From: Candidatus Levyibacteriota bacterium
GTDB taxonomy: Bacteria > Patescibacteriota > Microgenomatia > Levybacterales > UBA12049
Direction of reading: 5' to 3'
Assembly (NCBI GenBank): GCA_963716145.1
Contig: OY970292.1
Coordinates: 901,404 to 965,403, forward strand
Length of the DNA: 64,000 nt
In this document: positions 1 to 64,000 of the stretch, one piece after another
Layout: each line of letters begins with the position of its first letter
How positions within the stretch are numbered: the stretch's first letter is position 1
Notes under the pieces: model-generated
What the model was told of the DNA's origin: nothing
The model's database searches: none
The model's input: only the letters and a program-made list of their open reading frames with translations
Translations under genes and position numbers: made by a program

Positions 1-51
1 TCAATTTTACTAATTGGCCTTCTTGTATTTTTTATAAATCCGCTTGACCTT

Positions 52-333
52 TTGATGCCTCACATGATGCATCCTTTTATGGTGCCAATGCTCATCATTC
101 TTTTTGTTGCGTTCGCCGGATTTTTGTGGAAAGAACAGCCGGGAGATGAGCGGGAGCAGCTGCATAAATTTATTGCTTCCCGCTTTGCATATTTTGCGGG
201 AATCGCTACATTGATTTTGGGAATTATTATGCAAAGTTCAATTGGAAAAATTGATCCATGGATTGTGATCGCAATATGCATTGCTCTTCTTGCAAAAATA
301 GTTGGTTTAATTTACGGAAAGATGAAGTATTAG
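52..333 (+). CDS. small hydrophobic membrane protein (hypothetical)
   Basis: 93-aa ORF with three hydrophobic helices; no recognisable family. The overlapping antisense ORFs 10..234 and 60..281 are judged spurious. Confidence 0.35.
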   Translation: MMPHMMHPFMVPMLIILFVAFAGFLWKEQPGDEREQLHKFIASRFAYFAGIATLILGIIMQSSIGKIDPWIVIAICIALLAKIVGLIYGKMKY

Positions 334-382
334 GGCGACCCGCCTACGTCAAGACTCCGGCGGGCAAAGGGGGTGAAAAATT

Positions 383-910
383 ATGAACAAAAATTTAATT
401 CTGGGAATAACTATAACAGTAATAGTGCTAGGTGGAGGATGGATGATTGCAAGCAATCAAGCAAAAAATGACTCAGCAGGACATGCCGCTATGGAGAAAG
501 AGATGGTCGATAGTAAAGACGCTATGATGAAGAAAGATGACGCGGCAATGGAAAAGATAGATGACAAAATGATGACGGATCAAAACTCTTCCAATTATGT
601 TGAATACACAAAAGAAACTTTGGAGCAAGCAGCCAACAAGCGCCGAATTTTGTACTTTTATGCGTCTTGGTGTCCGACATGTAGACCAGCGGATGCTGAT
701 TTAAAAGCCAACGAAAGTAAAATACCTAAAGACGTTACTGTTTTGAGAACAAATTATAACGATCCCGATACCGATCAGGAGGAAAAGGAATTGGCCAAAA
801 AGTATGCTGTTACATATCAGCACACTTTTGTTCAAATAGACGCAAATGGGAATGAAGTAACTAAATGGAATGGTGGGCAAACAAAAGAACTTTTGGCAAA
901 TATTAAGTAG
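383..910 (+). CDS. secreted thioredoxin-like thiol-disulfide oxidoreductase
   Basis: N-terminal TM/signal segment followed by a WCPTC active-site motif (YFYASWCPTCR), typical of the thioredoxin fold. Confidence 0.7.
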   Translation: MNKNLILGITITVIVLGGGWMIASNQAKNDSAGHAAMEKEMVDSKDAMMKKDDAAMEKIDDKMMTDQNSSNYVEYTKETLEQAANKRRILYFYASWCPTCRPADADLKANESKIPKDVTVLRTNYNDPDTDQEEKELAKKYAVTYQHTFVQIDANGNEVTKWNGGQTKELLANIK

Positions 911-994
911 CAAGTGAGTATTTCTGGCATGCCTTTTTGGGTATTGCCAGAAAACACTCTATATGTAATAATAGTTAAGTTAGTTAAGTAAATT

Positions 995-2722
995 ATGTTA
1001 TTTTTAATTGGATTTGCATTTTTGGCAGGAGTAATTACGATTCTATCCCCCTGCATTCTTCCTATTCTCCCGATTGTTTTGTCAGGAAGCGTTGGGGGAG
1101 GAAAAAGAAAACCTCAAGGGATTGTGACAGGGTTTGTTCTTAGTTTCACTTTCTTTACACTATTCTTATCAGCACTAGTTAAAGCTACAGGTGTGTCTGC
1201 GGATTTTCTGCGTGGTTTTTCAATAGTAATTATTTTACTTTTTGGAATAAGCATTTTACTTCCTCAGTTTCAAGTACTGATGGAAAAAATGTTTTCCAAG
1301 CTTTCAAATAGATTTGCAGTACAGGGAGTGCATCAAGGGTTTGGCGGAGGAGTTTTGGTCGGTTTGAGTCTTGGGCTTATCTGGACGCCGTGTGTCGGAC
1401 CAATTATAGCAAGTGTCATAACGCTTGCCGCGACAAGTCAGGTGGGTTTTGCCGCATTTTTCATAACATTTGCCTATTCACTTGGTACTGCTATTCCGAT
1501 GTTCGCGATTATGTATGGAGGCCGTGGTTTGCTGCGAAAAGTTCCATGGCTTTTGCCAAATACCGAGAAAATCCAGAAAGCGTTTGGGATATTTATGATA
1601 ATAACTGCAATCGGGATATTTTTTAATGTTGACCGGAAATTCCAAACATATATTCTTGAGACATTCCCACAGTATGGTACAGGGCTTACCAAGCTTGAAG
1701 ATAACGATGCTGTTAAAAAGCAGCTGGATAAGCTATTCCAAAAAGACTCAAAGGATAGCTCGGGAAGTATTGGGAAGCCTACCTTTGATATGCAAAAAGG
1801 TCCAATTGCTCCTGAAATAATTCCGGGAGGGGTTTGGCTCAATTCAAAGCCACTAAAAATGAAAGATTTACGGGGAAAGGTGGTATTGGTTGATTTCTGG
1901 ACATACTCATGTATAAATTGTCAGAGGACTATGCCGTATCTGAAAGATTGGTACGCAAAGTATAAAGACAAAGGATTTGTGATAATTGGTGTTCATTCTC
2001 CGGAATTTGAATTTGAAAAGTCTGAAAAAAATGTAGCTCAAGCGTTGAAGGATTTTGGTCTAAAATATCCGGTTGTGCAGGACAATAATTTTGACACTTG
2101 GAAGGCATATGGCAACCGTTTTTGGCCTGCTAAGTATTTGGTGGATAAAGATGGATATGTCCGTTACACGCACTTTGGAGAGGGAGACTACGCTGAGACC
2201 GAGAAGGTGATACAAGATCTGCTTAAAGAAACGGGACAAATAGTAAACGTGGAGATAAAAAATGAAACAAGCTCCGGTGGACAAGCTGTGCTTTCTCCAG
2301 AAGGTTATCTTGGTTATCAAAGAATGCTGGATTTGATGGGATCGGGGAAGGCTGATCCGGGTGAGCAGCAGTTTGCCTTATCGGAAAATATCAACCCAAA
2401 TAAATTCTCTTTTGGGGGAACTTGGAATGTCAAAAAGGAATCATCGGTTGCGGTTGACGATGCAGTACTCGCCTACAACTTCAATGCAAGTAAAGTTTTC
2501 TTGGTTATGAACCCCGGTGCAGCCAGCGGAAAAATTAAAGTCTACTTAGATGGAAAATTGCTTGATCAAAAATTTGCCGGGAAAGATGTAAAAAACGGCT
2601 ATGTATTAATTGACAGCGATAGGCTTTATGAATTGATCGATTTAAAAGGAAATCCCGGAAACCATTTGCTTAGAATAGAATTTACATCAGGAGTTGAGGT
2701 CTTTGCTTTTACTTTTGGATAA
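995..2722 (+). CDS. CcdA/DsbD-type membrane electron-transfer domain fused to TlpA/ResA-like redoxin domain
   Basis: N-terminus has multiple TM helices with cysteine pairs (SPCILP..., TPCVGP) like the DsbD/CcdA core. The central DFWTYSCINCQ motif is a redoxin (AhpC/TSA/TlpA) CxxC motif. About 200 aa of C-terminal extension follow. Confidence 0.75.
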   Translation: MLFLIGFAFLAGVITILSPCILPILPIVLSGSVGGGKRKPQGIVTGFVLSFTFFTLFLSALVKATGVSADFLRGFSIVIILLFGISILLPQFQVLMEKMFSKLSNRFAVQGVHQGFGGGVLVGLSLGLIWTPCVGPIIASVITLAATSQVGFAAFFITFAYSLGTAIPMFAIMYGGRGLLRKVPWLLPNTEKIQKAFGIFMIITAIGIFFNVDRKFQTYILETFPQYGTGLTKLEDNDAVKKQLDKLFQKDSKDSSGSIGKPTFDMQKGPIAPEIIPGGVWLNSKPLKMKDLRGKVVLVDFWTYSCINCQRTMPYLKDWYAKYKDKGFVIIGVHSPEFEFEKSEKNVAQALKDFGLKYPVVQDNNFDTWKAYGNRFWPAKYLVDKDGYVRYTHFGEGDYAETEKVIQDLLKETGQIVNVEIKNETSSGGQAVLSPEGYLGYQRMLDLMGSGKADPGEQQFALSENINPNKFSFGGTWNVKKESSVAVDDAVLAYNFNASKVFLVMNPGAASGKIKVYLDGKLLDQKFAGKDVKNGYVLIDSDRLYELIDLKGNPGNHLLRIEFTSGVEVFAFTFG

Positions 2723-2774
2723 TAATTTTAATTTTCCTCTTGCCCTATTTTAATTTCCTGTATATACTTAATTT

Positions 2775-3898
2775 ATGGTACGTGTCGCGATAAATGGTTA
2801 TGGAAGAATAGGCAGAGTTGCCCACCGTGTAATCCTACAATGGCATTCTGAGGAGATAGAAGTCGTTGCAATCAATGCAGGCCACTCAACAGACATAAAG
2901 GGCTGGATGTATCTTCTTAAATACGATAGTGTGTATGGCTTGCTACCACAAGATATTAGCGTAAAACCTAACCCAGATGCAGCAGACAAAACTTTACTTG
3001 GACATTTGGTTATATCAGGAAAAGAAATCCCCGTTTATTCGCAAAAAGATCCGAATCTTCTACCATGGAAAGGCCTGAATGTAGATGTTGTTATCGAGTC
3101 TACGGGTCACTTTACATCAGCAGAGCAACTACAATCCCATATCACAGCAGGTGCCAAGGCAGTAGTTCTTTCAGCTCCTGCTAAAGGAGAGGGTGTGCCG
3201 ACATATGTTATCTCTGTAAACGAGACAAATTTCAAGGGAGAGAAAATGATCAACAATGCTTCATGTACCACCAATTGTATAACTCCTGTTGCCAAAATAA
3301 TTGATGCTGCCTTTGGAATTGATAAAGCAATGATGACAACAATTCACGGATACACATCAGACCAGAAGCTTCAGGACGGAGGACACAAAGATTATAGGAG
3401 AGCACGGGCTGCCGGGTTGAACATTGTTCCCACATCAACAGGCGCGACAATTGCGGCTGGTGAGGTGCTGCCGCAATTAAAAGGTGTGTTTGCAGGTTTG
3501 TCAGTACGGGTTCCGGTTCAGTCGGATCACTTTCTGACTTTACATTTTTACTTAAAAAAGAAGTAACGGTTGAGGAAGTAATTGGGGTTTTGGTTAAAGA
3601 AGCAGACAATCCCGTATATAAGGGAATTCTTGCTGTGACCACAGATCCAATTGTTTCATCGGACATTATCGGCAATTCCCACTCAAGCATAGTTGATCTT
3701 TCACTCACGCAAGTGGTTGGAGGTAATATGCTCAAAGTCATCGCCTGGTATGACAATGAATACGGATACGCGAATAGGTTGGTTGAGGAGACGATTATGG
3801 TTGGGCAGCCATCTGCAGCATCTGTTCCACCGACACCAGCTCCAACTGAGTCTACACCAGTTGATCCAAACGCTGCATCACAAGGATCAAGTAGTTGA
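2775..3898 (+). CDS. gap: glyceraldehyde-3-phosphate dehydrogenase, reading frame interrupted by an apparent 1-nt indel near 3505-3516
   Basis: N-terminus VRVAINGYGRIGR (NAD-binding) and the catalytic SCTTNC motif are present. Frame 0 ends at 3566 with an aberrant tail (QSDHFLTLHFYLKKK). The conserved continuation (SLSDFTFLLKKEVTVEEV...WYDNEYGYANR) is in frame 2 from about 3512 and runs to 3898. A low-complexity S/T/P C-terminal tail follows. Confidence 0.8.
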
Positions 3899-3999
3899 TT
3901 TTCCATTTGCTATTTTCCATCTGCCATTGATTGCTTATTTATAAATTGACTAATTGATAAATAAATGGGAAATGATAAATGGACATTGGAAAATAAATT

Positions 4000-4590
4000 A
4001 TGAATGAACCCATTGAGCTTCAAAATATTCGCAATATAACTGTTTCCGGCAGGATCGGTTCAGGAGCAACAACGCTTGCAAAAAGACTTTCTAAAACACT
4101 GGGGTGGGATGTGTTGGACGGGGGGAAATTATTCAGAAAAATAAACGCGGATCTTGGGATATCAATTACAGCAAGTAATAGTCGCCCTGATCATTTTGAC
4201 CTTGAATATGAAGAGAAGGTTAAAAAAACGCTAAAAGAAGAGACGCATCACATCATCCAAAGCCATTTGGCTGGTTTTGACGCTCAGGAAATCACCGGAG
4301 TTTTTAAGATTTTGGTGGTATGTGAAAATAATCAGGGACAGGACAAAACAGAAATAAGGATTGACCGGCTTGTAAATAGGGACGGAAAGGCTGTTGATGA
4401 AGCAAAAAAGGAAGTACTTGAAAGAGAAGCAGAGCATCTCAAAAAATTTCGCAGACTCTATGCAAATCATGATCAAAATTGGGTGTATTGGGATCACAAG
4501 TATTACAATTTAATTGTAAATACTTTTTCCCACAATGAAGAGGAGAGTCTGAAAATTGCACTAGAGGCAATCGGGTATAAGAATTTTTAA
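4000..4590 (+). CDS. P-loop NTP kinase, cytidylate-kinase-like (archaeal-type CMP kinase family)
   Basis: N-terminal ITVSGRIGSGATTLAKRLS Walker-A motif and an overall length of about 190 aa resemble the cytidylate kinase 2 / AAA_17 family. Confidence 0.5.
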   Translation: MNEPIELQNIRNITVSGRIGSGATTLAKRLSKTLGWDVLDGGKLFRKINADLGISITASNSRPDHFDLEYEEKVKKTLKEETHHIIQSHLAGFDAQEITGVFKILVVCENNQGQDKTEIRIDRLVNRDGKAVDEAKKEVLEREAEHLKKFRRLYANHDQNWVYWDHKYYNLIVNTFSHNEEESLKIALEAIGYKNF

Positions 4591-4610
4591 TTTTTATTTT
4601 TCAATTTTCA

Positions 4611-5192
4611 ATGAAATCACAATTTTCAATTTTAAAACATTTAAATATTAAAAATTCATTTCAAATTATTTTAGCAATAGTTTTGTTGGTATTTGGGTTT
4701 GTAGGAAGTGTTAGCGCTCAGGAAGATCTTCCTTCAGCAACTGAGTCATCGAAAGTGGATTATCAACTGTCATATCCGGGGCTTTTGCCTGATCATCCGC
4801 TTTATTTTCTGAAAGCGGCACGGGAGAGAGTGGAAGCTTTTTTTACTTCAAAACCTCTTAATAAGGCTGAATTTAATTTGCTCCAGGCAGATAAAAGAGT
4901 TCAGGCAAGTCAAATGCTTGCTGTAAAAGGAAAATTTGAATTATCTCAATCTACTTTTTCAAAAGCGGAAAACTATTTTGAAGAAGCAATTAACAATACC
5001 TTGCAAGCAAAGACTCAGGGGATTCATATTGATGAGGTTGCCAAGAAGCTTAAAGATGCCAACATAAAACACAAAGAAGTTCTTGGTAATATAGTTGATG
5101 CTTTAGATAAGAAGAATAAAAAACAATTTGTAACGGAAGCTAAGCGATTAACTGATTTTGAAAAAAAAGTGAGAGAGTTGAATCCGAATTAA
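4611..5192 (+). CDS. secreted hypothetical protein (signal peptide, helical)
   Basis: Hydrophobic signal-like segment ILAIVLLVFGFVGSVSA. The annotated N-terminus is encoded by an A/T heptamer-repeat region, so the true start may be internal. Confidence 0.4.
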   Translation: MKSQFSILKHLNIKNSFQIILAIVLLVFGFVGSVSAQEDLPSATESSKVDYQLSYPGLLPDHPLYFLKAARERVEAFFTSKPLNKAEFNLLQADKRVQASQMLAVKGKFELSQSTFSKAENYFEEAINNTLQAKTQGIHIDEVAKKLKDANIKHKEVLGNIVDALDKKNKKQFVTEAKRLTDFEKKVRELNPN

Positions 5193-5312
5193 TGGTCGTT
5201 TCGGATCATTATGTAAAACTTTTTTGAACACCATAAAGGCTCTTGTAAGAAAACGATATTAAAAAATTACTCATCCAAGGCTATTGATCTCCTTTGATAC
5301 TAAAGTTTATAG

Positions 5313-5365
5313 TTGACACCCAAGATCTAGTGGCATATGATTTTTGTGACACTAGATAACTAGAC
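5313..5365 (+). promoter_or_regulatory. sigma70-like promoter (TTGACA-17-TATGAT) overlapped by two tandem NrdR-box-like palindromes (5317..5332 CACccaagatctaGTG; 5350..5365 CACtagataactaGAC)
   Basis: Two CAC-N10-GTG/GAC 16-bp palindromes lie 33 bp apart start-to-start, overlapping the -35 and the region just downstream of the -10. This is the classic tandem NrdR box arrangement, about 100 bp upstream of nrdR-nrdJ. Confidence 0.55.
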
Positions 5366-5449
5366 AAGTCAGAGCTTAAAGTCTATAATTAAGAAGCAAG
5401 AATTCTTGATTTTGAAGCTAAAATGATAGTTTGATTCTAGATAAATATT

Positions 5450-5908
5450 ATGCATTGTCCATACTGCGGTACAAAAAATTCAGAAGTTGTTGAGACACGG
5501 GAGAGCTCAGATCTTGATTCTATAAGAAGGAGAAGATCATGCATGGACTGCTCCAAGAGATTCACAACTTATGAGAGAGTTGAAAATGTTGCTCTGGTTG
5601 TAATTAAAAGAGATGGAAAAAGAGAGCAATTTAGCCGTGAGAAGCTGGAGCGAGGGCTTCTTAAAGCTTGCGAGAAGACAACTATACCAACCGAGATAAT
5701 TGAAAAGATAGTATCAGAAATAACCCGAGAGCTCCGGGCGCAGGACAGTTTGGAAGTGGAGAGTACAATGATAGGAGATCTGGTTGCCAAGAAGCTTAAA
5801 AAGCTTGATAAAGTCGCTTATATCAGATTTGCCAGTGTATTTAAAAGATTTGTTGATATTGAAGATTTTGAAAAAGAAGTAAAAGGGTTAACGCCCAAAA
5901 GCCTATGA
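5450..5908 (+). CDS. nrdR: transcriptional repressor NrdR
   Basis: MHCPYCGTKNSEVVETRES...RRRRSCMDCSKRFTTYERVE is a zinc ribbon, followed by an ATP-cone domain. It overlaps the nrdJ start by 4 nt. Confidence 0.9.
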   Translation: MHCPYCGTKNSEVVETRESSDLDSIRRRRSCMDCSKRFTTYERVENVALVVIKRDGKREQFSREKLERGLLKACEKTTIPTEIIEKIVSEITRELRAQDSLEVESTMIGDLVAKKLKKLDKVAYIRFASVFKRFVDIEDFEKEVKGLTPKSL

Positions 5909-8309
5909 CACTTGATGGAATAAGACACAAAGTATTTATGGATCGCTACTCTTTGAAAGATGAGGAGGGAGTGGCTACTGAGCAAACACCGGACGCGATG
6001 TGGGCACGGGTCGCACGGGGAATTGCCGAAGCTGAGAAAAAGCCGGATCGTAAAAAATGGGAGAAGGAATTCTACCGCGTGATGGATGAATTCAAATTCG
6101 TTCCCGCGGGACGAATTCTATCGGTGCCGGTACCGGCTATCAGGTTACTTACTTTAACTGTTTTGTTATTCCCTCTCCCAAAGATTCAAGACATGGAATC
6201 CTTGAAGCGCTTGGACAGCTGGTCGAGATTCAGGCCCGTTCAGGTGGAGTTGGCTTAAACATGTCTAGTCTTCGTCCCAAAGGCGCACGGGTTAAAAAAG
6301 TAAATGGAACTTCCTCAGGCCCTGTTAACTGGGCAACTCTTTTTTCAGTCGCAACGCATGACATTGTCCAGCAGGGCGGATCAAGACGCGGAGCAACGAT
6401 GTTGATGCTTTGGGACTGGCATCCTGATATTGAAGAATTCATCACCGTTAAAGAGGATCTTACCAAAATAAACGGTGCCAATTTATCAGTCTGTGTGTCC
6501 GATGCATTCATGGAAGCTGTAAAGCTTGATAAAGATTGGGATCTTGTTTATCCTGATCTGACAGATCCAAAATACGACACGAAATGGAACGGGGAAATTG
6601 ATTTATGGAGAAAAATCGGTGGAAAAGTAATAGTTCATAAGACAATCAAAGCGCGTTATCTCTGGGATCTTATCTGCACCGCTGCCTGGAAATCAGCTGA
6701 ACCGGGCCTACACTTTCTTGAAAGAAGCAACAAAAGGTCAAACACATGGTACTTTGAAAGACTTGTTGCTACCAATCCATGCGGTGAGCAGCCTCTTGGA
6801 GCATGGGCAGTCTGCAACTTGGGCGCAATGAATCTGGCAGCGTATGTAAAAAACGGAGAATTTGATTTTGATAATTTCGGAAAAGACACCAAAGTTGCCA
6901 TGAGGCTTCTGGACAATGTCATAGACCTGACATATTATTTCTTCAAAGAAAACGAGAAATGCTCAAAAGATATTCGCAGGACCGGTCTTGGCATCATGGG
7001 ACTTGGGGACGCGCTTATCAAAATGAAACTCCGCTATGGATCTGAGGAATCATTTCCGATTATAGAAAAAATATTTAAGACATTAAGAGATAGTGCGTAT
7101 GATGCGTCTTCTGATCTCGCAAAAGAAAAAGGTTCTTTCCCATTGTTTGATAAGAAAAAATACCTAAAAGGTTACCACATCAAAGCTTTGCCAAAAAAAC
7201 TTCAGGACAAAATAGCAAAACAGGGAATTCGCAACGCAGTTCTTCTGACAATTGCGCCAACAGGTACAACGGGATTAGTTGCGGGTGTCACATCGGGAAT
7301 CGAGCCGGTCTATGAGTTTATGTTTAAGCGTAAATGGAGGGGTGGGGAGGAGACAATGTATCACCCATTATTTGACGAATGGAGACTTGCCAATCCTGAT
7401 GCAGAGAGGCCTTCCTATTTTGCCAGCGCCAATGACCTGACTCCTCTTGAGCACGCAAAAGTCCAGGCAATTGCACAGGCTTATATCGATTCCTCAATCT
7501 CCAAAACAGTTAACGCGCCAAATTCCCACACAATTGAGGATGTTAAAAATCTTTACATGGCAGCATATGATCTGGGGCTTAAAGGTGTTACTTATATGAG
7601 GGATGGATCAAGACAAGGTGTTTTGGAAAGGATTGTTGAGAAGCCAGTTGAAAAACCAATTGAGGCAGCGCCTGTTATTCCTGTGACACCCCGTATGCCG
7701 CGCCCAATGATGCTGACTGGACTTACTTACAAGACCGACAGTCCATCGGGTAAAGTTTACGTTACTCTAAATCACGACGAGAAAGACAACTTGTTTGAAG
7801 TCTTCATAAATCATGGAAAAAGCGGATCTGATCTTATGGCTCTTGCCGATGCGCTTGGAAGGATGATTTCATTTGTTCTCAGGATTCACAGTCCTGTCCC
7901 AACCCGTGAAAGAGTCCGTGAGATTATCTCAGAGTTAACAGGTATTGGAGGATCACGAAGTGTCGGATTTGGGGAAAACAGAGTCCGTTCACTTCCTGAT
8001 GCAATTGCCAAAGTACTGGCGCGCCATTATGAATTCCGGGTAAATGGAAAGGTTGAGGATAGAAAGCCGGCAAACGGCAATGGGTTGAGCAACGGTCACG
8101 CAATTGACGCGGAGCCAAAAGCTCCTGCTCAGGATTTAACGGACGCGACCCAGCTTCCAATTCCCCAAGCTGAAGAAGTGGTCTTTTCGGCAAATACTTC
8201 CTCATCTTCAACATCACTTTTTGATATTTGTCCTGAGTGCGGATCAAGTAGTCTTGCATATGAAGATGGTTGCCAGAAATGCTACGCATGTGGATACTCC
8301 GCGTGCTAG
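5905..8309 (+). CDS. nrdJ: adenosylcobalamin-dependent (class II) ribonucleotide reductase NrdJ, frame interrupted by an apparent 1-nt indel near 6116-6128
   Basis: ORF 5905..6258 (N-terminus, FVPAGRILS) and ORF 6261..8309 are contiguous in the conserved sequence. The frame-0 read-through from about 6121 gives IGAGTGYQVTYFNCFVIPSPKDSRHGILEALGQLVEIQARSGGVGLNMSSLRPKG, which is conserved class II RNR sequence. The active-site NPCGEQPL motif and a C-terminal CxxC...CxxC zinc ribbon are present. Confidence 0.85.
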
Positions 8310-8498
8310 ATATTATTTGTCTTATTGACAATTTATATCTTAAGTATTATATTGTAAATCAATTAAAGATTAACCGGTCAAAAGGTCCGAAAGCTGTGGA
8401 ACTCAGCGCTATGCCGTAACTGTACAGTCAGATCGCAGACTTTTGATTTTTATTCTATCCTTCGAGCAAAGGAAAAGAAGTCTAAAAAAACTTCTAAA

Positions 8499-8521
8499 CT
8501 TCTCGCTTGAGAAGTTTTTTT
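8499..8521 (+). terminator. rho-independent terminator-like hairpin (cttctc-gctt-gagaag + T7)
   Basis: Perfect 6-bp stem with a 4-nt loop, followed by TTTTTTT. It lies between nrdJ and the DUF4430 gene. Confidence 0.55.
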
Positions 8522-8560
8522 ATTCTTAAGCCTCTTTTGCATGTTGGAAGAAAGATCCAA

Positions 8561-9235
8561 ATGCTAAATTTAAAAAAAATAAAAATAAAATCACCTGTGC
8601 CCAAGTTTCTTGTTTATCCCATCCTGGTATTGGTGTTAATTTTTGCCGGGGCTTTATCGTTTGCTCTGGCGCAAATTTCTGCACCGCAAAGACATGATTT
8701 ATCAGTAAGCAAAACGGTTAAAATAACCAAAAAAGCGACAGAAAATCCTACTCCTACTCAAGATCCAGAAGGTTCAATTAATAATCAAATTTACAAAAGC
8801 GCAAAAGCAACCTCCCAGCAGGTATCTGTCCAGCCTGCAACTGCTTCAAATACTAGTGTATCAGCTACTGCAAGTAATACTTCTTCGGGAAGTTCTAGTC
8901 CTACTCCAACCTCAGCGCCTGCGGCAGTTAACGCTTCGGAAAATAAGGTTACTGTTTCTATAAATGGCGATTCAGGCTTTGAGGTAAAAGTTTCAAGCGG
9001 TGCCAATCAATGTGACGTTCTTAGTAAATCATTGGATCAGGGGAAAATCCAAAGCCTTAACATGCGTTATGACAATAGTCTTGGAAGTAATGCAATTTAT
9101 CAGATTAACGGAATTGGGAAGGATAATTCTGTCTGGTGGACTTATAAAGTAAACGGTCAAGCTCCCAGTCAGGGGTGCAGTAAGGTTGGCGCAAATAACG
9201 GTGACAATGTTGAGTGGAAATACATAGGATCATGA
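8561..9235 (+). CDS. secreted DUF4430-family protein (putative cobalamin-binding, transcobalamin-like fold), S/T-rich linker
   Basis: N-terminal TM/signal segment and a Ser/Thr/Pro low-complexity linker. The C-terminal domain pattern W.Y.VNG...G..L..GD.V.WKY is characteristic of DUF4430. Start chosen at the internal Met after the terminator; the longer ORF starts at 8507. Confidence 0.6.
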   Translation: MLNLKKIKIKSPVPKFLVYPILVLVLIFAGALSFALAQISAPQRHDLSVSKTVKITKKATENPTPTQDPEGSINNQIYKSAKATSQQVSVQPATASNTSVSATASNTSSGSSSPTPTSAPAAVNASENKVTVSINGDSGFEVKVSSGANQCDVLSKSLDQGKIQSLNMRYDNSLGSNAIYQINGIGKDNSVWWTYKVNGQAPSQGCSKVGANNGDNVEWKYIGS

Positions 9236-10551
9236 AGAATTTAAAATTTCTAATTTCTAATTTCAAATTGCCAAAAATAATATTGTGTTTTTGCGTGCTA
9301 CTTATCACTTATCACTTATCATTTATAACCCCAGCGCATGCCGATGCGGTTATAGACAATGGGATTAATTATTTAAAACAAAAACAAGTTCCATCCGGGC
9401 AAATAGACGGTGGAGGATTTAGTGATGCTTCTCCCTGGTCGGCAATTGCATTTGAAATAAGAGATATACATATTGAAGATGTTAAGAATAGCTCCGTTTC
9501 CTTAAAAGATTTTTTCGTAAACAATGTTCCAGGTGATGCATATACGTTGGCAACTAGGATTTTAGTTATTGTCGCAGCAGGAGATGATCCGACGAACTTT
9601 GGAGGAAATAATTATGTACAAAAACTTGAAAGTTTTCATCATGATAGTCAAATAGATAATATATGCATTCTGAATGACGACCTCTTTGGATTACTTGCTC
9701 TTATATCAGCTGGAAATTCATCCGATCAGAATATAAAACAAGATACTTTAAATTTTATTATTGATCATCAAGCAATAGATGGAGGATTTAGTTATTCAGC
9801 TCCATCTACAACTTGTCCTGATTGGGGGACTGATCCTGATACCACTTCGGCTGCGATTCAGGTATTGCAAGCAGCAAAAACGAATGGGTTAACAAATCCT
9901 AAACTCGATGATTCCATAAGTATGGCAAAAGAATATCTACTTGACGATCAGGACGCCGGTGGGGGCTTTTTAGCATTTGGCTCTCCAAGTTCTGATACAA
10001 CAGGATGGGCGTTAATGGCCCTAAATGTTTTGGGTATGCAGGATTCTGAGCAAGCAGCAAAAGCGCGGACCTGGTTAGCATCTCAACAATCACAACCAGA
10101 AGGGGGCTTCTTGTCTTATGGAACTTTAAATTCAACAACTACAGCTCATGCGCTCATTGCTCTTTCCGGATCGGGCTGGTTCTATCGGCCAAGTATTCCT
10201 GTGCCGACTATTTCTGTAGTTTCACCAACGCCAACTCCTACGCCAACAACTTCATCTTCAAGCAGCAACTCATCTACTCCCACTCCAACGCCCACAAATA
10301 CTACAACCCCAACACTACAAGTTAAGAATAAGACAACTTCCGATCTTGTTTCCGATTCTTCTTTTGAAGATCCGCAACCAACTCCTGCGCCTGAAGTTTT
10401 GGGGCAATCAACACAAGAAGTAAAACCTGATATCGATAAAAAACAATTGCTGATTAAAAATTTAACCAGCGGATTTTTACCTCTTCTTTTTGGATTTGGT
10501 CTTTATGTTGTGGTAAGATTTTGGGAGAGGAGGTGGAGAAAAAATGTTTGA
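9232..10551 (+). CDS. prenyltransferase/squalene-oxidase-repeat (terpene-cyclase-like alpha/alpha toroid) surface protein with C-terminal TM anchor
   Basis: Repeated QxxDGGF/DGGW-type motifs (QIDGGGFSD, AIDGGFSYS, QDAGGGF, PEGGF), a P/T/S-rich stalk and a C-terminal hydrophobic anchor. The ATGA start overlaps the upstream stop. The signal peptide is encoded by heptamer repeats. Confidence 0.6.
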   Translation: MKNLKFLISNFKLPKIILCFCVLLITYHLSFITPAHADAVIDNGINYLKQKQVPSGQIDGGGFSDASPWSAIAFEIRDIHIEDVKNSSVSLKDFFVNNVPGDAYTLATRILVIVAAGDDPTNFGGNNYVQKLESFHHDSQIDNICILNDDLFGLLALISAGNSSDQNIKQDTLNFIIDHQAIDGGFSYSAPSTTCPDWGTDPDTTSAAIQVLQAAKTNGLTNPKLDDSISMAKEYLLDDQDAGGGFLAFGSPSSDTTGWALMALNVLGMQDSEQAAKARTWLASQQSQPEGGFLSYGTLNSTTTAHALIALSGSGWFYRPSIPVPTISVVSPTPTPTPTTSSSSSNSSTPTPTPTNTTTPTLQVKNKTTSDLVSDSSFEDPQPTPAPEVLGQSTQEVKPDIDKKQLLIKNLTSGFLPLLFGFGLYVVVRFWERRWRKNV

Positions 10552-11107
10552 ATTATTTATGATTATAGGAGGTGCGCTGTTGCGACTCGTGCCGCATGTT
10601 CCTAATTTTGCACCGGTCGCGGCAACTGCTTTATTTGGTGGAACGTATTTAAAAAAGAAATACGCGATTATAATCCCTATGGGTATTTTGTTTTTATCAG
10701 ATTATTTGCTTTTATATATTAATCCGTTTTCAGAGAAGGTCGTAAATTTTGACAAAGTTTATCCTATTACCGCGATTTTTCATCCAAGTACATTTTATGT
10801 TTGGGGAAGCTTTTTGATAGTAGGTTTTATCGGGCTTTGGCTAAGAAACCATAAGAGCGCTCACAATGTTATTTTAAGTTCGTTGATTTCATCAATACTC
10901 TTTTTTCTAGTTACAAATTTTGGTTATTGGCTTTCCAATAGTTTGTACCCAAAAACATTTGAGGGGCAAATGACAGCATATGTTATGGCGTTGCCATTTT
11001 TCAAATGGACGATTTTGGGGGATTTGTTCTATACAGGAGTATTTTTTGGAGCGTACGAATTTGCGTTAAAAGCAGTAGGTAGAAAAAATGTTGCGGTGAC
11101 GGTTTAA
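10544..11107 (+). CDS. polytopic membrane protein, possible ECF-type substrate-specific (S) component
   Basis: 187 aa with about 5-6 TM helices. The N-terminal LRLVPHVPNFAPVAATALFGG motif resembles S-component-like families. It sits between the B12-binding-like proteins and pduO. Confidence 0.4.
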   Translation: MFELFMIIGGALLRLVPHVPNFAPVAATALFGGTYLKKKYAIIIPMGILFLSDYLLLYINPFSEKVVNFDKVYPITAIFHPSTFYVWGSFLIVGFIGLWLRNHKSAHNVILSSLISSILFFLVTNFGYWLSNSLYPKTFEGQMTAYVMALPFFKWTILGDLFYTGVFFGAYEFALKAVGRKNVAVTV

Positions 11108-11111
11108 ATTT

Positions 11112-11651
11112 ATGCCGATTTATACAAGAACAGGAGATAGAGGTACAACTTCGCTTTTTGATACAACTCGGGTTCTCAAATCAAGCGCTCGGGTTGAGAC
11201 ATACGGAACGATTGATGAGCTTAACAGCACTATCGGCGCGGTAATTGCACATCTTGAGGATTCAACAGGGCTTGTTGAGAAAGAATTGTTACAAATTCAG
11301 AATGATCTTTTGGAAATTGGCGCAGCTCTTGCCAATCCAAAAGCAGTACCTATCAAAGGGCTTAACAAGCGTCCCACAGATTTTGAAAAACTGATTGATA
11401 AGATGACGGATAAACTTCCGGAACTTCGAAATTTTATCTTACCAGGAGGTAGTAAGGCCGGATCGCTTCTTCACATCGCAAGAACTATCGCCAGACGGGC
11501 AGAACGAATAATTGTCGGCCTAATCCAAGACGAAAAAGTGGATCAGGATATCATAATTTATGTAAATAGACTTTCTGATCTGCTATTCACAATGGCACGT
11601 TTTGTAAATCAGGCGGAAAAGAAAAAAGAGACAGTTTGGAAAAAGAGATAA
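11112..11651 (+). CDS. pduO: ATP:cob(I)alamin adenosyltransferase, PduO-type
   Basis: MPIYTRTGDRGTTSLFDTTRVLKSSARVETYGTIDELNSTIG matches the PduO/MMAB N-terminal signature. Length about 180 aa. Confidence 0.8.
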   Translation: MPIYTRTGDRGTTSLFDTTRVLKSSARVETYGTIDELNSTIGAVIAHLEDSTGLVEKELLQIQNDLLEIGAALANPKAVPIKGLNKRPTDFEKLIDKMTDKLPELRNFILPGGSKAGSLLHIARTIARRAERIIVGLIQDEKVDQDIIIYVNRLSDLLFTMARFVNQAEKKKETVWKKR

Positions 11652-11710
11652 TGACAGCTTGTCCCCCTCTGCGGTTGGAAAGCCCATAATTTGAGTTAAA
11701 AATAAAAGTT

Positions 11711-12007
11711 GTGTTACAATCAGGATATATGTCAGCGGAAACAGTAGTTGTGCACAAAGAAGTAGCAGTGGGGCATGCAGCAGATCAGCATTTATCTAAC
11801 AGGAGACAAGAGTTGAATCAAAGATTAAGAAAATGGGGAAAGTGGTTCGTCGGAGGTCTTGCCGTTGGATTGGCTGGACTTGGACTATCCCTTGCAGCTC
11901 CTGGAGTAGGAACTGCAGTTATGTTGGTGGGGAGTGGTATGGAGGCTGTAGGAGCTGTCGGAATTATAGGTAATATCCTTAAAGGCGCAAGCCAGAAAAA
12001 TAAATAG
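11711..12007 (+). CDS. small Gly/Ala-rich membrane peptide (pilin-like or bacteriocin-like, hypothetical)
   Basis: 98 aa: a hydrophilic leader, then GxxxG-rich hydrophobic segments (FVGGLAVGLAGLGLSLAAPGVGTAVMLVGSGMEAVGAVGIIG). Confidence 0.35.
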   Translation: MLQSGYMSAETVVVHKEVAVGHAADQHLSNRRQELNQRLRKWGKWFVGGLAVGLAGLGLSLAAPGVGTAVMLVGSGMEAVGAVGIIGNILKGASQKNK

Positions 12008-12021
12008 ACCACCTCTCAAAT

Positions 12022-12363
12022 ATGCAGCAAAATTATAAAGATACCCTTTTAGAACTCCTGACAACCATTAACTACCCCAATAATAAAGAAAAATTTATTG
12101 CAGAATTTGAAGACTTAAATAGGGTTGAGGTAATTGCCAATATTTTGGAAAAACTACCCAAGGATATACAAGAAAAAATACAAGCCGGTGATAATGATTA
12201 TGAGAACATTAAAAAATATATTCACCAGGATGAGTATTTAGCTGAAATAACCAAAGTTTCAGCAGAAGCACTGAAAAAATTTATTGAAGTAATTTCACCA
12301 CTTCTCACCTTACAGCAGAAACAACAAGTAGATAAGATAGTACATAATTACCCAAGATTGTAA
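12022..12363 (+). CDS. hypothetical protein
   Basis: 113-aa acidic/helical ORF, co-directional and tightly spaced with its neighbours. Confidence 0.35.
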   Translation: MQQNYKDTLLELLTTINYPNNKEKFIAEFEDLNRVEVIANILEKLPKDIQEKIQAGDNDYENIKKYIHQDEYLAEITKVSAEALKKFIEVISPLLTLQQKQQVDKIVHNYPRL

Positions 12364-12418
12364 TCTTTTGTTAGGATTTTTTATTGCCTCTTGAGCCCCC
12401 ACATGCTAAGATTATTTT

Positions 12419-13090
12419 ATGGATAGTAGTGCCCCAAATTCACAGCAGAATACAGATTCATCAGCTGTTCAACCAGCTCAGCCAATTGTTCCAAATCGTG
12501 GAGGAATACCGATTGGTCCTACTCAACCAGCTTCGTCTGAGCTTCAGATAGTAGATCCAATCTTACCGGTTGCGGAATCTGCTGCACAAAAAGATGTGCA
12601 AAGTATAAGTCAGAATGATTCCATTTCCCTTATGCCATCTCAATCCCCAGCAACTCCTTCCGAAAAGCCGGCAAATGACCAAAATGTTGTAACTCAAGCA
12701 CCAGTTTCTCAGCAGGTAAGTTCTACAAAAAACCGCGAACATGAACCCTCATCAGCGCCAGCACCTGATATTGTAAAAATGACTGATTCTGAAATAATTC
12801 AGGAAGAAAAAGTAGTTGAAAAGGAAATTGAAGCAATGGTTGAGAAAACCCCGGATTCGGAAAAACCAAAACTTTCATCAGAGGTAAAGGCCGCGGGGGT
12901 AGAACATGCAAAAGAAGATACACCGATGCCTCCTCTTCCGACAGGCGTCAAACCATTGCCTATGAGTTATGATGAAGCGCAATCAATACGGAAAAAATAC
13001 AAATTAATACTGAAAGATTCAGTTGCCTGGCTATCAACTTTGATAATGTATCACTGGAAAAAAATTGGATTTAAAAATAAAGAGACATAA
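12419..13090 (+). CDS. hypothetical protein with P/Q/S-rich low-complexity N-terminal region
   Basis: 223-aa ORF with no recognisable motif. It ends 3 nt before the start of the large ATPase gene. Confidence 0.35.
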   Translation: MDSSAPNSQQNTDSSAVQPAQPIVPNRGGIPIGPTQPASSELQIVDPILPVAESAAQKDVQSISQNDSISLMPSQSPATPSEKPANDQNVVTQAPVSQQVSSTKNREHEPSSAPAPDIVKMTDSEIIQEEKVVEKEIEAMVEKTPDSEKPKLSSEVKAAGVEHAKEDTPMPPLPTGVKPLPMSYDEAQSIRKKYKLILKDSVAWLSTLIMYHWKKIGFKNKET

Positions 13091-13093
13091 AGT

Positions 13094-15484
13094 ATGCAAG
13101 TACAATCTTTTTTAAGCCAAAATTCACTTATAATAAAGCTTTTTTTTGGTGTTTTGGGATTTGCCGCGGTAGCAGGATTTCTTATGTTGCTCTTTTATGT
13201 TTTTCTGATGTGGATAAGGCACCGCAAAAGGGAATCAGAAGCACTTAATTCAACTCTTCTTCAAGTGACAGTACCAAGGGATAATGAGATCAAAGTTGAT
13301 GCTGCTGAGCAGATGTTTTCAGCATTATATGCAATACGCAAAACCTATGAAAAGGACAGACTGTCTTTTTTCAAATCCCAGCCGCATCTTTCATTTGAAA
13401 TTGTAGGATTGCCTGGGGATATCCGTTTTTACGTCAATGTTCCAAACAATCTGCGGGATTTTGTTGAAAAACAAATTAACGGTTCATATCCTGATGCCGA
13501 AATAATTCCTGTTACTGAGCCTGCAGCTAAGCAAAGAGAGGGTGGAGTTCTGGGTACAGAATACAATATTTTTTCAAAAGATGGAAAGGTAGCTTTTGTG
13601 TCCCTTAGGCTGCACCACGCAAATCACATGCCGATAAAAGTATACAAGGATTTGGCTGTTGATTCTTTATCTTCAATCACCTCAGTCCTTGCCAAAATGG
13701 GAGAAGGCGAGGGGGCAGCTCTTCAGATTGTGATAAGTCCGGCCTCATCCAAATGGAAAAAAGAAGGTCGCAGTTTTATTGGGCACACAAAAAAGATGGA
13801 AGCAAATCCTGAGAAAGCAAGTTATAAGTCCGACGCTAAAGAGCTTGAGGCAATAGAGAGTAAAATCCAAAAACCGGGATTTGATACTGTTATCCGGATT
13901 GTGGTCTCAGCCAAAACATATCATGCTGCAAAAGCCCACAAAGATAATATAAAAGGAGCATTCAGTCAGTTTACTCTCCATAATTCCTTTCACAGGAACA
14001 AAAATTGGATTAAGGGGTGGTTCATGAATGATTTTATTTACCGTTATTTTCCAATGTGGGGACAGACTTCTGTCCTGACGAGTGAAGAATTGGCAACTAT
14101 TTATCATTTTCCAAATAAAAGTGTGTATACAACTCCCGGAATTCACTGGTTGACTGCCAAGCGAGCGCCGGCACCCTCAAATTTGCCGACAAGTGGTCTT
14201 TATCTGGGAAAGAGCAGTTATCGAGGCATATCCCGCGGAATATTTCAAGGACGCGAAGACCGTCGTCGCCACACCTATATAATCGGAAAAACAGGAACAG
14301 GAAAAACAGAAATGCTCAAAACCATGATCATGCAGGATATAAATAACGGTGAAGGACTTGCGGTTATTGATCCTCACGGAGATTTGGTTGAGGATATTCT
14401 GCGTATGATACCCCCTAAAAGGGCTGAGGAGGTTATTCTCTTTGATCCATCAGATACTGAGCGCCCGATGGGTTTTAATATGCTCTCAGCAGACACCGAG
14501 CAGCAAAAGCATTTCGTTGTAAACTCAATAATCGGTCTTATGTATAAGCTTTTCGATCCGAATAAAACCGGTATCATTGGTCCTCGTTTTGAACATGCTA
14601 TTCGTAACGCGATGCTTACAGTGATGTATGAGAAAGGGAGTACCTTTATTGAAGTTGTGCGTGTTTTGACTGACCAGGCGTTTGTTCAGGAGTTATTGCC
14701 CAAAGTTCAGGATCCGATAATCAGACGTTACTGGACAGATCAGATTGCACAAACCAGTGATTTCCACAAATCCGAGGTTTTGGATTATATTACCTCCAAA
14801 TTCGGGCGTTTTGTTACCAATAAAATGATCAGAAATATTATTGGTCAGTCTGATAGCTCTTTTGAATTCCGTAAAGTCATGGATGAGGGTAAAATTCTTC
14901 TCATCAATCTTTCCAAAGGAAAAATTGGTGAGGAAAACGCTAACTTTTTAGGATTGGTTTTGGTTCCAAAAATTTTGGTTGCTGCTATGAGCAGGCAGGA
15001 TATTCCCAATCAGGAAGACAGACGGGACTTTTTTCTCTATGTTGATGAGTTTCAGAATTTCGCAACACCGGACTTCGCCCAAATTCTCTCAGAAGCACGT
15101 AAATACCGTCTCAATTTGATTGTTGCCAATCAGTTTATCGGTCAGATGGAGGAGGAGATCAAAAATGCTATTTTTGGAAACGTAGGAACAATAGCGTCGT
15201 TTAGAGTCGGTGTAACTGATGCAAATTATCTCCAGCATGAATTCCAACCGCTATTTAATGAAAACGATCTTATCAATGTCGATAAGTATAATGCATATAT
15301 GCGGACTATTGTTAATGGTGAACCTGCTGCGCCTTTTTCGCTTGATACCACCAAAGATGTTTCCAAGGAGAAAGCCCTCCAAAACGACCGTGTTGCTGAG
15401 TTGGTTCGCGAACTCTCCCGTCTTAAGTATGGAAAGAGTGTTGAAACAGTTGAAACAGAAATTGCTACTAGAGCGAGATTATAA
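13094..15484 (+). CDS. VirB4/VirD4/HerA-FtsK superfamily P-loop ATPase with N-terminal TM segment (type IV secretion/conjugation-like)
   Basis: N-terminal TM helix. Walker A GKTGTGKT sits mid-protein, followed by a VIDPHGDL motif and a Walker B-like FFLYVDEFQNF. Length 796 aa. Confidence 0.6.
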   Translation: MQVQSFLSQNSLIIKLFFGVLGFAAVAGFLMLLFYVFLMWIRHRKRESEALNSTLLQVTVPRDNEIKVDAAEQMFSALYAIRKTYEKDRLSFFKSQPHLSFEIVGLPGDIRFYVNVPNNLRDFVEKQINGSYPDAEIIPVTEPAAKQREGGVLGTEYNIFSKDGKVAFVSLRLHHANHMPIKVYKDLAVDSLSSITSVLAKMGEGEGAALQIVISPASSKWKKEGRSFIGHTKKMEANPEKASYKSDAKELEAIESKIQKPGFDTVIRIVVSAKTYHAAKAHKDNIKGAFSQFTLHNSFHRNKNWIKGWFMNDFIYRYFPMWGQTSVLTSEELATIYHFPNKSVYTTPGIHWLTAKRAPAPSNLPTSGLYLGKSSYRGISRGIFQGREDRRRHTYIIGKTGTGKTEMLKTMIMQDINNGEGLAVIDPHGDLVEDILRMIPPKRAEEVILFDPSDTERPMGFNMLSADTEQQKHFVVNSIIGLMYKLFDPNKTGIIGPRFEHAIRNAMLTVMYEKGSTFIEVVRVLTDQAFVQELLPKVQDPIIRRYWTDQIAQTSDFHKSEVLDYITSKFGRFVTNKMIRNIIGQSDSSFEFRKVMDEGKILLINLSKGKIGEENANFLGLVLVPKILVAAMSRQDIPNQEDRRDFFLYVDEFQNFATPDFAQILSEARKYRLNLIVANQFIGQMEEEIKNAIFGNVGTIASFRVGVTDANYLQHEFQPLFNENDLINVDKYNAYMRTIVNGEPAAPFSLDTTKDVSKEKALQNDRVAELVRELSRLKYGKSVETVETEIATRARL

Positions 15485-15517
15485 AGTGCAAGAGCGCAAA
15501 AGCGAAGAAGTGCAGAA

Positions 15518-15904
15518 ATGAAATTCACAGATTTAGAGATATGGAAAAAAGCTCATGAGTTAACACTTTTTGTCTATGCGGTTACTAAAAAGTTTCCCAA
15601 AGAAGAAGGGTACGGCTTGACCTCACAAATTCGTCGCGCAGCTGTTTCAGTAGAGTCATGTATCGCAGAAGGATTTGCCCGCTACCACTTTAAGGAAAGA
15701 TTAAATTTTTACTATGATGCGGGTGGGTCCTTAGCAGGAATTCAAAGCCAAACAATAACGTCGAAAGATTTATCCTATTTGTCAGATGATAACGCAAAAA
15801 AGATTTCTGATAAAGTAGATGAAGTTCAGATAATTCTGGCAGGTTTAATCCGTTCCACGCAAAATTTGGTAAAAAAGAAGAAATCTGGTATATTTACCGA
15901 ATGA
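15518..15904 (+). CDS. four-helix-bundle protein (TIGR02436 / 23S rRNA intervening-sequence protein family)
   Basis: EIWKKAHELTLFVY...KEEGYGLTSQIRRAAVSVESCIAEGFAR matches the family signature. About 128 aa. Confidence 0.7.
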   Translation: MKFTDLEIWKKAHELTLFVYAVTKKFPKEEGYGLTSQIRRAAVSVESCIAEGFARYHFKERLNFYYDAGGSLAGIQSQTITSKDLSYLSDDNAKKISDKVDEVQIILAGLIRSTQNLVKKKKSGIFTE

Positions 15905-15964
15905 TGAAGCGTAAATAGTTGCACTTTTGCGCCTTTTCTCTTTCGCGCATATGCGCTGTAGATC

Positions 15965-16037
15965 GCGTCCGTAGTTCAGTGGCTAGAACAGTTGTCTTAT
16001 ACACAACATGTCGGAGGTTCGAGTCCTCCCGGACGCA
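15965..16037 (+). tRNA. tRNA-Ile, anticodon UAU (reads AUA)
   Basis: Cloverleaf: acceptor GCGTCCG/CGGACGC, D-arm GTTC-AGTGGCTA-GAAC, anticodon stem GTTGT/ACAAC with loop CTTATAC (U33, anticodon TAT, A37), T-arm GGAGG-TTCGAGT-CCTCC, discriminator A. No encoded CCA. Confidence 0.75.
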
Positions 16038-16050
16038 CTCTGTTTGGTCT

Positions 16051-16608
16051 ATGAAATTACCACAAAACGCAAAACTGGTTTTTAAGGGAAAGATATTTGA
16101 TGTTTATCAATGGGAACAACTGCTTTATGATGGATCCGTTGCCACGTTTGAAGGGCTAAAAAGGCCGAACACAATTCAGATTATTCCAACAATAGGCGAT
16201 AAGGTCTTGTTCTCTCATGAGGAGCAGCCAAATAAGCCCCTGAGTAACACGTTTTTGGGAGGCCGTGCGGAAGAGGGCGAGGAGCCACTAGTTACAGCAA
16301 AGAGAGAACTTCTTGAAGAAACGGGTTTGGAGTCAGATGACTGGGAGCTACTGAAAATTTATGAAAATGAGGGTAAAATAGAATGGAGTATTTATTTATT
16401 CACAGCTCGCAATTGCAAAAAAGTCGCAGAACCCAATCTCGATGCAGGGGAGAAGATAGATGTAAAAGAAGTAAGTTTTGACAAGTTCCTGGACATTGTT
16501 TCATCAGAAAAATTCTGGGGACGGGATATAGCAAATGATATTTTGAGAATGAGGCTGGATAGTAAAAAAATTGAAGAATTTAAGAAAAAATTATCAATTA
16601 AAACTTAG
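16051..16608 (+). CDS. NUDIX hydrolase
   Basis: Nudix box GGRAEEGEEPLVTAKRELLEETG. The start is trimmed to the Met after the tRNA; the 6-frame ORF 15919.. overlaps the tRNA. Confidence 0.7.
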   Translation: MKLPQNAKLVFKGKIFDVYQWEQLLYDGSVATFEGLKRPNTIQIIPTIGDKVLFSHEEQPNKPLSNTFLGGRAEEGEEPLVTAKRELLEETGLESDDWELLKIYENEGKIEWSIYLFTARNCKKVAEPNLDAGEKIDVKEVSFDKFLDIVSSEKFWGRDIANDILRMRLDSKKIEEFKKKLSIKT

Positions 16609-16922
16609 TGGGTTACATATTAACGGCTGGAAGGGTCTGGTGGACGCACAACAAAATTACTTTTAGCCTGAGTTTTATTGGATGAAGTATTAGTGTTTAG
16701 TTCCTGCTTTTTATTTACTTGTTCTACCAAGTATTCAGCGCTAGAGGTATTTGCCCTATCTTCCTGCTCAATGCTCCACAATTTTTCTTTCCTTTTTAAC
16801 TCTCTATTCTCAAAGAAGTTGCGTATACTAGTGGATATAAAAGATATATTCATGTAAAAAAATAATAGCATAGCTAAATATGAAAAATCAATAAAAGAGA
16901 GGTTTACAATTTAGAGATAAGT

Positions 16923-17783
16923 TTAAAGCTCGCTGAGGGTGGTGGTGTCTTTTGCGCGGTCCTGAACGTATTCCAAATAACGCTCTGTGGTAGAAAGTCT
17001 TTTGTGGCCTAGAATCTTTGAAAGAAGGACGAGAGATACGCCATGCTTTAAGTGATGCGCAACGAATGTGTGTCTTAGGTCATTTACTTTGGCGTTTTCA
17101 ATGCCTGCGATCCTAAAGTACCGCTCAATAGCAGTTCTGATATTACGGACTAGGAAAGGCTTGCCTGATTTGGTTACGAAGATATGGTCATCTGTAATCT
17201 CGGGGCGAATTTTAAGGAATCTATCAAGTGCCTCTTTTGCCGATTTATTCATAGGAACTACTCTTTCAGCGTGTTTCTCATGAGGCGTGATCCTGAGTCC
17301 ATCCGGCTGAATGTCCGACATTCTGATATCAGCCAATTCTCCAATTCTTATTCCAGTTTGGAGTAAAAGCTCAATTATCGCATACATTCGTGCGTCATTA
17401 CGTGCTGCATCCCTAAGTGCCCTATATTCTGTAGGCTTAAGCATTCTTGGTGCTGCTAGTTCATATTGTGGGTGAGAGACGAGAAGTGATGGGTCATCGG
17501 TTACATACTCGTTAACTTTAAGAAAGCGGTAGAATGTACGGGTTGAGTTAAGCTTTCGTGATAAAGATTTGGGGGTATAGCCTTTGTCTGAAAGTGTACC
17601 CAGAAAAGCTTGAATATCATCTTTTGAGACTTCGTGGATGTGCTGTTTTTCAAGTTCTTCAAGAAAACTTGTGAGCTGATCAATGTCTTTTCCGTAGGCC
17701 AAAATTGTTGCACTTGAGTGCTTTTTGCTCTTGAGAAATTCCAAAAACTGTTTGTGTGCATCACGCACCTTTATTATATTCAT
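16923..17783 (-). CDS. tyrosine site-specific recombinase (XerC/XerD-like integrase family)
   Basis: C-terminal catalytic motifs ...LRHTFVAHHLKHGVSLVLLSKILGHKRLSTTERYLEY (R..H..R..Y) and an N-terminal SAM-like domain. Confidence 0.85.
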   Translation of the reverse strand: MNIIKVRDAHKQFLEFLKSKKHSSATILAYGKDIDQLTSFLEELEKQHIHEVSKDDIQAFLGTLSDKGYTPKSLSRKLNSTRTFYRFLKVNEYVTDDPSLLVSHPQYELAAPRMLKPTEYRALRDAARNDARMYAIIELLLQTGIRIGELADIRMSDIQPDGLRITPHEKHAERVVPMNKSAKEALDRFLKIRPEITDDHIFVTKSGKPFLVRNIRTAIERYFRIAGIENAKVNDLRHTFVAHHLKHGVSLVLLSKILGHKRLSTTERYLEYVQDRAKDTTTLSEL

Positions 17784-17885
17784 AGAATACTAGATCCCAT
17801 AATATCACAAACCAATTATAAATTCAAGAAGCAAAATTAATCCCTTTGCAATGCCTTCAAAAAGGTATTATATTATAATACTATC

Positions 17886-18236
17886 ATGTCCCCAAAAAAA
17901 ATAGCATTTTTTATCATAATCATAGCCTCAATATTTATAATAAATAACCTTGTGCACTCGATATACACACTCTGGCAGAAAAAGCATTTGGTTGAGGACG
18001 TACGGCTGGAAGTTGAAAAAAATCAGCATGAAAACGAGGCTCTAAAGAGGAAGTTAAGCCAAATTGAGGAGCCGCAGTTTATTGAGGAGGAGGCTAGAAA
18101 TAAGCTTTTTTTGAGCAAGCCTGGGGAAGGTGTAATAGTTCTTTCGCAAAAAGACCTCGAAGCGACTCTGTCAGCAAAACCCAAGCCTCGGGATACAAGG
18201 CCAAATTGGAGAAAATGGTGGGAGCTATTTTTTTAA
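17886..18236 (+). CDS. septum formation initiator family protein (FtsB/DivIC-like)
   Basis: N-terminal TM helix, a coiled coil, and an EEEARNKLFLSKPGE motif typical of FtsB/DivIC. Confidence 0.55.
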   Translation: MSPKKIAFFIIIIASIFIINNLVHSIYTLWQKKHLVEDVRLEVEKNQHENEALKRKLSQIEEPQFIEEEARNKLFLSKPGEGVIVLSQKDLEATLSAKPKPRDTRPNWRKWWELFF

Positions 18237-18290
18237 AAGAGCATCATTTCACGCTCTTGACTATAAGATTACCGCTGTTATAATCGTGCA

Positions 18291-19217
18291 ATGAGAAAAG
18301 AGCAAAGCGGAGCCCCTCAAAACTATCAAGACAGTGCATACGCGCTCGCTTCTGGATTGGCAAAATGTAAGCGTAACAAGTTGATCTCAAGGGAAGAAGC
18401 GAGAGCAGCAAGGCGTGATAGGCGCTCAGCAAGACAAGTCAGAAAAGAAACATTACTTTATCTTCGAGGGGCTCCAATAGAAGAGTTGAGTCACCTTTCG
18501 GATTTTGATCAGGCGAGAATTGATTCTAGATTGGTAGAACTTACTGCTCAAGATGCAAGTGTTTTGGAGAGTAAGAAGGATCAATTTTCCAACTTGGACC
18601 GAACAAAACTCTTATTTAAAGCCAAGGCTGGACGTAGAAGCGGTTTGACAAAAGAAGAAAGAGCAGAAATGTATAAAGATGCGGGATACACAGATTTACA
18701 AATACAAGGATTAACCGGCAAACAACGTCTTTCTGCTCTACTGGCAACAGGTATATTATCAGGTGCTTCAGAAGGAGCAAGAGCAGTAGCTACGACCCAC
18801 CCAGATCTCATTCCCTATTTAGATCATTTATCGGGGAGAAGCGGAACAATTGCATCATCGGCAGCACTTGGATTATATAGCCTTTCTTATGGTTTATTTG
18901 CCTGGCAAAACCTTCGTTTCGCTAGGGAAGGATTCGCAAGCGGTAATACATTTCTTACAGAGATATATCTTGGTGGAGACATGTTGTTTCCAGACAATAT
19001 TCGGGATTTGCTAGCTTGGGGCGCGCCGGTTGCAGGAACTTTATTTACACATGGTGCATTACTTACTGCTGCAATTGAAGGAACAACAGGCAACACTAAA
19101 AGCGTTATTGCGGGTAATTTAGCAGGCGCTGGCGCAAATGCTTTATATTTAGCTGGAGGAGAGGCAATACTAAACCGAAAGAAAAAAAGAAAATCAAATC
19201 CTCAACCCGAGCCATAA
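18291..19217 (+). CDS. hypothetical protein, Arg-rich N-terminus and Gly/Ala-rich hydrophobic C-terminal half; locally elevated GC
   Basis: 308-aa ORF with no recognisable domain. Its composition is visibly GC-richer than the flanks. Confidence 0.4.
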   Translation: MRKEQSGAPQNYQDSAYALASGLAKCKRNKLISREEARAARRDRRSARQVRKETLLYLRGAPIEELSHLSDFDQARIDSRLVELTAQDASVLESKKDQFSNLDRTKLLFKAKAGRRSGLTKEERAEMYKDAGYTDLQIQGLTGKQRLSALLATGILSGASEGARAVATTHPDLIPYLDHLSGRSGTIASSAALGLYSLSYGLFAWQNLRFAREGFASGNTFLTEIYLGGDMLFPDNIRDLLAWGAPVAGTLFTHGALLTAAIEGTTGNTKSVIAGNLAGAGANALYLAGGEAILNRKKKRKSNPQPEP

Positions 19218-19268
19218 TATTACTCCCAATTTTTAATTTCCATCTCTTTTCTCAATGTTTCAAGTTTT

Positions 19269-19613
19269 CTACCATAACTCCACAAACATACCTTTACTCA
19301 GAAGTTCCTGTTCGCGTAAATGGCTGAGGTTTTCAATAACAAGGCCAGTTGCTGATGATATAGTTTGGATAAAGGGCTGGGGCATAAAACGCGCGCATGC
19401 TTTCCATTCTCCAACGTGCTGCGCGTATTCACTGGCAAAAAATCCGTTGAGAATTTCTACAATAGGCATTAGCTCATTATAAGAGAGCTTTTCTTCATTT
19501 TTAACTTGTTTACTTTGGTAATGAAATAATTTCCACTCTTTGTTATCAGCTTCATAAATCCGCATGATTATCTCTGTAGGTTCGAGAAGAAGAATTCCAT
19601 ATTTTTGCCTCAT
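19269..19613 (-). CDS. hypothetical protein (downstream partner of XRE regulator)
   Basis: 114-aa ORF immediately downstream of the HTH gene and co-oriented with it. No known motif. Confidence 0.3.
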   Translation of the reverse strand: MRQKYGILLLEPTEIIMRIYEADNKEWKLFHYQSKQVKNEEKLSYNELMPIVEILNGFFASEYAQHVGEWKACARFMPQPFIQTISSATGLVIENLSHLREQELLSKGMFVELW

Positions 19614-19661
19614 ATATCTAATAATATTAGAGATTTATCTAATATGTCAAGAGGTAAGATG

Positions 19662-19982
19662 TCAAGATTTGGATTTTTTTAGGAGTTTTTTAACTTCCGC
19701 AAGCTCTCTTTCTATTGAAAGCAGTTTGGTTGTAACATTAGCTTCATCAATATTTTCCTGTGTAAAATAACTGAGCGGGCGTTTTGTGACGCTGGCGATT
19801 TGCCTAAGTTTGGTAAGAGGCGGAATACTTCGCCCTTTTTCATACGAAGAAACAGATTTGTCTGACAAGCCAATGCCGCGACCTAAAGCGTTTTGTGAAA
19901 GACGAGCATCTCTTCTTGCTGCTCGGATGCGTCGGGCCAGCTCCTGCACATGCCTCTGTTTTTTTAGATCGACATTTGTCAT
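19662..19982 (-). CDS. XRE-family helix-turn-helix transcriptional regulator
   Basis: LSQNALGRGIGLSDKSVSSYEKGRSIPPLTKLRQIA is an HTH_XRE (Cro/C1-type) motif. Confidence 0.7.
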   Translation of the reverse strand: MTNVDLKKQRHVQELARRIRAARRDARLSQNALGRGIGLSDKSVSSYEKGRSIPPLTKLRQIASVTKRPLSYFTQENIDEANVTTKLLSIERELAEVKKLLKKSKS

Positions 19983-20003
19983 ACGCCTTATTATACTATA
20001 GTC

Positions 20004-20705
20004 ATGAAGAGAAATCTAAAGCTAAAAAAGCTGCGTATAAAAGACTTACCGTTCTCATCCCGTCCTCAAGAAAAATTATTAAATAAAGGCCACGAAAATC
20101 TATCCGACGCAGAACTATTGGCAATCTTACTCGGAACAGGTTCTGCAAAGCAGAATGCGATATTGTTAAGTCGGACATTATTAAACAGTTTTCCACTCAA
20201 AAAACTGTCCAAAACTTCTATTTCAGATCTGGTTAAGATTTCAGGAATAGGGAAATCAAAAGCAACCAGGATTTTGGCCGCGCTTGAGTTGGGAGAGCGT
20301 GTTTTTGCTCCTTCACTGCTCACAAAAACAACTATCAGAGGGGCAGGAGACCTTTTGTCACACCTTAAAGATATTGCAGACAAACGCCAAGAATACTTAG
20401 TCGTTTTTTATCTAAACGCGAGGCATGAGCTGCTGCAAAAGGAAATCATAGGGCAGGGAAGTCTGAATAATATGTTAATTACGCCAAAGGAGGTTTTTTC
20501 ACCGGCTCTGATCACACCCTGCGCTTCAATTATGGTGGCGCACAATCATCCATCAGGTGATCCAACTCCATCTGAGGATGATGTCAGTTTTACCACCAGA
20601 ATCCACGAAGCAGGAGAAGTAATTGGAATTCCTCTTATTGATCATGTAATTGTTGCAAGGTCGGACTATTTTTCTTTCAGGGATGGAAAAAAGGAAAAGA
20701 TCTAA
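20004..20705 (+). CDS. radC: RadC-like JAB/MPN domain protein
   Basis: N-terminal helix-hairpin-helix region plus the JAMM motif HNHPSGDPTPSEDD. Confidence 0.85.
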   Translation: MKRNLKLKKLRIKDLPFSSRPQEKLLNKGHENLSDAELLAILLGTGSAKQNAILLSRTLLNSFPLKKLSKTSISDLVKISGIGKSKATRILAALELGERVFAPSLLTKTTIRGAGDLLSHLKDIADKRQEYLVVFYLNARHELLQKEIIGQGSLNNMLITPKEVFSPALITPCASIMVAHNHPSGDPTPSEDDVSFTTRIHEAGEVIGIPLIDHVIVARSDYFSFRDGKKEKI

Positions 20706-20986
20706 AGACTTAGTTTGAGGATTTGAATTTTTTTGAGCCTGGTCCAACCTTTAATCTGTCTTTCTCTTTTCAAGGCCTCCGATTTTGAATTTAATTGCTC
20801 AAGGTAAATTCTTTTTATTGGTTTGTGTGATCTAGTATATTTAGCACCACTTCCATTAATATGGTCAGCAAGTCTGGCATTGGGCTTATTTGAGTAGCCT
20901 GTGTAAAGACTTTTGTCCGAACAAACTAGGACGTATACGTACCATAAGCCCTTCGGCAGGCTCAGGGCACTTCGACTTTCTAGCAT
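20702..20986 (-). CDS. GIY-YIG nuclease superfamily protein (UPF0213-like)
   Basis: VYVLVCSDKSLYTGYSNKPNARLADH... are GIY-YIG motifs. About 94 aa. Confidence 0.65.
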   Translation of the reverse strand: MLESRSALSLPKGLWYVYVLVCSDKSLYTGYSNKPNARLADHINGSGAKYTRSHKPIKRIYLEQLNSKSEALKRERQIKGWTRLKKIQILKLSL

Positions 20987-21060
20987 AATTCAACGTTATC
21001 ATAAAAACCCATGACATTCTATTATGTGCTTGCGCTGAGCGAACGTAGTGAGTCGAAGTG

Positions 21061-21133
21061 TACCAGGGGTGGGAGTTGAACCCACGGTCGCCGGTTTATG
21101 AATCCGGAGCTTTAACCACTAAGCTACCCTGGC
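21061..21133 (-). tRNA. tRNA with CAU anticodon (Met or Ile2/lysidine)
   Basis: The reverse complement folds as acceptor GCCAGGG/CCCTGGT (G1-U72), D-arm GCTT-AGTGGTTA-AAGC, anticodon stem CCGGA/ACCGG with loop TTCATAA (anticodon CAT), T-arm GTGGG-TTCAACT-CCCAC, discriminator A. Confidence 0.7.
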
Positions 21134-21317
21134 GCGATGCTGAAAGTATATCAATTGACCGTAGCTAAATCAAATGTTATACTAGTAAGCACAATGTTGG
21201 CAAAATCAACGGATTTTGAAACAAGACGCGGGGTAGTGTACGGTGCACGTGAGGCTCATAATCTTACAGATAAGGTTCAACTCCTTACCCCGCAACAAAA
21301 ATAACTTGCTTCCAACT

Positions 21318-21686
21318 ATGCGTGATTTTTTTGATAAAATTTCAAATAAGGTCTCAAGAGCAATGGGTACTCCATGGTCTTTCTTCGTTGCAATATCTGT
21401 AATAATTATCTGGGCAATTTCAGGCCCACTTTTTCATTTTTCAGACACATGGCAATTGGTTATCAATACCGGAACAACGATTGTCACATTTTTGATGGTT
21501 TTTCTCATTCAAAATAGTCAGAATAGAGACTCAGAATCAATGGAGCTGAAATTGAACGAGATTATACGAGCAATCAGAGAGGCAAGAAATGATTTTATTG
21601 ATCTGGAGGAAATGTCCGAGGACCAGATGGATAAATTTCAAGAAGAGTTCCGGCAACTTGCCAAAAAAAGACTTAAGATAAAATAA
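21318..21686 (+). CDS. small membrane protein, low-affinity iron permease (Fet4-like) family candidate
   Basis: About 120 aa with 2 TM helices and LVINTGTTIVTFLMVFLIQNSQNRD, followed by a charged coiled C-terminus. The start is moved to the internal Met because the longer ORF overlaps the tRNA-like element. Confidence 0.45.
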   Translation: MRDFFDKISNKVSRAMGTPWSFFVAISVIIIWAISGPLFHFSDTWQLVINTGTTIVTFLMVFLIQNSQNRDSESMELKLNEIIRAIREARNDFIDLEEMSEDQMDKFQEEFRQLAKKRLKIK

Positions 21687-21708
21687 ATCTTATCCTCTAA
21701 ATGCTAGT

Positions 21709-22506
21709 ATGAAAAATAATCCTATTGGAATTCTCGATTCAGGGCTTGGAGGCCTAACGATTTGGAACGAAATTGCCGCACAATTGCCTAACGAATCTAC
21801 TATTTATATTGCGGATTCATTAAATTGTCCTTACGGAAGTAAGGATAAGGATCAAATATACAAAATGAGTAGGAGCATGATTAAATTTTTGCTGAAAAAA
21901 GACGCAAAGCTTATTGTTATTGCCTGTAACACAATCACCGTTTCCTGTTTGGATAAGCTGAGAATTGACTTTCCCAAAATTCCAATTGTTGGCACAGTAC
22001 CGGTAATAAAAACAGCAGCATCAATGACCAAAAACAAACGTATCGGGGTTTTGGCGACTAGTAGAACAGCAAATAGTTCATATCAAAAAGAACTTATCAA
22101 AAGATTTGCCAAAGACTGTACGGTTTTTAGTCACGGGACAGATGAGTTGGTGCCAATGATTGAAAAAGGAGAAATAACTGGTGAAAAAATTGAAAAAAAA
22201 CTGCAAACTGTTTTGGCAAAATTTCAAAAAAAGCAAATCGACATTCTTGCGCTTGGATGTTCACATTTTCCATTTTTGGAGCCTGAAATAGAAAAAATAT
22301 TGGGAAATGGCGTATTACTCCTTGATTCGGCAGGCGCTATAGCAAGACAAGTTAAAAGAGTCCTGGAGCACAATGATAGTTTGGTAAAAAGCGGTAATTC
22401 TAGTTATAAATTTTTTACAACAGGGAACATAGGAGTATTTAGAAAAATTACAAAAGAGTTGGGAAGAGATACAATAATAGGGAATATTGAAAATATAAAA
22501 ATATGA
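21709..22506 (+). CDS. murI: glutamate racemase
   Basis: IGILDSGLGGLTIWNEI...VIACNTIT and a second Cys-containing motif GCSHFPF. Confidence 0.85.
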   Translation: MKNNPIGILDSGLGGLTIWNEIAAQLPNESTIYIADSLNCPYGSKDKDQIYKMSRSMIKFLLKKDAKLIVIACNTITVSCLDKLRIDFPKIPIVGTVPVIKTAASMTKNKRIGVLATSRTANSSYQKELIKRFAKDCTVFSHGTDELVPMIEKGEITGEKIEKKLQTVLAKFQKKQIDILALGCSHFPFLEPEIEKILGNGVLLLDSAGAIARQVKRVLEHNDSLVKSGNSSYKFFTTGNIGVFRKITKELGRDTIIGNIENIKI

Positions 22507-23873
22507 TTAATGATTTAAAGAATAAAAAAATTGCAATACTGGGACTTGGGGTTGAGGGAATATCAGTTATTGAATATCTGTATAAAAAAGGAATTAGTGT
22601 TATTGTATTAGATATAAAGACAAAGGAAGAATTTGATGCGGAAATTCTGGATAAAGCAAAAGAATTCAAAGCAGATCTCATTCTGGGTAGAAATTATCTT
22701 GAAAACCTTTCAAGGTTTGATATTGTCTTTAGAACACCCGGAATTAGACTGGATATCGTAGAGAGTGCAATAAAACAAAAAGAAACCGTTATCACATCTC
22801 TGACAAAACTCTTTTTTGAGCTTTGTCCATGTCCAATTATCGGTGTGACAGGAACAAAAGGAAAAGGAACTACGGCTAGCTTGATATATGAAATGTTGAA
22901 AGAGGCAGGAAGAGATGTTTACTTGGGTGGAAATATTGGTACCCCGCCTTTAGATTTTTTGGATAAGTTGGACAAAGATTCAATCGTTGTTCTTGAGTTA
23001 TCAAGTTTTCAGCTTCAGGATTTGGGTAAAAGTCCTCATATTGCGGTAATGCTGATGACAACCAGTGAGCACCTGGATCACCATAAAGACACTTTAGAAT
23101 ACGTTGATGCAAAGCGAAATATTTTGAGGTTTCAAAATTCATCGGATTTCGCGATTGTAAATCGGGATTACCCGGCAAGTAACGAATCAGACATCTATTC
23201 CGATGGGAAAGTTTTTTATGTGTCGCGCGAGAGAGCCGGTCAGAGCGGTTCATTTATCCGGGATGAGGTAATGTGGATGCAGACTGACGGGAATGAAAAG
23301 AAAATTATTGACATCAAAGACATTCTTCTTCCGGGAAAGCATAATTTGGAAAACGCAGCAGCCGCTTCTCTGGCAGCTCATTTAGAAGGAGTTGGGCGGG
23401 AACAAATCGTAAGGGTGTTAAAATCTTTCAAAGGTCTGGAGCATCGCTTGGAGTTAATTAGAGAAGTAGAGGGGGTCAAGTATTATGACGATTCTTTTTC
23501 TACCACTCCCGAAACAGCAATTGCCGCGATTGAGGCCTTTTCCGAGCCTGAAATTCTGATCTTGGGAGGGTCGAGCAAGAATAGTGATTTTACAGAGCTT
23601 GGAAAAGTGATAAGTAACGCCAAAAATATAAAAGCAATTATAGGGATTGGGGATGAATGGCATCGCATGAAAGCGGAATTTCCAATTTCCAATTTCCAAT
23701 TTCCAATTATTGAAGACGCAAGAGATATGAAGACAATTGTTTTGGCAGCAAGTAAAATTGCCGCGCCCGGGGACGTAGTTTTGCTATCTCCAGCGTGTGC
23801 TAGCTTTGGGATGTTCGAAAATTACAAAGACCGTGGGGAGCAGTTCAAAAAAGAAGTTTTAATGCTGTCTTGA
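22503..23873 (+). CDS. murD: UDP-N-acetylmuramoylalanine--D-glutamate ligase, with in-frame heptamer-repeat insertion (EFPISNFQFPI)
   Basis: N-terminal Rossmann motif IAILGLGVEGIS and Mur ligase P-loop GVTGTKGKGTT. The start overlaps the murI stop. 4.5 copies of AATTTCC lie at 23677..23708. Confidence 0.85.
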   Translation: MINDLKNKKIAILGLGVEGISVIEYLYKKGISVIVLDIKTKEEFDAEILDKAKEFKADLILGRNYLENLSRFDIVFRTPGIRLDIVESAIKQKETVITSLTKLFFELCPCPIIGVTGTKGKGTTASLIYEMLKEAGRDVYLGGNIGTPPLDFLDKLDKDSIVVLELSSFQLQDLGKSPHIAVMLMTTSEHLDHHKDTLEYVDAKRNILRFQNSSDFAIVNRDYPASNESDIYSDGKVFYVSRERAGQSGSFIRDEVMWMQTDGNEKKIIDIKDILLPGKHNLENAAAASLAAHLEGVGREQIVRVLKSFKGLEHRLELIREVEGVKYYDDSFSTTPETAIAAIEAFSEPEILILGGSSKNSDFTELGKVISNAKNIKAIIGIGDEWHRMKAEFPISNFQFPIIEDARDMKTIVLAASKIAAPGDVVLLSPACASFGMFENYKDRGEQFKKEVLMLS

Positions 23874-24347
23874 TCTGGATGGAATAAATCTTCCTTCCTT
23901 GAAGGCTGCATTGATTGCCCTATTAAGCCGTGGTATTACGCCTGACATTTGGAAACGTTCACGGGTGAAAACATCTTTATGTATTCCTACTACAACTATT
24001 GCGTCTGCATGAGGGTAAGCCCGAACACTCATTTCTCTACAGCCCTCTTTTATCTCATCCCATATAACTGTAGTTACAACTGCTCCATCCGTATCAACGC
24101 TAAAAAATTTTTGATTGGCTTCGTTAGTCGGCTCAATATCAGTATTTAGCATTTTTAATCCTGGTAATCCAAGATTTTCTGCCCGTAAAGCTGCAAGCAT
24201 TTCGAATACGCCTTTTTCAGCCATTAGACCTATCCCAGCTTTAATAGCCTCTGGTTTGTTCTCTTGTTGTATGCCTTTAAATTCATTTTCAGCGCTAGCT
24301 CTTCTAGCTCTCATGTGATGAGCACCGCGCACATTTTCAAGTTTCAT
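23859..24347 (-). CDS. hypothetical protein
   Basis: 162-aa ORF, convergent with murD. No confident family assignment. Confidence 0.4.
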   Translation of the reverse strand: MKLENVRGAHHMRARRASAENEFKGIQQENKPEAIKAGIGLMAEKGVFEMLAALRAENLGLPGLKMLNTDIEPTNEANQKFFSVDTDGAVVTTVIWDEIKEGCREMSVRAYPHADAIVVVGIHKDVFTRERFQMSGVIPRLNRAINAAFKEGRFIPSRSRQH

Positions 24348-24495
24348 ACTAATTTGTTATTATACAGCTAAAAATTAAAAATGCAAGTGCTATAGGTCTT
24401 TTAGTGAATTTTTTGGCTAAAGTTTTGTTGGCGACCAAAATTAAAAAACTTCCAACTTTCAGTCCTAATTTGGGACTGGCATAGGCTCAGATTTT

Positions 24496-26394
24496 GTGAT
24501 ATACTATAAAAATTCTATGGCAGCGAATGGTAAAAGGCACTCTTCAAACGGCAGGAAAAGAACAATAAAACTTAAGGCTAAATTCTCCTGGAAAAACTTT
24601 TTCCTTTATGGTTTATTGGTTGTTTTCTCCCTTTTCGTCTTTTCAGCATTAAGCGCATCAAGCGAGGACAAGAAAACAGTATCTCTTTCGCAAGTAATTA
24701 CTGATGTTAAAAAAGGTCAAGTATCCCAAATATCAATTTCAGGCGATAAGCTGACAATTACTGAGAAAAACGGAAATGTTGTCCAGGCATTTAAAGAGCC
24801 CGGGTCCAATGTATATACTATTTTTAAAGACGCGGGTATTTCTTTGGGCGAGGCAAAGATCACAGTTAAGGATGATACCGGCTTAAACAGTTGGATCAAT
24901 ATAGCATCAGCTATTTTACCGGTTGTTTTGATGATCGCGTTTTTCTACTTCATTTTTCGTCAAGCTCGTGGAACTCAGGAAGGTATTTTTTCTTTTGGTC
25001 AGTCCCGCGCTAAGCTTTTTAACCGTGACAATCCAAAAGTCACATTTAAAGACGTTGCGGGGGTTGATGAGGCCAAACAGGAATTAAGCGAGATTGTCGA
25101 TTTTCTAAAAAATCCTAAGAAGTATACAGATCTGGGAGCACGTACTCCAAAAGGTGTCTTAATGGTAGGACCTGCGGGGACTGGAAAAACTCTTTTAGCC
25201 CGCGCTACAGCAGGTGAGGCGCATGTTTCATTTTTCTCAATGGCAGGATCTGAATTTATGGAGATGCTGGTTGGGGTTGGCGCCTCAAGAGTGCGTGATT
25301 TGTTTAACACTGCCAAAAAGGCTCAGCCGTCGATAATCTTTATTGATGAGGTTGATGCGATTGGGCGCCAGCGGGGTGTGGGTATGATGGGAGGACACGA
25401 TGAGCGTGAGCAGACCCTGAATCAGATTCTGGTTGAGATGGATGGATTTACTCCAAATGAACACGTAATCGTTATGGCAGCAACCAATAGACCTGATGTG
25501 TTGGATCCGGCACTTGTCAGGCCCGGGCGTTTTGACAGACGCGTTGTGCTTGATTTGCCTGATGTTGAAGGACGCAAAAAAATTCTGGCAATTCATGCCC
25601 AGGGAAAACCATTTGACGCAAATGTCAATTGGGAAAAAGTTGCCAAAAGAACAGTAGGATTTTCAGGAGCTGATCTTGAAAACATGCTTAACGAAGCAGC
25701 AATCGCGGCAGCCAGGCACAGCAAGAAGGCAATTGATATGGCAGATCTTGAAGAATCTGCGACCAGGGTAAAGCTCGGTCCTGAGAAAAAAAGACTGCAA
25801 TCAGACCATGACCGCAAGATGACAGCTTATCACGAAGCAGGACATGCTTTGGTTGCATGGGAAATGCCACACGTTGATCCGATCCACAGGATTTCAATCG
25901 TATCCCGTGGCATGAGTCTTGGACATACAATGACTGAGCCTATTGAAAGAGTTCATGAAACAAAAGCTCATCTTCTTGAGCAGATTGCAGTCATGATGGG
26001 AGGACGTGCCGCTGAGAGTCTTGTTTTTGAAGACGTCACAACCGGTGCATCAGATGACATTGATAAAGCAACTCAGGTGGCTCGCGCTATGGTAACCAAA
26101 TTCGGAATGAGTGATTTGGGACCAATTACTTATGACGCGCAAAAGTCAGTTTATGAGCAAAGTGATGTATCTCCTGAAATGGCTGCAAAAATTGATGGAG
26201 AGGTAAAAAAGATCGCAGAAACTGCCTACAAACAAGCAAGTGAGATTTTGGCAAAACTCCGCAAGAAACTTGACGTACTGGCTGCGGAACTTCTTGTAAA
26301 AGAGACAATAGAATCGGATGATTTTATAAAGTTAATTGGTATCAAAAAGGTCCTCGCAACAGCTCCGGCAAAGGGATCAACCAGGCTCAGCTAA
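24496..26394 (+). CDS. ftsH: ATP-dependent zinc metalloprotease FtsH
   Basis: N-terminal TM helices; AAA module [18 protein letters not shown]; zinc-binding HEAGHALVA. Confidence 0.9.
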
Positions 26395-26481
26395 TTTCCT
26401 TCCCCAGTTTCCATCTCTGTTCAAGCAGTTAATTTATCTCCAATAGTCATCAACAAAAAGCCTCCGTGATATAATTGCTTC

Positions 26482-27438
26482 ATGAAGAAGTTAATAATCA
26501 TTGATGGGAATGCTATTCTTCACAGGGCGTACCATGCGTATCCTCCGCTGACAAACAATAAAGGTATGGTTATAAATGCCGTGTACGGGTTTTTTTCAAT
26601 GCTTTTTTCAATCATCACTGATCAGAAGCCCGAATATCTGGCGGTTTGTTTTGATAGACCCGAGCCGACATTTCGGCAAAGCCTGTTCGCCGGTTACCAA
26701 CAGGGACGGCCAAGTCTTCCCGATGATTTTGTCCCGCAAATCCTACTGGTTCATGAGCTTTTGGAAAAAATGAAAGTTGCTGTTTTTGAACTGGATGGAT
26801 ATGAAGCAGATGATTTGATTGGGACATTGGCGAAAAGATCAGTCAAAACAAAAAATTTGGAAGCTGTTATTGTCACGGGAGATCGTGACATGCTGCAGCT
26901 TGTGAATGGTAAAGTGAAAGTTATGATGCCTCTGCTCGGGATCACTAAGACCGTTACGTTTGATGAAAAGGCTGTTGAGGAAAAGTATGGAGTTACACCG
27001 AAGCAGTTTATAGACTATAAAGCGTTGATTGGCGACGCGTCTGACGGATATCCGGGAGTGACGGGGATTGGGCCAAAAGGTGCAGCGAATTTACTTAAAG
27101 AATATGGAACTTTTGAAAATCTTTACCAGAATATCCCCAATCTGCCTGAGAAGATAGGTCTCAAGCTCGCGACTGATGCCGAACAAGCGGCACTTGCCAA
27201 AAAACTTGCAACAATTGATACGGATGTACCTACTTCATTCGATATTAAAAAATGTCTATGTTCGGATTTTGATATCTCCAAGCTGCGTGAAGCGTTCCTG
27301 GATCAGGGATTTAATACTCTGACAAAAAGACTAGATACGGTATTTGGAGTTTCGAATCCAAATGTTACAGAGGAGACAAAAGAGCCAGATGAGACAAAGG
27401 TTGATAAAAAGACGAGCGATCAGTTGGAATTGCTATGA
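26482..27438 (+). CDS. 5'-3' exonuclease (FEN/Pol I N-terminal domain family, stand-alone)
   Basis: LIIIDGNAILHRAYHA... and the acidic cluster YEADDLIGT, VTGDRDMLQL are typical of 5'-3' exonuclease N/C domains. No polymerase domain follows. Confidence 0.8.
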   Translation: MKKLIIIDGNAILHRAYHAYPPLTNNKGMVINAVYGFFSMLFSIITDQKPEYLAVCFDRPEPTFRQSLFAGYQQGRPSLPDDFVPQILLVHELLEKMKVAVFELDGYEADDLIGTLAKRSVKTKNLEAVIVTGDRDMLQLVNGKVKVMMPLLGITKTVTFDEKAVEEKYGVTPKQFIDYKALIGDASDGYPGVTGIGPKGAANLLKEYGTFENLYQNIPNLPEKIGLKLATDAEQAALAKKLATIDTDVPTSFDIKKCLCSDFDISKLREAFLDQGFNTLTKRLDTVFGVSNPNVTEETKEPDETKVDKKTSDQLELL

Positions 27439-28603
27439 GAGTAGCCATTGTTCATGATTATATAAAAGAGTATGGAGGCGCGGAGCGTGTGCTCGAAACA
27501 TTATTGGAAATTTATCCTGATGCTGATGTTTATACTTCTCTTTATGCGCCGGAATTTTTGGCCCGCATAGAAGTAGATTTGAAAAATACAATATTAAAAC
27601 AACCTTTCTTAACCACATTCCCTTTCGTCATAAATTGATTTCTCCACTTAGGCTTTTATCTCCACTAGCGTTTTATAGTTTAGACTTATCAAATTATGAT
27701 GTGGTGGTTGTTTCTCAAACTGGTGCGTATTTTCCCAACATAGTTGGAGAGAGAATTAAGAAGGAAGAATTAAGAATTAAGGACGGAAAGAAGCCGGTTT
27801 TGATTTGTTACACACATACGCCACCGCGTTATCTTTATGGATACGCGACTGCGAGAGATTGGAAGAAGCATAAATCGTTTGCGGCTGTCGCGGAAATAGC
27901 AAATCACTTTTTGCGGATGACTGATTATAATTCTTCAAAAAATGTTGATTTTTTTATAGCGAATTCTGAGGAGATAGCGGGGCGGATTAAGAAATTTTAT
28001 AGAAGAGATGCCACCGTTATCTACCCTCCGGTAGATAACGCAATTTCAAATTTCAAATTTCAAATTACAAATAAGAATAAAAAAAATTATTTTTTGACTG
28101 GGGGGCGTTTGGCGAGGGCGAAGGGAATTGATGTGATTGTGAAGGCGTTTAATGAGAATGGGTTGCCTCTTAAGATATTTGGGAAAGGATTTGCAGGATA
28201 CCAGGAAGAGCTCAAAAAAGAAGTAAGAAGTAAGAATCAAGAATCAAGGATAGAGTTTTTGTGGGAGGTAACAGATAAGGAAAAGCTGGAGTTGATGAGA
28301 AATGCAAAAGCTTTTATTTTCGCGTCGTATGACGAGGATTTCGGTATAACACCCGTTGAAAGTATGAGTGTCGGGACGCCTATTATTGCATTCAGAAGTG
28401 GGGGGGTTAAAGAAACTGTCGTTGACGGAAAAACAGGATTATTCTTTGAGGAAAATACACCTGAAGCGTTAAATGCTGCCGTTAAAAGTTTTGAAAAGTT
28501 AAAACTTGATCCGAAAGATTGCATAAAACAAGCGGAAAAGTTTTCTTCAGCGCGATTTAAAAAAGAGATAAAAGAATTTGTTAATTCGAAAGTAAAAAAA
28601 TAA
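27435..28603 (+). CDS. GT4-family glycosyltransferase, apparent frameshift near 27585-27635 in an A-rich run; in-frame heptamer repeats
   Basis: ORF 27435..27638 (MRVAIVHDYIKEYGGAERVLE, the GT4 N-terminus) and ORF 27635..28603 (…EDFGITPVESMSVGTPIIA, the E(x7)E region) belong to one protein. Frame 2 reads …TFLNHIPFRHKLISPL upstream of 27635 with no stop. Repeats AATTTCA x4 at 28042..28072 and AGTAAGA/ATCAAGA at 28218..28247. Confidence 0.7.
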
Positions 28604-28604
28604 T

Positions 28605-29459
28605 ATGCCAGAACTACCTGAAGTAGAAACTATTAGATTAGGACTGCAGAGATATCTCATTGGACACAAAATTGTTGACGTTGATGTGAGTTTGATAAGA
28701 ATATTTTCTGGCGACACCAAAAAAATTATCGGCGGAAAAGTTGTTGCTGTCAGGCGGTTTGGTAAAGGTTTGTTAATTGATTTGGATAATGATTACAGCA
28801 TTGCGGTACACGTAAAAATGACAGGCCAACTCCTCTATAGAAAAGTATCAAAAGAAGAAAAAGTATCAAAGGTATCAAATGTCAAGGTTGATGTCGGGAA
28901 ATTACCGGATGTTTATACACATGTTGTTTTCAGATTGGATAAAGATGCAACTCTTTTCTACCGCGATATGCGGCAATTCGGGTGGGTGAAAATTATTAAG
29001 ACCAAAGATGCAGTTGAGATGCCATTCTTCAAATCACTTGGACCTGAACCGCTTAAGGATTTGGATTTAAAAAAGTTTCAGGCGATAATTTCCAAAAATA
29101 AAACAAATATAAAAGTTCTACTTATGGATCAGAAGAAAATTTCTGGGATTGGAAATATTTACGCAAATGACGCTCTTTTTGTCGCAGGAATTGACCCCCG
29201 CCGCTACAGCGCCTCACTTACTCAGAAAGAACAAGTAAAATTATTTAAAGCAATAGAGCAAGTATTGAAAAAAGGTCTTGAAGCAGGTGGGGCAAGTGAG
29301 TGGCATTATGTTGATGCATTGGGTGGTTCAGGTAATTATCAAAATTTTTTTCAAGTTTATAATAAAAAAGGAAAATCCTGCAAAAATTGTGGAAGCATAA
29401 TAGAAAAAATTACACTAGGTGGACGAGGCACCTTCTTTTGTCCCCAATGCCAGAATTAA
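28605..29459 (+). CDS. mutM: formamidopyrimidine-DNA glycosylase
   Basis: N-terminal MPELPEVE with catalytic Pro2/Glu3, an H2TH region, and a C-terminal zinc finger CKNCGS...CPQCQ. Contains a KVSK-type repeat insertion. Confidence 0.85.
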   Translation: MPELPEVETIRLGLQRYLIGHKIVDVDVSLIRIFSGDTKKIIGGKVVAVRRFGKGLLIDLDNDYSIAVHVKMTGQLLYRKVSKEEKVSKVSNVKVDVGKLPDVYTHVVFRLDKDATLFYRDMRQFGWVKIIKTKDAVEMPFFKSLGPEPLKDLDLKKFQAIISKNKTNIKVLLMDQKKISGIGNIYANDALFVAGIDPRRYSASLTQKEQVKLFKAIEQVLKKGLEAGGASEWHYVDALGGSGNYQNFFQVYNKKGKSCKNCGSIIEKITLGGRGTFFCPQCQN

Positions 29460-29516
29460 GCCGTTTGTCTTTCCAGCGGTTTTTTGCTAGTATTGATACT
29501 TAGAACTTAGAAAGTT

Positions 29517-30227
29517 ATGGGTAATAAGAACAGTCGTAAACGGATTATTATTTCAGTCGGAGGATCCCTCATCGTCCCTCAGGATGGAATCGGTATTGAT
29601 TTTCTCAAACAGCTCAATGCCTTCATAAGAGAAAAGCTGGCAGAGGATCCAACCCGCCAGTTTTTTTTAGTTACAGGCGGTGGAACTACGGCAAGACATT
29701 ATATTGATGCAGGCCAGCAAGTAATAGAGCACCAGTTATCAAGGGATGATTTGGATTGGCTGGGAATTCACTCAAGTCGGCTTAACGCCCATCTCGTCAG
29801 GACAATTTTCCGCGATATCGCTCATCCATATATCGTAAAAAACTTTGATATTATCAGAAAAGCTGAAGAGTCTGTGGTGGTTGCTGCGGGCTGGAAGCCT
29901 GGTTGGTCAACTGATTATTGTGCGGTTTTGATTGGAGAAGATTATGGAGTTGAAACCGTACTTAATTTAAGTAATATTTCCGAAGTCTACGATAAAGATC
30001 CGAATAAATTTAAAGATGCAAAACCTTATAAAAAAATGGACTGGGACGAATTTAGAAAACTAGTGGGGGACGAATGGACGCCAGGAATGAATACTCCTTT
30101 TGATCCGATTGCTGCTAAAAAAGCTCAAGAAATGGGGATAAAAGTGGTAATTATGTCGGGAACAGATTTTGATAATCTTGAAAAGTATTTTAAAGGTGAA
30201 GATTTTGTGGGAACAACAATAGAGTAA
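29517..30227 (+). CDS. pyrH: uridylate (UMP) kinase, amino-acid-kinase family
   Basis: RIIISVGGSLIV ... LVTGGGTTARHY; about 236 aa, typical of the archaeal-type UMP kinase fold. Confidence 0.65.
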   Translation: MGNKNSRKRIIISVGGSLIVPQDGIGIDFLKQLNAFIREKLAEDPTRQFFLVTGGGTTARHYIDAGQQVIEHQLSRDDLDWLGIHSSRLNAHLVRTIFRDIAHPYIVKNFDIIRKAEESVVVAAGWKPGWSTDYCAVLIGEDYGVETVLNLSNISEVYDKDPNKFKDAKPYKKMDWDEFRKLVGDEWTPGMNTPFDPIAAKKAQEMGIKVVIMSGTDFDNLEKYFKGEDFVGTTIE

Positions 30228-30346
30228 TTTTCAATTTTCAATTTGAAGTTTTCAATGAGATTGTAATTTACAATGTTTAAAACATTAAAAATTTAATCAT
30301 TTAAAATTCATTTCAAATTGTAAATTTTAAATTTCAAATTAAGTGA

Positions 30347-31426
30347 ATGATATTAAAGCATCTCTCTCTTCAAAATTTCAGAAATTATACTAAATCCGAG
30401 TTTAGTTTTAGTCCTAGGACAACTATAATCATTGGGCCAAACGCAATTGGAAAATCAAATATTCTCGAGGCAATATATCTCCTGTCCACAGGAAAGAGTT
30501 TTCGGACGGATAAAGACAAACAGATCTTAAAATTTGGTCAAAGTAATTGTCGGGTAAAAGGTTTGATTGAGGGGGAAAAAGAGACAGACGAGACAAAGGA
30601 GACAAATGAGCTAGAGGTAGTTTTGGTAGAATCATCTACCGAATTCTTGCAAAAAAAGTATTCGGCCAATGGAGTTTCTAAGAGCAGAATAAATTTTGCA
30701 ACTAAGATGCCAGTGGTTCTGTTTACTCCAATGGACCTGGATCTGGTAGCAGGGCAGCCAGGAACCAGACGCAAATTTTTGGATGAAGTACTTACGCAGA
30801 TTGATCCAGAATATCACCAAGCACACATTGCATATATTAAAGCTTTAAGACAGAGAAACGCTCTTCTCCAGCAAGCACAAGAGAGAGGACAAAGAGATGA
30901 TAAGCTTTTTGCTTATTGGGATGAACTGCTTATTAGAAACGGGCAAAGTATTTCAAAAAAACGCACTGAATTAATTGAATACATAAATAAAACAAAAAAA
31001 GAAATTTTTGAATTTGATTTGAAGTATGACCGGAGTGAAATTTCTAAAGAGAGACTCATACAGTATAAAAATGCAGAAGTTGGTGCAGGAGTTACGTTGG
31101 TCGGACCGCACAGAGATGACGTATTGATAAAAGCCAAAAATAAACTTTCGAAAAATTCTGAGGAGGTAAGATACTTTGGTTCACGCGGTCAGCAAAGGCT
31201 TGTCGCGCTTGAGCTAAAACTTTCGCAGATTGCAATTATTAAAGAAAAGACAGAAAATGAACCAATACTTTTGTTGGACGATGTTTTTTCAGAGTTAGAT
31301 AGCAGCAATATTTCGCATGTGTTAAATTTAATGAATATTTATCAAACAATCGCGACAACAACCCATGAAGAATTTATAGGAAAACATGAATTAAAAAATT
31401 TAGAAATGATAAGATTGGGAAAGTAA
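30347..31426 (+). CDS. recF: DNA replication and repair protein RecF
   Basis: LSLQNFRNY...IIIGPNAIGKSNILEAI Walker A; C-terminal signature/D-loop region. In-frame 9-mer repeat (ETDETKETN) at 30581..30610. Confidence 0.85.
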   Translation: MILKHLSLQNFRNYTKSEFSFSPRTTIIIGPNAIGKSNILEAIYLLSTGKSFRTDKDKQILKFGQSNCRVKGLIEGEKETDETKETNELEVVLVESSTEFLQKKYSANGVSKSRINFATKMPVVLFTPMDLDLVAGQPGTRRKFLDEVLTQIDPEYHQAHIAYIKALRQRNALLQQAQERGQRDDKLFAYWDELLIRNGQSISKKRTELIEYINKTKKEIFEFDLKYDRSEISKERLIQYKNAEVGAGVTLVGPHRDDVLIKAKNKLSKNSEEVRYFGSRGQQRLVALELKLSQIAIIKEKTENEPILLLDDVFSELDSSNISHVLNLMNIYQTIATTTHEEFIGKHELKNLEMIRLGK

Positions 31427-31480
31427 ACTAATTTTCAATTCTAAATTTTCAATTTTCATTGAAATCTAAATATTAAAATT

Positions 31481-32335
31481 ATGAATAAATTTAATCCGCA
31501 AGATTTAAAGCAATTATATGCTCCCCCAGTAGATTCGCATAAAGGAGAGAATGGTAAACTGATTCTAATTGGAGGATCTCACTTATTTCATGCCGCATCT
31601 TTATGGGCATTAACCATTGCTTCAAAAATTGTGGATATGGTTTTTTATTCATCTGTTGATGAGAATAATGAGATTGTCTTGAGAGCAAAAGAAGAATTTC
31701 GAAACGGTATAGTTGTGCCCAGAGGCAAGGTTGAAAACTATATTGAAGAAGCAGATTGTGTATTAATAGGTCCCGGTTTGCCAAGAAAAGAAGGGGAGGA
31801 AATTGGCGATGATGATACTAAAGAATTAACAGAAAGACTATTTGCAAAATTTCCTGATAAGAAATGGGTTATTGATGGAGGTTCATTACAAGTTGTTGCT
31901 CCTGAAGCATTACCCAAGAACTCAATTATTACACCGCATTTAGGCGAGTTTGAAAAATTAAAACTCAAAATGCAAAACTCAAAACTTAAGATTGCAATGC
32001 AAAACTCAAAATTGGAAGAACAGGTCCAAATTTTTGCGAAAGAATACGGATTGATAGTTTTGCTCAAAGGTCAAAAAGACTTTATTTGCTCTACGGATAA
32101 ATGCGCACTGGTTTCAGGAGGGAATGCGGGTATGACCAAGGGAGGGACAGGGGACGTGTTATCCGGTCTGGTCGCGGCTTTAGCTTGTAAAAATAATTTA
32201 TTTCTAGCGGCCTCAGCAGGGTCTTGCATAAATAAAAAAGCTGGAGAAAGTTTATTTGAAAAAGTAGGATATAACTTTAATGCATCAGATCTGGTAGATG
32301 AGATACCGGTGGTAATGAAAAATTTGCTTGCATAA
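31481..32335 (+). CDS. ADP-dependent NAD(P)H-hydrate dehydratase (YjeF C-terminal / carbohydrate-kinase-like)
   Basis: KGENGKLILIGGS...; GGNAGMTKGGTGDVLSGLVAALA signature. Contains the repeat insertion KLKMQNSKLKIAMQNSKL. Confidence 0.7.
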   Translation: MNKFNPQDLKQLYAPPVDSHKGENGKLILIGGSHLFHAASLWALTIASKIVDMVFYSSVDENNEIVLRAKEEFRNGIVVPRGKVENYIEEADCVLIGPGLPRKEGEEIGDDDTKELTERLFAKFPDKKWVIDGGSLQVVAPEALPKNSIITPHLGEFEKLKLKMQNSKLKIAMQNSKLEEQVQIFAKEYGLIVLLKGQKDFICSTDKCALVSGGNAGMTKGGTGDVLSGLVAALACKNNLFLAASAGSCINKKAGESLFEKVGYNFNASDLVDEIPVVMKNLLA

Positions 32336-32380
32336 TTATTTGTTGCCAAAATTCGGGAAATATGCGAGAATTAAATCCTC

Positions 32381-33433
32381 ATGTATACTCCAAAATTTAC
32401 AATCTCCAACAAAATTCTCAAAAATATAGGCATAATTGAAGCATGTAAAGAAGTTATAGATCATGCACCTCTTTTGCCTTTTTATGAAAAAGAATTCCGC
32501 AAAGATGCACTGACCAGAGCAGTTCATTATGGTACACACATTGAAGGAAATGAGCTAGATCTAAGTCAAGCTGAGAAAGTCATGATGGGTGAAGAAGTCG
32601 CCGCTCGTGATCGGGATATTCAGGAAGTAATCAATTATAGAAAAGTAATGGAGCGGATTGGAGAATCAAGAATTAGAAATCAAAAAGAAGGAATTAATGA
32701 AGAGTTTATTTTGGAGTTACATAAAATGACTGTTGAAAAAATCTTATCAGCTGAGAGGTGCGGAGTTTATCGATCTACGCAGGTGGTTGTTAAAAACAGT
32801 CTGACTGGGGAAGTTACCTTTCGTCCTCCGCTTCCAATTGCAGTTCCCATTCAAGTGAAAGAATTGATCGAATTCATGAATCAGTCAGGAGATGTCCATC
32901 CGGTTCTAAAATCCGGCACAGTTCACTATGAACTAGCAAGAATTCATCCCTTTGTTGATGGAAACGGGAGAGTCGCACGGGCACTCTCTACCTATATTCT
33001 CTTTCAGGAAGAATATGATATCCGGAAATTTTTTTCACTTGAGGAGTACTTTGACCGGGATGCTGCCCGTTATTATGATTCTCTTCAAAGCGTTGCCAGA
33101 TCGGATGGAGATTTATCAATTTGGCTTGAATATTTTACACAAGGTCTTGCAATTGAGCTTTCAAAAATAAAAAATAAAATTGAGAAAATATCCATTGACG
33201 CTGGACTTAAGCAAAAGCTGGGCGGTGCCCCGCTGCTTTTGTCAGATAGGCAGCTTAAAATAATAGAGTATATTCAGAAAACAGGATTTTTGCAAAACCA
33301 GGCATTTTTAAGCCTTTTTCCAATGGTGTCAGAGGATACAGTTTTGAATGAAATAAAATCGTTATTGAAAGCAGGTATAATAAAAAAATCCGGAAAAACA
33401 AAAGGCGCTAAATACATAATGGCGACGAAATGA
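32381..33433 (+). CDS. Fic/DOC family protein (AMPylase-type) with C-terminal winged-helix domain
   Basis: Fic motif HPFVDGNGRVARAL; about 350 aa. Confidence 0.8.
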   Translation: MYTPKFTISNKILKNIGIIEACKEVIDHAPLLPFYEKEFRKDALTRAVHYGTHIEGNELDLSQAEKVMMGEEVAARDRDIQEVINYRKVMERIGESRIRNQKEGINEEFILELHKMTVEKILSAERCGVYRSTQVVVKNSLTGEVTFRPPLPIAVPIQVKELIEFMNQSGDVHPVLKSGTVHYELARIHPFVDGNGRVARALSTYILFQEEYDIRKFFSLEEYFDRDAARYYDSLQSVARSDGDLSIWLEYFTQGLAIELSKIKNKIEKISIDAGLKQKLGGAPLLLSDRQLKIIEYIQKTGFLQNQAFLSLFPMVSEDTVLNEIKSLLKAGIIKKSGKTKGAKYIMATK

Positions 33434-33434
33434 T

Positions 33435-35186
33435 ATGAAATTTTCAGAACTTGCAAATTATTTTGAAAAATTGGAAGAGACTTCCTCACGCTTAGTACTT
33501 ATTGATATTTTAGCCGACTTGTTTAAGCATACGGATAAAGAGGAGATTGAGAAGATAATTTATCTGACGCAGGGGAGAATCGCGCCGTTTTTTGCGCCGG
33601 TTGAAATAGGAATGGCGGATAAAACAATTGCTGACGCTCTAGCTCGGGCGTTTGAACAAAAGAAAGATTACGTTTTGCAATTATACGGCAAAGTTGGAGA
33701 CATGGGATTAGTCGCACAGCAATTGAGCTCAAAGTTCAAATTGCAAAGTTCAAAGTTAAAGGTTGAGGACGTTTTTAAGATCTTAACTGAAATTGCCGGG
33801 ACGTCTGGTGCCGGGACTGTTGAGAAAAGGATAACACTTCTTTCTGATTTGTTGAAAAAAGTAGATCCGATTTCGGCTAAGCATCTGGTCCGCGTTCCTC
33901 TTGGTAAAACACGTCTCGGTATTGGTGACCCGACAATTCTTGACGCACTTGCGCTTGCGATATTAGGCGACCGTGGCAAAAGAAAACTTTTGGAAAAAGC
34001 GTATAACGAAACATCAGATTTGGGTTTAATCGGGAAAACGCTTAAAAAAGAAGGTTTGGCAAAAGTCCAAAAGTTAACAGTCACGGTTGGCAGGCCGATC
34101 AGATCAGAACTTTGCGAACGTTTGCCAAATCCTGAAAAGGTTTTTTCTAAAATGGGTGATAAGGTTCATGCCACTCCGAAGTATGATGGTTTTCGTGTCC
34201 AAATCCATAAAGACGGAGATAGGGTCTCAATGTTTTCCCGCAACCTTGAAGATATGACGCATATGTTTCCTGAGCTCATTAAGGGAACTCTTGACCAGGT
34301 AAAAGCTAAGACTGCAATTCTTGATACAGAAGCTCTTGCCTATCAACCGGAATCCGAAGAATTTTTACCGTTTCAGGAAACGACCAAGAGACGCAGAAAA
34401 CACGGAATTGAAGATATGGTGCTGGCTTTACCGCTGAGGGCTTTTGTTTTTGATATTCTCTACGTCGATGGGAAGTCGCTAATTGATACCCCGCTTCATA
34501 AACGGATAGAAATGCTAAAAAAAATCGTTGAGAAAGGCGATACGCTACTTTCGGCTCCAGGTGATATTCTAGACAAACCGGAAAAACTGCAACTGATGCT
34601 TGATGACTCGATTTCAAAAGGTCTTGAAGGCGTAGTTGTCAAAAAAATTGATTCTCTGTATGAAGCGGGAGGGCGCAACTTTAATTGGGTTAAATTGAAG
34701 CGTCATTCATCAGGAGAACTTCATGACACTATCGATACTGTAATTTTGGGATATATTTTCGGCAAAGGAAAAAGAACGGCATTTGGCGCGGGAGCATTAT
34801 TGGTTGGAATTTACGATAAAAAGAATGACGAATTTGTGACAGTCAGCAAAATCGGGACCGGACTAACAGATGAAGAGTGGAGAAGTATCAAACAAAAAAC
34901 AAAAGGAGCAGAACTATCGCACAAGCCGGCGCGGGTTAATTCTCTGATTACTCCAAGCGTTTGGGTCAGGCCTGAAATTGTGATTGAAGTCCTGGCTGAT
35001 GAGATCACAAGAAGTCCTTTGCATACGGCGGGTTCTGCAAAGCAGAATTCAGAAAGACAGAAAGAACCCGGCTACGCATTAAGGTTTCCCCGTTTGGTAA
35101 ATTTCCGGGATAAAGACAAGAAGGCAGAAGATGCTACTACAGTAGACGAACTTATAAAGATGTTTGAACAACAAGGAAAACAATAA
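33435..35186 (+). CDS. lig: ATP-dependent DNA ligase (LigI/archaeal-eukaryotic type)
   Basis: Adenylation motif I KYDGFRVQIH, plus downstream nucleotidyltransferase and OB-domain motifs; 583 aa. Repeat insertion SKFKLQSSKLK. Confidence 0.85.
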   Translation: MKFSELANYFEKLEETSSRLVLIDILADLFKHTDKEEIEKIIYLTQGRIAPFFAPVEIGMADKTIADALARAFEQKKDYVLQLYGKVGDMGLVAQQLSSKFKLQSSKLKVEDVFKILTEIAGTSGAGTVEKRITLLSDLLKKVDPISAKHLVRVPLGKTRLGIGDPTILDALALAILGDRGKRKLLEKAYNETSDLGLIGKTLKKEGLAKVQKLTVTVGRPIRSELCERLPNPEKVFSKMGDKVHATPKYDGFRVQIHKDGDRVSMFSRNLEDMTHMFPELIKGTLDQVKAKTAILDTEALAYQPESEEFLPFQETTKRRRKHGIEDMVLALPLRAFVFDILYVDGKSLIDTPLHKRIEMLKKIVEKGDTLLSAPGDILDKPEKLQLMLDDSISKGLEGVVVKKIDSLYEAGGRNFNWVKLKRHSSGELHDTIDTVILGYIFGKGKRTAFGAGALLVGIYDKKNDEFVTVSKIGTGLTDEEWRSIKQKTKGAELSHKPARVNSLITPSVWVRPEIVIEVLADEITRSPLHTAGSAKQNSERQKEPGYALRFPRLVNFRDKDKKAEDATTVDELIKMFEQQGKQ

Positions 35187-35205
35187 GGTTATGCTAAGAT
35201 AAATT

Positions 35206-36183
35206 ATGGCCGAAGAATCTCTTTTTCCTCCTGAAACAGCCGGCGGGTTGATGGTAACTCAGTTACCAACTGCTCATCGTACAAATACCGTTTCCGAAGT
35301 GGTTGAGCGAATTTCAAAAAAAAAGTGGGATGATATATATTTCGTTTACGTCCTAACACAGGATGGGAAATTAATCGGACTTGTTCCTCTTACCATTCTT
35401 CTTGCGTCCCCCAAAACAAAAACAATGGATGAATTGATGATAAAGCCGCTTCTCACACTAACACCTGAAACAGACCAGGAAAAAGTAGTAATTGAGGCTA
35501 TAAAATTGGATATTGAGCAGGTTCCGGTTGTTGATCATGAGGATAAATTCCTGGGAGTTGTTGTAGCGGACCGGATAATTGATGTTTTGCACGACGAACA
35601 TCTGGAAGATTTTCTGCGGTCTTCAGGTATAAGGGGTAAGGGATCGCACATTTTGGAGTTAGCAGGTGGCAGGTTGATTCATGCTGTCCAATCAAGAATA
35701 CCGTGGTTATTGGTAGGGCTTGGTATTGGTTTGGGGTTAAGCTTGGTGTCAAGCAGGTTTGAAGGTTCTCTGCAGAAAAATATCGCCCTGGCCTATTTCA
35801 TACCGGTTATCGCTTATGTCGCGGATTCTGTCGGAACACAATCAGAAACCATTTTTATCCGTGCGTCAACAGTGCTGAAGTTGAATTTGTTTACTTATCT
35901 ATTGAAAGAATTTTTTATCGGTTCAACAATTGGGGTAGTTTTGGGAATAATTGGTGGAATAGGAGGAGCATTAATCTCTCAATCAATTTCAATTGGATTG
36001 GTAGTTGGAGTTTCCCTCTTTTGTGCCATAACTGTTTCCGCTGTACTTGCTTGCGTTACTCCCATTTGTTTTACTGCTCTTAAAAAAGACCCGGCTCTTG
36101 GGTCAGGCCCACTGACAACAGCAATTCAGGATCTTATTAGCATAACTATATATTTTTTAGTCGCAGGAATGCTTTTACACTAG
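35206..36183 (+). CDS. mgtE: magnesium transporter MgtE
   Basis: N-terminal domain, a CBS pair (…VPVVDHEDKFLGVVVADRIIDVL), and a C-terminal 5-TM MgtE domain. Confidence 0.8.
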   Translation: MAEESLFPPETAGGLMVTQLPTAHRTNTVSEVVERISKKKWDDIYFVYVLTQDGKLIGLVPLTILLASPKTKTMDELMIKPLLTLTPETDQEKVVIEAIKLDIEQVPVVDHEDKFLGVVVADRIIDVLHDEHLEDFLRSSGIRGKGSHILELAGGRLIHAVQSRIPWLLVGLGIGLGLSLVSSRFEGSLQKNIALAYFIPVIAYVADSVGTQSETIFIRASTVLKLNLFTYLLKEFFIGSTIGVVLGIIGGIGGALISQSISIGLVVGVSLFCAITVSAVLACVTPICFTALKKDPALGSGPLTTAIQDLISITIYFLVAGMLLH

Positions 36184-36188
36184 TTTGC

Positions 36189-38063
36189 TTAGAATAGGTC
36201 TTCGTTGCTTTCGAGGTTTATTTTTAATGAACCGAAATTTTGAGATACGACGTGTTCCGGCAACTCCAGAACAAAACGAGAAACAGTATTGGCAGTTCTT
36301 TGGCCGAAGAAAAGTCGGCGTTTTGCGTAAGTTAAAAAAAGTTTTTCTTTTGCCCTTGTCATACCAACGTAACAAAGACGTCTCTCTTCCTCCAATTCGC
36401 CTCGGTCCATGAGAGAGCGTGAATGTGGAAATAATCCCTCCTCCATCCCAATCATAAAAATTGTTGGGAATTCCAAGCCTTTGGCTGCATGGAGGGTCAT
36501 AAGTGTAATTGCGTTTTTTTTCTCTCCATCCACTTGCGGTTCTGAATTATATTCCTGTTCAACAAGTGAAACATTTTCCAGAAAATCCGTAAGATCGGGA
36601 AAAGCGATCGCGACAGATCTAAGCTCTTTTATATTCTCAAGCCGCATACGGTCCTCTTCAATTTTTTCATCATATAGCTCAAGATAGCCCGTTGCTTTTA
36701 TTACTCCATCAAGAATATCAATTGTCGCGATATCATCTTTTCCTTCAACCGTTACCTGGTATTCAAGAAATTTTTGTAAGCGTCCTTTGCCCAATTTTTC
36801 AAGCCGTTTATATGAGACCATGTCTTTTGGATTGGATTGTACCCGAAGATAGGAAAGCACGTCTTTTACCTCTTTTCTGGCATAAAATCTGGTGCCTCCA
36901 ATCAGCACATATGGAATTCCGTGATGCAAAAATGCTTCTTCAATGACACGGGATTGAGCGTTGGTTCTGTACAATACCGCGACCCCGCTCAGGTCTTTAA
37001 TATTGTTTGTAATTAAGCTTTGAATAATATAGTCCGCTTCATCCTGCTCACTTTGCGCTTCATAGATTTCTATCTCTGAGCCCTCAGGATTTTCCGTCCA
37101 GAGTTTGAGTACGGGATGTGTCGTGTTTTTGGAAATTACTGCTGTTGCACCATCAAGGATTTTTTGGGTTGAGCGGTAATTCTGGGAAAGGGAAAAAGTT
37201 TTTGTATTTGGAAAGTCATCTTTAAATTTCATGAGATTGCGGTAATCAGCGCCACGCCAGCTATAGATGCTTTGTGAGAAATCGCCGACCACACATATAT
37301 TTTTCCATTTTCCCGAAAGCAATTTGGTCAATATATATTGAGCACGATTAGTGTCTTGATATTCATCAACCAGTACGTATTCAAATCTCATCTGGTATTT
37401 TTTGAGAATTGTCTCATTTTCCTGAAAAAGTTTTATGGTGAAAAGAATGAGATCATCAAAATCCAATGCATCGTTTTCTTTGAGAATTGCTTGATACATT
37501 GGATAAATTTTACTGACCGTTTCCTGGAAATATCCGCGAGCATAATTTAGGTATTCATTTGCGGTAATTAATTCATTTTTTGCCTGGGAAATTGTCGCGA
37601 GAACCGAGCTTGGTTTGAAATCTTTGACCGAAATTTCCAAACGCATCATTGCCTCCTTCAGTGCGTCTAATTGATCCTGGGAATCATAAATCAAAAACTT
37701 CTGGGAAAACCCAAGATGTTTTCCCTCAATTCTTAAAATCTTGGCACACATAGAATGGAAAGTTGCGATCCAAGGTCCTCCAGAGGCGGATCTCTCTTTG
37801 CTCGACATAGCTGAAGAATTTTTAATATCGGATAAGTATTTCCGCATCCTTTCTTTCATCTCGTTTGCTGCTTTGTTGGTAAAAGTAATCATCAAAATTG
37901 ATTCAGGCTCTATTTTTTTCTCAAGCATGAGATAGATAACTTTATATGTCAGAACCCGCGTTTTGCCGGATCCGGCGCCAGCAAGAATTATGACCGGACC
38001 TTCGGTTTGGAGCACCGCTTCTTGTTGGGCTGTATTTAAATCCTTGAGTAGTATGTCTCTCAT
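36189..38063 (-). CDS. UvrD/PcrA-family ATP-dependent DNA helicase
   Basis: Motif I AGAGSGKTRVLT, motif II VDEYQDTN, and C-terminal helicase motifs; 624 aa. Confidence 0.85.
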   Translation of the reverse strand: MRDILLKDLNTAQQEAVLQTEGPVIILAGAGSGKTRVLTYKVIYLMLEKKIEPESILMITFTNKAANEMKERMRKYLSDIKNSSAMSSKERSASGGPWIATFHSMCAKILRIEGKHLGFSQKFLIYDSQDQLDALKEAMMRLEISVKDFKPSSVLATISQAKNELITANEYLNYARGYFQETVSKIYPMYQAILKENDALDFDDLILFTIKLFQENETILKKYQMRFEYVLVDEYQDTNRAQYILTKLLSGKWKNICVVGDFSQSIYSWRGADYRNLMKFKDDFPNTKTFSLSQNYRSTQKILDGATAVISKNTTHPVLKLWTENPEGSEIEIYEAQSEQDEADYIIQSLITNNIKDLSGVAVLYRTNAQSRVIEEAFLHHGIPYVLIGGTRFYARKEVKDVLSYLRVQSNPKDMVSYKRLEKLGKGRLQKFLEYQVTVEGKDDIATIDILDGVIKATGYLELYDEKIEEDRMRLENIKELRSVAIAFPDLTDFLENVSLVEQEYNSEPQVDGEKKNAITLMTLHAAKGLEFPTIFMIGMEEGLFPHSRSLMDRGELEEERRLCYVGMTRAKEKLFLTYAKRRLFFGQRTANTVSRFVLELPEHVVSQNFGSLKINLESNEDLF

Positions 38064-38126
38064 AGAGTATAATTATCTAGTTATTTTGCTATGTTTAGTC
38101 AATTGGGGTAGTATTTATTGTAACAT

Positions 38127-38837
38127 ATGAAAAAGCTTTTTATTGTTGCTAACTGGAAATCAAATAAGACAACAAGTGAATCAATAAACTGGCTTCAATC
38201 AATTGAAAATCTAAAATTAAGATTTGACAAAGAAGAGAAAGAAGTAATTGTTTGCCCATCGTTTACTTCTTTGCCAAGCATGAAAGCATATATATTGCAG
38301 AAGAGTTTGCCTATCAAATTAGGATCTCAAGATATTTCCCCGTTTAATGAAGGCGCGTACACAGGAGAGATAAGCGCAAAGCAAATTAAAGAGTTGGCGG
38401 AGTATGCAATTGTTGGACATTCTGAAAGACGGAAATACTTTCATGAAACAGATGACGACGTAATACAAGAAGTCACAAGATTGATAGAAGAAGGTATTAG
38501 TCCTATTTTGTGCGTTAGTGATATGAGGCAAATGGATTATTATCTTTTGCAGGGGAAAGTAGTCGTAGATAATGCCGACAAAATTATTTTTGTTTATGAG
38601 CCCCCGAGTGCTATCAGCGGAGGCGGAGCGTTTCATCCGGAAAATCCTGAAGAAGCAAACAGAAATGCTGCAGAGATAAGTGCGAAAATTGGTAAAAGAG
38701 TTATCACATTATATGGGGGAAGTGTAAATTCTGATAATGCCGGTTTATTTTTTAGTCAGGAAAATATTGACGGCGGTTTGATTGGGCAGGCAAGTCTTGA
38801 TGCAAATAAATTCCTCCAAATAATTGAAAGTTCTTAG
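38127..38837 (+). CDS. tpiA: triosephosphate isomerase
   Basis: ANWKSNKT (Lys/Asn substrate site), GHSERR catalytic His, and a later YGGS loop. Confidence 0.85.
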   Translation: MKKLFIVANWKSNKTTSESINWLQSIENLKLRFDKEEKEVIVCPSFTSLPSMKAYILQKSLPIKLGSQDISPFNEGAYTGEISAKQIKELAEYAIVGHSERRKYFHETDDDVIQEVTRLIEEGISPILCVSDMRQMDYYLLQGKVVVDNADKIIFVYEPPSAISGGGAFHPENPEEANRNAAEISAKIGKRVITLYGGSVNSDNAGLFFSQENIDGGLIGQASLDANKFLQIIESS

Positions 38838-38842
38838 TCTTT

Positions 38843-40012
38843 ATGTATACAAGGAGACAAAAACCTATTCGAAAAAGAGTAATTGCAGCTATTGTTATTT
38901 TTTTCCTGTTGCTAGGCAGTATTTTTCTATCAAAAGGAGTGAAGTATATTCCTGCTCTTTTTCAGCTACTATTCCAGAAAGAAGTTAATCTTAAGACAAC
39001 AGATCGCAACAGAATAAATATATTAATTCTTGGAGTAGGAGGCGGAAATCATGACGGACCAAATCTGACAGACACGATGATATTCGCAAGCATTGATTCT
39101 AAAAGCAATAAAGTAAATCTTACCTCAATTCCTCGGGATTTATGGATGCCGGAGCTTAAGACAAAAATTAATGTAGCTTATGCAATTGGCGAGGCAAAAC
39201 AAAAAGAGGGAGGCTTAAAATTGGCAAAAGCAAGCGTTTCGCACTTGTTAAATCAGCAAATAGACTATGGAGTTAGGATCGATTTTGACGGTTTTGTGAA
39301 GGCAGTTGATATGATCGGAGGTCTTGATATCACAGTTGACAATACACTTGATGATGATCAATATCCACTTGAAGGGAAAGAGAGTGACAGTTGCGGTCTG
39401 ACTGAGGAAAAAATTGCTTCTCTTTCGGCTGAACTTGCAACCGGCAGTGCCACTGAGAATGAAGCATTTCCCTGTCGCTATGAGCATCTGCATTTTGATA
39501 TAGGAGCCCAAAAAATGAATGGAATAAATGCACTTAAGTTTGTTCGTTCCCGTCACGCTCAGGATGGTGAAGGCTCGGACTTTGCCAGGTCCAAAAGACA
39601 AGAAAAAGTAATATCGGCATTTAAAGATAAAGTTTTTTCAGCAGGTACTTTTCTTAATCCTGTGAAGGTGGTGAGTCTGGTTTCTGTTTTGTCAGGGAGC
39701 ATAGACACAGATATAAAAGAAGATGAGTATGATGATTTTGTAAAACTCGCTCAAAAGCTGAAGGGTGCAAAGATTGACAGCGCGATTTTGGATATTGGTG
39801 ACGAACAGGATCGCCTGGGGCTTCTTGTTCATCCCGAAGATGTTGGTGATTATGATGGTCAATACGTTCTTATTCCTAGAAAAGGGAATGGAAATTACTC
39901 AGAAATTCAAGAATATATAAATTGCGAAGTTCAATATGGAAATTGTATTGTTTTGAAAAATGGAATCACAACCCCAACCCCCGAGCCTTCAAAAAGTCTA
40001 AAGAAAAATTAA
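38843..40012 (+). CDS. LytR-CpsA-Psr (LCP) family cell-envelope phosphotransferase
   Basis: N-terminal TM helix; INILILGVGGGNHDGPNLTDTMIFASID...SIPRDLW is the LCP core. Confidence 0.8.
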   Translation: MYTRRQKPIRKRVIAAIVIFFLLLGSIFLSKGVKYIPALFQLLFQKEVNLKTTDRNRINILILGVGGGNHDGPNLTDTMIFASIDSKSNKVNLTSIPRDLWMPELKTKINVAYAIGEAKQKEGGLKLAKASVSHLLNQQIDYGVRIDFDGFVKAVDMIGGLDITVDNTLDDDQYPLEGKESDSCGLTEEKIASLSAELATGSATENEAFPCRYEHLHFDIGAQKMNGINALKFVRSRHAQDGEGSDFARSKRQEKVISAFKDKVFSAGTFLNPVKVVSLVSVLSGSIDTDIKEDEYDDFVKLAQKLKGAKIDSAILDIGDEQDRLGLLVHPEDVGDYDGQYVLIPRKGNGNYSEIQEYINCEVQYGNCIVLKNGITTPTPEPSKSLKKN

Positions 40013-40054
40013 CCGTTAGATATCTACTGGGTATAAGTTTAGTCTGGTGTGGGC

Positions 40055-40720
40055 TTATAATCTCAATAATTTTAGAATAATTATCAAACTTACATTAACC
40101 CCAATTGGTGCTGCGAGATAAAGATCGGCTTTTTGGAACGTTTGCTGGAAAAGAGCGTTTGCAAAAAGAGAATTGGGATTAATCGAGGGAATTCTAAAAC
40201 CCACGAAATACAAGACTAAAGCGATAAAGATTAAAGTAAGTATAAGTTCAAGTGCTCCCTCCATGTCTCTTTTGCTTGAGAACATAGTATTTCCGATCTC
40301 GAAAACTAGATAACTGATAACAATAACCGATAACTTATAACTAAATAGATCGTTTTGAACGGCATATAGAAAGGTGCCAATTAGAATTGCCGTGCCAAAA
40401 AGAAATGGCGCAGTGCCAATCAGAAATCTTCGGATAGGGTCGGTTTTGGCAATTTGGACGCTTCCCAGCTTCAAATTATTGTCAATAAGTTTTGGCAGCA
40501 GCTCCATCTCTCCAACAGGCACCTGAAGGAGCACCGCCATAAACGCATGGGAAACTTCATGGATAAAAGTGCCTGGGAGGAAAAGAAAACTCATAAGATA
40601 CACGCTGATTCTTTTATTTCTTGTTGTTTTGTAGAAAAAGTTAAAAAGCAGGGTGGTCAAAAACCTGGAAAGGATAAAAAGGGTAAAGAGTTCAATGAAG
40701 AATATCGCGATAATCAGCAT
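40055..40720 (-). CDS. polytopic membrane protein with HExxH motif (putative membrane zinc metalloprotease)
   Basis: FIHEVSHAFMA lies within or adjacent to a TM helix; about 6 TM segments in total. Confidence 0.45.
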   Translation of the reverse strand: MLIIAIFFIELFTLFILSRFLTTLLFNFFYKTTRNKRISVYLMSFLFLPGTFIHEVSHAFMAVLLQVPVGEMELLPKLIDNNLKLGSVQIAKTDPIRRFLIGTAPFLFGTAILIGTFLYAVQNDLFSYKLSVIVISYLVFEIGNTMFSSKRDMEGALELILTLIFIALVLYFVGFRIPSINPNSLFANALFQQTFQKADLYLAAPIGVNVSLIIILKLLRL

Positions 40721-40802
40721 ATTCTTAGTATATATGATATAGCAATTTTGCTACTTGCAAAATATCAAAAGATTGTTCTATTATAGATAAAGAGATAAAG
40801 TT

Positions 40803-41423
40803 ATGTCCAAAAAAACTCTTGCCCTTATTTCTGGTTTGGTACTCGTTACGGTAGTTCTTTTTGTAATTGCCTTAAAATCAAGCCAACAATCTACTCAAAC
40901 AAATGTAACTCCCTCGGGCACAGTCATGAAACCCTCTCCTACAGTCTCGATGGCGCATTCGGTTTTGACCTTGTCGCCTAACCCTGTAAATGTTGTTCCT
41001 GGAGGGGCTGGGAAGGTAGATGTTGAGATTGATACATCTGATAATCCTGTTACAGCGGTACAACTTGAGATTGCATATGATCCAAAGGTTCTAAGCAACG
41101 TTAAGGTTGTGTCAGGTCCGCTTTTCCTGAATTCAGTAGTCCTTATTAATAAAGACAATCCAACAACGGGAAGATTTACTTATGCTTTTGGTAGAACACC
41201 AGGCCAAGCACCGGTTCAGGGAACAGGAGTGGTGGCCACGATCAGCTTTACAGCCAAAGCTTCCGCCCAGCCTTCTCAGCTGACTTTATTGCCAACTACC
41301 CTGGTAACAGCAAGAGGCGTAGCAACCTCAGTTCTTAAGAGCAGTTCAGGAACGCAAGTAATAGTGGGAACTGGAGATGCAATGATGAAGAAAGATAGCT
41401 CTACTCCCTCCGCAGGCCTCTAG
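40803..41423 (+). CDS. secreted/anchored beta-rich protein, cohesin-like domain candidate
   Basis: N-terminal TM anchor followed by a beta-strand-rich region about 150 aa long (LTLSPNPVNVVPGGAGKVDVEIDT...). Confidence 0.4.
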   Translation: MSKKTLALISGLVLVTVVLFVIALKSSQQSTQTNVTPSGTVMKPSPTVSMAHSVLTLSPNPVNVVPGGAGKVDVEIDTSDNPVTAVQLEIAYDPKVLSNVKVVSGPLFLNSVVLINKDNPTTGRFTYAFGRTPGQAPVQGTGVVATISFTAKASAQPSQLTLLPTTLVTARGVATSVLKSSSGTQVIVGTGDAMMKKDSSTPSAGL

Positions 41424-41431
41424 TAAACAGT

Positions 41432-42472
41432 TTATAAAGATTTATTCAGAAGTTCTAATAGCTGGGTTTTCGTTTTGATTTTAAGATCAAATATTTTCAT
41501 TCCAAATTCAATATTGTTGAGTTTTTTCTCAGTTGTATTAATTCCTGCAATCCACTTTCCGCTTGAACGGTGGAGCACTTCCATACCTAAATATTTACAA
41601 AAGTATTCTTCATCAATTTTTTCAATTGAACTAAAAGCCTCCATAGTTTTTGTTACATAATCAATTGTTTCTGTTTTTCCAATATATCTAGCCAAACCAT
41701 AAATCACGATATGAGCCAAGAAATTTGGCAGAACATATTCCTTGTCGCCTAAATGTGATCGTCCAAAATCAATAAAAGCAACTTGACCCTGCGGATCTAC
41801 TAAAACATTTTTCGGATGTCCATCTGTCCAGATGTATTGATCCTTTTTGCAATAATGAGCTTCTAATTCTTTATAATATTCCTGTGTGTTTGCATAGAAC
41901 AGTCTTAATTCCATTCCTCTTTGGTAAATTTGCTGCTCGGCTGATTCAACTGTTTCAAAAGGCTTCCACTTTTTCATTTCCTGATTCAAAAGTGCAAGAC
42001 TTTCCCCGACATTTTTGGCAGAATCTATATTGAATTTTCTATCAAGAATTTGATTCATCATCAATACGAATTTTTCTTCTCTTAAATCGCTAAGAATAGT
42101 TGTAAAAATGTCTGGAAAAAAGTGAAGAACTTCAGGAATTTTTATATCGGAATTTTTTAATTTTTTTAATATTTTTGTATCAAGATTTCCGCTTTCACGG
42201 CCCAAGAAAAAGTCATAAGGACTAAACGGAGGACTAAATAATCCTTCACTTCGATCCTCAGTATGTTTCACAATAACGCTTTTTTGATCCAAATGCGCTT
42301 CATAAACTTGTGACATGACTCCACCTGCTAGTAAATTACCCAATTTAATTTTTAATCCGCGTTTTTTAAGTTCTGTTTCCAATCTATCCTTATTTTTGTA
42401 GGGCGATAACTTGGGATAAATCTTCTTTTTGTCACTAAAAGAGAGGGGATGCGGGTGAATTTTATTGTTCAT
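41432..42472 (-). CDS. phosphotransferase-family (APH/ChoK-like) kinase, possibly sugar/thioribose kinase-like
   Basis: Gly-rich N-lobe (LLAGGVMSQVYEA), catalytic region ...TDGHPKNVLV..., and DFG-like IDFGRS. Confidence 0.5.
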   Translation of the reverse strand: MNNKIHPHPLSFSDKKKIYPKLSPYKNKDRLETELKKRGLKIKLGNLLAGGVMSQVYEAHLDQKSVIVKHTEDRSEGLFSPPFSPYDFFLGRESGNLDTKILKKLKNSDIKIPEVLHFFPDIFTTILSDLREEKFVLMMNQILDRKFNIDSAKNVGESLALLNQEMKKWKPFETVESAEQQIYQRGMELRLFYANTQEYYKELEAHYCKKDQYIWTDGHPKNVLVDPQGQVAFIDFGRSHLGDKEYVLPNFLAHIVIYGLARYIGKTETIDYVTKTMEAFSSIEKIDEEYFCKYLGMEVLHRSSGKWIAGINTTEKKLNNIEFGMKIFDLKIKTKTQLLELLNKSL

Positions 42473-42569
42473 TAGTTAGTATTTTATTCTATTTTGGGAA
42501 AATTTAACAGATGTAGGTTTAAAATTGTTGGTTTATCTAATTTGAGGGGACTTTTGCGCTTTTCTTGAG

Positions 42570-43667
42570 TTATTTTGTTTCTTCTTTTTCCTCTTCTTCT
42601 CCGCCAACTACAATTGGTGCCGGCCGTCCGTCTTTGTTTTTACTCATTATTTCGGCAACTATTTTTTTCTCAAGACCTTTGTCTTCTTTCAGTTTTTCCA
42701 TTGTGGCTACTTTTCCCTGTCCCAGCATTTCATCATTATACCTATAAAATGCGCCTGATTTCTGAATAATTTCCATCTCAACTGCTACATCCACAATTCC
42801 GCCTTCTCTTGAAATTCCGGTTCCCGAAACATCAAATTCCGCAATTCTGAAAGGGGAGGCAATCTTATTCTTAACAATTTTTACGCGGTGTCTGGATCCA
42901 ACCACCTTATCTCCATCTTTAAGTGTTTCAATTTTGCGGATATCCATCCTGACTGATGCATAGAATTTGAGTGCAAGTCCACCTGTTGTTGTTTCAGGAT
43001 TACCAAACATCACACCAATTTTTTGGCGAAGTTGATTGGTGAAGATAACGACAGTTTTGGATTTTGAAATAACTCCTGTTAATTTACGAAGGGCTTGGGA
43101 CATAAGCCTTGCCTGAAGACCCATGCTTGAATCACCCATGTCGCCTTCTATTTCAGCTCTTGGAACAAGTGCCGCAACTGAATCAATAACCAAAACATCA
43201 ATTCCACCTGATCGCACAAGACTTTCTGTTATCTCAAGCGCCTGTTCACCGGTATCAGGTTGGGAGATAAGTAATTCATCAAGTTTAACTCCTAGTTTCT
43301 CAGCCCACATCGGATCAAGCGCGTGCTCTGCATCTATGAAAGCAGCGACACCGCCATGCTTTTGTGCTTGGGCAATTGTTGAGAGACAAACTGTGGTTTT
43401 ACCTGATGCTTCCGGTCCGTAAATTTCAATAATTCTTCCTCTGGGGAGACCTCCTGCGCCAAGCGCAAGATCAAGAGGAAGACAACCGGTTGAAATAACT
43501 GAAATATCAAATTTTTGACCTGCATCACCAAAACGCATGATCGCGCCGCGGCCGTATTGTTTCTCTATCTGATCCATGGCAACCTGGATCGATTCCATTT
43601 TTTGTTTGTTGTCGGTTTGCTCTTGAACAGGAGTTGATGTTTTTGAATTAGCTGATGCCTTCGCCAT
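42570..43667 (-). CDS. recA: recombinase RecA (with N-terminal about 25-aa and acidic C-terminal extensions)
   Basis: [16 protein letters not shown] Walker A, the L1/L2 regions, and [10 protein letters not shown]. Confidence 0.9.
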
Positions 43668-43754
43668 AATTTATGTCCTAATGATAACAATTCTGTGTTA
43701 AAATACAAGAGGGAAAATAATAAACCAATAATCCAATATCCAAATAATCCAATA

Positions 43755-44123
43755 ATGAAGCCAAAAGTTGCTGATATTCATAAACGTATCTATGATTTTG
43801 TGATTAGGGTTCTAAATTTGGTAAAGCAATTACCAAAAACACCGGAGAACACAATAATTATTTATCAAATTACAAAATCTGCAACGTCTATGGGCGCAAA
43901 CGATAGAGAAGCAGATGGGGTAACAACAAAAAAAGATTTCATTCATAAATATAGTATCGCTAGGAAAGAAGGAAAAGAGACGGATTATTGGTTAAATATC
44001 ATTGCAGACACAAATCCAGCTCTCAAAGTAAGAATGGCGAGTTTAATAAATGAGTGTCAGGAGATAATTAAAATTGTTAGTACGATAATTTATAATACTC
44101 AGATGAATAATTCCAAAAAATAA
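43755..44123 (+). CDS. four-helix-bundle protein (TIGR02436 family), second copy
   Basis: IYDFVIRVLNLVKQLPK...SATSMGANDREADG...EGKETDYWLNI. The start is set at an internal Met. Confidence 0.65.
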   Translation: MKPKVADIHKRIYDFVIRVLNLVKQLPKTPENTIIIYQITKSATSMGANDREADGVTTKKDFIHKYSIARKEGKETDYWLNIIADTNPALKVRMASLINECQEIIKIVSTIIYNTQMNNSKK

Positions 44124-44215
44124 TCCAATAAGCAAATAGTCAAATAAACAAATTAATTTTCAATTGGATTATTTGTATATTTGTTTATTTAATAATTCTT
44201 CGCTTTCAGCGAAGC

Positions 44216-44286
44216 CGGGGTGTAGTTTAATGGTAGAATGTGCGGCTGGGGGCCGTATGGCTGGAGTTCGATTCTCCGCACCCCGA
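44216..44286 (+). tRNA. tRNA-Pro, anticodon GGG
   Basis: Acceptor CGGGGTG/CACCCCG, D-arm GTTT-AATGGTA-GAAT, anticodon stem TGCGG/CCGTA with loop CTGGGGG (anticodon GGG, G37), T-arm TGGAG-TTCGATT-CTCCG, discriminator A. Confidence 0.7.
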
Positions 44287-44288
44287 CT

Positions 44289-44768
44289 ATGGACGAATTT
44301 GAAAAATATCTAAATAAAGCATTTCATTTTCTTTCTTTCCGCCCAAGGTCGGAGAAAGAAGTCCGCGATAATCTGTTGAAAAAAAAGGCACCTGCTGAAA
44401 TTATTGAAAGGGTCATTAATTCGTTAAACGAGCATAAATTTCTGAATGATGAGGATTTTGCCAGATTATTCATTGAGCAAAGATTGCGGTTTCGTCCAAA
44501 AGGATTAAGAATCATTAAATTAGAGTTAAGGCAAAAAGGGATTAATCAAGAGATTATAGATCAAACGATTAGTAATTTACAAAAGGATGATGGCGAAGTG
44601 CCAAACAGTGATATGGATTCTGCAAAGAAATTGGTTGAAAAAAAGATGCCTCGCTATAAAGACTTAACCAAGCAGGAAATATATAATAAGCTGGGATCAT
44701 ATCTCGCAAGGCGGGGGTTTGACTGGGATATAATAAAAAAAGCGATAGATAGTTATGAAGAAGAATAA
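44289..44768 (+). CDS. recX: recombination regulator RecX
   Basis: LSFRPRSEKEVRDNLLKK... three-helix repeats typical of RecX. The start is trimmed to the Met after the tRNA. Confidence 0.65.
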   Translation: MDEFEKYLNKAFHFLSFRPRSEKEVRDNLLKKKAPAEIIERVINSLNEHKFLNDEDFARLFIEQRLRFRPKGLRIIKLELRQKGINQEIIDQTISNLQKDDGEVPNSDMDSAKKLVEKKMPRYKDLTKQEIYNKLGSYLARRGFDWDIIKKAIDSYEEE

Positions 44769-46149
44769 GCTAGGAATTACAGCTAAAGATTCTTTCGGTA
44801 CCATTAATATTCCATCCGGATCACTTTTTGGTAAAACAACAGTAAGGTGGAGGCAGAGATTCGGGATAGGTGAGCCCTTGCCTTTTGATTTTATTTCCTC
44901 ACTCGCTCTTGTTAAAAAAGCTTGTGCGTTTGCTAATCGGGACTGCGGTGTTCTCGATTCTAAAACCGCGAGAGCGATAGGCAATATTTGCGACCAGATA
45001 ATAAAAGGCGAGTATAAGGATCAATTTCCGGTGAGTTACATTCAGTCGGGATCGGGTACTATCACCAATATGAATATGAATGAGGTGATTGCCAGAGCAG
45101 CACACATAAAAATGGGTGGCAAAATTGATGATGAGAAAACATCTCTTCACCCCAACGATATTGTTAATATGGCCCAATCAACCAATGACGTTTTTCCAAC
45201 AGCAATGCAACTAGCGGCAGTGCTTTATTTGAGAGGAAGGGTTATTCCTGAGGCCAGTAAACTTGCTGATAGTTTTGATTTAAAGGGAAAGGAATATTGG
45301 AATACAATAAAAGCCGGTAGGACGCACTTGATGGACGCTGTGCCAATAAGACTAGGGATGGAGTTTGATGCCTGGGGAAGAAGAATAAAAATAGCAGAAA
45401 AGGTAATCACGCGGAGCTTGGAGCATCTGTCTGTTCTGCCAATCGGTGGTACTGCTCTTGGGTCAGGGATAAATTCTCCAGAAGGTTTTGCCGCAAAAGC
45501 TGTTGCTTATATTTCCGAATTTACAGATTTTAAATTTAAAGAAGCGAAAAATAAAGCAGTCGGAATATCGTCTCATGACGCGATGATTGAGGCATCAAGC
45601 GCCATCAATCAATTAGCAGCAAGTCTTGTATCTATAACGACAAATATCCGGTGGTTGTCGTCTGGCCCGCGTACTGGAATAGCTGAGCTTGAGTTTCCCG
45701 GCACAGAAGCGGGTTCATCAATTATGCCTGGAAAAGTTAATCCGTCAATCCTGGAAGGCGTACGAATGGCTTGTCTGGAGATAGTAGGCAAGCATCATTC
45801 AATTGAGCTTGCAAATATGCATGGCAGTGAATTGGATTTGAATACTACAAAACCGCTCATAGCAAAACTTTTCCTGGAATCAGCAAAATTAATGGCCGAT
45901 AGCTGCAAGCTTCTTAATGAAAAATGCATTAAAGATATAAAAGCCAATTTGGGACCAATACAAAAACATCTGGACAATACACTTATGACAGTAACCGCTC
46001 TTACCGGTCATATAGGTTACGACAAAGCAACAGAGATTGCTTTAAAAGCGCTTAATGAAGGAATTACCTTAAGAGAGGCAGCTCTTGCAACGGGGCACGT
46101 GTCGGAAGCTGATTTCGATAGATGGGTAGTGCCTGAGGATATGGTTTAG
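44755..46149 (+). CDS. fumC: class II fumarate hydratase (fumarase/aspartase family)
   Basis: QSGSGTITNMNMNEV and the GSSIMPGKVNP signature. Confidence 0.8.
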   Translation: MKKNKLGITAKDSFGTINIPSGSLFGKTTVRWRQRFGIGEPLPFDFISSLALVKKACAFANRDCGVLDSKTARAIGNICDQIIKGEYKDQFPVSYIQSGSGTITNMNMNEVIARAAHIKMGGKIDDEKTSLHPNDIVNMAQSTNDVFPTAMQLAAVLYLRGRVIPEASKLADSFDLKGKEYWNTIKAGRTHLMDAVPIRLGMEFDAWGRRIKIAEKVITRSLEHLSVLPIGGTALGSGINSPEGFAAKAVAYISEFTDFKFKEAKNKAVGISSHDAMIEASSAINQLAASLVSITTNIRWLSSGPRTGIAELEFPGTEAGSSIMPGKVNPSILEGVRMACLEIVGKHHSIELANMHGSELDLNTTKPLIAKLFLESAKLMADSCKLLNEKCIKDIKANLGPIQKHLDNTLMTVTALTGHIGYDKATEIALKALNEGITLREAALATGHVSEADFDRWVVPEDMV

Positions 46150-46220
46150 CACGAGCACGGATTGTAGTATTTCTGTTGGTTGCATAAGAAATGATAAGTG
46201 GAGTATAATATCGATAGGCA

Positions 46221-46240
46221 AAAGAGCAATTGCTTTTTTA
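46221..46240 (+). terminator. rho-independent terminator-like hairpin (agcaa/ttgct palindrome + T-run)
   Basis: AAAGAGCAATTGCTTTTTT lies downstream of fumC. Confidence 0.45.
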
Positions 46241-46320
46241 TGAAGCGACTATTACAAACCTTCATACACATCGCATAAGAAGCGTAAAACCGCTTCTCTT
46301 CTCTTGTCTCAAAAATAATT

Positions 46321-47595
46321 ATGTCAGATACATCAACACAGCAAGATCTTATACAGCTTGAAAAAAAGCTTCTTGAAAGGCAAGAAAAACTTGATAACAA
46401 GCAGGAAGAGTTAGAAAAGGAAAAGCAGCTTGTCGAGAAAAAAAGACGGGAATATATTGAAAGATTGGAAAAAGCCGCTAGCTTGACAAGGGATGAAGCC
46501 ACAAAAAAACTTCTTGAAGAAACGGAAAAAGACGCAAGCGCTTTGATGGCAAAAATCATAAAAGAAAAAGAAGAAGAAGCCAAAGCAACAGCTGATAAAA
46601 AAGCGCAGGAGATAGTTGTTGATAGTCTCAAGCATGGAGCTCTTAGTTTTGTTCCTGAATATACTGTTTCGGTTATCAGAGTTGAGGAAGAAGATATAAA
46701 GGGAAGAATTATCGGTAAAGAAGGACGCAATATCCGTGCGTTTGAACAAGCAACGGGAGTTGATGTTGATTTGGATGAAGAAGGAATTATCAGGCTTTCA
46801 AGTTTTGATCAGATTAGGCGTGAAGTCGCAAGGCGCTCTCTTGAAAAACTTCTTAAAGACACAAGAGTCCAGCCATTTAGAATTGAGGAGGTTGTAAAAC
46901 AAACCAAAGAGGAGCTTGAGAAGATTATGCTTGAAGAAGGGCAAAAACTGGCTCAAGAAGTTCAGATCTTTAATTTGCCTGTTGACCTGTATCCGCTTTT
47001 GGGAAGGATGAAATACAGAACATCATATGGACAAAATTTACTAGTTCATTCACTGGAAGTTGCAAAATTAGGAGTACATATTGCTCATGAGATCGGTGCA
47101 AATGTAGATATTGTCAGAATTGGTTGTCTTTTCCATGACATCGGAAAAATAATTGAAGGAGATGGTTCACACGTCAAATTGGGAGTTGATCTTTTGAAGA
47201 AATACAATTTCCCCGAACCTATTGTTAATGCCGTTTGGGAACATCATGAAGACAAGCCTTTTTCATCGGTTGAGTCTGTAATTGTTCACGTTGCCGACGC
47301 AATTTCCGCTTCACGCCCGGGAGCTCGATACGAAGATCTTCAGAAATATGGTCAGAGGCTTACTGAAATGGAGCAGATTGCCAAAAATTATGAGGGAGTT
47401 GAAGACGCGTATGCCTTTGAAGCAGGACGGGAATTAAGAGTTATCATAAATCCCGGTAAGCTGGATGATGACCAAACAATATTATTGTCAAGAAAAATTC
47501 AGGAAGAAGTAAGTAAATCTCAAGCCGTACCCGGCGAAGTCAAGGTAACGGCAATTCGTGAATTCCGCGCAGTCTTCCCTGAGACAACTGTATAA
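46321..47595 (+). CDS. rny: ribonuclease Y
   Basis: N-terminal coiled coil, KH domain (IGKEGRNIRAFEQATGVDV), and HD domain (HSLEVAKLGVHIAHEIGA...FHDIGK). Confidence 0.85.
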   Translation: MSDTSTQQDLIQLEKKLLERQEKLDNKQEELEKEKQLVEKKRREYIERLEKAASLTRDEATKKLLEETEKDASALMAKIIKEKEEEAKATADKKAQEIVVDSLKHGALSFVPEYTVSVIRVEEEDIKGRIIGKEGRNIRAFEQATGVDVDLDEEGIIRLSSFDQIRREVARRSLEKLLKDTRVQPFRIEEVVKQTKEELEKIMLEEGQKLAQEVQIFNLPVDLYPLLGRMKYRTSYGQNLLVHSLEVAKLGVHIAHEIGANVDIVRIGCLFHDIGKIIEGDGSHVKLGVDLLKKYNFPEPIVNAVWEHHEDKPFSSVESVIVHVADAISASRPGARYEDLQKYGQRLTEMEQIAKNYEGVEDAYAFEAGRELRVIINPGKLDDDQTILLSRKIQEEVSKSQAVPGEVKVTAIREFRAVFPETTV

Positions 47596-47663
47596 AAAAC
47601 TCTCTTGACAAGTCCCCATTTTCCTTGTATTGTTAATCTAAACCGAAAGGTGGGTGATTTATT

Positions 47664-47936
47664 TTGACAAAAAAAGAACTAATTGAAATTGTTGCTAAAA
47701 AAGCAAACCTTACCAATAAGGCCGCAAGAGACGCGGTGCAGACAATGCTCAATACAATCCGTGACTCTATGAAACGGGGAGAAAAAGTAGTTCTCACAGG
47801 ATTTGGAACATTTAGTATTCGCTCCCGTCAGCAAAGAGTGGGGAGAAATCCCAAAACCGGCGCTGCCATGACCCTTGCTGCCCGCAAAGCACCAGGATTT
47901 ACTGCCGGAAAAACTTTAAAAAAGGCAGTGCGATAG
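47664..47936 (+). CDS. hup: DNA-binding protein HU
   Basis: MTKKELIE...GFGTF...RNPKTG arm motif; 90 aa. Confidence 0.85.
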   Translation: MTKKELIEIVAKKANLTNKAARDAVQTMLNTIRDSMKRGEKVVLTGFGTFSIRSRQQRVGRNPKTGAAMTLAARKAPGFTAGKTLKKAVR

Positions 47937-47953
47937 CATTAATGTAAATTTAC

Positions 47954-47988
47954 AAAGAAGTTTCCTTTAAAATAGGAAGCTTCTTTTT
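47954..47988 (+). terminator. rho-independent terminator (12-bp stem AAGAAGTTTCCT/AGGAAGCTTCTT + T-run)
   Basis: Strong hairpin immediately after hup. Confidence 0.6.
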
Positions 47989-48002
47989 GGTATACTTAAC
48001 AC

Positions 48003-48980
48003 ATGATCATTAATGTTGAAAATTTAACTAAATATTACCGTGTTCACCAAAAAGAGCCGGGGCTCTCCGGTTCACTTAAATCCCTTTTTAACCGTAAATA
48101 CTATGATGCCAAGGCAGTTGATGATATTTCATTCTCTATAGAAGAAGGAGAGCTGATTGGGTTTATCGGTCCAAATGGTGCCGGAAAAACAACTACGCTA
48201 AAATGTTTGTCCGGATTACTCTATCCTACAAGTGGCAAAGTTGAAGTATTGGGATACACTCCGTTTGAGCGTAAGCATCCGTTTCTCAAGCAAATCTCAC
48301 TTGTGATGGGCCAAAAAAATCAACTTTGGTGGGACCTTCCGGCAATTGATTCATTTCTCCTTAACAAAGAAATCTATGAAATAACAGACACAGTCTACAA
48401 AAAAACTCTTGATGAATTGGTTGAGCTTTTAGATGTTCAGGATATTTTACAAGTTCAGGTCCGGAAATTATCTCTGGGACAAAGAATGAAATGTGAACTG
48501 ATTGCAGCGCTAATACACAATCCTAAAATTCTTTTTCTTGACGAGCCGACAATTGGTTTGGACGTGGTGATGCAGCAGAAACTGCGTGATTTTATAAAAC
48601 AATATAATAAGCGTTACAATGCGACAATTCTTTTAACTTCTCACTATATGAAAGATGTTGAGCAGCTTTGTGAACGGGTGATCATCATAGATCATGGAAA
48701 AATTCTTTATGATGGAAAGCTTGAGGATATTGTCAAAAAATATGTTAAGAATAAGACTCTTAGTATTATTTTCGCAAAACCTGTGGAGGAAGAAAAACTG
48801 GAAAAGCTTGGTAAAGTTTTGGAAATTGACGGACCCAAGGTCATACTTTCAGTACCACGGGAAAAATCAAATCACGTTGCGGGGAAACTCCTTGAGAATT
48901 TTTCAGTTGAGGATCTAAATATCGAAGAAGCAAATATAGAAGAAATAATACGGGATGTGTTTTCAAAACACAAAAGTTAA
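48003..48980 (+). CDS. ABC transporter ATP-binding protein
   Basis: Walker A GPNGAGKTT, signature LSLGQRMK, and Walker B ILFLDEPT. Confidence 0.85.
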   Translation: MIINVENLTKYYRVHQKEPGLSGSLKSLFNRKYYDAKAVDDISFSIEEGELIGFIGPNGAGKTTTLKCLSGLLYPTSGKVEVLGYTPFERKHPFLKQISLVMGQKNQLWWDLPAIDSFLLNKEIYEITDTVYKKTLDELVELLDVQDILQVQVRKLSLGQRMKCELIAALIHNPKILFLDEPTIGLDVVMQQKLRDFIKQYNKRYNATILLTSHYMKDVEQLCERVIIIDHGKILYDGKLEDIVKKYVKNKTLSIIFAKPVEEEKLEKLGKVLEIDGPKVILSVPREKSNHVAGKLLENFSVEDLNIEEANIEEIIRDVFSKHKS

Positions 48981-48982
48981 CT

Positions 48983-49777
48983 ATGCGCTATGTCAGAATA
49001 TTTTTATTACATTTTCAAGATCTTCTAGCTCACAGAAGCCGCTCAATTGTTTACGTTTTTACCTATGTTTTCAATGCCTTGCTTTTTTTAGCTCTTATAA
49101 GAGGAGTATTCGCAAATCATAATTCTATTGGCGGCTGGACGTTGTCAACAGTGACAAGTTACTATTTTTTATTGATTCTGGCCCCGGCTTTTTTAATGAC
49201 ACATCCTGAAACAGCAATCCTTAGGGATGACATCGAAAAGGGTGAGTTGGCGAGCCGGCTTCTGAAACCGTTTCCTTATTACTGGCAAAGATTTTATCGC
49301 GAAATTCCTTATCGAATATTCCAAGGAGTACTCGCGATATTTATTTATCTTACATTATCAATTGTGTTTGGAAATTTTTTAAAGGTAAATTTGTCACTGG
49401 TGCAAATAGTATTAATTACAATAATTCTTATTTTAGCCTACATGATTTCATTTACGTTTAAAATGATTATCGCTATTATTGCACTTTGGACTACAGATCT
49501 TAGGGGAATTCAGGAATTTGTCGAAGTGATAATACTAATTTTCTCAGGTTTTATAATGCCGGTTAATTTATTACCGCATATACTAGAAAAAATTGCTTAT
49601 TTTTTACCTTTTTCCTATATGATATATTTCCCAGTTATCGCCATACAAGGAAAGTTAACTATTAATGCAATACTATCAATAGCTGGAGTCCAGATAATCT
49701 GGCTCACAGTATTGGTATTTATATTTCGTTATCAGTGGAGACGAGGACTCATAAACTTTACGGATTTGGGTCATTAG
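48983..49777 (+). CDS. ABC-2 family transporter permease (paralog 1 of 4)
   Basis: 6-TM hydrophobic protein immediately after the ATPase gene. Confidence 0.6.
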   Translation: MRYVRIFLLHFQDLLAHRSRSIVYVFTYVFNALLFLALIRGVFANHNSIGGWTLSTVTSYYFLLILAPAFLMTHPETAILRDDIEKGELASRLLKPFPYYWQRFYREIPYRIFQGVLAIFIYLTLSIVFGNFLKVNLSLVQIVLITIILILAYMISFTFKMIIAIIALWTTDLRGIQEFVEVIILIFSGFIMPVNLLPHILEKIAYFLPFSYMIYFPVIAIQGKLTINAILSIAGVQIIWLTVLVFIFRYQWRRGLINFTDLGH

Positions 49778-49781
49778 TAAC

Positions 49782-50573
49782 ATGAAAAAATATTTCAACA
49801 TTTACATTACCTTGCTTCGTCTTAATTACCACAGAGCTTTATCTCAAAGAGCGGATTTTTTTGCTGGACTTTTTGGGAGTATTTCATGGGCTATTTTTTC
49901 AGTTGTCGCGATTTATATATTGAGCGCAAGAGCCTCGTCTGTTTACGGATGGAATAGGCAGGAGCTGTTTATTCTCATAGGAGTATTTAATATATTGGTT
50001 GGAGGGATTTTCAGAACATTATTTGCCCGCAATTTCAATAATTTTCCACAGTTAATGCGCTATGGAGAGCTAGATAGTTTTCTACTCAAACCGATAGATA
50101 CACAGTTTGCTATCAGCACACAACGAGTGAGCTTGCATGGTGGTCCAAGAATATTTATCTCAATCTTGTTTACTTTTTTTGTGCTTTTTCAAGCTCATTT
50201 ATCAATCACTTTTTCTAGCATTTTAGCATTTTCCATTCTTGCAGTTTTTGGCTTGATTGCTATGTATGCTTTTTGGTTTTTAGTTTTGACCTTGACAGTT
50301 TGGCTTCCTGATGTATATAATCTCGAAGAAATTCTCTATTCAACAGATAGTCTCACGCGTTATCCTCCGCAAATTCTTCCTGCAATGAAAATTCTCTTAT
50401 TTTATGTTTTTTTCCCTTTTACACTTGTTGTAAGCACGCCAACAAAAGCGCTTTTAAATAAGTTAAATACCATAGATGTAATTGTACTAATCGGTGTGGC
50501 TTTTGGCCTTTTATTTTTATCGAGAAAGTTTTGGAAATTCGCGCTTCGCTATTATACAAGTGCGAGTGGATAA
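49782..50573 (+). CDS. ABC-2 family transporter permease (paralog 2 of 4)
   Basis: 6-TM protein with C-terminal ...FWKFALRYYTSASG, shared with paralog 4. Confidence 0.6.
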   Translation: MKKYFNIYITLLRLNYHRALSQRADFFAGLFGSISWAIFSVVAIYILSARASSVYGWNRQELFILIGVFNILVGGIFRTLFARNFNNFPQLMRYGELDSFLLKPIDTQFAISTQRVSLHGGPRIFISILFTFFVLFQAHLSITFSSILAFSILAVFGLIAMYAFWFLVLTLTVWLPDVYNLEEILYSTDSLTRYPPQILPAMKILLFYVFFPFTLVVSTPTKALLNKLNTIDVIVLIGVAFGLLFLSRKFWKFALRYYTSASG

Positions 50574-50574
50574 T

Positions 50575-51369
50575 ATGAAAAAATATTTTAAAGTTATCAG
50601 TAGCACATTTGATGAAATTGCGACATATAGATTTAATTTCATGATGTGGAGACTCCGTATAGTCTTACAACTTCTGACAATATATTTTTTGTGGTTAACA
50701 GTAACACCCGCAAGCGGACAGCTTTTTGGATACTCACGCTCACTTATTCTTACTTACGTTCTGGGAGCCTCACTTTTAACTAGTATTGTAATATCCACTC
50801 GGACGCAGGAGATAGGCGAGAACATAAATAGCGGAGATTTATCGCATTTTTTATCAAAACCGTGGAGCTATTTTGGATATTGGTTTGCGCGTGACATAGG
50901 GGACAAAGCATTTAATATTTTTTTTGCTGTAATTGAATTAACGATATTATTTTTTATTCTAAAACCTACGTTGTTATTGCAGACCGATTTGAGTATCCTG
51001 TTATTAAGTATTATTGCAATATTTTTTGCTGTGCTAATTAATTTCTTCATAGGTTGTTTGTTGGGGATGATTGGTTTTTGGAGTCCTGAGGTTTGGGCCC
51101 CGAGGTTTATTTTCTTTATTTTAATTGGATTTTTTGCGGGCAGTGCATTTCCCCTGGATATATTTCCAGGTTGGGCGCAAAACATTTTTCAATTTTCTCC
51201 ATTCACTTACCTTATATATTTTCCGTTAAAAATCTACTTGAATAAATTCACAAGCGATCAAATTATAACCGGTTTTATAATTGCTTCCATATGGCTGATA
51301 TTATTATTTCTTGCGACTAAATTTGTGTGGAGTAAGGGACTAAAAATATACAGTAGTCAAGGGAATTAA
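50575..51369 (+). CDS. ABC-2 family transporter permease (paralog 3 of 4)
   Basis: The start is set at MKKYFKV, the same N-terminal motif as paralog 2. 6 TM helices. Confidence 0.55.
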   Translation: MKKYFKVISSTFDEIATYRFNFMMWRLRIVLQLLTIYFLWLTVTPASGQLFGYSRSLILTYVLGASLLTSIVISTRTQEIGENINSGDLSHFLSKPWSYFGYWFARDIGDKAFNIFFAVIELTILFFILKPTLLLQTDLSILLLSIIAIFFAVLINFFIGCLLGMIGFWSPEVWAPRFIFFILIGFFAGSAFPLDIFPGWAQNIFQFSPFTYLIYFPLKIYLNKFTSDQIITGFIIASIWLILLFLATKFVWSKGLKIYSSQGN

Positions 51370-51370
51370 T

Positions 51371-52156
51371 ATGATAAGAAAATATATAAAAATTTGGTGG
51401 GTGCTTACGCTGGCGACATCGCAAATTTCTTTTCAATCACGTTTTGGCGCTGTTTTATTTTTGATTGGAAAAATTTTGCGCTTCTCTTTTTTCCTATTCT
51501 TCTTAGTTGTTTTAGTCACCAAAACAAAAGCAATTGCGGGATATACGCTTTGGGAAATTGTTTTCTTCTACGCAACATTTAATTTACTTGATGCTCTGCC
51601 TCAGTTTTTTTTCAGAAATGTTTATAGATTCAGACAGCAAGTGCTAAACGGGTATTTCGATAACTTGCTAATAAAACCTTTACCATCTCTTTTCCATCCA
51701 TTATTCGGAGGATCCGATGTGCTCGATTTATTTATTCTAATTGCGTCTATATTTTTTATTGTATTTGCCGGAATACGGATTGGAAACATAACATTTTTTA
51801 ATACTATGGCTTATTTAATTTTGCTCACCAACGGATTTTTGATTGCCACTGGATTTCACATTTTTGTTTTGGGAAGTGGAATTTTGACAACAGCTGTTGA
51901 TAACACTGTTATGTTGTATCGAGATTTGACTCAGATGGGGCGTCTTCCAATTGAGGTTTACCAAGAGCCGCTTCGTGGAATTATTACCTTTGTCGTGCCG
52001 GTTGGAATTATGATGTCTTTTCCGCCCAAAGTTTTTTTGGGGTCATTATCTTGGCAAGGGATAGGCATCGCATTATTAGTTGGGGCGGGAGCTCTAATGT
52101 TCAGCATAAGATTTTGGAAATATGCACTAAAACACTATACCAGCGCGAGTAGTTAA
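51371..52156 (+). CDS. ABC-2 family transporter permease (paralog 4 of 4)
   Basis: 6-TM protein with C-terminal FWKYALKHYTSASS. Confidence 0.6.
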   Translation: MIRKYIKIWWVLTLATSQISFQSRFGAVLFLIGKILRFSFFLFFLVVLVTKTKAIAGYTLWEIVFFYATFNLLDALPQFFFRNVYRFRQQVLNGYFDNLLIKPLPSLFHPLFGGSDVLDLFILIASIFFIVFAGIRIGNITFFNTMAYLILLTNGFLIATGFHIFVLGSGILTTAVDNTVMLYRDLTQMGRLPIEVYQEPLRGIITFVVPVGIMMSFPPKVFLGSLSWQGIGIALLVGAGALMFSIRFWKYALKHYTSASS

Positions 52157-52169
52157 AATTATTGTTTTT

Positions 52170-52500
52170 CGTTGAGTTTTGGGGTAAAATATGCCTTGAT
52201 CCCAGGAAGAAGGATCGCTACCCCGGGAAACCGGGGAGGAAAGTCCAGACAGGTGTAAAGCCGGGGACGGAGTTTACGCTCCGACTAGCAATAGCTGGTG
52301 ACTTAATACTTTACTCACATGCGGTATTAAGTACAAATTCTGAATTGTCAGAATTTGAGAGTAGCAGAAACGAGTGAGTCTGAAACGGATAATCCCACCT
52401 GCTGCAACCTCCGAATTGGTACGTTTGAGGCGCTTTACCCGAGTACCTAAAGTTTGAGGGCACCTCGCCGAATAGGCGGGCAAGATGAGTCAAAATCATC
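52170..52500 (+). ncRNA. rnpB: RNase P RNA (rnpB) candidate
   Basis: About 330-nt noncoding gap. GGGGAGGAAAGTCC is an exact match to the universally conserved P4 5' strand of bacterial RNase P RNA. It is followed by AGGTGTAAAGCCGGGG (compare AGGUAACGCCUGGG), and ACGGATAATCCCACC (compare ACGGUAAACUCCACC of E. coli M1 RNA). A CCCCGG-gaaa-CCGGGG P3-like hairpin lies just upstream. Confidence 0.55.
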
Positions 52501-52552
52501 ATGAGATAAATTGCGATTGGAAAACAGAATCTGGCTTACTCTCTTCCTGGGG

Positions 52553-53371
52553 TTATTTTTTTGCTTTTTCCGTGGCTTCTATTCGTTTTCCTTCTTCAAC
52601 ATATTGTTCTGAAATTTCCCAAAATTTCCAGAAGATTTGTTTGTACATTTCAACGAATGGAGAATTTATTATCTCAACTCCAACCTTATTACCATCTCCC
52701 CAACTTAAAATTGAAATAGTGTTATTAAATATTACCTGATACTGTTGAATATTTAATACTTTTGGCGGGATATATCTGGATTTATAATAGTTTCCCCAAT
52801 CAGGAACACTTGTGTACCAGTAATCTCCCTGATCTGTTGCGTTTTCTATTTCTATTTTTGTAATTTTCCTTAGGACCTGTTCATATCTGATTGTTTCCGC
52901 AAAATTTTTACCCGCGATATTGTTTCTATTTTCATATCCGAAAACCAGCAGTTCTTTTTTGGCCGCCAAATGATTCCAGAGCATTTGCTTTAGCCCATCT
53001 GTGCCACGATAGTGTTTAATCTCAATATTTTTTTGCTGGGCTGAGGGCATGCTGGTCAGTTCTCTTAAGATGTCCGGAAGATTTTCTTTCTGCAGTTTAA
53101 TTTCCTGTTCCTTTTCATGGATGACCAATTCAAGATTTTGTGGATGAGATGCTTTGAGTTTCATGCCCCGCTCTGCGTTACTTAACTCAATTAATTTATC
53201 CGCAATCAATTTATCTATATGGCGGTAAATTTTGGATCTATTAATATTTGTGTCTCTTGAAAGTTCAAGAGGCGTTTGAGGACCTTTATCCAATAAATGA
53301 AGGTAAATCTTTGCTTCTGATTCATCAAGTCCAAAGTTGGCAAGTTGCGAGATTATTATTTGTTTGTTCAT
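52553..53371 (-). CDS. TrmB-family transcriptional regulator
   Basis: N-terminal wHTH (EAKIYLHLLDKGPQTPLELSRDTNINRSKIYRHIDKL) plus a C-terminal TrmB-type effector domain. Confidence 0.65.
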   Translation of the reverse strand: MNKQIIISQLANFGLDESEAKIYLHLLDKGPQTPLELSRDTNINRSKIYRHIDKLIADKLIELSNAERGMKLKASHPQNLELVIHEKEQEIKLQKENLPDILRELTSMPSAQQKNIEIKHYRGTDGLKQMLWNHLAAKKELLVFGYENRNNIAGKNFAETIRYEQVLRKITKIEIENATDQGDYWYTSVPDWGNYYKSRYIPPKVLNIQQYQVIFNNTISILSWGDGNKVGVEIINSPFVEMYKQIFWKFWEISEQYVEEGKRIEATEKAKK

Positions 53372-53470
53372 ATAAACAATCAACAATTTTACAACTCATT
53401 ATAGCCTATATATAATCCTAAGTCAAGCAATGCATATATGTTTATCAATACGAACAATTAAATATTAAAT

Positions 53471-54424
53471 ATGAATAAATTTAAAAAAATCTTAATGCTG
53501 GGATATACAAAAGATGATTTGGGAGAAATTGAATGGAAGCGGTTAAAACTGCTTTCAGAGTCAGTAATTATATTGCCTAAAGACAGTTTGGAAATAGATG
53601 CAAATTTAGCTGATTGCGATTGTTTATTGGTTAAATTGGGGGCGACCGTAGATAAGCAAATTATAGATGCTGCGCCAAAATTAAAATATATTGGAATGTT
53701 GGGGACAGGTTATGGGAGGGTTAATGCAGTATACGGAGCAAAAAAAGGAATTACAGTATGTAATATTGCCGGATATAGCAGGGAAGGAGTTGCGGAGCTG
53801 GTTTTTGGAATTCTGATTGAGAATCTGCGCGAAATTGGAAGAGCAAAATCTCAAGCAGCCAATGGTGATTATTCAGAAGAAACCTACGTCGGCACGGAAA
53901 TAAAAAACAAAATATTTGGCATAATAGGACTCGGAAGTATTGGAGGAAGAATTGCCGAAATTGCCAAAAACGGATTTGGGGCAAATGTATGTTATTGGTC
54001 AAAGCATAGAAAAAAAGATGCTGAAAAAGCCGGAGTAAAGTTTGAAAATATTAATAGGCTCTTAGAAACTAGTGATTTTTTATCATTAAATTTATCCTAT
54101 GTTCCCCAAACGAAAGGATTTTTTGATAAACAAAAAATAGAATTAATTAAATCTGATGCAATAGTCCTCAACTTATCTCCGATGGAATTAGTTGATATAC
54201 CGGCTCTTCAGAATAGATTAGAAAAAGGCGATATTACTTTTATACTTGATCATTCAGACGAACTAAGTCCTCAACAGGTAAAGCAACTTAGCAAATACAA
54301 AAAATGCATCATGTACCCAGCAATTGGTTATGTGACAAACGAAGCAACTACAGCAAAGAAGGTTATGTTTATTGATAATATTGAAAACTTTCTCAAGGGA
54401 AGACCCTCAAATAAAGTCAATTAA
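53471..54424 (+). CDS. D-isomer-specific 2-hydroxyacid dehydrogenase family NAD-dependent oxidoreductase
   Basis: NAD-binding GIIGLGSIGGRIAEIA and conserved catalytic-region spacing. Confidence 0.75.
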   Translation: MNKFKKILMLGYTKDDLGEIEWKRLKLLSESVIILPKDSLEIDANLADCDCLLVKLGATVDKQIIDAAPKLKYIGMLGTGYGRVNAVYGAKKGITVCNIAGYSREGVAELVFGILIENLREIGRAKSQAANGDYSEETYVGTEIKNKIFGIIGLGSIGGRIAEIAKNGFGANVCYWSKHRKKDAEKAGVKFENINRLLETSDFLSLNLSYVPQTKGFFDKQKIELIKSDAIVLNLSPMELVDIPALQNRLEKGDITFILDHSDELSPQQVKQLSKYKKCIMYPAIGYVTNEATTAKKVMFIDNIENFLKGRPSNKVN

Positions 54425-54429
54425 AATTT

Positions 54430-55569
54430 ATGAAAAATACCGCAGATGTAGTTATTATCGGAGCCGGAATAATTGGCCCAAGCACTTCATATTATCTGGC
54501 TAAAAATGGAGTTAAAAACGTAGTTATATTAGATACGTATTCGGCAGGTGGTATGGCTACGAATGCGTCAGCAGCCATGATCATGCACCAGACAGGAGTC
54601 GAAGAAACTACTAAGCTTGCAAAATTATCCATCAACAAATATAAAAATTTTAAAGAGGAAGTTGGTGCGGATATAGAATTTAAGAGAAATGGAAGCATTA
54701 TTTATTCAACGACAAATTTAGGAAAAGATCTTCTGCAAAAGCAGGCAGTAATGCAGAATAGATGTGATGTATTAACAAAGATTATAGACAGCTCATTTAT
54801 CGAAAAGAAGAGTAAAGGCTTAATAAGCGGAAATGGTTTAAAATCCGGTATATACGCACCGGAAGATGCATATATTAACGCAAGTTTTGCAGTTAATGCT
54901 TATCTAAGTCGGGCAAAAGAGAAAGGTTTGAGAATTCAGGAACAAACGAAGGTTACTAAAATTGTTATAGATAAAAATAAAGTTAGTGCTGTTGAAACAG
55001 AAAAAGGTGAAAGAATATATACTGACACAGTAATAAATTGCGCAGGGGTTTATGCAGAAGACATAGCAAGTACGATTGGTATTAAAATACCTATTAAGGC
55101 AAGCAAAAAGTGCTTGGGAATCATAAAAAATGCTGAATATAAATATTTTCCAATAATGGAAGATTATGATTCGGGGTGGTATTTTAGACCGCACAGTAAG
55201 GGAATTTTGGTTGGGTTTGGAATGGGTAAATGGATTGAAGATGATCATAGAGAAGAGTTTCCCAAATTTGAATTACAAAAAATGAAGGAACTAAGAAGTT
55301 ATCTTAAACATCTAGCTCCCCAACTTATGCCAGCAGAGCTTTTATCGGGATGGGCTGGATATAGGCCGATGATTGATCCTCAATATAAAGATGCGTTGCC
55401 AATAATCGGAGCAGTTGACGGGATAAAAGGGTATTTTAATAATTGTGGTTATGGGGAGTTTGGTATAACTCTTGCACCAATTGGCGGAGAGCTAATTTCA
55501 CAAATAATTATGAACCAGCCTAATTCTGTGGATATTAAACCCTTTCTATTATCCAGGTTTAATAATTAA
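54430..55569 (+). CDS. FAD-dependent oxidoreductase (DAO family; glycine/sarcosine/D-amino-acid oxidase-like)
   Basis: N-terminal dinucleotide-binding VVIIGAGIIGPSTSYYLA; about 380 aa. Confidence 0.7.
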   Translation: MKNTADVVIIGAGIIGPSTSYYLAKNGVKNVVILDTYSAGGMATNASAAMIMHQTGVEETTKLAKLSINKYKNFKEEVGADIEFKRNGSIIYSTTNLGKDLLQKQAVMQNRCDVLTKIIDSSFIEKKSKGLISGNGLKSGIYAPEDAYINASFAVNAYLSRAKEKGLRIQEQTKVTKIVIDKNKVSAVETEKGERIYTDTVINCAGVYAEDIASTIGIKIPIKASKKCLGIIKNAEYKYFPIMEDYDSGWYFRPHSKGILVGFGMGKWIEDDHREEFPKFELQKMKELRSYLKHLAPQLMPAELLSGWAGYRPMIDPQYKDALPIIGAVDGIKGYFNNCGYGEFGITLAPIGGELISQIIMNQPNSVDIKPFLLSRFNN

Positions 55570-56570
55570 TCATGTTCTTTGATTTCCTCGGCTAGTTCTT
55601 TTTTAATTTTTCCGCTGATTGATCTTGCTGAGATAAGTTTTTGACCCATGCCGGTAAAGCCTTTGTTAACGTTCATATATGTGTTTGAACTGTTCCCGAT
55701 ATGTTTACCCAAGAGATCAAGAGATTCATTCACTTTCTCATAATCTATTTGAAGTGCTCTCAAAAGTCTGAAAACCTCCCGGGATTCTGTTTCTATTTTT
55801 TTGCCCTCAAATGAAAGCAGAATTGTCTGTAAATGCGCATATAGTGTACTAGGTGAGACAATATATATTCTTCTATTTTTTGCATATTCCAGAAGAGACT
55901 CCATATTTACTAGTTCATAAAACACTGATTCACTGGGGACATACATCAAAGCGAAATCCATGGTTCCTTCATCCGGCAGAATGTATTTCTTGGCAATTGA
56001 TTCAATATGTTTTTTGATGTCCTTTTCAAATTCGCGTCTATTTAGTTTCACATCCTCTTCGGTTTTGGATTTTGCTAATTTCTGAAAATTCTCCATTGGA
56101 AATTTAGCATCAATCGGCAAAATCCCCGCATCAGTCTGAATTGCGGCGTCGACTTTCTCGCCTGACAGAAATGCATACTGCAAATGAAAACTATTTTTGG
56201 GGAAAATCTGGGTGATTAAATCTTTGAGGACTTGCTCGCCTATATTCCCGCGGAGCTTGGGGCTTTTTAGAAAGTCTTGAAGTTCCTTCATGCTCCTGCC
56301 AATTTCACTCATTTGTCCGACTTCATGCCCAACATCGCGGATTACAGAGGCTGCCTTATCCAATCTGTCATTTAATTGTTTGGAGTTTTCCTGAAGAGTT
56401 CGAGTTGTGCTTTCTGAATTTTTATCAATTGATGTCTGCATAGACTTTAGCCATTCAAGTAGCGCTTGATTAGGATCCTGCTTTTTGAGATCTGAGAGTT
56501 TTTGGTTAAGAAACCAAATTATTATAATAAACCCAAGTATAATTGCTCCTAGAAAAATTAGTGGATGCAC
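55566..56570 (-). CDS. rmuC: DNA recombination protein RmuC
   Basis: N-terminal TM helix, a long coiled coil, and the RmuC C-terminal domain. Confidence 0.75.
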   Translation of the reverse strand: MHPLIFLGAIILGFIIIIWFLNQKLSDLKKQDPNQALLEWLKSMQTSIDKNSESTTRTLQENSKQLNDRLDKAASVIRDVGHEVGQMSEIGRSMKELQDFLKSPKLRGNIGEQVLKDLITQIFPKNSFHLQYAFLSGEKVDAAIQTDAGILPIDAKFPMENFQKLAKSKTEEDVKLNRREFEKDIKKHIESIAKKYILPDEGTMDFALMYVPSESVFYELVNMESLLEYAKNRRIYIVSPSTLYAHLQTILLSFEGKKIETESREVFRLLRALQIDYEKVNESLDLLGKHIGNSSNTYMNVNKGFTGMGQKLISARSISGKIKKELAEEIKEHD

Positions 56571-56638
56571 ATTTATATTGTATCATGACAAGTAAAGATC
56601 CATTGTTAAAATTATGATTGCTTGATAGAATAATATAA

Positions 56639-57034
56639 ATGAGCGGTGAGAAAGTATTATTGGTTGAAGATGATCTTTTTTTGCAGAAATTATTTTCTAT
56701 TGTTTTGCAGAAAGCTGGATATAACGTACTTGTCGCATCTGATGGAGAAGAAGGGGTGCGTCTTGCTCAAGACAATCCTGACGCTAAACTGATGCTGCTT
56801 GATGTTATGATGCCAAAAATGACAGGACTTGAAGCTTTGAAGCATTTGAAATCAGATCCCTCAACATCACAAATTCCGATAGTACTCTCTACAAATCTCA
56901 CTGATGAAGGAGTTGAGGAGGAGGCAAATAAACTAGGCGTTTATGGATACATTGTTAAGTCACAATATGATCCAGCTCAATTGGCTGATAAAGTGAAAGA
57001 AATTATTAAAAATATAACTCAGGGTCAGCAGTGA
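56639..57034 (+). CDS. stand-alone response-regulator receiver domain (CheY-like)
   Basis: VLLVEDD...DVMMPKMTGLE...; Asp phospho-acceptor in LLDVMMP; 131 aa with no output domain. Confidence 0.75.
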   Translation: MSGEKVLLVEDDLFLQKLFSIVLQKAGYNVLVASDGEEGVRLAQDNPDAKLMLLDVMMPKMTGLEALKHLKSDPSTSQIPIVLSTNLTDEGVEEEANKLGVYGYIVKSQYDPAQLADKVKEIIKNITQGQQ

Positions 57035-58058
57035 TTTTGCTCCAAGACACAGGGTTGTAATTATAAAAACCAGCTGCTGCTATCATTGCCGCATTATCAG
57101 TACACAATTTTTTTTCCGGCGAAAAAAAATTAACTGAGAACTTAGAACATTGAACTAAGAACTGGTCACGAAGTGATTGATTTGCTGCCACTCCACCAGA
57201 AATAAGAATTGATTTTACATTGTACTTTAATGCTGCCTTCAAAGTTTTTTTGACCAAGACATCAACGATCGCATCTTGTGCGGCCCATGCGATGTCGCTT
57301 ACAGTCTGTGAGTCCAGATTTTTGATCGATTGGGTTTCACGAAGAACAGCGGTTTTAAGTCCTGAAAAAGAAAAATCAAAATTTGTAGAGCCGATCATCG
57401 GGCGGGGGAAATGAAATCTTTTTGGATTGCCTTTTTTTGCTTCATTCTCAATTGCCGGACCGCCCGGGTAGGGAAGACCAAGTAAACGAGCGATTTTATC
57501 AAATGCCTCACCGGCCGCATCATCCCGTGTGCCGCCGAGTAGCTTAAATTTCCCGTGAGCTGTCATTAGTAATAAATCAGTATGTCCACCGGAGACAACA
57601 AGAGCGATAGCGGGCAATGCTATATCGGCGTATTGCTTATGGCTTATCGCATATGGTTTTCCTATTTGCTCTTTGCTCTCTGCTATTAGCCAGTTTGCGT
57701 ATATGTGGCCGACCATGTGGTTTATCGGTATAAGTGGTATGTTATAAACTAAAGAAATTGTTTTGGCTGTTTCTACACCAACCAGAAGTGAACCGATCAG
57801 ACCGGTTCCGTAAGTAAGTGCTATTGCGTCAAGTTTTGAAAAATCTATTCCGGCATTTTTTAACGCTTCTTCAATGACAGGTAAGATAAATTTGATCTGT
57901 TCCCGTGCCGCGTTCTCAGGAATTATACCACCCGTTTTTGCGTGAAGCTCCATAGATGTTGCTGTGATATTTGATTTAAGTATGACTTTATTTTTTATTC
58001 CTTCTATAACTGCAGCAGAAGTTTCATCGCAGCTTGTTTCTATTCCAAGGATTATCAT
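57006..58058 (-). CDS. tsaD: tRNA N6-adenosine threonylcarbamoyltransferase TsaD
   Basis: MIILGIETSCDETSAAV...; the HxxH metal site is in ...HMVGHIYA. Confidence 0.9.
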   Translation of the reverse strand: MIILGIETSCDETSAAVIEGIKNKVILKSNITATSMELHAKTGGIIPENAAREQIKFILPVIEEALKNAGIDFSKLDAIALTYGTGLIGSLLVGVETAKTISLVYNIPLIPINHMVGHIYANWLIAESKEQIGKPYAISHKQYADIALPAIALVVSGGHTDLLLMTAHGKFKLLGGTRDDAAGEAFDKIARLLGLPYPGGPAIENEAKKGNPKRFHFPRPMIGSTNFDFSFSGLKTAVLRETQSIKNLDSQTVSDIAWAAQDAIVDVLVKKTLKAALKYNVKSILISGGVAANQSLRDQFLVQCSKFSVNFFSPEKKLCTDNAAMIAAAGFYNYNPVSWSKITADPELYF

Positions 58059-58075
58059 GAGGCAATTATAGCCGA

Positions 58076-58648
58076 TCAGCGGGACATTCTCAAAATCTCT
58101 TGCGAGACATCTGGTAGTGAAGTAACACTTAGTGCTTCATTTATTGGACCTGAAAAATGTCCCATTTTGTTTTTGACAATAAGTTTTGCGCCTAGTTTAT
58201 CTTTCAAGATATCCCCAAATTGTAATGGTACGTTTGGATCGTTATCCGAGTGGATAGCAACAAAGTACTTTGATTTATTTTTTATTTTCTCAAAATCAAT
58301 TGGTTTATCAAAGAAATTTTCCAATTCTTCATATCCTTCTCCAAGGCTTTCCGTAAAACCTGCCACCAATACAACTCCGCCGATCTTTGTATTTTCATCT
58401 GATTGTTCCAAATATTTTAAAATCGCTATACATCCAGCACTGTGTCCAATTAGGAATAAATCTTCATTGGGTCTATCAGCTACTTGTTGAAGTTCACTAA
58501 GCCAAAGAGAAATTTCGGGGAAATGGGTATTTGGCATTTCAGGAACTATAACTTTAAATCCTTTATCTTCAAGTTCTTTTTTGGTTTGGGGATACCAGCA
58601 GTATTTAGGAGAGCCACCCCAGCAATGTACTATGATCACTCTTTTCAC
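58076..58648 (-). CDS. alpha/beta serine hydrolase (YdeN/RBBP9-like)
   Basis: GHSAGC nucleophile elbow; about 190 aa. Confidence 0.6.
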   Translation of the reverse strand: MKRVIIVHCWGGSPKYCWYPQTKKELEDKGFKVIVPEMPNTHFPEISLWLSELQQVADRPNEDLFLIGHSAGCIAILKYLEQSDENTKIGGVVLVAGFTESLGEGYEELENFFDKPIDFEKIKNKSKYFVAIHSDNDPNVPLQFGDILKDKLGAKLIVKNKMGHFSGPINEALSVTSLPDVSQEILRMSR

Positions 58649-58650
58649 TT

Positions 58651-59133
58651 TTACTTCAATTTTATTTCTACACTGTCTCCTTTTTTGATATCGTATTTTT
58701 TTGAAAGTCCGGAATTAATTTCCAACACTTTATTTACCGGTCCCGCTGGTTTTATAATCGGAGGATTTGTATCGCCAGTTGCGGGTGGTTTGGCGTTCTC
58801 TCCAACAGATATAACCTTGTCATCTTTAAGGAAAATAATATCAATAGGGAATTTCATATTCTTCATCCAGAAGTTGTAGTAATCAGGTTTATCAAAAATA
58901 AAAAGCATTCCTTCATCTTCTGCAAGTTTTTCCCGTCCGGATAATCCCGCCTGCTGTTCTTTCGGAGTTTGAGCCAGTTCTACTTTAAATGTGTGATTAT
59001 TAATTTTAACAGTAGTTGAGGAATTTTTGAGTGATGATTTTTCCGCAGGTTTTGAGTTAAATTGGAAAAAAACAACTCCCGCGAAAATAACCAAAATAAT
59101 TCCAAAAATTACGATAAGTTTATTCATACTCAT
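58651..59133 (-). CDS. DUF192 domain protein (COG1430)
   Basis: Signal/TM N-terminus; LFIFD...NFWMKNMKFPIDIIFL pattern. Confidence 0.6.
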   Translation of the reverse strand: MSMNKLIVIFGIILVIFAGVVFFQFNSKPAEKSSLKNSSTTVKINNHTFKVELAQTPKEQQAGLSGREKLAEDEGMLFIFDKPDYYNFWMKNMKFPIDIIFLKDDKVISVGENAKPPATGDTNPPIIKPAGPVNKVLEINSGLSKKYDIKKGDSVEIKLK

Positions 59134-59611
59134 ATTTCTTTTAATATATTAACTAATCTGCTTGTCGATTGATTACTTACTTCCTCAGTAACTTCAACAA
59201 CTTTTGCTCCGATTAGGCCAGCCTGGCGGTCTTTATGAATTTTACTGGAATCTCCTTTTGTAGTTGCGATTATAGCAGGTTTTAGCAAAATTACCAGTCC
59301 GTCGTAGTCTTTGTCGTTTTTAAGGGTAGGTAGGGGAATAATGTAGTCTACCATAGACAGGTTTGCAAGGATTTTTGCCCGGTCAGGCTGAGTATTTATC
59401 GGGCGGTGGGGCCTTTAATTTTTTTGATATTTTCGTCTGATTCCAAAAATACAAAAAGCACATCGCCATGCTTTTTGGCATTGGCAAGATACTCAATATG
59501 CCCGATGTGAAGAATATCAAAGCAACCTCCGGCAAGTGCAATGGTTTTACCCTCGTTCCTTATTTTTTCACTTAATTTAATTGCTTGCTCAGTTGAAATA
59601 ATTTTATTCAT
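59130..59611 (-). CDS. RfaE-domain-II/TagD-like cytidylyl/adenylyl-transferase, apparent frameshift in a G/C run near 59399-59413
   Basis: N-terminal HxGH motif (GGCFDILHIGHIEYL) is in ORF 59396..59698. The conserved continuation RPINTQPDRAKILANLSMVDYIIPL... is in another frame and joins ORF 59130..59354. Start set at the internal Met. Confidence 0.6.
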
Positions 59612-59615
59612 AAAT

Positions 59616-60443
59616 TTATAAAGTTGTGATTGGCCTACTTTGGACAATGTAAAATTTGTTTTTTTCAAATGCCCATTCAATGTCGCAGGGAAATCCATAG
59701 TGATTTTCTATTTTAATTCCCAGCTCTGATAGTTCTTTTATTTGTTTTTCGTCCAAAGTAAATTTTCGTTTTAAATCAGAGGAAACGGGGAGTTCTTCAT
59801 TTTCCCCATCTTTGTATACATACATTTTTTCTTTACTGCCAAGGTCTTTACCTTTAATTTCAAGATTATTTTTATCAACCAGATAGTTATCCGGTGTAAT
59901 AATTCCCTGGACAATATATTCTCCCAATCCATATCCTGCTTCAATCATAAGCTCACTTAGAGCACCTGTTACCGGATTGACAGTGAACATGACTCCCGAA
60001 ATTTCACTGTCGACCATTTTTTGAACAACAACAGCGACAGCAAGTTGATCTTTTTTTACATTTTTATCTTTGGCGTATGATTTGGCGCGGGATGTTTCAA
60101 TTGATTCAAAACATAGTTTTATGTTTTCCAGTAAATTTTCTTTTGTGATATTTAAATAACTTTCCAGTTGTCCGGCCCAAGAAGCATTTGATGAATCTTC
60201 GGCAACTGCTGATGAACGGACAGCAACCCTTTCGGTTTTTAAATCATCAAATGCGGCAAAAAGTTCCTGTTTAAATTCTTCGGAAAATGGTTGGTTACTA
60301 AATTCTTTAAACCCAGTTGTGGTTACTACAAATCCAGGTGGAACGGGAAGCCCTGCGCTAGTCATTTCGCCAAGTGATGCACCTTTTCCGCCGGCAATTT
60401 TGGTATCATGTTTGGAAATTTCCTCAAAAAATTTAATATACAT
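59616..60443 (-). CDS. stand-alone PEP synthase/PPDK N-terminal ATP-grasp (nucleotide-binding) domain protein
   Basis: IAGGKGASLGEMTSAGLPVPPGFVVTT is the hallmark of the PPDK_N domain. About 275 aa, with no swivel or TIM-barrel domain. Confidence 0.75.
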   Translation of the reverse strand: MYIKFFEEISKHDTKIAGGKGASLGEMTSAGLPVPPGFVVTTTGFKEFSNQPFSEEFKQELFAAFDDLKTERVAVRSSAVAEDSSNASWAGQLESYLNITKENLLENIKLCFESIETSRAKSYAKDKNVKKDQLAVAVVVQKMVDSEISGVMFTVNPVTGALSELMIEAGYGLGEYIVQGIITPDNYLVDKNNLEIKGKDLGSKEKMYVYKDGENEELPVSSDLKRKFTLDEKQIKELSELGIKIENHYGFPCDIEWAFEKNKFYIVQSRPITTL

Positions 60444-61879
60444 TAGCTCAATTTCTTTACAGTACCTTTATCAGCATCTACTTCAACTAAATCTCCGTCT
60501 TTCAAAATTTTTGTCGCGATTTTGGTGCCGACAATGCATGGAATACCGTACTCTCTTGATACAATTGCCGCATGTGAGGTAATTCCTCCTTCGTTTGTAA
60601 CTATTGCAGCGGAAATCCGCATAGCTGATACATAATCGGGGTGTGTTGTAACGGCCACCAATATATTCCCCTTTTTAACTTTTTTTAAATCTTTAATTCC
60701 TTTAACTATCGCGACAGTTCCACTGGCTTTACCTTTTGATGCTGTCCTACCCCTGATTTCCTGTAAAACTTCCTCTTGTGGCAGTAAATTAAAAGCCTTT
60801 AGAGCTGTTTGGATATTATCTCCCTCCAAACACACCAATTCATTATTTTTGTCCAAATACAGCACAAAACCTTTTTTTCGTTGTTGGATAATAGGTTTAG
60901 AAATAGTTTTTTTGCCAGATAAAAAATCATCCATCTCAGATTCTTGTAAAAAACTCAAGTCAACTATTGAAATATTCATTCTTTTTGCAATTTCTTTATA
61001 TAAAGCGCCAGCGTAATATACACTTTCACGTCTGAAATCATCCCGTGCATCTTTAATATAAACAAATCTTTTTGCCATTTTCAGATATTCTAAATCGCTT
61101 GAAGATGGTTTTAGTCCTGTGATTAATCTCTCAAATGATAGACCCCCCCCAATAGATTTTTTTGTAAATGATTTTATGTGTTTTTTGAATTCATTTTTTG
61201 TCCAAGGTTTGTTTTGAATATCTAGGCAAGAAAGCCATTTGAACTGTTCATACAAATTGTCAAATTCTTCAACGGTTAAATTGCCTTTGTGTTTTTCGAC
61301 TATATTCTGAAGTTTTAGAACCGCAGCCAATTTTTCAGGTTTAAATAGTGAGTCAATAAATTGCTGTCTATTACTTTCCTTCTTATGTTTCTTAATATAA
61401 TTATCCAAAATTTCAGTTCCGTGGTCTGCGACAAAATTGTTTAAAATAAATGCTGACCACACAAATACTGAATAACGATTTCTAAAATCTTGATATTTAG
61501 CGAAGACAGAAAGCAGCTCTAGGTTTGTTACTTTCTCATAATCTAGTTTTGAAATTTCTTTGGCACAACTCAAATAATTATTTCCATCAATTAAAAATTG
61601 TTTTTCATATTTTGTTAATTGTTCTGCGTCTACTGCATATTTTTTATTCAATCCTTCAACAAGCGCATTCCAGGAAGCGCTATCAATAAAGAAAGAAGAA
61701 TTATCTCCTTCTCCAGGAATGACAACTTGAGATGCAGAAGTAACGGGAAAATGATAGCCGGCAAATTCTAAAATTGCAATGGCAAAGCCATAATACTGTA
61801 TGCTATATTCACGATCCAAGATTTTTATCCATGATATTTTGCCTAAGTCTTTTTTGAAAATAGGATCAGGTATATTCAT
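60443..61879 (-). CDS. protein with novel N-terminal domain fused to PEP-utilizing-enzyme mobile (phospho-His swivel) domain
   Basis: C-terminal GTVAIV...GNILVAVTTHPDYV...TNEGGITSHAAIVSREYGIPCIVG is the PEP-utilizers motif. The first about 350 aa have no recognisable family. The stop overlaps the start of the ATP-grasp gene. Confidence 0.7.
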   Translation of the reverse strand: MNIPDPIFKKDLGKISWIKILDREYSIQYYGFAIAILEFAGYHFPVTSASQVVIPGEGDNSSFFIDSASWNALVEGLNKKYAVDAEQLTKYEKQFLIDGNNYLSCAKEISKLDYEKVTNLELLSVFAKYQDFRNRYSVFVWSAFILNNFVADHGTEILDNYIKKHKKESNRQQFIDSLFKPEKLAAVLKLQNIVEKHKGNLTVEEFDNLYEQFKWLSCLDIQNKPWTKNEFKKHIKSFTKKSIGGGLSFERLITGLKPSSSDLEYLKMAKRFVYIKDARDDFRRESVYYAGALYKEIAKRMNISIVDLSFLQESEMDDFLSGKKTISKPIIQQRKKGFVLYLDKNNELVCLEGDNIQTALKAFNLLPQEEVLQEIRGRTASKGKASGTVAIVKGIKDLKKVKKGNILVAVTTHPDYVSAMRISAAIVTNEGGITSHAAIVSREYGIPCIVGTKIATKILKDGDLVEVDADKGTVKKLS

Positions 61880-62452
61880 TTAGCTAAAAATAGGTTCTGG
61901 GGGCAAGTTCAACTCTTTTCTTACAGTTTTTATTCTTTTTACATATTCTTTGAAAATTTCTGCTGGTTTATGGATTCTATAGAATCCTTCTGCATTTTTA
62001 TAAAATGAGCAGTCGAAAACATCAACATCCTTAACAAGTTCAACGTATGGATTACCGGAATGGACTTCTTTTTCACTATGGTGAGCGACAGCATCCGTTA
62101 TTGTTTTTATATCGTTATCAGAAAATCCTCCAACTTCTCGTAAAATCTTTTCAGCAATGGGAGTACCCATTTTTGCATGGTCTTTATATTTTCCTTCTAC
62201 AACTACATAAATATCGTGTAACACCGAAGCAACGGTCGCTATATCAGTATCAAGATTTCTTTTTTGAGCTAAGATTTTGGCGATCTGACAACAATCAGAG
62301 GAATGTTTCAACTCAAATACCACTGAACTTTCTCTTTCAGCATCTGATAAAGGGGAATTCAACAGCATCTCTACTACTTTCCTTTCCACCTTCTCAGCAG
62401 GAGAAAGGTCATCTCCTTTATAATGATGGTAGTCTTTTAGTTGTGATTGCAT
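61880..62452 (-). CDS. HD-domain phosphohydrolase
   Basis: H...HD motif (VLHDIY) plus downstream His/Asp ligands; 190 aa. Confidence 0.65.
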   Translation of the reverse strand: MQSQLKDYHHYKGDDLSPAEKVERKVVEMLLNSPLSDAERESSVVFELKHSSDCCQIAKILAQKRNLDTDIATVASVLHDIYVVVEGKYKDHAKMGTPIAEKILREVGGFSDNDIKTITDAVAHHSEKEVHSGNPYVELVKDVDVFDCSFYKNAEGFYRIHKPAEIFKEYVKRIKTVRKELNLPPEPIFS

Positions 62453-62497
62453 AATTTTAGACTGAGCGTTTGTAGTATATCAGATGACGATTGGAAG

Positions 62498-63844
62498 TTA
62501 AATATTAAGAAGCTGCCACTCTCCCGATGTGCTATTTAGTTCGATTTTGGCTCCATTTTTTATCGACGCTGCATTGTTATCAATAATCGCGGGAATTCCA
62601 AATTCGCGCGCGACAATTGCTCCATGCGATGTTTGTCCGCCCTTTAAAAATATAAGCCCTTCGCATTTTGGATATTGAGGGGCAAATTCGGGACTGGCAT
62701 TTGGAAAAATACCAACAGTTCCTTTTGGAATATTTAGATCATTGTTAATAACGTGCAGAGCAGTTCCGGTAACTTTTCCCTGTGAAACCAGCATACCCTT
62801 GCCCGAGTTTGGGTTTAAAGTGTTTGTCAATTTTTTTGTACGTACCTCAGTTTTTTTATTTTTAAAACTCTTTGAAATATTTTTTTTGATAAGTTCTTTT
62901 CTGGTAATACTACTTATTCCTGAAACACTTTTTGTTTTTTGCAAAATTTTATTTCTCAACAGATCAATAAATAAAAGGGTTTTTTGTTTGGCAAGAGATC
63001 TAACTAGCTGTAGCTGAATTGAAGTATCAATTAAATGACTATTTTTTTTATCTATATCAATTGATATATTTTGCGGAATTATATTTTCAAATGATTCAAT
63101 TCTATTTTTGATAACATCCGGAATTTCGTGCCAGCGCGGAGCAGTGAGTTCATAATCCTTATCAGCTCTAAGTCCATATAGCTCGAGATATTTAGAAAAA
63201 GATATTTCGTTCCGTTTTACTTTTTGCTGATCCGCAAATGAACTAAAAAACCAGTCCTTCTGCCCAACCCTAGCGCTTATAAAGGTATTGATTATAGCAG
63301 CATTTTCGCCTGATTCTTTTATGACAAGCTGACTATAAAATTCAGAAACTAAGCCAACTGCAATAACGACCGGCCAGATTTTATCTCCCAATAAATTATC
63401 AATATTTTCAATATCCATATCCTCTGTTTTGGCAGGGATAGTTTCAGTTAGCTTTTTTGCAAGATCAACTATTTCCTGTGGTTGGGAAATCCATTTTGAT
63501 TGAACAAAGATAGTCTTTGAAGTATTTAATATGCATGTGGGATTTATTATTTTTTTTAAATCAATGGTAAGTTGGGGGGATTGATGAATATCTTTTTGCA
63601 ATTTATAGTGGAATACTGTTTTTTTGTACAGCGTTTGTTCCTCTATTTTAAGATTAACTAATAGCTCTCCGTTAATAAACTCAAGAATTGGAGTTTGGTT
63701 CTCTTCGAAAGGTAAGCCTAAAAGTTTCATTGCTTTACCAACACTGCCTTTTCCTGTAAACCAGCTTTTGAGGAAAGAATAAGTAAGCGGAGTCGGGTTA
63801 TTTACCAATTCCGCAAACCCCCCTGAATAATAATTGTGGTCCAT
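62498..63844 (-). CDS. paralogous protein: novel N-terminal domain + PEP-utilizer phospho-His swivel domain
   Basis: C-terminal GIFPNASPEFA...LKGGQTSHGAIVAREFGIPAIID. The about 330-aa N-terminal region is unrelated to known PEP synthase domains. Confidence 0.7.
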   Translation of the reverse strand: MDHNYYSGGFAELVNNPTPLTYSFLKSWFTGKGSVGKAMKLLGLPFEENQTPILEFINGELLVNLKIEEQTLYKKTVFHYKLQKDIHQSPQLTIDLKKIINPTCILNTSKTIFVQSKWISQPQEIVDLAKKLTETIPAKTEDMDIENIDNLLGDKIWPVVIAVGLVSEFYSQLVIKESGENAAIINTFISARVGQKDWFFSSFADQQKVKRNEISFSKYLELYGLRADKDYELTAPRWHEIPDVIKNRIESFENIIPQNISIDIDKKNSHLIDTSIQLQLVRSLAKQKTLLFIDLLRNKILQKTKSVSGISSITRKELIKKNISKSFKNKKTEVRTKKLTNTLNPNSGKGMLVSQGKVTGTALHVINNDLNIPKGTVGIFPNASPEFAPQYPKCEGLIFLKGGQTSHGAIVAREFGIPAIIDNNAASIKNGAKIELNSTSGEWQLLNI

Positions 63845-63884
63845 ACTATTTTTTATATTTGTTTTTATCTATACTCTATTATAG

Positions 63885-64000
63885 ATGAAATTAGTCTTAG
63901 CGTTATTAATAGGTGCATTTTTATTTGCATTTGCTCCGTCAAAAGCTCATGCGATAATATTTCTTCCGGCAACTATTTTAATACCAATTGCCAAGATAGT
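63885..64000 (+). CDS. partial ORF (signal peptide MKLVLALLIGAFLFAFAPSKAHA...), truncated by window end
   Basis: Met start followed by a classic signal peptide. The ORF is incomplete. Confidence 0.3.
   Translation, partial: MKLVLALLIGAFLFAFAPSKAHAIIFLPATILIPIAKI

Follow-up and report, generated by a model that had tools for sequence, protein, structure and literature searches.

The question raised by this locus is what kind of sequence is represented by the short tandem arrays, mostly of 7-nt units, that occur in its gene spacers and, in-frame, in tolerant loops of essential proteins. The analysis covers 64 kb of this genome (the whole stretch of DNA analysed, hereafter the window) and one syntenic block of relatives. 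The reading that we prefer, with a probability of roughly 60%, is that the arrays are slippage-type, selection-filtered simple-sequence repeats (SSRs) with periods of 6–9 nt, among which heptanucleotides dominate.

Abundance of period-7 arrays in the window and across clades

The arrays detected with TRF (Table 1) include every one named in a preliminary description of the window, at the same positions or a few bases away, and three that lie beyond its range (those starting at 3898, 40304 and 57627). For several of them the TRF limits are slightly tighter than the tracts of Table 1, namely 9245-9269, 9300-9326, 23677-23708, 28042-28072, 28218-28248, 28841-28879, 30226-30256, 30310-30340 and 33729-33761. 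Its view that they are non-random is well founded, as period-7 tandem arrays are 14–36 times more frequent in the window than in shuffled sequence. Exact period-7 arrays of at least 2.5 copies numbered 9, against 0.25 in dinucleotide shuffles, while TRF returned 19 at this period against 1.4 (30 shuffles). The same TRF comparison gave 13 versus 2.1 at period 8, 11 versus 2.0 at period 9 and 5 versus 0.8 at period 6, an enrichment of about 5–6-fold, and no excess at period 10 (1 versus 3.0). When scored as 18/21 self-match windows, six were at period 7 and 0–1 at each other period from 4 to 15. A shared unit family, also described earlier, is evident in the motif AATTT[CT]N, found in 7 of 14 arrays versus about 1% of sense-strand 7-mers (binomial P ~2e-11).

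Per 100 kb, period-7 arrays numbered 21.9 in the window, 17.2 in close relatives, 13.2 in other CPR loci, 0.7 in Saccharibacteria and 1.8 in Clostridia; this density is common to the window and other non-Saccharibacteria CPR loci, and is absent from Saccharibacteria and Clostridia. Elsewhere, contigs bearing (AATTTCC)n contained 20–29 period-7 arrays per 100 kb with the seed array left out, a richness that fits a genome-wide property. Finally, the arrays were found again in independent assemblies (NCBI, JGI, ENA and Logan), indicating that they are no artefact.

Table 1. Tandem arrays of the window
Position	Strand	Unit	Copies	Context
3898..3928	+	TTTTCCA/TCTGCCA, period 7 and 14		follows immediately on TGA stop 3896-3898
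4582..4612	+	AATTTTY	4.4	final codons and stop of gene 4000-4590, entire spacer to ATG 4611
9238..9271	+	AATTTCT/AATTTCA	3.6	N-terminal NLKFLISNFKL of secreted, weakly prenyltransferase-like protein, ATG 9232
9298..9328	+	CTTATCA	3.9	hydrophobic LLITYHLSFI, N-terminus of protein starting at ATG 9232
23675..23710	+	AATTTCC, perfect (100% matches)	4.6	murD residues 391-402, AEFPISNFQFPI
27752..27781	+	AAGAAGG/AAGAATT		GT4 glycosyltransferase, first variable loop (KKEELRIK)
28040..28074	+	AATTTCA	4.4	GT4, AISNFKFQITN, in between its two Pfam domains
28214..28252	+	AAGAAGT + AAGAATC	2.7 + 2.4	GT4, KKEVRSKNQESRI
28841..28886	+	9-mer AAAAGTATC	4.3	fpg/mutM, KVSKEEKVSKVS
30224..30256	+	TTTTCAA	4.4	starts at TAA stop of amino-acid-kinase gene
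30310..30341	+	AAATTNT	4.4	ends 5 nt upstream of recF ATG 30347; homologous in L081
30577..30610	+	9-mer GAGACARRN	3.8	recF, EKETDETKETNE
31430..31458	+	AATTTTC	4.1	within 54-nt spacer, recF to NAD(P)HX dehydratase gene
31954..32013	+	AAAAYTCA/AAAATGC heptamers, or 27-mer duplication	3.9 (7-mer) or 2.2 (27-mer)	NAD(P)HX dehydratase (nnrD)
33729..33764	+	TCAAAGT	4.9	ATP-dependent DNA ligase N-terminal domain, SKFKLQSSKLK
40304..40342	-	degenerate TAACTGA-like, period 7		inside minus-strand gene 40055-40720
57627..57684	-	AGCAAAG + AAGCCAT/AAGCAAT (sense strand)		tsaD, IAESKEQIGKPYAISHKQY

Location, reading frame and orientation

As proposed earlier, the arrays occupy spacers and those parts of conserved proteins that vary and tolerate change. 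That of murD, for example, falls in a helix–strand loop of the C-terminal domain (AF2 model, block pLDDT 67), and Pfam places one GT4 array between domains. Pfam also confirmed six of the gene identities (MurD, GT4, Fpg/MutM, RecF, NAD(P)HX dehydratase and ATP-dependent ligase), whereas the prenyltransferase-like assignment is a weak match under the curated cut-off.

In coding arrays of at least 3.5 near-perfect copies, the units (AATTTCC, AATTTCA, AAAATCA, AAATCTC, AAGAATC and AAAAAGC) are all stop-free in three frames, and units containing a cyclic stop reach at most 3 copies. Minus-strand genes have the same unit families with sense orientation retained, and the families of the tsaD array recur in plus-strand genes of relatives. 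Near-perfect coding arrays are uniform in size (27–32 nt). In a metagenome sample, in which (AATTTCC)n arrays also occurred in contigs of 50–64% G+C, 43 of 62 such arrays in long open frames measured 30–34 nt, compared with 4 of the 21 located outside such frames (Fisher P 8e-5), as would be expected if the only viable steps were of 21 nt. This clustering is a trace of the frame logic of three copies put forward in the preliminary description; the copy numbers themselves are non-integer values of 2–5, not multiples of three, and the frame-neutrality of all coding arrays, taken there as evidence of mechanism, is better regarded as survivorship. The only frameshift in the window, a single-base event at ~27560 in GT4, lies in a G run outside the heptamer arrays.

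At least partly non-coding arrays account for 5 of 14, against 7% non-coding DNA, and all five spacer arrays are oriented like their flanking genes. The region at 4584–4670, previously described as a leader, holds the end of gene 4000-4590 and the spacer up to the ATG at 4611; the heptamer-like sequence runs past this ATG to ~4670, through what are probably N-terminal codons of a DUF5667 protein. The array that follows the amino-acid-kinase gene has ATTTTCA-type counterparts in relatives L081 and L086 and an ATTTTCC-type counterpart in L083, and its retention in four genomes could mean function. Within the array starting at 3898, the 16-mer TTTTCCATCTGCCATT has an exact second copy in a non-orthologous post-stop spacer of L083. 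For the spacer arrays, no excess of promoter- or terminator-like sites and no Rfam family was found. RNA structure was rejected as an explanation of the arrays, which have no significant fold (z +0.86 to -2.35).

Unit turnover at conserved sites

Syntenic relatives with 64–88% protein identity carry arrays in matching loops and spacers, with the period kept and the units changed, so the earlier suggestion that the arrays are "recently expanded" and "lineage-specific" is not supported. In MurD, the loop is identical in length in 120 orthologs, most of which read I-x-N-x-K-S-x-I-L, a degenerate (ATCNNAA)3, and none of which has an intermediate of +7 residues; solved MurD structures align through the segment with a gap of only 3 residues. 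Orthologous MurD arrays align column by column with zero length difference, and their unit is AATTTCC in the window and L081, AAAATCA in L085 and L086, and AAATCTC in L089, with every unit of one array carrying the same substitutions. Even within one 90%-identity MurD cluster, two proteins have wholly different repeat-coded loops, VSNFKSQIL and IKNQKSNIL. The ligase segment is likewise equal in length in ~70 orthologs. The preliminary description had viewed the arrays as insertions into loops, to be abandoned wherever orthologs contain equivalent residues; such segments exist for MurD and ligase, where the claim fails, and only the nnrD array is an insertion, of 12 residues, as measured against the single relative L081.

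Units also turn over in place in GT4 (three loops), fpg (one loop, period 9) and nnrD, as well as in the spacer between the kinase gene and recF. The first GT4 loop varies in length among relatives, with AAGAATT and GCCATAA arrays in L085; the inter-domain site holds TCAGTGG-type (period 7), G-rich period-7 or AGCGCAAA (period 8) arrays; and the third array is kept in L081 and L085, with L083 being 5 residues shorter. Relatives have period-9 arrays of different units in the fpg/mutM loop and are hypervariable in that of recF, and L091 has (AAAATCA) x4.5 at the nnrD site. By these comparisons, the arrays evolve in concert and without length change. The length polymorphism once anticipated was not seen, in that four A+T-rich arrays compared between 95–100% identical strains had no change in copy number and thus are not hypermutable on that timescale. 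Relatives also carry a 21-nt G+C-rich palindrome, in-frame, that is present or absent between near-identical strains; it was not found in the window.

Possible origin of the arrays

It is probable that out-of-register copying between adjacent units, which could take the form of replication slippage or of template switching, perhaps with inter-array conversion as well, both creates the arrays and repeatedly re-homogenises them. Purifying selection would then set the sites of survival, i.e., short spacers, gene ends, signal-peptide regions, and surface loops or linkers of proteins. In coding DNA each unit would be read in three frames, such that only sense-oriented units that are stop-free in every frame could exceed ~3 copies, and viable net length changes would be multiples of 21 nt, or zero. 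In an A+T-rich genome (38.5% G+C), this stop filter would leave mostly units in which a run of A/T comes after (T/G)C, which may explain much of the resemblance within the unit family. Simple slippage of +/-7 nt fits poorly with length-neutral homogenisation in an essential gene, because a single step is a frameshift; also counting against the preferred reading, the genome-specific AATTT[CT]N preference holds in spacers as well, where the stop-codon filter does not apply.

It is improbable that the arrays are copies of some small element, mobile or insertional, which enters genes in-frame and writes blocks of 21–32 nt into tolerant sites, much like the Rickettsia palindromic elements to which they had been likened. 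The insertion in nnrD, the differing GT4 loop lengths, the uniform size of near-perfect coding arrays, the clustering of (AATTTCC)n arrays at 30–34 nt in open frames, their occurrence in contigs of 50–64% G+C, the 16-mer shared by non-orthologous spacers and the variably present palindrome of relatives would all suit such an element. Unlike the Rickettsia elements, however, the arrays are non-palindromic, without a significant fold and free of a common consensus, with units varying across loci and orthologous sites; insertion is excluded for the segments in MurD and the ligase, the A+T-rich arrays showed no presence/absence polymorphism between close strains, and the one palindrome seen is missing from the window. 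It is hardly credible that no true repeat process exists and that the arrays are a by-product of composition, codon usage or low-complexity protein, or an assembly artefact. The genome is indeed A+T-rich, several of the units rank with the more frequent 7-mers that lack stops, and the GT4 frameshift hints at possible homopolymer assembly errors, but such a view is opposed by the excess over dinucleotide-preserving shuffles (9–19 arrays versus 0.25–1.4), by the want of a period-7 excess in equally A+T-rich Clostridia loci and in Saccharibacteria loci, by perfect unit identity across three reading frames, which is beyond the reach of protein-level selection, and by arrays at orthologous sites in independent assemblies.

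Unlikely, too, is a role for the AATTTTC-type spacer arrays as cis-elements, either unstructured A/U-rich translation leaders or sites for RNA- or DNA-binding proteins, with the coding arrays as by-products. Arrays overlap or directly border start or stop codons (at 3898, 4582, 30224 and 30310), share the orientation of flanking genes, have a strong unit preference and predicted unstructured transcripts, and persist after the kinase stop codon in the window, L081, L086 and L083; moreover, a functional cis-element role has been proposed for the TAACTGA repeats of Beggiatoaceae (PMC4679880). With n=5, however, orientation alone is not significant, most window spacers have no array, promoter- or terminator-like sites and Rfam families are lacking as noted above, no binding protein was identified, and identical units recur inside numerous coding loops that are unrelated to one another and could not act as leaders. 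We consider it very unlikely that the arrays are adaptive contingency loci, i.e., mutable repeats kept so that loops or expression can vary quickly. The divergent loops of the 90%-identity MurD cluster, the siting in exposed loops and N-termini, and the standing of SSRs close to gene ends as a hallmark of phase variation, in literature covered by PMC4692102, are in its favor. Against it, the hosts are enzymes with housekeeping roles in the cytoplasm (MurD, ligase, RecF, Fpg and TsaD) for which a benefit of variation is not obvious, copy numbers are identical between strains of 95–100% identity, arrays of at most 5 copies are far below the typical length of phase-variable tracts, and the sole frameshift of the window is not in a heptamer array.

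On the preferred reading, the arrays are simple-sequence repeats and not mobile elements. They match the "long SSR" kind in which 7-nt units prevail in certain bacterial genomes (Mrázek et al. 2007). As that work is relayed in PMC4679880 and PMC4692102, the most common SSRs of 5–11 nt among bacteria rich in such repeats are heptanucleotides, and the proposed cause is slippage of the polymerase with a contact of ~7 nt; in the present case, we infer the copying mechanism at the molecular level, and the reason for a 7-nt unit, from the patterns described above. While this kind of SSR is already known, its novelty here is the host lineage, a Levybacteria-like member of the Patescibacteria/CPR.

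Heptanucleotide arrays in the window and in other genomes

Every short tandem array of A/T-rich heptamers listed in the preliminary description was found within a few bases of the position first given for it; the observation is confirmed, and the interpretation offered with it is supported in part. Exact arrays of at least 2.5 copies at a period of 7 nt number nine in the window versus 0.25 in dinucleotide shuffles, and windows with 18/21 self-matches occur six times at period 7 and at most once at any of the remaining periods between 4 and 15. When TRF counts are set against the mean of 30 shuffles, period 7 (19 observed vs. 1.4) tops periods 8 (13 vs. 2.1), 9 (11 vs. 2.0), and 6 (5 vs. 0.8), with period 10 at 1 vs. 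3.0, and it is dominant as well in related loci of the Candidate Phyla Radiation (CPR; Patescibacteria). Arrays do lie in the part of the window to which they had been assigned, and more occur outside it, at 3898-3928, 40304-40342, and 57627-57684. The period-7 TRF rows are unevenly spread, with 17 in positions 1-35000 and six in 35000-64000, which could reflect chance or a difference in gene content.

The arrays are built of AATTT[CT]N, AAGAATY, AAAAYTC, and other units, and the idea that many share a unit family is borne out by AATTT[CT]N, which is found in 7 of 14 arrays relative to ~1% of sense-strand 7-mers (P ~2e-11). Five of the 14 fall wholly or in part outside genes (in spacers and at gene ends) in DNA that is only 7% non-coding, a clear non-coding excess; in absolute numbers, coding arrays form the majority (9/14) and are in frame, essential genes included. 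Part of one supposed leader, 4611-4670, instead probably encodes the N-terminus of a DUF5667 protein.

Period-7 arrays occur at 21.9 per 100 kb in the window, 17.2 in three close relatives, and 13.2 in six other CPR loci, as compared to 0.7 in fifteen Saccharibacteria and 1.8 in 24 Clostridia loci, with all other periods at 0-6 per 100 kb in every group. The Clostridia, Saccharibacteria, and other-CPR controls came from a profile search with a MurD alignment and, among the matches listed, encode mostly distant MurDs (≤51% identity). Scanning metagenomes for (AATTTCC)3 gave at least 120 contigs, and the 80 loci analyzed (L096-L175) range, among the matches listed, from 28 to 64% G+C. With the seed array excluded, the listed loci have another 20-29 period-7 arrays per 100 kb, suggesting that (AATTTCC)n-bearing genomes are generally heptamer-rich. 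Among the same matches, the seed has three or four perfect copies, with one case of six; all three frames and both strands are used, giving NFQFPIS-type peptides, and some hosts are G+C-rich genomes in which the A+T-rich tract is conspicuous. Heptamer arrays thus reach beyond the window's genome and beyond the CPR, and the suggestion of a lineage-specific phenomenon is not supported.

The window itself has a G+C content of 38.5%, is ~93% coding, and has the majority of its genes on the + strand; at the protein level, its MurD and ATP-dependent ligase match best to uncultured Patescibacteria, of which several bear the name Levybacteria. The gene names first proposed (MurD, the glycosyltransferase GT4, Fpg, RecF, NAD(P)HX dehydratase, and ATP-dependent ligase) are backed by Pfam, which also recognizes an amino-acid kinase and TsaD, while the prenyltransferase-like assignment has a weak Pfam match under the curated cut-off. 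In GT4 (27440-27640), a single-base frameshift near 27555-27565 splits the gene, such that the N-terminal ~45 codons (MRVAIVHDYIKEYGG...) are in a different frame from the rest; the window reads TTTTTGGCCCGC where orthologs have EFLGPHR, which fits the loss of one G from a G run. Sequencing error, a pseudogene, and a genuine frameshift are all candidate explanations, and the shift is unrelated to any heptamer array. The 5′ part of an ORF at 15919-16608 (TTG start) is probably not coding, since it overlaps a high-scoring tRNA at 15965-16037.

Period-8 arrays are located at 43719-43756 and 44118-44190 (AATAATCC / AAATAATC). In the stretch from the end of gene 43695-44123 to the tRNA that follows, an inverted repeat (AAATAATCCAAT ... 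ATTGGATTATTT) is made up of the second array and 44170-44190, and it may be a hairpin of repeat units.

Coding arrays and their counterparts in relatives

The proposal that coding arrays are insertions relative to orthologs fails for MurD and the ligase, where orthologs have equivalent residues, and stands for nnrD, the NAD(P)HX dehydratase gene. The MurD segment is flanked by the helix ‘EWxRIKxx’ and the strand ‘hhED/G’, and comparison with first 24 and later 120 orthologs (58-77% identity) shows a loop that is, with few exceptions, as long as that of the window. Alignment to solved MurDs (3lk7, 7sir) spans the segment with a gap of just 3 residues, and more distant MurDs (CPR, Saccharibacteria, and Clostridia) have a loop of equal or greater length. 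Its anticipated position in a loop agrees with an AlphaFold model (mean pLDDT 81.7; array block 67), in which residues 392-402 fall between a helix at 385-392 and a strand at 402-403. Similarly, of 70 ligase orthologs (72-88% identity), nearly all share the SSKFKLQSSKL segment with its length unchanged. The nnrD array is a true 12-residue insert relative to the one relative compared, L081, and three repeat-bearing loops of GT4 differ in length between relatives.

Syntenic loci of six related genomes (L081, L083, L085, L086/L091, L089, and L090) possess tandem arrays at the same sites, with the period kept and the units different. The MurD loop has AATTTCC in the window and L081, AAAATCA in L085 and L086, AAATCTC in L089 and L090, and a decayed array in L083; the GT4 linker has AATTTCA in the window and, in relatives, a TCAGTGG-type array, a G-rich period-7 array, or AGCGCAAA (period 8). 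The Fpg loop has period 9 in the window and in 4/4 genomes compared, with differing units, while nnrD has AAAAYTC in the window, 4.5 copies of AAAATCA in L091, and no array in L081. Directly 3′ of the stop codon in the kinase-recF spacer, units are of the ATTTTCA type in the window, L081, and L086, and of the ATTTTCC type in L083. An exact 16-mer, TTTTCCATCTGCCATT, is shared by window 3913-3928 and L083 20223-20238, in both cases inside post-stop heptamer arrays of spacers that are non-orthologous, and L085 has the related GCCATCTGCCAT in a coding loop of GT4 (18976-19000).

Aligned as DNA, the MurD loops show zero length differences, and because identical substitutions recur in every unit of an array, the pattern is a signature of concerted evolution. 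Most loops of the 120 MurDs match I-x-N-x-K-S-x-I-L, the product of a degenerate (ATCNNAA)3, suggesting that the array is old and has been re-homogenized repeatedly. The peptide KSKIKNQKSK, from AAAATCA, is shared by MurD and ligase loops of different genomes, and the MurD array is replaced outright between genomes at 87-92% identity. No copy-number change was seen at four A+T-rich arrays in relatives’ strain pairs that are 95-100% identical; the pairs L081/L082, L083/L084, L086/L088, and L091-L095 are 99.98-100% identical and so provide little information on polymorphism. All of these strain comparisons are drawn from relatives, the window MurD being a single-member 90% cluster.

In coding DNA, consecutive units of a heptamer array are read in all three frames. 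Coding arrays with 3.5 or more near-perfect copies, whether from the window or from relatives, are composed entirely of units that are stop-free in every frame (AATTTCC, AATTTCA, AAAATCA, AAATCTC, AAGAATC, and AAAAAGC), and cyclic-stop units (AATTTCT, AAGAAGT, AAGAATT, AAGCAAT, and AAGCCAT) never exceed three copies there. In an A+T-rich unit, essentially only a C lets a T run pass to an A run with no TAA or TGA arising, hence the recurrent unit shape of (T/G)C plus an A/T run. The minus-strand tsaD array (57627-57684) uses the same unit families as + strand genes, in sense orientation. The earlier argument that heptamers keep the frame only in multiples of three copies has a real footprint, since listed metagenome arrays measure 30-34 nt in 43 of 62 cases within long open frames vs. 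4 of 21 outside (Fisher P 8e-5), a length equal to one unit with chance extension (9-12 nt) plus 21 nt. It applies as a constraint on surviving lengths; the window arrays hold 2-5, non-integer copies rather than multiples of three.

Repeats of another kind occur in the relatives. A G+C-rich palindrome of ~21 nt (CCTGCCTnnCGGCAGnCAGG; perfect form CCTGCCTGCCGGCAGGCAGG) occurs in some strains and is missing from others that are 95-99.6% identical to them; as an in-frame block it measures exactly 21 nt (7 residues, e.g., LPDGRQG), and its behavior is that of a tiny mobile or insertional element. A search for it in the window found no copy, and a scan for G+C-rich islands there gave only ordinary conserved coding segments. 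Other short, recurrent G+C-rich in-frame inserts in variable loops of the relatives’ MurD, ligase, and RecF (THSASSGQA / THSAGSGQA, PADVKAMAGK / SADAEAMAGK, PASQRGE, PLRQGSVGQA, PARNATQSVAGG, and SSFAKATEE) may belong to additional small repeat families, one or several; PASQRGE is a 7-residue strain polymorphism. Finally, in L083 (2011-2382) and L084 (252-623), a TraG/VirD4-like gene has as its neighbor a gene for a protein of the bAvd / 23S-rRNA-IVP family, which serves as an accessory protein in diversity-generating retroelements.

Positions of tRNAs in the window and of G+C-rich repeats in related loci
Feature	Locus	Positions	Strand	Gene or context
tRNA	window	21061-21133	-	
tRNA	window	21227-21295	+	overlapped by ORF 21243-21686 (GTG start)
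tRNA	window	44216-44286	+	
G+C-rich palindrome	L086	14219-14239		ftsH
G+C-rich palindrome	L086	15838-15873		5′-3′ exonuclease
G+C-rich palindrome	L089	10390-10410		murD
G+C-rich palindrome	L086	20484-20504		spacer
G+C-rich palindrome	L065	166-185		
G+C-rich in-frame insert	L081	19238-19276		recF

Relationship to known repeat systems

The closest counterpart is a class of bacterial simple sequence repeats (SSRs). As relayed in PMC4679880 and PMC4692102, heptanucleotides are the commonest of the 5-11-nt repeats in SSR-rich bacteria, and a slippage-type origin linked to a polymerase contact of ~7 nt was proposed (Mrázek et al. 2007); the hosts in that survey, according to the same two sources, are mainly large and often G+C-rich genomes, including Burkholderia, Xanthomonas, cyanobacteria, and actinobacteria (Mrázek, Guo and Shah 2007). 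The window shares with this class its head-to-tail short units, 7 nt as the commonest period, over-representation in non-coding DNA, and restriction of a genome-wide property to some lineages, and its arrays are above chance, most abundant at 7 nt, and in non-coding excess. The host here, in contrast, is a ~1.1-Mb, 38.5% G+C, 93% coding CPR genome, and its arrays are short (2-5 copies) and mostly in-frame coding (9/14).

STRR units of heterocystous cyanobacteria (Calothrix and Nostoc) include CCCCAGT, TTGGTCA, and CAACAGT. They resemble the window's repeats as dispersed tandem heptamers with few, genome-specific dominant units, but they are mainly intergenic, often longer, and from another phylum; the units here (AATTT[CT]N, AAGAATY, AAAAYTC, etc.) and the Patescibacteria/Levybacteria-like host place the arrays outside that group. 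The existence of STRR heptamers in Calothrix/Nostoc is cited in PMC4692102, and dominant heptamers that differ by genome have been described in Calothrix/Nostoc, Xanthomonas, and Beggiatoaceae (PMC4679880, PMC4692102). TAACTGA direct repeats of marine Beggiatoaceae and some Cyanobacteria and Bacteroidetes (MacGregor 2015, PMC4679880) are likewise heptamer arrays, of 2-6 copies, with one dominant unit per genome, and many lie ‘forward’ and directly 5′ of start codons, which is partly matched by the window's AATTTTC-type arrays at 4582 and 30310. Their unit, however, contains stop codons and is mostly intergenic, while the window arrays are mostly coding, and membership was rejected: the sole TAACTGA-like array (40304-40342; ATAACTG ATAACAA TAACCGA TAACTTA TAACTAA) is degenerate and lies inside a minus-strand gene, antisense, encoding FSYKLSVIVISYL.

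GGGNATC heptamers of Xanthomonas and Nostoc form G-quadruplexes (Rehm et al. 2015, PMC4692102), and like the window arrays they prefer about four units and occur near ORF ends. The G tracts found there are missing here, the window units having 0-2 G/C and no G3 tract. Nor do G-quadruplexes or i-motifs account for a size of about four units, as units without GG or CC are sized alike and arrays outside open frames lack that size; the ~4.5-copy mode is restricted to coding contexts, and a 21-nt frame rule explains it better.

Rickettsia palindromic elements (RPEs) are palindromes of ~100-150 bp with a shared consensus and, when set against orthologs, they are true insertions. The analogy drawn with them holds insofar as repetitive DNA encodes unusual peptide segments tolerated in loops of conserved genes, but it breaks down on length, palindromy, consensus, and insertion status alike, with no common consensus or hairpin in the arrays and equivalent residues in orthologs of MurD and the ligase. 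Phase-variable SSRs of Haemophilus, Neisseria, and Campylobacter are long and hypervariable, usually with 1-5-nt units, and switch surface genes by frameshift. Both involve short tandem repeats in or beside genes, and slippage is the phase-variable mutational mechanism; the window arrays, in contrast, are short, located in housekeeping genes, and stable between close strains, being identical in near-identical strains of the relatives, and a contingency function is very unlikely.

Origin and significance of the arrays

The best-supported explanation is that the arrays are heptanucleotide-dominated SSRs, whereby out-of-register copying would generate and homogenize them and selection would filter them by position, orientation, stop-free units, and frame. 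The class of repeat is already known, and its coding-dominated presentation is unusual. A single-unit slip in an essential gene is a frameshift, and the marks of a mobile element that were sought in the arrays (a common consensus and palindromy) were absent, their units differing from locus to locus. The favoring of AATTT[CT]N even in spacers, homogenization at constant length, and the conserved post-stop array between kinase and recF leave room for two further readings, each of low probability: the spacer arrays may be functional, or arrays may be written by a process resembling conversion or patching. With respect to function, no significant structure emerged when five arrays and spacers were folded as RNA (z +0.86 to -2.35), a promoter/terminator scan of 30150-31550 gave fewer sites than in shuffles, and Rfam over the window gave four tRNAs and no other family. 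A stronger form, which seems rather unlikely, is that, in these CPR lineages, tolerant sites are actively rewritten, in a partly sequence-directed way, into ~30-nt, perfectly periodic tracts of a genome-preferred heptamer. Templated patch synthesis or conversion between dispersed arrays would be candidate mechanisms; such rewriting would work inside essential genes too, with protein length unchanged, and the relatives’ in-frame 21-nt palindromes are possibly a related behavior. If true, this would be a previously undescribed turnover of protein loops and gene spacers in ultra-small genomes.

As heptanucleotide-dominated SSRs, the arrays add the CPR to a short, scattered set of bacterial groups rich in such repeats, and a literature search found no paper connecting Patescibacteria with heptanucleotide repeats. 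In a 93% coding genome, the repeats land in frame in essential enzymes and evolve in concert at fixed loop sites and constant length, thereby offering a natural system for asking why 7 nt is preferred and how arrays are homogenized if single-unit slippage is lethal. Moreover, repeat-coded peptides (NFQFPIS, KIKNQKS, KNQESRI, and similar) account for many odd low-complexity loops of CPR proteins, and aligners, annotators, and structure predictors should handle them as neutral filler, not as motifs.

Follow-up and report, generated by a model that had tools for sequence, protein, structure and literature searches.

How might a tiny-genome, CPR-type bacterium secure the cofactor of a cobalamin-dependent ribonucleotide reductase (RNR)? 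The question is raised by six genes lying in the window, the whole 64-kb stretch of DNA that was analysed, which a sequence-only reading had described as one compact module running from 5313 to 11651: nrdR, nrdJ, and the genes for a DUF4430 protein, a surface α6/α6-toroid protein, a DUF6580 membrane protein and a PduO-type adenosyltransferase. All six were confirmed in that order and at those coordinates, co-directional on the + strand, to which all positions below refer. In the 250-nt spacer between nrdJ and the DUF4430 gene, a promoter-like site is followed by a cobalamin riboswitch, a hairpin with a CGAGCA loop and a terminator. The module therefore consists of two units: in the first, NrdR boxes precede nrdR and nrdJ, and in the second the other four genes form an operon under B12 sensing.

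The start coordinate given in the sequence-only reading, 5313, falls on promoter-like hexamers (5313-5341 and 5361-5389, span 5313..5389; 11/12 matches each in a promoter scan) overlapped by two NrdR-box-like 16-mers, ACCCAAGATCTAGTGG (5318-5333) and ACACTAGATAACTAGA (5349-5364), spaced 31 bp apart. Shuffled sequences gave a best box score of 14.2 ± 1.2, a level which the first box exceeds (18 of 22) and against which the second is weak (14 of 22). Tandem boxes 31-32 bp apart also lie 5' of nrdR in at least nine relatives. The gene itself (5450..5908) encodes the RNR-gene transcriptional repressor with its Zn ribbon and ATP-cone (TIGR00244, 193.8 bits against a cut-off of 124.65; PF22811, PF03477), so that an NrdR protein and tandem 16-bp boxes about 31-32 bp apart before RNR genes, the combination that marks an NrdR regulon, are both present.

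The adjoining nrdJ (5905..8309) encodes an AdoCbl-dependent class II RNR with TSCPD and a C-terminal Zn ribbon (TIGR02504; PF00317, PF02867, PF12637). This assignment, already made from the sequence, stands: the 682-aa part alone reaches 508 bits with TIGR02504 (cut-off 400), and the translation shows the NPCGEQPL motif and a C-terminal CxxC...CxxC. The gene is nevertheless present in the assembly as two ORFs (5905-6258 and 6261-8309), its frame being broken by a 1-nt indel near 6118-6122; the two frames join as ...FVPAGRILS/GAGTGYQVTYFNCFV.... The frameshift probably arose in assembly, since GAPDH is split as well and the breaks in the relative L002 fall at other sites.

The second unit opens with a sigma-70-like promoter (TTGACA-17-TATATT, 8325..8353; 11/12 in the promoter scan, by consensus match only), followed by a divergent member of the AdoCbl-II type of cobalamin riboswitch aptamers (8371..8448). 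With the Rfam model RF01689 this aptamer aligned along the whole model and scored 24.6 bits, short of the 36.5-bit gathering score (E = 0.0011-0.029, the lower value in a 271-nt search). A covariance model (R2), built leaving out the window sequence and its three closest relatives, found the window aptamer as its one match in the 64 kb (45.1 bits, E = 1e-12). Eleven homologous copies from relatives exceed the RF01689 gathering score (36.8-53 bits), and at the locus L006 a match to RF01482 (54 bits) lies directly 5' of DUF4430 / toroid::DUF4430 / DUF6580. The window copy shares with AdoCbl-II the core GCCGYAACUGU...AGUCAGA and the four-helix layout, but in it and in three close relatives the GGGUAA/AAAACC junctions become GGUCCGAAA/AUCGCAGAC, a replacement that brings the window copy under the Rfam gathering score. 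In the riboswitch alignment, 81-85% of cells were paired (31-45% with slid partners), the covariation score was 0.40-0.53 (0.04-0.18 in slid controls), and double-sided changes in the helices numbered 125-302, well in excess of what the slid controls gave. The covariation supports the aptamer structure, and the core and covarying helices are common to bona fide AdoCbl-II members.

Downstream of the aptamer lies the hairpin UCCUU-CGAGCA-AAGGA (8458..8473), whose conserved loop motif (YGAGCH, mostly CGAGCA) recurs 3' of the aptamer in 46 of the 56 riboswitch copies from relatives. It resembles the hairpin that has the regulatory role in cobalamin riboswitches of class II, and is probably the P13/L13-like regulatory hairpin of this one. 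An intrinsic-terminator-like hairpin with a 9-bp stem followed by a U-run (8496..8524, terminator scan) comes next; a hairpin and U-run stand 3' of the aptamer in most relatives, and this element is likely the expression platform. Thermodynamic folding of the leader revealed no clear anti-terminator, so the OFF-switch logic stays a proposal. Cobalamin binding by this RNA and its control of expression are predicted.

The conservation of the locus was assessed in 82 related loci, all except L002 and L006 collected via DUF6580 alone. DUF4430 lies immediately 5' of DUF6580 in 50 of these, whereas the toroid gene was found in 27; nrdJ and PduO were found in 35 and 28, respectively. This gene order is far beyond chance, and it is seen again across many CPR lineages, recurring in dozens of relatives, as the sequence-only reading had anticipated.

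The first gene of the operon (8561..9235, with an alternative GTG start at 8597) encodes the DUF4430 protein (PF14478, 41.3 bits against a gathering score of 23.8, E = 2e-10). The sequence-only reading had assigned the family on a W.Y.VNG..GD.VEWKY-type pattern, and the protein indeed contains WWTYKVNG...GDNVEWKY. Hydropathy and composition give an N-terminal membrane anchor, a stalk rich in S/T/A/P and a C-terminal transcobalamin-β-like (SLBB) domain. Against the PDB, the only matches of the CPR DUF4430 profile at E < 0.01 were the β-domains of TCN1 (haptocorrin), TCN2 (transcobalamin) and GIF (intrinsic factor), with E values of 5.5e-6 to 4e-4 for these mammalian domains, and 3u7z, one uncharacterised bacterial protein.

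The small membrane protein (10544..11107) had been likened to S-components, and this proved apt: it belongs to DUF6580 (PF20221, 165 bits) and has the ECF S-component fold. The family is uncharacterised and comprises about 3,700 clusters at 50% identity; its invariant residues include R14, H18, N21, D53, T124 and N125. Most of its members come from CPR bacteria. A canonical Cobalamin riboswitch (71-117 bits) adjoins DUF6580 in all but one of 11 non-CPR loci, and the link between the two spans five phyla and includes the unrelated Ignavibacteria, Bacteroidetes, Planctomycetes and Omnitrophota. Among five ORFs scanned next to non-CPR DUF6580 genes, four are TonB-dependent receptors, three upstream (Ignavibacteria) and one downstream (Planctomycetes); the fifth, in the Bacteroidetes locus L078, is tryptophan synthase alpha. 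From its fold and genomic context we propose DUF6580 as the cobalamin translocator; it would seem to represent a type of B12 importer not described before.

The protein might instead be an ordinary group-II ECF S-component that docks on a shared EcfT/EcfAA' encoded elsewhere, making import ATP-driven. We regard this as a possible but rather unlikely alternative. A single-query phmmer search, of low sensitivity, detected an EcfT homologue within ±8 kb of DUF6580 in none of 80 loci, and ABC ATPases were matched in three of them, never adjacent to DUF6580. The window holds no EcfT/EcfAA' module and, in line with what had been read from its sequence, no BtuFCD: its sole ABC transporter (48003-52156) is of the ABC-2 type. 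Moreover, in diderms DUF6580 pairs with TonB-dependent receptors, the same setting by which BtuM, which works without a module, was defined. We give roughly even chances to the reading that the DUF6580 proteins are a hitherto unrecognised family of cysteine-less cobalamin transporters independent of an ECF module, which would be fed by a split, membrane-tethered transcobalamin-like receptor (DUF4430 and toroid) in monoderm CPR bacteria or by a TonB-dependent receptor in diderms, with uptake driven by trapping through the co-transcribed PduO.

The surface pair and DUF6580 could also handle another tetrapyrrole or an incomplete corrinoid, such as heme, cobinamide or other cobamides. A homologous β/α pair of L. 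sakei, associated with an ECF transporter, has been linked experimentally to heme uptake (10.1101/864751), and the relative L029 carries CobS and a histidine phosphatase by the module, a hint that the lower ligand of salvaged corrinoids may be remodelled. Nevertheless, the cobalamin riboswitch directly upstream, PduO in the same operon and the adjacent NrdJ all speak against another ligand, as does the association of DUF6580 with cobalamin riboswitches in five phyla, nor does the locus show an evident function that uses heme; we consider this reading improbable. The pair had been called functionally undefined in the sequence-only reading. It is not entirely so: besides the heme link, SLBB and toroid proteins were predicted to scavenge B12 by Burroughs et al. 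in 2007 (PMC1796856).

Cobalamin capture at the surface would also involve the second protein of the operon (9232..10551), the start of whose gene overlaps the DUF4430 stop codon (ATGA). It consists of a signal peptide, the toroid, a T/P/S-rich stalk and a C-terminal membrane anchor. As to the prenyltransferase-type repeats noticed earlier, the single sequence falls just below the Prenyltrans gathering score (25.4 bits against 26.5), and the family profile matches squalene-hopene cyclase (SHC) with E = 1e-28, which indicates membership of the superfamily of class II terpene cyclases and prenyltransferases. Foldseek searches with an AF2 model (pLDDT 84) likewise gave class II terpene cyclases as best matches; the transcobalamin α-domain was also matched (E = 3.6e-5), as one of many toroid matches, the protein being nearer to the cyclases. 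Neither DxDD nor DDxxD occurs in the window protein, and any DxDD is present in only 9 of 57 family members. Natural toroid/DUF4430 fusions exist (P0065, P0069 and P0070), and in L003 the pair occurs together with a full ECF T/AA'/S set. That the toroid is an envelope enzyme or adhesin of this superfamily merely sharing the operon, with DUF4430 alone binding B12, would suit its far closer profile match to SHC than to any cobalamin binder and its occurrence in fewer loci than DUF4430, which makes it dispensable in many lineages, but this is the most doubtful of the readings, given that the protein is extracytoplasmic and devoid of both motifs, always lies between DUF4430 and DUF6580 or is fused to DUF4430, and completes a toroid-plus-β architecture that is that of transcobalamin (PMC1796856). 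We also considered a single-chain eukaryotic cobalamin binder (PF01122, Cobalamin_bind) and rejected it: neither the DUF4430 nor the toroid protein matched PF01122 at E ≤ 0.01, the domains reside on two polypeptides, and the likeness of the toroid is at fold level only.

The last gene (11112..11651) encodes the PduO-type ATP:cob(I)alamin adenosyltransferase that had been expected (TIGR00636, 193.6 bits against a cut-off of 108.45; PF01923, E = 5e-57). The analysis turned up no reductase for cob(III)alamin or cob(II)alamin. What is established comprises the identities of the genes, the conserved riboswitch, the fold of the S-component type, the homology of the β-domain and the synteny, and we think it likely that the two linked units together run the B12 economy of the cell, one being the NrdR-controlled RNR and the other a riboswitch-led operon for capture, import and adenosylation. 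The promoter overlapped by tandem NrdR boxes would drive nrdR and the AdoCbl-dependent nrdJ. In the second unit, transcription would run from the promoter at about 8325 through the AdoCbl-II-type switch, the CGAGCA hairpin and the terminator into four translationally coupled genes, the switch presumably letting it through when cobalamin is scarce. DUF4430, with its N-terminal anchor, and the toroid, with its C-terminal anchor, would capture corrinoid at the surface on flexible S/T/P-rich stalks; homology, the fusions and the 2007 prediction suggest that together they form a transcobalamin-like clamp split into two halves. DUF6580 would then carry the corrinoid across the membrane, likely by toppling, as proposed for BtuM. 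Its adenosylation by PduO would trap it in the cell and provide both the cofactor of NrdJ and the ligand of the riboswitch, by which the AdoCbl product may shut the operon off. The capture, import and adenosylation route first read from the sequence is thus supported, with the addition of a cobalamin riboswitch that had been missed, directly 5' of DUF4430 in the window and in relatives. Together with the riboswitch association of DUF6580 in unrelated phyla, this ties the locus to cobalamin far more strongly than that reading could show. Its further points, that NrdJ would be the only dNTP source, that corrinoids are probably not synthesised and that no import energizer is present, apply to the 64 kb covered here out of a 1.14-Mb genome. 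If correct, it would give many CPR bacteria a route to the cofactor of their class II RNR.

Three known systems resemble parts of this scheme. BtuM of Thiobacillus denitrificans (PDB 6FFV, 8OVV, 8C7P) is a stand-alone S-component-like B12 transporter whose fold is alike in DUF6580; it co-localises with the adenosyltransferase gene btuR, metabolic trapping has been proposed there, and an invariant, essential Cys80 ligates cobalt (PMC6072759). In contrast to BtuM, which is found in Proteobacteria, DUF6580 occurs mainly in CPR bacteria, and in the window genes for surface binding proteins come before it. No sequence similarity between DUF6580 and BtuM could be detected, as phmmer and profile hmmsearch against PDB sequences gave no match to BtuM or to any solved S-component at E ≤ 10. 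Cys80 has no counterpart, as the window protein contains no cysteine and the best cysteine column among 57 homologues reaches 12%.

The SLBB and toroid systems associated with ECF transporters (Burroughs et al., 2007; Lsa1839/Lsa1840 of L. sakei) likewise combine a secreted or anchored β-domain with a toroid, side by side or fused, in hosts without B12 synthesis, and are predicted to sandwich B12 as transcobalamin does. They differ in having CbiO/CbiQ-type ECF modules and a classical S-component, whereas here there is DUF6580 and no ECF module in the locus, and the operon is riboswitch-controlled, ends in PduO and lies beside NrdJ. The idea of DUF4430 and the toroid as a B12 scavenger was thus already known; the assignment of DUF6580 and the compact CPR module are new.

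Finally, the DUF4430 β-domain is homologous at the sequence-profile level to that of transcobalamin, intrinsic factor and haptocorrin, and the α6/α6 fold of the toroid superposes on the transcobalamin α-domain. Unlike in these mammalian binders, the two domains reside on separate membrane-tethered polypeptides, encoded in the order β then α. If the proposed route is correct, it would be a prokaryotic counterpart of the hand-off from transcobalamin to its receptor in animals.

All six co-directional genes that the sequence-only reading had placed at 5313-11651 are present, as judged by profile matches: nrdR (TIGR00244, 194 bits), the class II reductase gene nrdJ (TIGR02504, 508 bits, with Ribonuc_red_lgN/lgC and TSCPD), and genes for a DUF4430 protein (8561-9235; PF14478, E 2e-10), a toroid protein (9232-10551; Prenyltrans at 25.4 bits, slightly below the gathering score), a DUF6580 membrane protein (10544-11107; PF20221, 165 bits) and a PduO-type adenosyltransferase (TIGR00636, 194 bits), the DUF4430 and PduO assignments being borne out by their own profiles. 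The last four genes, separated in order by overlaps of 4 nt (ATGA) and 8 nt and by a gap of 4 nt, overlap or almost abut and were therefore read as a single operon. The class II reductase is the sole ribonucleotide reductase seen at these loci. The window has a G+C content of about 39%, and its gene content (including DUF5667, DsbD-like, FtsH, RecA and ATP-dependent ligase genes), together with all close protein matches, points to a genome of the CPR (Patescibacteria), a group of ultra-reduced, mostly uncultured symbionts.

The start of the module at 5313 falls on a pair of promoter-like sites and on two 16-mers, 31 bp apart, that resemble NrdR boxes; at least nine relatives likewise have a 31-32-bp tandem of such boxes 5' of nrdR. 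The module is therefore made of two units, nrdR-nrdJ, which is NrdR-sensed, and the salvage operon, which is B12-sensed. Within the first unit, a single-base indel at about 6118-6122 divides nrdJ, frame A ending ...FVPAGRILSVP and frame B reading SIGAGTGYQVTYFNCFV.... The GAPDH gene (2775-3898) is also split, by a 1-nt indel near 3515-3525, into ORFs 2775-3566 and 3590-3898; it is intact (425 aa) at the related locus L002, where nrdR and nrdJ are split too, at positions other than those of the window. Because of these further splits, which suggest indel errors of assembly, we read the nrdJ split in the same way and rejected a programmed frameshift or a pseudogene as the leading reading.

A genuine cobalamin riboswitch, which the sequence-only reading had overlooked, very probably lies in the 250 nt that separate nrdJ from the DUF4430 gene. 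This spacer carries a near-consensus promoter (8325-8353), an AdoCbl-II aptamer match that is full-length yet stays below threshold (8378-8446; 24.6 bits, with the gathering score at 36.5; E 0.0011-0.029), and a 9-bp hairpin with a U-run (8496-8524). An Rfam scan of the whole window at gathering thresholds returned tRNAs only and no riboswitch, and the element surfaced solely under an E-value threshold. In 80 genomic loci fetched via DUF6580 for comparison, together with the window, the core GCCG[CT][AT]ACUG...AGUCAGA occurs at about 45 places, nearly all directly 5' of DUF4430/DUF6580 genes or just 3' of PduO. A structure computed by RNAalifold on a MAFFT alignment of 38 aptamers, in which the subgroups were not in register at P1 and P3, therefore recovered only 7 pairs and was set aside. 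It was replaced by a hand-drawn structure of 18 pairs in four helices, after the Rfam AdoCbl-II layout, with slid and shuffled controls. On the plain MAFFT alignment of the 38 copies, 81% of cells were paired versus 33-45% with slid partners, and double-sided changes numbered 125 versus 25-69 in the slid controls; in a model-fitted alignment of 73 copies, which favours the structure by construction, the values were 85.5% and 302. With the window copy and its three nearest relatives withheld from its construction, a covariance model hit a single site in the 64 kb (8371-8448, 45.1 bits, E ~1e-12). Among the relatives' copies, 11 exceed Rfam's own AdoCbl-II threshold, and at L006, a Magasanikbacteria locus, an above-threshold AdoCbl riboswitch lies directly before DUF4430, toroid::DUF4430 and DUF6580 genes.

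A hairpin with a CGAGCA-type loop follows the aptamer in 46 of 56 copies (8458-8473 in the window); in most copies a terminator comes next, its U-run often touching the start codon. In several relatives the CCCGAG of the hairpin is complementary to the 5' arm of the terminator, and this complementarity agrees with an OFF switch, inferred from the relatives, whereby the hairpin, its docking stabilised by ligand, would free the terminator. Minimum free energy folding of the window leader, with or without P1 forced, gave no clean alternation of terminator and anti-terminator.

Conservation of gene order was borne out across CPR lineages, where nrdR / nrdJ / (riboswitch) / DUF4430 / (toroid) / DUF6580 / PduO recurs. 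The full order is found in MAGs labelled Levybacteria, Woykebacteria, Parcubacteria, Saccharibacteria, Shapirobacteria (where nrdR, nrdJ and PduO lie on the opposite strand) and further CPR lineages. Among 82 related loci, many of them on truncated contigs, nrdJ is found in 35, nrdR in 27 and PduO in 28; DUF4430 lies directly 5' of DUF6580 in 50, and the toroid is found in 27.

Many relatives carry a second AdoCbl-II riboswitch 3' of PduO, before a protein of 360-560 aa that has no Pfam match and in some cases ends in a CxxC...CxxC ribbon (L007:9172-11020, L008:7130-8856, L022:9112-10711, L029:5803-7288, L030:9059-10600, L038:9134-10370, L046:9023-10591, L049:4600-6124 and L068:8993-10195). 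This riboswitch-regulated protein is absent from the window, where ORFs of 98 and 113 aa lie directly 3' of PduO. In the Levyibacteriota locus L029, CobS (cobalamin-5-phosphate synthase) and a CobC-like histidine phosphatase come right after it (7289-8586), a hint that some CPR bacteria attach or remodel the lower ligand of the corrinoids they salvage. The two short window ORFs open a block of four (11711-15484). The first product is a glycine-rich membrane protein of 98 aa, the second has 113 aa, the third is P/Q-rich (223 aa), and the fourth, at 796 aa, is a TraG/VirD4-like coupling ATPase with TrwB_AAD_bind and T4SS-DNA_transf matches. The order of this block is kept in L002, and the block is wholly or partly kept in L007, L008, L022, L038, L046, L049, L053 and L068. 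Another Patescibacteria contig has an Rfam group I intron match (L017:14215-14418, 83 bits) some 7 kb 3' of its B12 module.

In the DUF4430 protein, a stalk of some 90 residues rich in S, A, T and P joins a hydrophobic N-terminal anchor to the C-terminal domain. Searched against the whole PDB, the CPR DUF4430 profile matched solely the beta-domains of haptocorrin (E 5.5e-6), transcobalamin and intrinsic factor, and the DUF4430 structure 3u7z. The toroid protein carries a signal peptide and an alpha6/alpha6 toroid (model pLDDT >90 at most positions from 40 to 320), and a stalk rich in T, P and S leads to its C-terminal transmembrane helix. Its profile matches squalene-hopene cyclase (E 1e-28), and it has neither DxDD nor DDxxD. 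A specifically transcobalamin-like toroid was not upheld, as Foldseek placed class II terpene cyclases first and the transcobalamin alpha-domain at rank 24 (E 3.6e-5), among generic alpha/alpha toroids; the case for a split transcobalamin therefore rests on beta-domain homology, natural fusions and the literature. DUF4430-toroid fusion proteins do exist (P0065, P0069 and P0070), one of them encoded in an operon that also specifies CbiQ, a double ABC ATPase, an ECF S-component and another DUF4430 protein. The pair, which the sequence-only reading had called recurring and functionally undefined, does recur, but the architecture was already read in 2007 as a B12 scavenger in non-producers (PMC1796856). 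In L. sakei, separate beta and alpha proteins that go with an ECF transporter were later tied to heme uptake (10.1101/864751). On balance, we slightly favour a clamp formed by the toroid and DUF4430 proteins.

Despite the absence of the terpene-cyclase catalytic DxDD, an LNDDxFG motif (N148, D149, D150) is near-invariant in 57 toroid homologues and may be a ligand-contact or structural motif. DUF4430 itself occurs in two subtypes (L012, L017, L028, L033, L037, L041, L044, L046, L053 and others): the long form contains Cys and, as in the window, accompanies the toroid, whereas the short one, at some 140 aa (DALTLLK...INGR.AD...EYWAFY.NG), lies directly between nrdJ and DUF6580, without a toroid.

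DUF6580 is probably a cobalamin translocator; that it transports without need of an ECF module is a more tentative proposal, with the chances close to even. The family comprises about 3,700 clusters at 50% identity (E <= 1e-10), is labelled 'putative transport protein' by NCBI, and yielded no mention in the searchable literature. Single-sequence and profile searches against PDB chains gave no match, and, unlike these, fold comparison alone was informative. Invariant residues include R14, P17, H18, N21, D53, T124, N125, Y135, D160 and Y163. Outside the CPR, a canonical Cobalamin riboswitch (RF00174, 71-117 bits) adjoins DUF6580 in 10 of 11 loci: the order is riboswitch, TonB-dependent receptor, DUF6580 in Ignavibacteria (receptor Pfam-confirmed at three loci) and DUF6580, riboswitch, TonB-dependent receptor in Planctomycetes and Omnitrophota (receptor confirmed in L083), while in one Bacteroidetes genome the riboswitch is immediately 5' of DUF6580. 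No EcfT homologue was found near DUF6580 in any locus searched, and the window was confirmed to lack ECF A/T components and BtuCD, its sole ABC system being of the ABC-2 type. This system (48003-52156) is unusual in having four paralogous ABC2_membrane_6 permease genes after its ATPase gene.

The best-supported reading is riboswitch-gated capture, import and adenosylation that would supply NrdJ, with AdoCbl or a related cobalamin closing the loop at the RNA; reduction to cob(I)alamin would be a step without an assigned component in this scheme. If the CPR class II reductase needs scavenged B12, the B12 supply of hosts or neighbours would be a hard dependency, which could steer CPR cultivation. 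The module also offers a compact natural test system for the 2007 prediction that bacterial beta-domain and toroid proteins make a transcobalamin-like clamp, and a concrete, readily testable function is proposed for a domain with thousands of members.

The building blocks each belong to already known or predicted classes, so the result extends them and comes as no surprise. Apparently not yet described in the searchable literature are a connection between DUF6580 and B12, the pairing of DUF6580 with a split transcobalamin-like receptor instead of an ECF module, and a compact, CPR-wide module next to NrdJ. BtuM, the stand-alone S-component-like B12 transporter, was identified by the same context reasoning, from its co-localisation with btuB and the adenosyltransferase gene btuR. 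An identity of DUF6580 with BtuM is ruled out, as the two share no sequence similarity, even by profile, and the invariant cobalt-ligating Cys80 of BtuM (PMC6072759) has no counterpart in DUF6580, whose window member is devoid of cysteine. DUF6580 suggests a second, chemically different lone-S-component route for B12, one that does without the cobalt-ligating cysteine.

Follow-up and report, generated by a model that had tools for sequence, protein, structure and literature searches.

A predicted split dikinase related to rifampin phosphotransferase, paired with a small HD hydrolase, in a Microgenomates bacterium

Within a 64-kb window (the whole stretch of DNA analysed) from a Microgenomates (CPR) bacterium lies a locus whose domain content points to a split dikinase resembling rifampin phosphotransferase (RPH), with one ATP-binding subunit and two differing acceptor subunits, each of which bears a predicted phosphate-shuttling histidine. 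The core of the locus is a three-gene operon that encodes, in order, an HD-domain phosphohydrolase, an acceptor subunit (protein b) and an ATP-grasp subunit (protein d). We consider it reasonably probable that b and d together form a two-component dikinase of the RPH or HpeHI type, that the second acceptor subunit (protein a) shares d, and that the HD protein belongs to the same pathway. Using G for ATP-grasp, M-S for acceptor plus swivel, and G-M-S for a fused single chain, what is new here is a small HD hydrolase as the constant upstream partner of a b-type dikinase, whether split (M-S plus G) or fused (G-M-S), and the recurrence of the HD-b-d arrangement across differing genome contexts. 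All seven minus-strand open reading frames and domain calls of the initial annotation were borne out by an ORF check and by Pfam, and the rest of the window contains no additional swivel or ATP-grasp gene.

Protein d (59616..60443, minus strand, 275 aa) carries PPDK_N as its single Pfam domain (E 2.8e-86). When aligned to RPH-Lm (5fbs), its C-terminus falls at RPH residue 316, exactly where the ATP-grasp domain ends, and the ATP-contacting residues are intact, with K20, R76 and S95 corresponding to K22, R117 and T136, whose contacts with ATP have been described (PMC4844700). The start codon of d overlaps the stop codon of b by one base, and this overlap, noted previously, is read in the sequence as TAATG. 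Protein b (60443..61879, minus strand, 478 aa) has a helical domain like the rifampin-binding domain of RPH (approximately residues 1–365) followed by a phospho-His swivel domain (approximately residues 370–478; PEP-utilizers at 402–472, E 1.2e-25), in which the GGITSH motif is present and ends in the catalytic His436 (codon 60572–60574). The predicted model of b fits the acceptor and swivel domains of RPH-Lm, with which it shares 16% identity. The N-terminal domains of a and b had been taken to be novel, but both are homologues of the RPH rifampin-binding domain. The description of the two proteins as paralogous holds for the swivel domain, the only part in which BLASTP detects similarity between them (31% over 97 aa).

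In the mechanism we propose, ATP would be bound by d, and His436 on the mobile swivel of b would attack the beta-phosphate, with AMP leaving and the gamma-phosphate released as Pi. The swivel domain would then swing back to the helical RPH-like acceptor domain of b itself, where the hydroxyl of a bound small molecule would be phosphorylated, for a net reaction of ATP + X-OH + H2O -> AMP + Pi + X-O-P.

The nature of that small molecule is suggested by the conservation of b. The motif KDARDDFRR (residues 276–284) is invariant in the b family, and the invariant polar or charged residues are R23, E24, H43, D66, Q191, D220, N223, D277, R279, D280, D281, R283 and R284. The invariant R279-D280-x-x-R283 is located about 25 residues ahead of the stretch aligning to RPH 700–866, and R279, D280 and R283 may answer to the phosphate-positioning residues R666, E667 and K670 of RPH, although this correspondence is not an alignment result. 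These many invariant polar residues, together with the HD or NUDIX partners (P0385 is an M-S-NUDIX fusion), suggest that the substrate of b is a metabolite of polar and possibly nucleotide-like character, and not a hydrophobic antibiotic.

An alternative explanation is that the system is an antibiotic-resistance kinase, a split equivalent of RPH that inactivates rifamycin-like or other antibiotics of neighbours or hosts. The RPH fold of the acceptor domain would fit such a role, the RPH family is a wide family of small-molecule dikinases of which some act on antibiotics (PMC12167813), and a resistome survey found rph-like genes in CPR genomes, most numerously in Microgenomates (PMC8651080). 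However, RPH holds rifampin mainly by hydrophobic contacts (PMC4844700), whereas the invariant residues of b are polar or charged, and scores against the NCBIfam RPH model (NF041857) are 71, 53 and 221 bits for b, a and d respectively, compared with a cut-off of 999. Both this and the 16% identity of b to RPH-Lm argue against a direct equivalent of RPH, which is moreover a single G-M-S chain (PDB 5HV1/5FBS), in contrast to the split genes here in the order M-S then G, with an HD partner. A phosphohydrolase partner makes little sense in drug inactivation, and the conservation of HD and b across lineages and contexts looks like that of a housekeeping function and not of an accessory resistance gene. 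We regard drug inactivation as quite unlikely.

The system was also said not to be a PEP synthase, and we agree: Pfam and NCBIfam profile searches find no PEP/pyruvate-binding TIM-barrel domain among the cluster proteins, and the domain set is that of RPH divided between acceptor-plus-swivel and ATP-grasp proteins. Protein b is modelled as a helical part and a swivel, and there is no TIM barrel in a or b. In sequence, nonetheless, PEP synthase is a closer relative than RPH of both d and the b swivel: the most similar entry is in each case the archaeal PEP synthase 8a8e, with 226 bits for d and E 8e-26 across 108 residues for the swivel, and the T-S-H motif of PEP synthase and PPDK is kept. It could thus be proposed that d and the b swivel serve a TIM-barrel protein encoded elsewhere, with the N-terminal domain of b being regulatory. 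We find this highly improbable, as a TIM-barrel gene is absent from the window and from all related loci examined, and b has at its N-terminus an acceptor domain of RPH type, in which a charged motif is invariant. The swivel is C-terminal to this domain, whereas in PEP synthase it is central, and single-chain G-M-S relatives with a b-type acceptor (10–13 of the best 149 representatives) stop at the swivel domain and lack PEP-utilizers_C. Scores against the PEP synthase model TIGR01418 are 118 and 280 bits, with a cut-off of 740.

The RPH-like dikinase favoured here had been considered an undescribed system, but that is too strong, since the same two-component subunit split has been published for HpeHI, CreHI and PpsAB (PMC12167813). 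In HpeHI the ATP-grasp and acceptor-plus-swivel proteins are separate and both required, and the conserved histidine is essential (PMC12167813). Proteins a and b resemble HpeH, CreH and PpsA in having an RPH-like acceptor domain and a C-terminal swivel with a conserved G-G-x-x-x-H, and d resembles the separate ATP-grasp proteins HpeI, CreI and PpsB; the expected chemistry, ATP + X-OH + H2O -> AMP + Pi + X-P via phospho-His, would be shared. HpeH, CreH and PpsA are about 45% identical in pairwise comparisons with each other (PMC12167813). The differences are that the invariant partner here is an HD hydrolase and not a carboxylase, that two unlike acceptor subunits are encoded beside one ATP-grasp gene, that the system is in CPR bacteria, and that, as judged by NCBIfam models, the acceptor domains of a and b have no detectable sequence kinship with the published ones. 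Models PRK08296.1-5, which we take to represent the PpsA-like group, give 102 bits with b against a cut-off of 578, and the match covers residues 372–477, in the swivel, only. Protein b appears to belong to a separate clade from HpeH, CreH and PpsA with the same architecture, as judged by these models and not by alignment to HpeH. The loci examined showed no genes for aromatic catabolism. A permuted order of acceptor, His and ATP-binding domains also exists in glucan water dikinase (PMC13553574), which matches the b-d pair and the single-chain relatives of a (see below) in this respect, but is a single plant or algal protein of 1400 aa with CBM45 starch-binding modules.

Immediately upstream of b is the gene for the HD-domain metal-dependent phosphohydrolase (61880..62452, minus strand, 190 aa), whose stop codon directly abuts the b start codon. 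The protein passes the curated gathering threshold of PF01966 (E 1.4e-7), and has an all-helical fold with the H...HD...H...H...D metal-ligand pattern intact. In length, fold and metal ligands it resembles small HD phosphohydrolases of about 190 aa (2pq7, YqeK/BH1327, YpgQ and YedJ), and the closest characterised structural neighbours of the model are the nucleotide pyrophosphohydrolases YqeK and YpgQ; the best sequence match among solved structures, however, is YedJ, at just E 0.0016, and the clade to which the protein belongs is confined to Microgenomates-like genomes (425 proteins), where it is always paired with a b-type dikinase. We infer that the HD protein works in the pathway of b, where the bond it would most likely hydrolyse is a phosphate or pyrophosphate ester of the compound that b makes or of that compound's precursor; a putative role in reversing the phosphorylation is possible.

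The HD gene is directly upstream of the b-type gene in 14 of 14 other loci, comprising all 12 distinct split loci and two (L055 and L007) in which the dikinase is fused, and the stop and start codons at these junctions usually overlap or abut. Identities for the HD-b pair are 53–80% and 58–75% across Microgenomates lineages and differing genome contexts. The ATP-grasp gene is directly downstream of b in six other loci (L045, L046, L047, L048, L051 and L057). Flanking sequence in L047 and L057 bears no relation to that in the window. Conservation of the whole seven-gene block, as initially envisaged, is not observed, but its core recurs as HD-b, HD-b-d and, in L057, a-HD-b-d. In four b-family loci (L001, L003, L005 and L049) there is no ATP-grasp gene within the 3.6–8 kb seen on each side, and there b either uses a distant ATP-grasp partner or works without one; HpeH alone catalyses phosphotransfer between substrates (PMC12167813).

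These comparisons bear on two further explanations. In the first, the HD protein is itself the phosphate acceptor, with the b swivel histidine phosphorylating its N-terminal tail (D7-H9-H10-Y11-K12-G13), as PTS enzyme I does HPr, so as to switch the hydrolase. The b swivel is homologous to that of enzyme I, the two genes are strictly adjacent, and the first 15 or so residues of the HD protein are predicted to be disordered (pLDDT 53 for residues 1–10) yet are nearly invariant, with H10, K12 and G13 invariant and D7, H9 and Y11 at least 90% conserved. But such a tail could equally serve for docking, as a peptide, or cover the active site as a lid, the acceptor domain of b has the small-molecule-binding fold of RPH, and characterised relatives with this fold all act on small molecules (PMC4844700, PMC12167813), making a protein phosphorelay very unlikely. 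In the second, b, d and a broken nucleotidyltransferase gene (see below) are fragments of a degenerating fused cluster, or assembly artefacts. A fused G-M'-S' gene is present at the equivalent position in L007, encoding a 747-aa protein whose N-terminal ATP-grasp is 70% identical to d, and in L051/L052 the b gene is broken into segments of 288 and 142 aa. However, the split, full-length reading frames and the TAATG overlap, which was read directly, are retained in L045, L046, L047 and L057 at 60–80% amino-acid identity, and the catalytic residues of a, b and d are intact; we think decay or artefact extremely unlikely.

The three genes downstream of d had been proposed to be parts of the system, but they are synteny neighbours whose membership is not demonstrable. 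The first (59130..59611, minus strand) encodes a cytidylyl/adenylyltransferase-like protein related to RfaE domain II, with the CTP_transf_like match lying in the first of its two frames. Its frameshift, reported initially, is real in this sequence, with one C missing from ACCCGCCCG at 59396–59407; restoring it gives a product of 160 aa that is 67% identical to its orthologues in L007 and L045, which are intact. The second gene (58651..59133, minus strand) encodes a DUF192 protein (E 3e-32) that has a hydrophobic segment at its N-terminus, and follows the nucleotidyltransferase only within one synteny group of close relatives. The third (58076..58648, minus strand) encodes a YdeN-like serine hydrolase (Ser_hydrolase, E 6e-22) that is not part of the system; its orthologue in L045 is 4 kb away, beyond RmuC and an acyltransferase, and in L046 and L007 no orthologue adjoins the cluster.

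It is conceivable that the nucleotidyltransferase acts after the kinase, with b and d forming X-P, the RfaE-II/TagD-like enzyme converting this to NDP-X, and the HD or NUDIX proteins hydrolysing or recycling NDP-X. HD and NUDIX superfamilies typically act on nucleotide-linked compounds, and both the M-S-NUDIX fusion and the structural proximity of the HD model to nucleotide pyrophosphohydrolases are consistent with this. In the window, L045 and L046 the nucleotidyltransferase gene comes directly after d, and in L007 after the fused dikinase, but it is found there only, and all four loci are in one synteny group (VanW ... TsaD-RmuC), so the genes may be neighbours by inheritance and not by selection. 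Furthermore, in the independent contexts of L047 and L057 neither it nor DUF192 is beside HD-b-d, it is frameshifted in the window whereas the genes for the HD protein and for a, b and d are unbroken, and its specificity is undefined, the intact L007 orthologue scoring 116.7 bits, below the rfaE_dom_II (TIGR02199) cut-off of 181.5. We think this pathway unlikely, and the nucleotidyltransferase is probably a neighbour by synteny.

On the other side of the HD gene, protein a (62498..63844, minus strand, 448 aa) has a PEP-utilizers domain at 372–441 (E 7.5e-15) and a phospho-His motif, GGQTSH, ending in the catalytic His407 (codon 62624–62626). It belongs to a different RPH-like family than b, whose members carry PF27448 (Rph_4th); the family profile aligns with two stretches of RPH-Lm (E 2.6e-24), and the motif YGLRADKDYELTAPRWHEIP is common to a and the RPH rifampin-binding domain. 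Since its acceptor domain differs from that of b, a presumably acts on a different substrate. Relatives of a include M-S-G single chains, in which the ATP-grasp is fused C-terminally, and in L008 an a-type gene is followed directly by a stand-alone ATP-grasp gene, whereas in the window no ATP-grasp gene of its own is next to a, which would therefore probably be charged by d as well. The earlier suggestion of one ATP-grasp for several acceptor modules gains support from the Rosetta-stone fusions of a-type and b-type acceptors, and from related CPR/DPANN loci, where a single ATP-grasp gene is accompanied by as many as seven acceptor-plus-swivel genes or where there are G-M-S-M-S giant fusions.

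The proposed sharing draws on the adjacency of the genes in the window and in L057, and on the fusions of a-type proteins elsewhere. Together with two membrane proteins, protein a makes up a second module. One of these membrane proteins is a small protein of about 97 aa encoded divergently from a (63885..64000, plus strand), of which the window end leaves the N-terminal part; its translation, MKLVLALLIGAFLFAFAPSKAHAIIFLPATILIPIAKI, matches 97-aa proteins encoded at the equivalent place in L007 and L008, and a 97-aa gene holds the corresponding position in L057 too.

The minus-strand block at 58076-63844 contains eight densely packed open reading frame segments, two of which belong to one broken gene, and every domain call of the initial annotation was confirmed by Pfam and NCBIfam. 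Genes (a) (62498-63844) and (b) (60443-61879) code for proteins that each end in a PEP-utilizers mobile domain, the phospho-His swivel, with the motifs GGQTSH407 and GGITSH436 respectively. Between them is the gene for a small HD-domain phosphohydrolase (61880-62452), and (d) (59616-60443) encodes a PPDK_N ATP-grasp domain alone (E 2.8e-86); all four are on the minus strand. The ATG of (b) directly abuts the HD stop codon, and the stop of (b) overlaps the start of (d) as TAATG. Downstream of (d) are a cytidylyltransferase-like gene in two frames, then a DUF192 protein gene, and then a Ser_hydrolase gene. Pfam identified no TIM-barrel (PEP-utilizers_C) domain in the cluster proteins, no additional swivel or ATP-grasp genes are present within the 64-kb window, and PADLOC gave no credible match to any defence system. 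Scanning for promoters and terminators did no better than chance and is uninformative on the operon limits. The homologues carry the names Levyibacteria, Gottesmanbacteria, Roizmanbacteria and Daviesbacteria, and the host is a Microgenomates-type CPR bacterium.

The N-terminal domains of (a) and (b), which had been described as novel, are instead acceptor (substrate-binding) domains of the rifampin phosphotransferase (RPH) type, as indicated by a fold match for (b) and a profile match for (a). The AlphaFold2 model of (b), with 44 homologues as input, is confident (pLDDT 90.5, pTM 0.84), and its top six PDB matches in Foldseek are all to the solved structure RPH-Lm (E ~1e-13). For (a), the profile of its family aligns with the rifampin-binding domain and swivel of RPH over two segments (E 2.6e-24) that take in the motif YG-R-x-x-(E/D)-x-(D/E)-L-T-x-(P/T)-R-W-x-E, and Pfam PF27448 "Rph_4th" is present in many family members. 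BLASTP likeness between (a) and (b) is confined to the swivel domain, and the profile-to-PDB alignments of both proteins end before the helix bearing RPH R666/E667/K670. ATP-grasp protein (d) aligns with residues 4-316 of the RPH-Lm ATP-grasp domain, 316 being the exact domain end, and its K20, R76 and S95 are the equivalents of RPH K22, R117 and T136, which touch the ATP phosphates (PMC4844700). The comparison with RPH drawn in the initial annotation was thus correct, and the N-terminal domains are not TIM barrels. Archaeal PEP synthase is nearer than RPH to both the (b) swivel and (d), but we reject a split PEP synthase given the lack of a TIM barrel in the cluster proteins, the RPH-Lm fold of the (b) model, and relatives with the domain order ATP-grasp (G), acceptor (M), swivel (S) that have no PEP-utilizers_C domain. 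The window copy of (d) (59616-60443) is shortened, with ~40 residues corresponding to RPH 73-113 missing, and the 245-247 aa ATP-grasps of two related loci (L047 8443-9180, L057 10329-11072) are shorter by another ~20 residues, near window positions 204-223; in other CPR, versions of 312 aa have the full length.

The interpretation as an RPH-like split dikinase is supported, but such a system is not undescribed: the division into an acceptor+swivel subunit and an ATP-grasp subunit is published for the two-component dikinases HpeHI, CreHI and PpsAB (PMC12167813), whose split is the same as that of (b) and (d). Glucan water dikinase shares the order acceptor-His-ATP domain (PMC13553574), and a count of rph-like genes in Microgenomates has been published (PMC8651080). 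The enzyme class is known (phospho-His swivel dikinases, RPH/HpeHI type), with members beyond antibiotic resistance and aromatic catabolism uncharacterised. In the literature searched, with its limited coverage, we found no description of the link to HD, of two acceptor subunits arranged together or of the arrays in CPR and DPANN. The homologous RPH and HpeHI suggest a mechanism in which (d) would bind ATP, and the swivel His of (b) would take the beta-phosphate as AMP and Pi leave; the swivel His of (a) is probably charged likewise. Each swivel would then swing back to its own acceptor domain, where a bound hydroxyl compound would be phosphorylated, and the HD protein would act on a phosphoester of the same pathway.

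The b family includes more than 100 full-length homologues of ~478 aa with 50-80% identity. We compared 14 loci excluding the window, these being 12 distinct split-b loci (L001, L003, L005, L045, L046, L047, L048, L049, L051, L053, L054 and L057) together with L055 and L007, in which the HD gene precedes a fused G-M-S gene. An HD gene of the same clade (188-194 aa) is immediately upstream of b in all 12 split loci; it is also immediately upstream of P0364, a canonical single-chain G-M-S relative, in L055, and in the otherwise syntenic L007 it precedes a fused 747-aa G-M'-S' gene standing in for b and d. We considered whether the window differs from the L007 gene simply by circular permutation, but only the last 147 residues of (b) align with the fused protein by BLASTP, and the acceptor-domain homology is so distant that it is seen only by profile comparison; we therefore reject this explanation. 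An ATP-grasp gene of 245-275 aa is immediately downstream of b in L045, L046, L047, L048, L051 and L057, with the TAATG overlap read directly in L045, L046, L047 and L057, and none is present within the 3.6-8 kb visible on either side of b in L001, L003, L005 and L049. The flanking genes in L047 and L057 (metK, acylphosphatase, recA) bear no relation to the window's own (VanW ... TsaD, RmuC), and we conclude that HD-b-d is a unit held together through rearrangements. A metagenome scan with the N-terminal domain of (b) gave only 7 loci, too few for statistics. A relative represented by L051 (416-1628) and L052 (4001-5213) has a split or damaged b gene (288 aa + 142 aa, with ~60 residues missing) beside intact HD and ATP-grasp genes.

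Conservation of the HD-dikinase pair across a whole CPR superphylum, in organisms with ~1-Mb genomes, argues for a core metabolic role. These genes are currently annotated just as "PEP-utilizing enzyme" or wrongly named PEP synthase or rph. The unit is experimentally tractable for three reasons: linkage to HD is strict, the order of the domains permutes freely (G-M-S, M-S+G, M-S-G), and there are arrays with multiple acceptors. Knowing the substrate could close a gap in CPR metabolic reconstructions, and resistome surveys that tally such genes as rifampin resistance would be corrected as well.

Proteins of the (a) type (~450 aa) are accompanied by two other genes; the loci concerned are L007 (5609-6960), L008 (5592-6985), L057 (5582-6987) and L009 (5414-6505). 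A TM-anchored protein of ~360 aa, to which Pfam gives no credible match, is conserved beside the a-type gene in all four loci (phmmer E ~1e-100), and a 97-aa membrane protein is encoded in divergent orientation in L007, L008 and L057; of the latter gene, the window includes no more than the start (63885-64000, plus strand). This suggests that the (a) module is linked to the membrane or envelope. The module immediately precedes HD in the window, in L007 and in L057, and is missing from L045 and L046. The a-type gene of L008 has its own stand-alone ATP-grasp (285 aa), whose gene overlaps the a-type stop, and M-S-G fusions of the a type with a C-terminal ATP-grasp (696-714 aa) are also found (e.g. 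P0167, P0178, P0196). The window and L057 have a single ATP-grasp gene, (d), for two acceptor proteins.

The (b) acceptor-domain family is small, with 341 clusters at 50% identity among 1.8 billion representatives, and its best 149 members include 110 M-S proteins, 10-13 single-chain G-M-S proteins and one M-S-NUDIX protein. Among species-representative genomes, the proteins closely related to (d) form four groups: genuine PEP synthases; single G-M-S enzymes; giant G-M-S-M-S fusions of up to 1462 aa (L027 1662-6050, the 1462-aa example; L033 1-3501; L039 5989-9729; L043 3-3002); and 15 CPR/DPANN loci in which a stand-alone ATP-grasp gene adjoins one to seven different acceptor+swivel genes. 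Loci of this last kind include L017 (4525-8229), L011 (2139-6939), L013, L015, L016 and L020, the last five with two acceptor+swivel genes each, L028 (1-6939) with four, and L021 (1-9604) with seven, of which six are full length and confirmed by Pfam. The N-terminal parts of the array proteins vary in length and sequence. These fusions and arrays support, at the level of sequence comparison, the earlier suggestion that several acceptor modules may use one ATP-grasp partner. The first acceptor+swivel protein of the L011 array (2139-4019) has an N-terminal winged-helix (ArsR/MarR-like) match, which hints at a DNA-binding or sensor variant.

A broader reading, which as a whole we consider rather unlikely, is a hub-and-spoke arrangement in CPR and DPANN organisms in which one ATP-grasp subunit charges several interchangeable acceptor+swivel subunits, each metabolite-specific, with two such spokes here and seven at most (L021), or chained as in G-M-S-M-S. 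The Microgenomates-wide HD-coupled b-type would then pair phosphorylation with hydrolysis in a housekeeping role on a nucleotide-like metabolite, replacing a missing canonical enzyme. If true, the arrangement would constitute a modular salvage or activation kinase platform for small-genome organisms.

The HD clade has 425 members and is strongly conserved, with 63-93% identity to the window protein among the best 120 matches. Every metal ligand is invariant, as are many basic residues, and the predicted model is confident (pLDDT 94.3); its nearest structures (2pq7, BH1327/YqeK, YpgQ and YedJ) are those of small HD hydrolases, either uncharacterised or nucleotide-directed. Disorder is predicted for the first ~15 residues, yet they are near-invariant (DFHHYKG), with D7, H9, H10, Y11, K12 and G13 almost invariant over 38 homologues (residues 1-19, window 62395-62452). 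This tail could be a docking or acceptor peptide, and in a rarer variant of the rather unlikely hub-and-spoke reading, a PTS-like relay would phosphorylate the conserved HHYKG residues. A second type of phosphohydrolase partner for the b-type acceptor family is NUDIX, and P0385 (L056 4692-6575) is a b-type acceptor+swivel protein with a C-terminal NUDIX hydrolase domain. Because (b) has invariant polar residues and the family has HD or NUDIX partners, the substrate is possibly a polar, perhaps nucleotide-like, metabolite rather than a hydrophobic drug.

The proposal of a seven-gene unit was not borne out, as the nucleotidyltransferase, DUF192 and serine hydrolase genes are not kept in differing contexts. 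The first two are present downstream only in the synteny group to which the window belongs (L045, L046, L007) and the serine hydrolase gene is located elsewhere in L045, so we regard all three as neighbours and not as demonstrable parts; loci with other flanks do without them, and their inclusion in the system is unsupported. The nucleotidyltransferase gene has one C missing from ACCCGCCCG (59396-59407), with all adjoining genes intact, and restoring it gives a 160-aa product 67% identical to orthologues; the frameshift could mark a genuine pseudogene or be a sequencing error in a homopolymer. HD-b-d in L047 (5255-10023) is positioned between genes for S-adenosylmethionine synthetase (upstream) and an (R)-SAM hydrolase-like protein (downstream), a hint, from a single lineage, of a link to adenosine or SAM metabolism, and MetK is upstream of HD-b-d in L057 too. 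The L047 locus, a Microgenomates contig, also carries a RecA gene (12092-14515; 807 aa) with an intein bearing a LAGLIDADG endonuclease domain.
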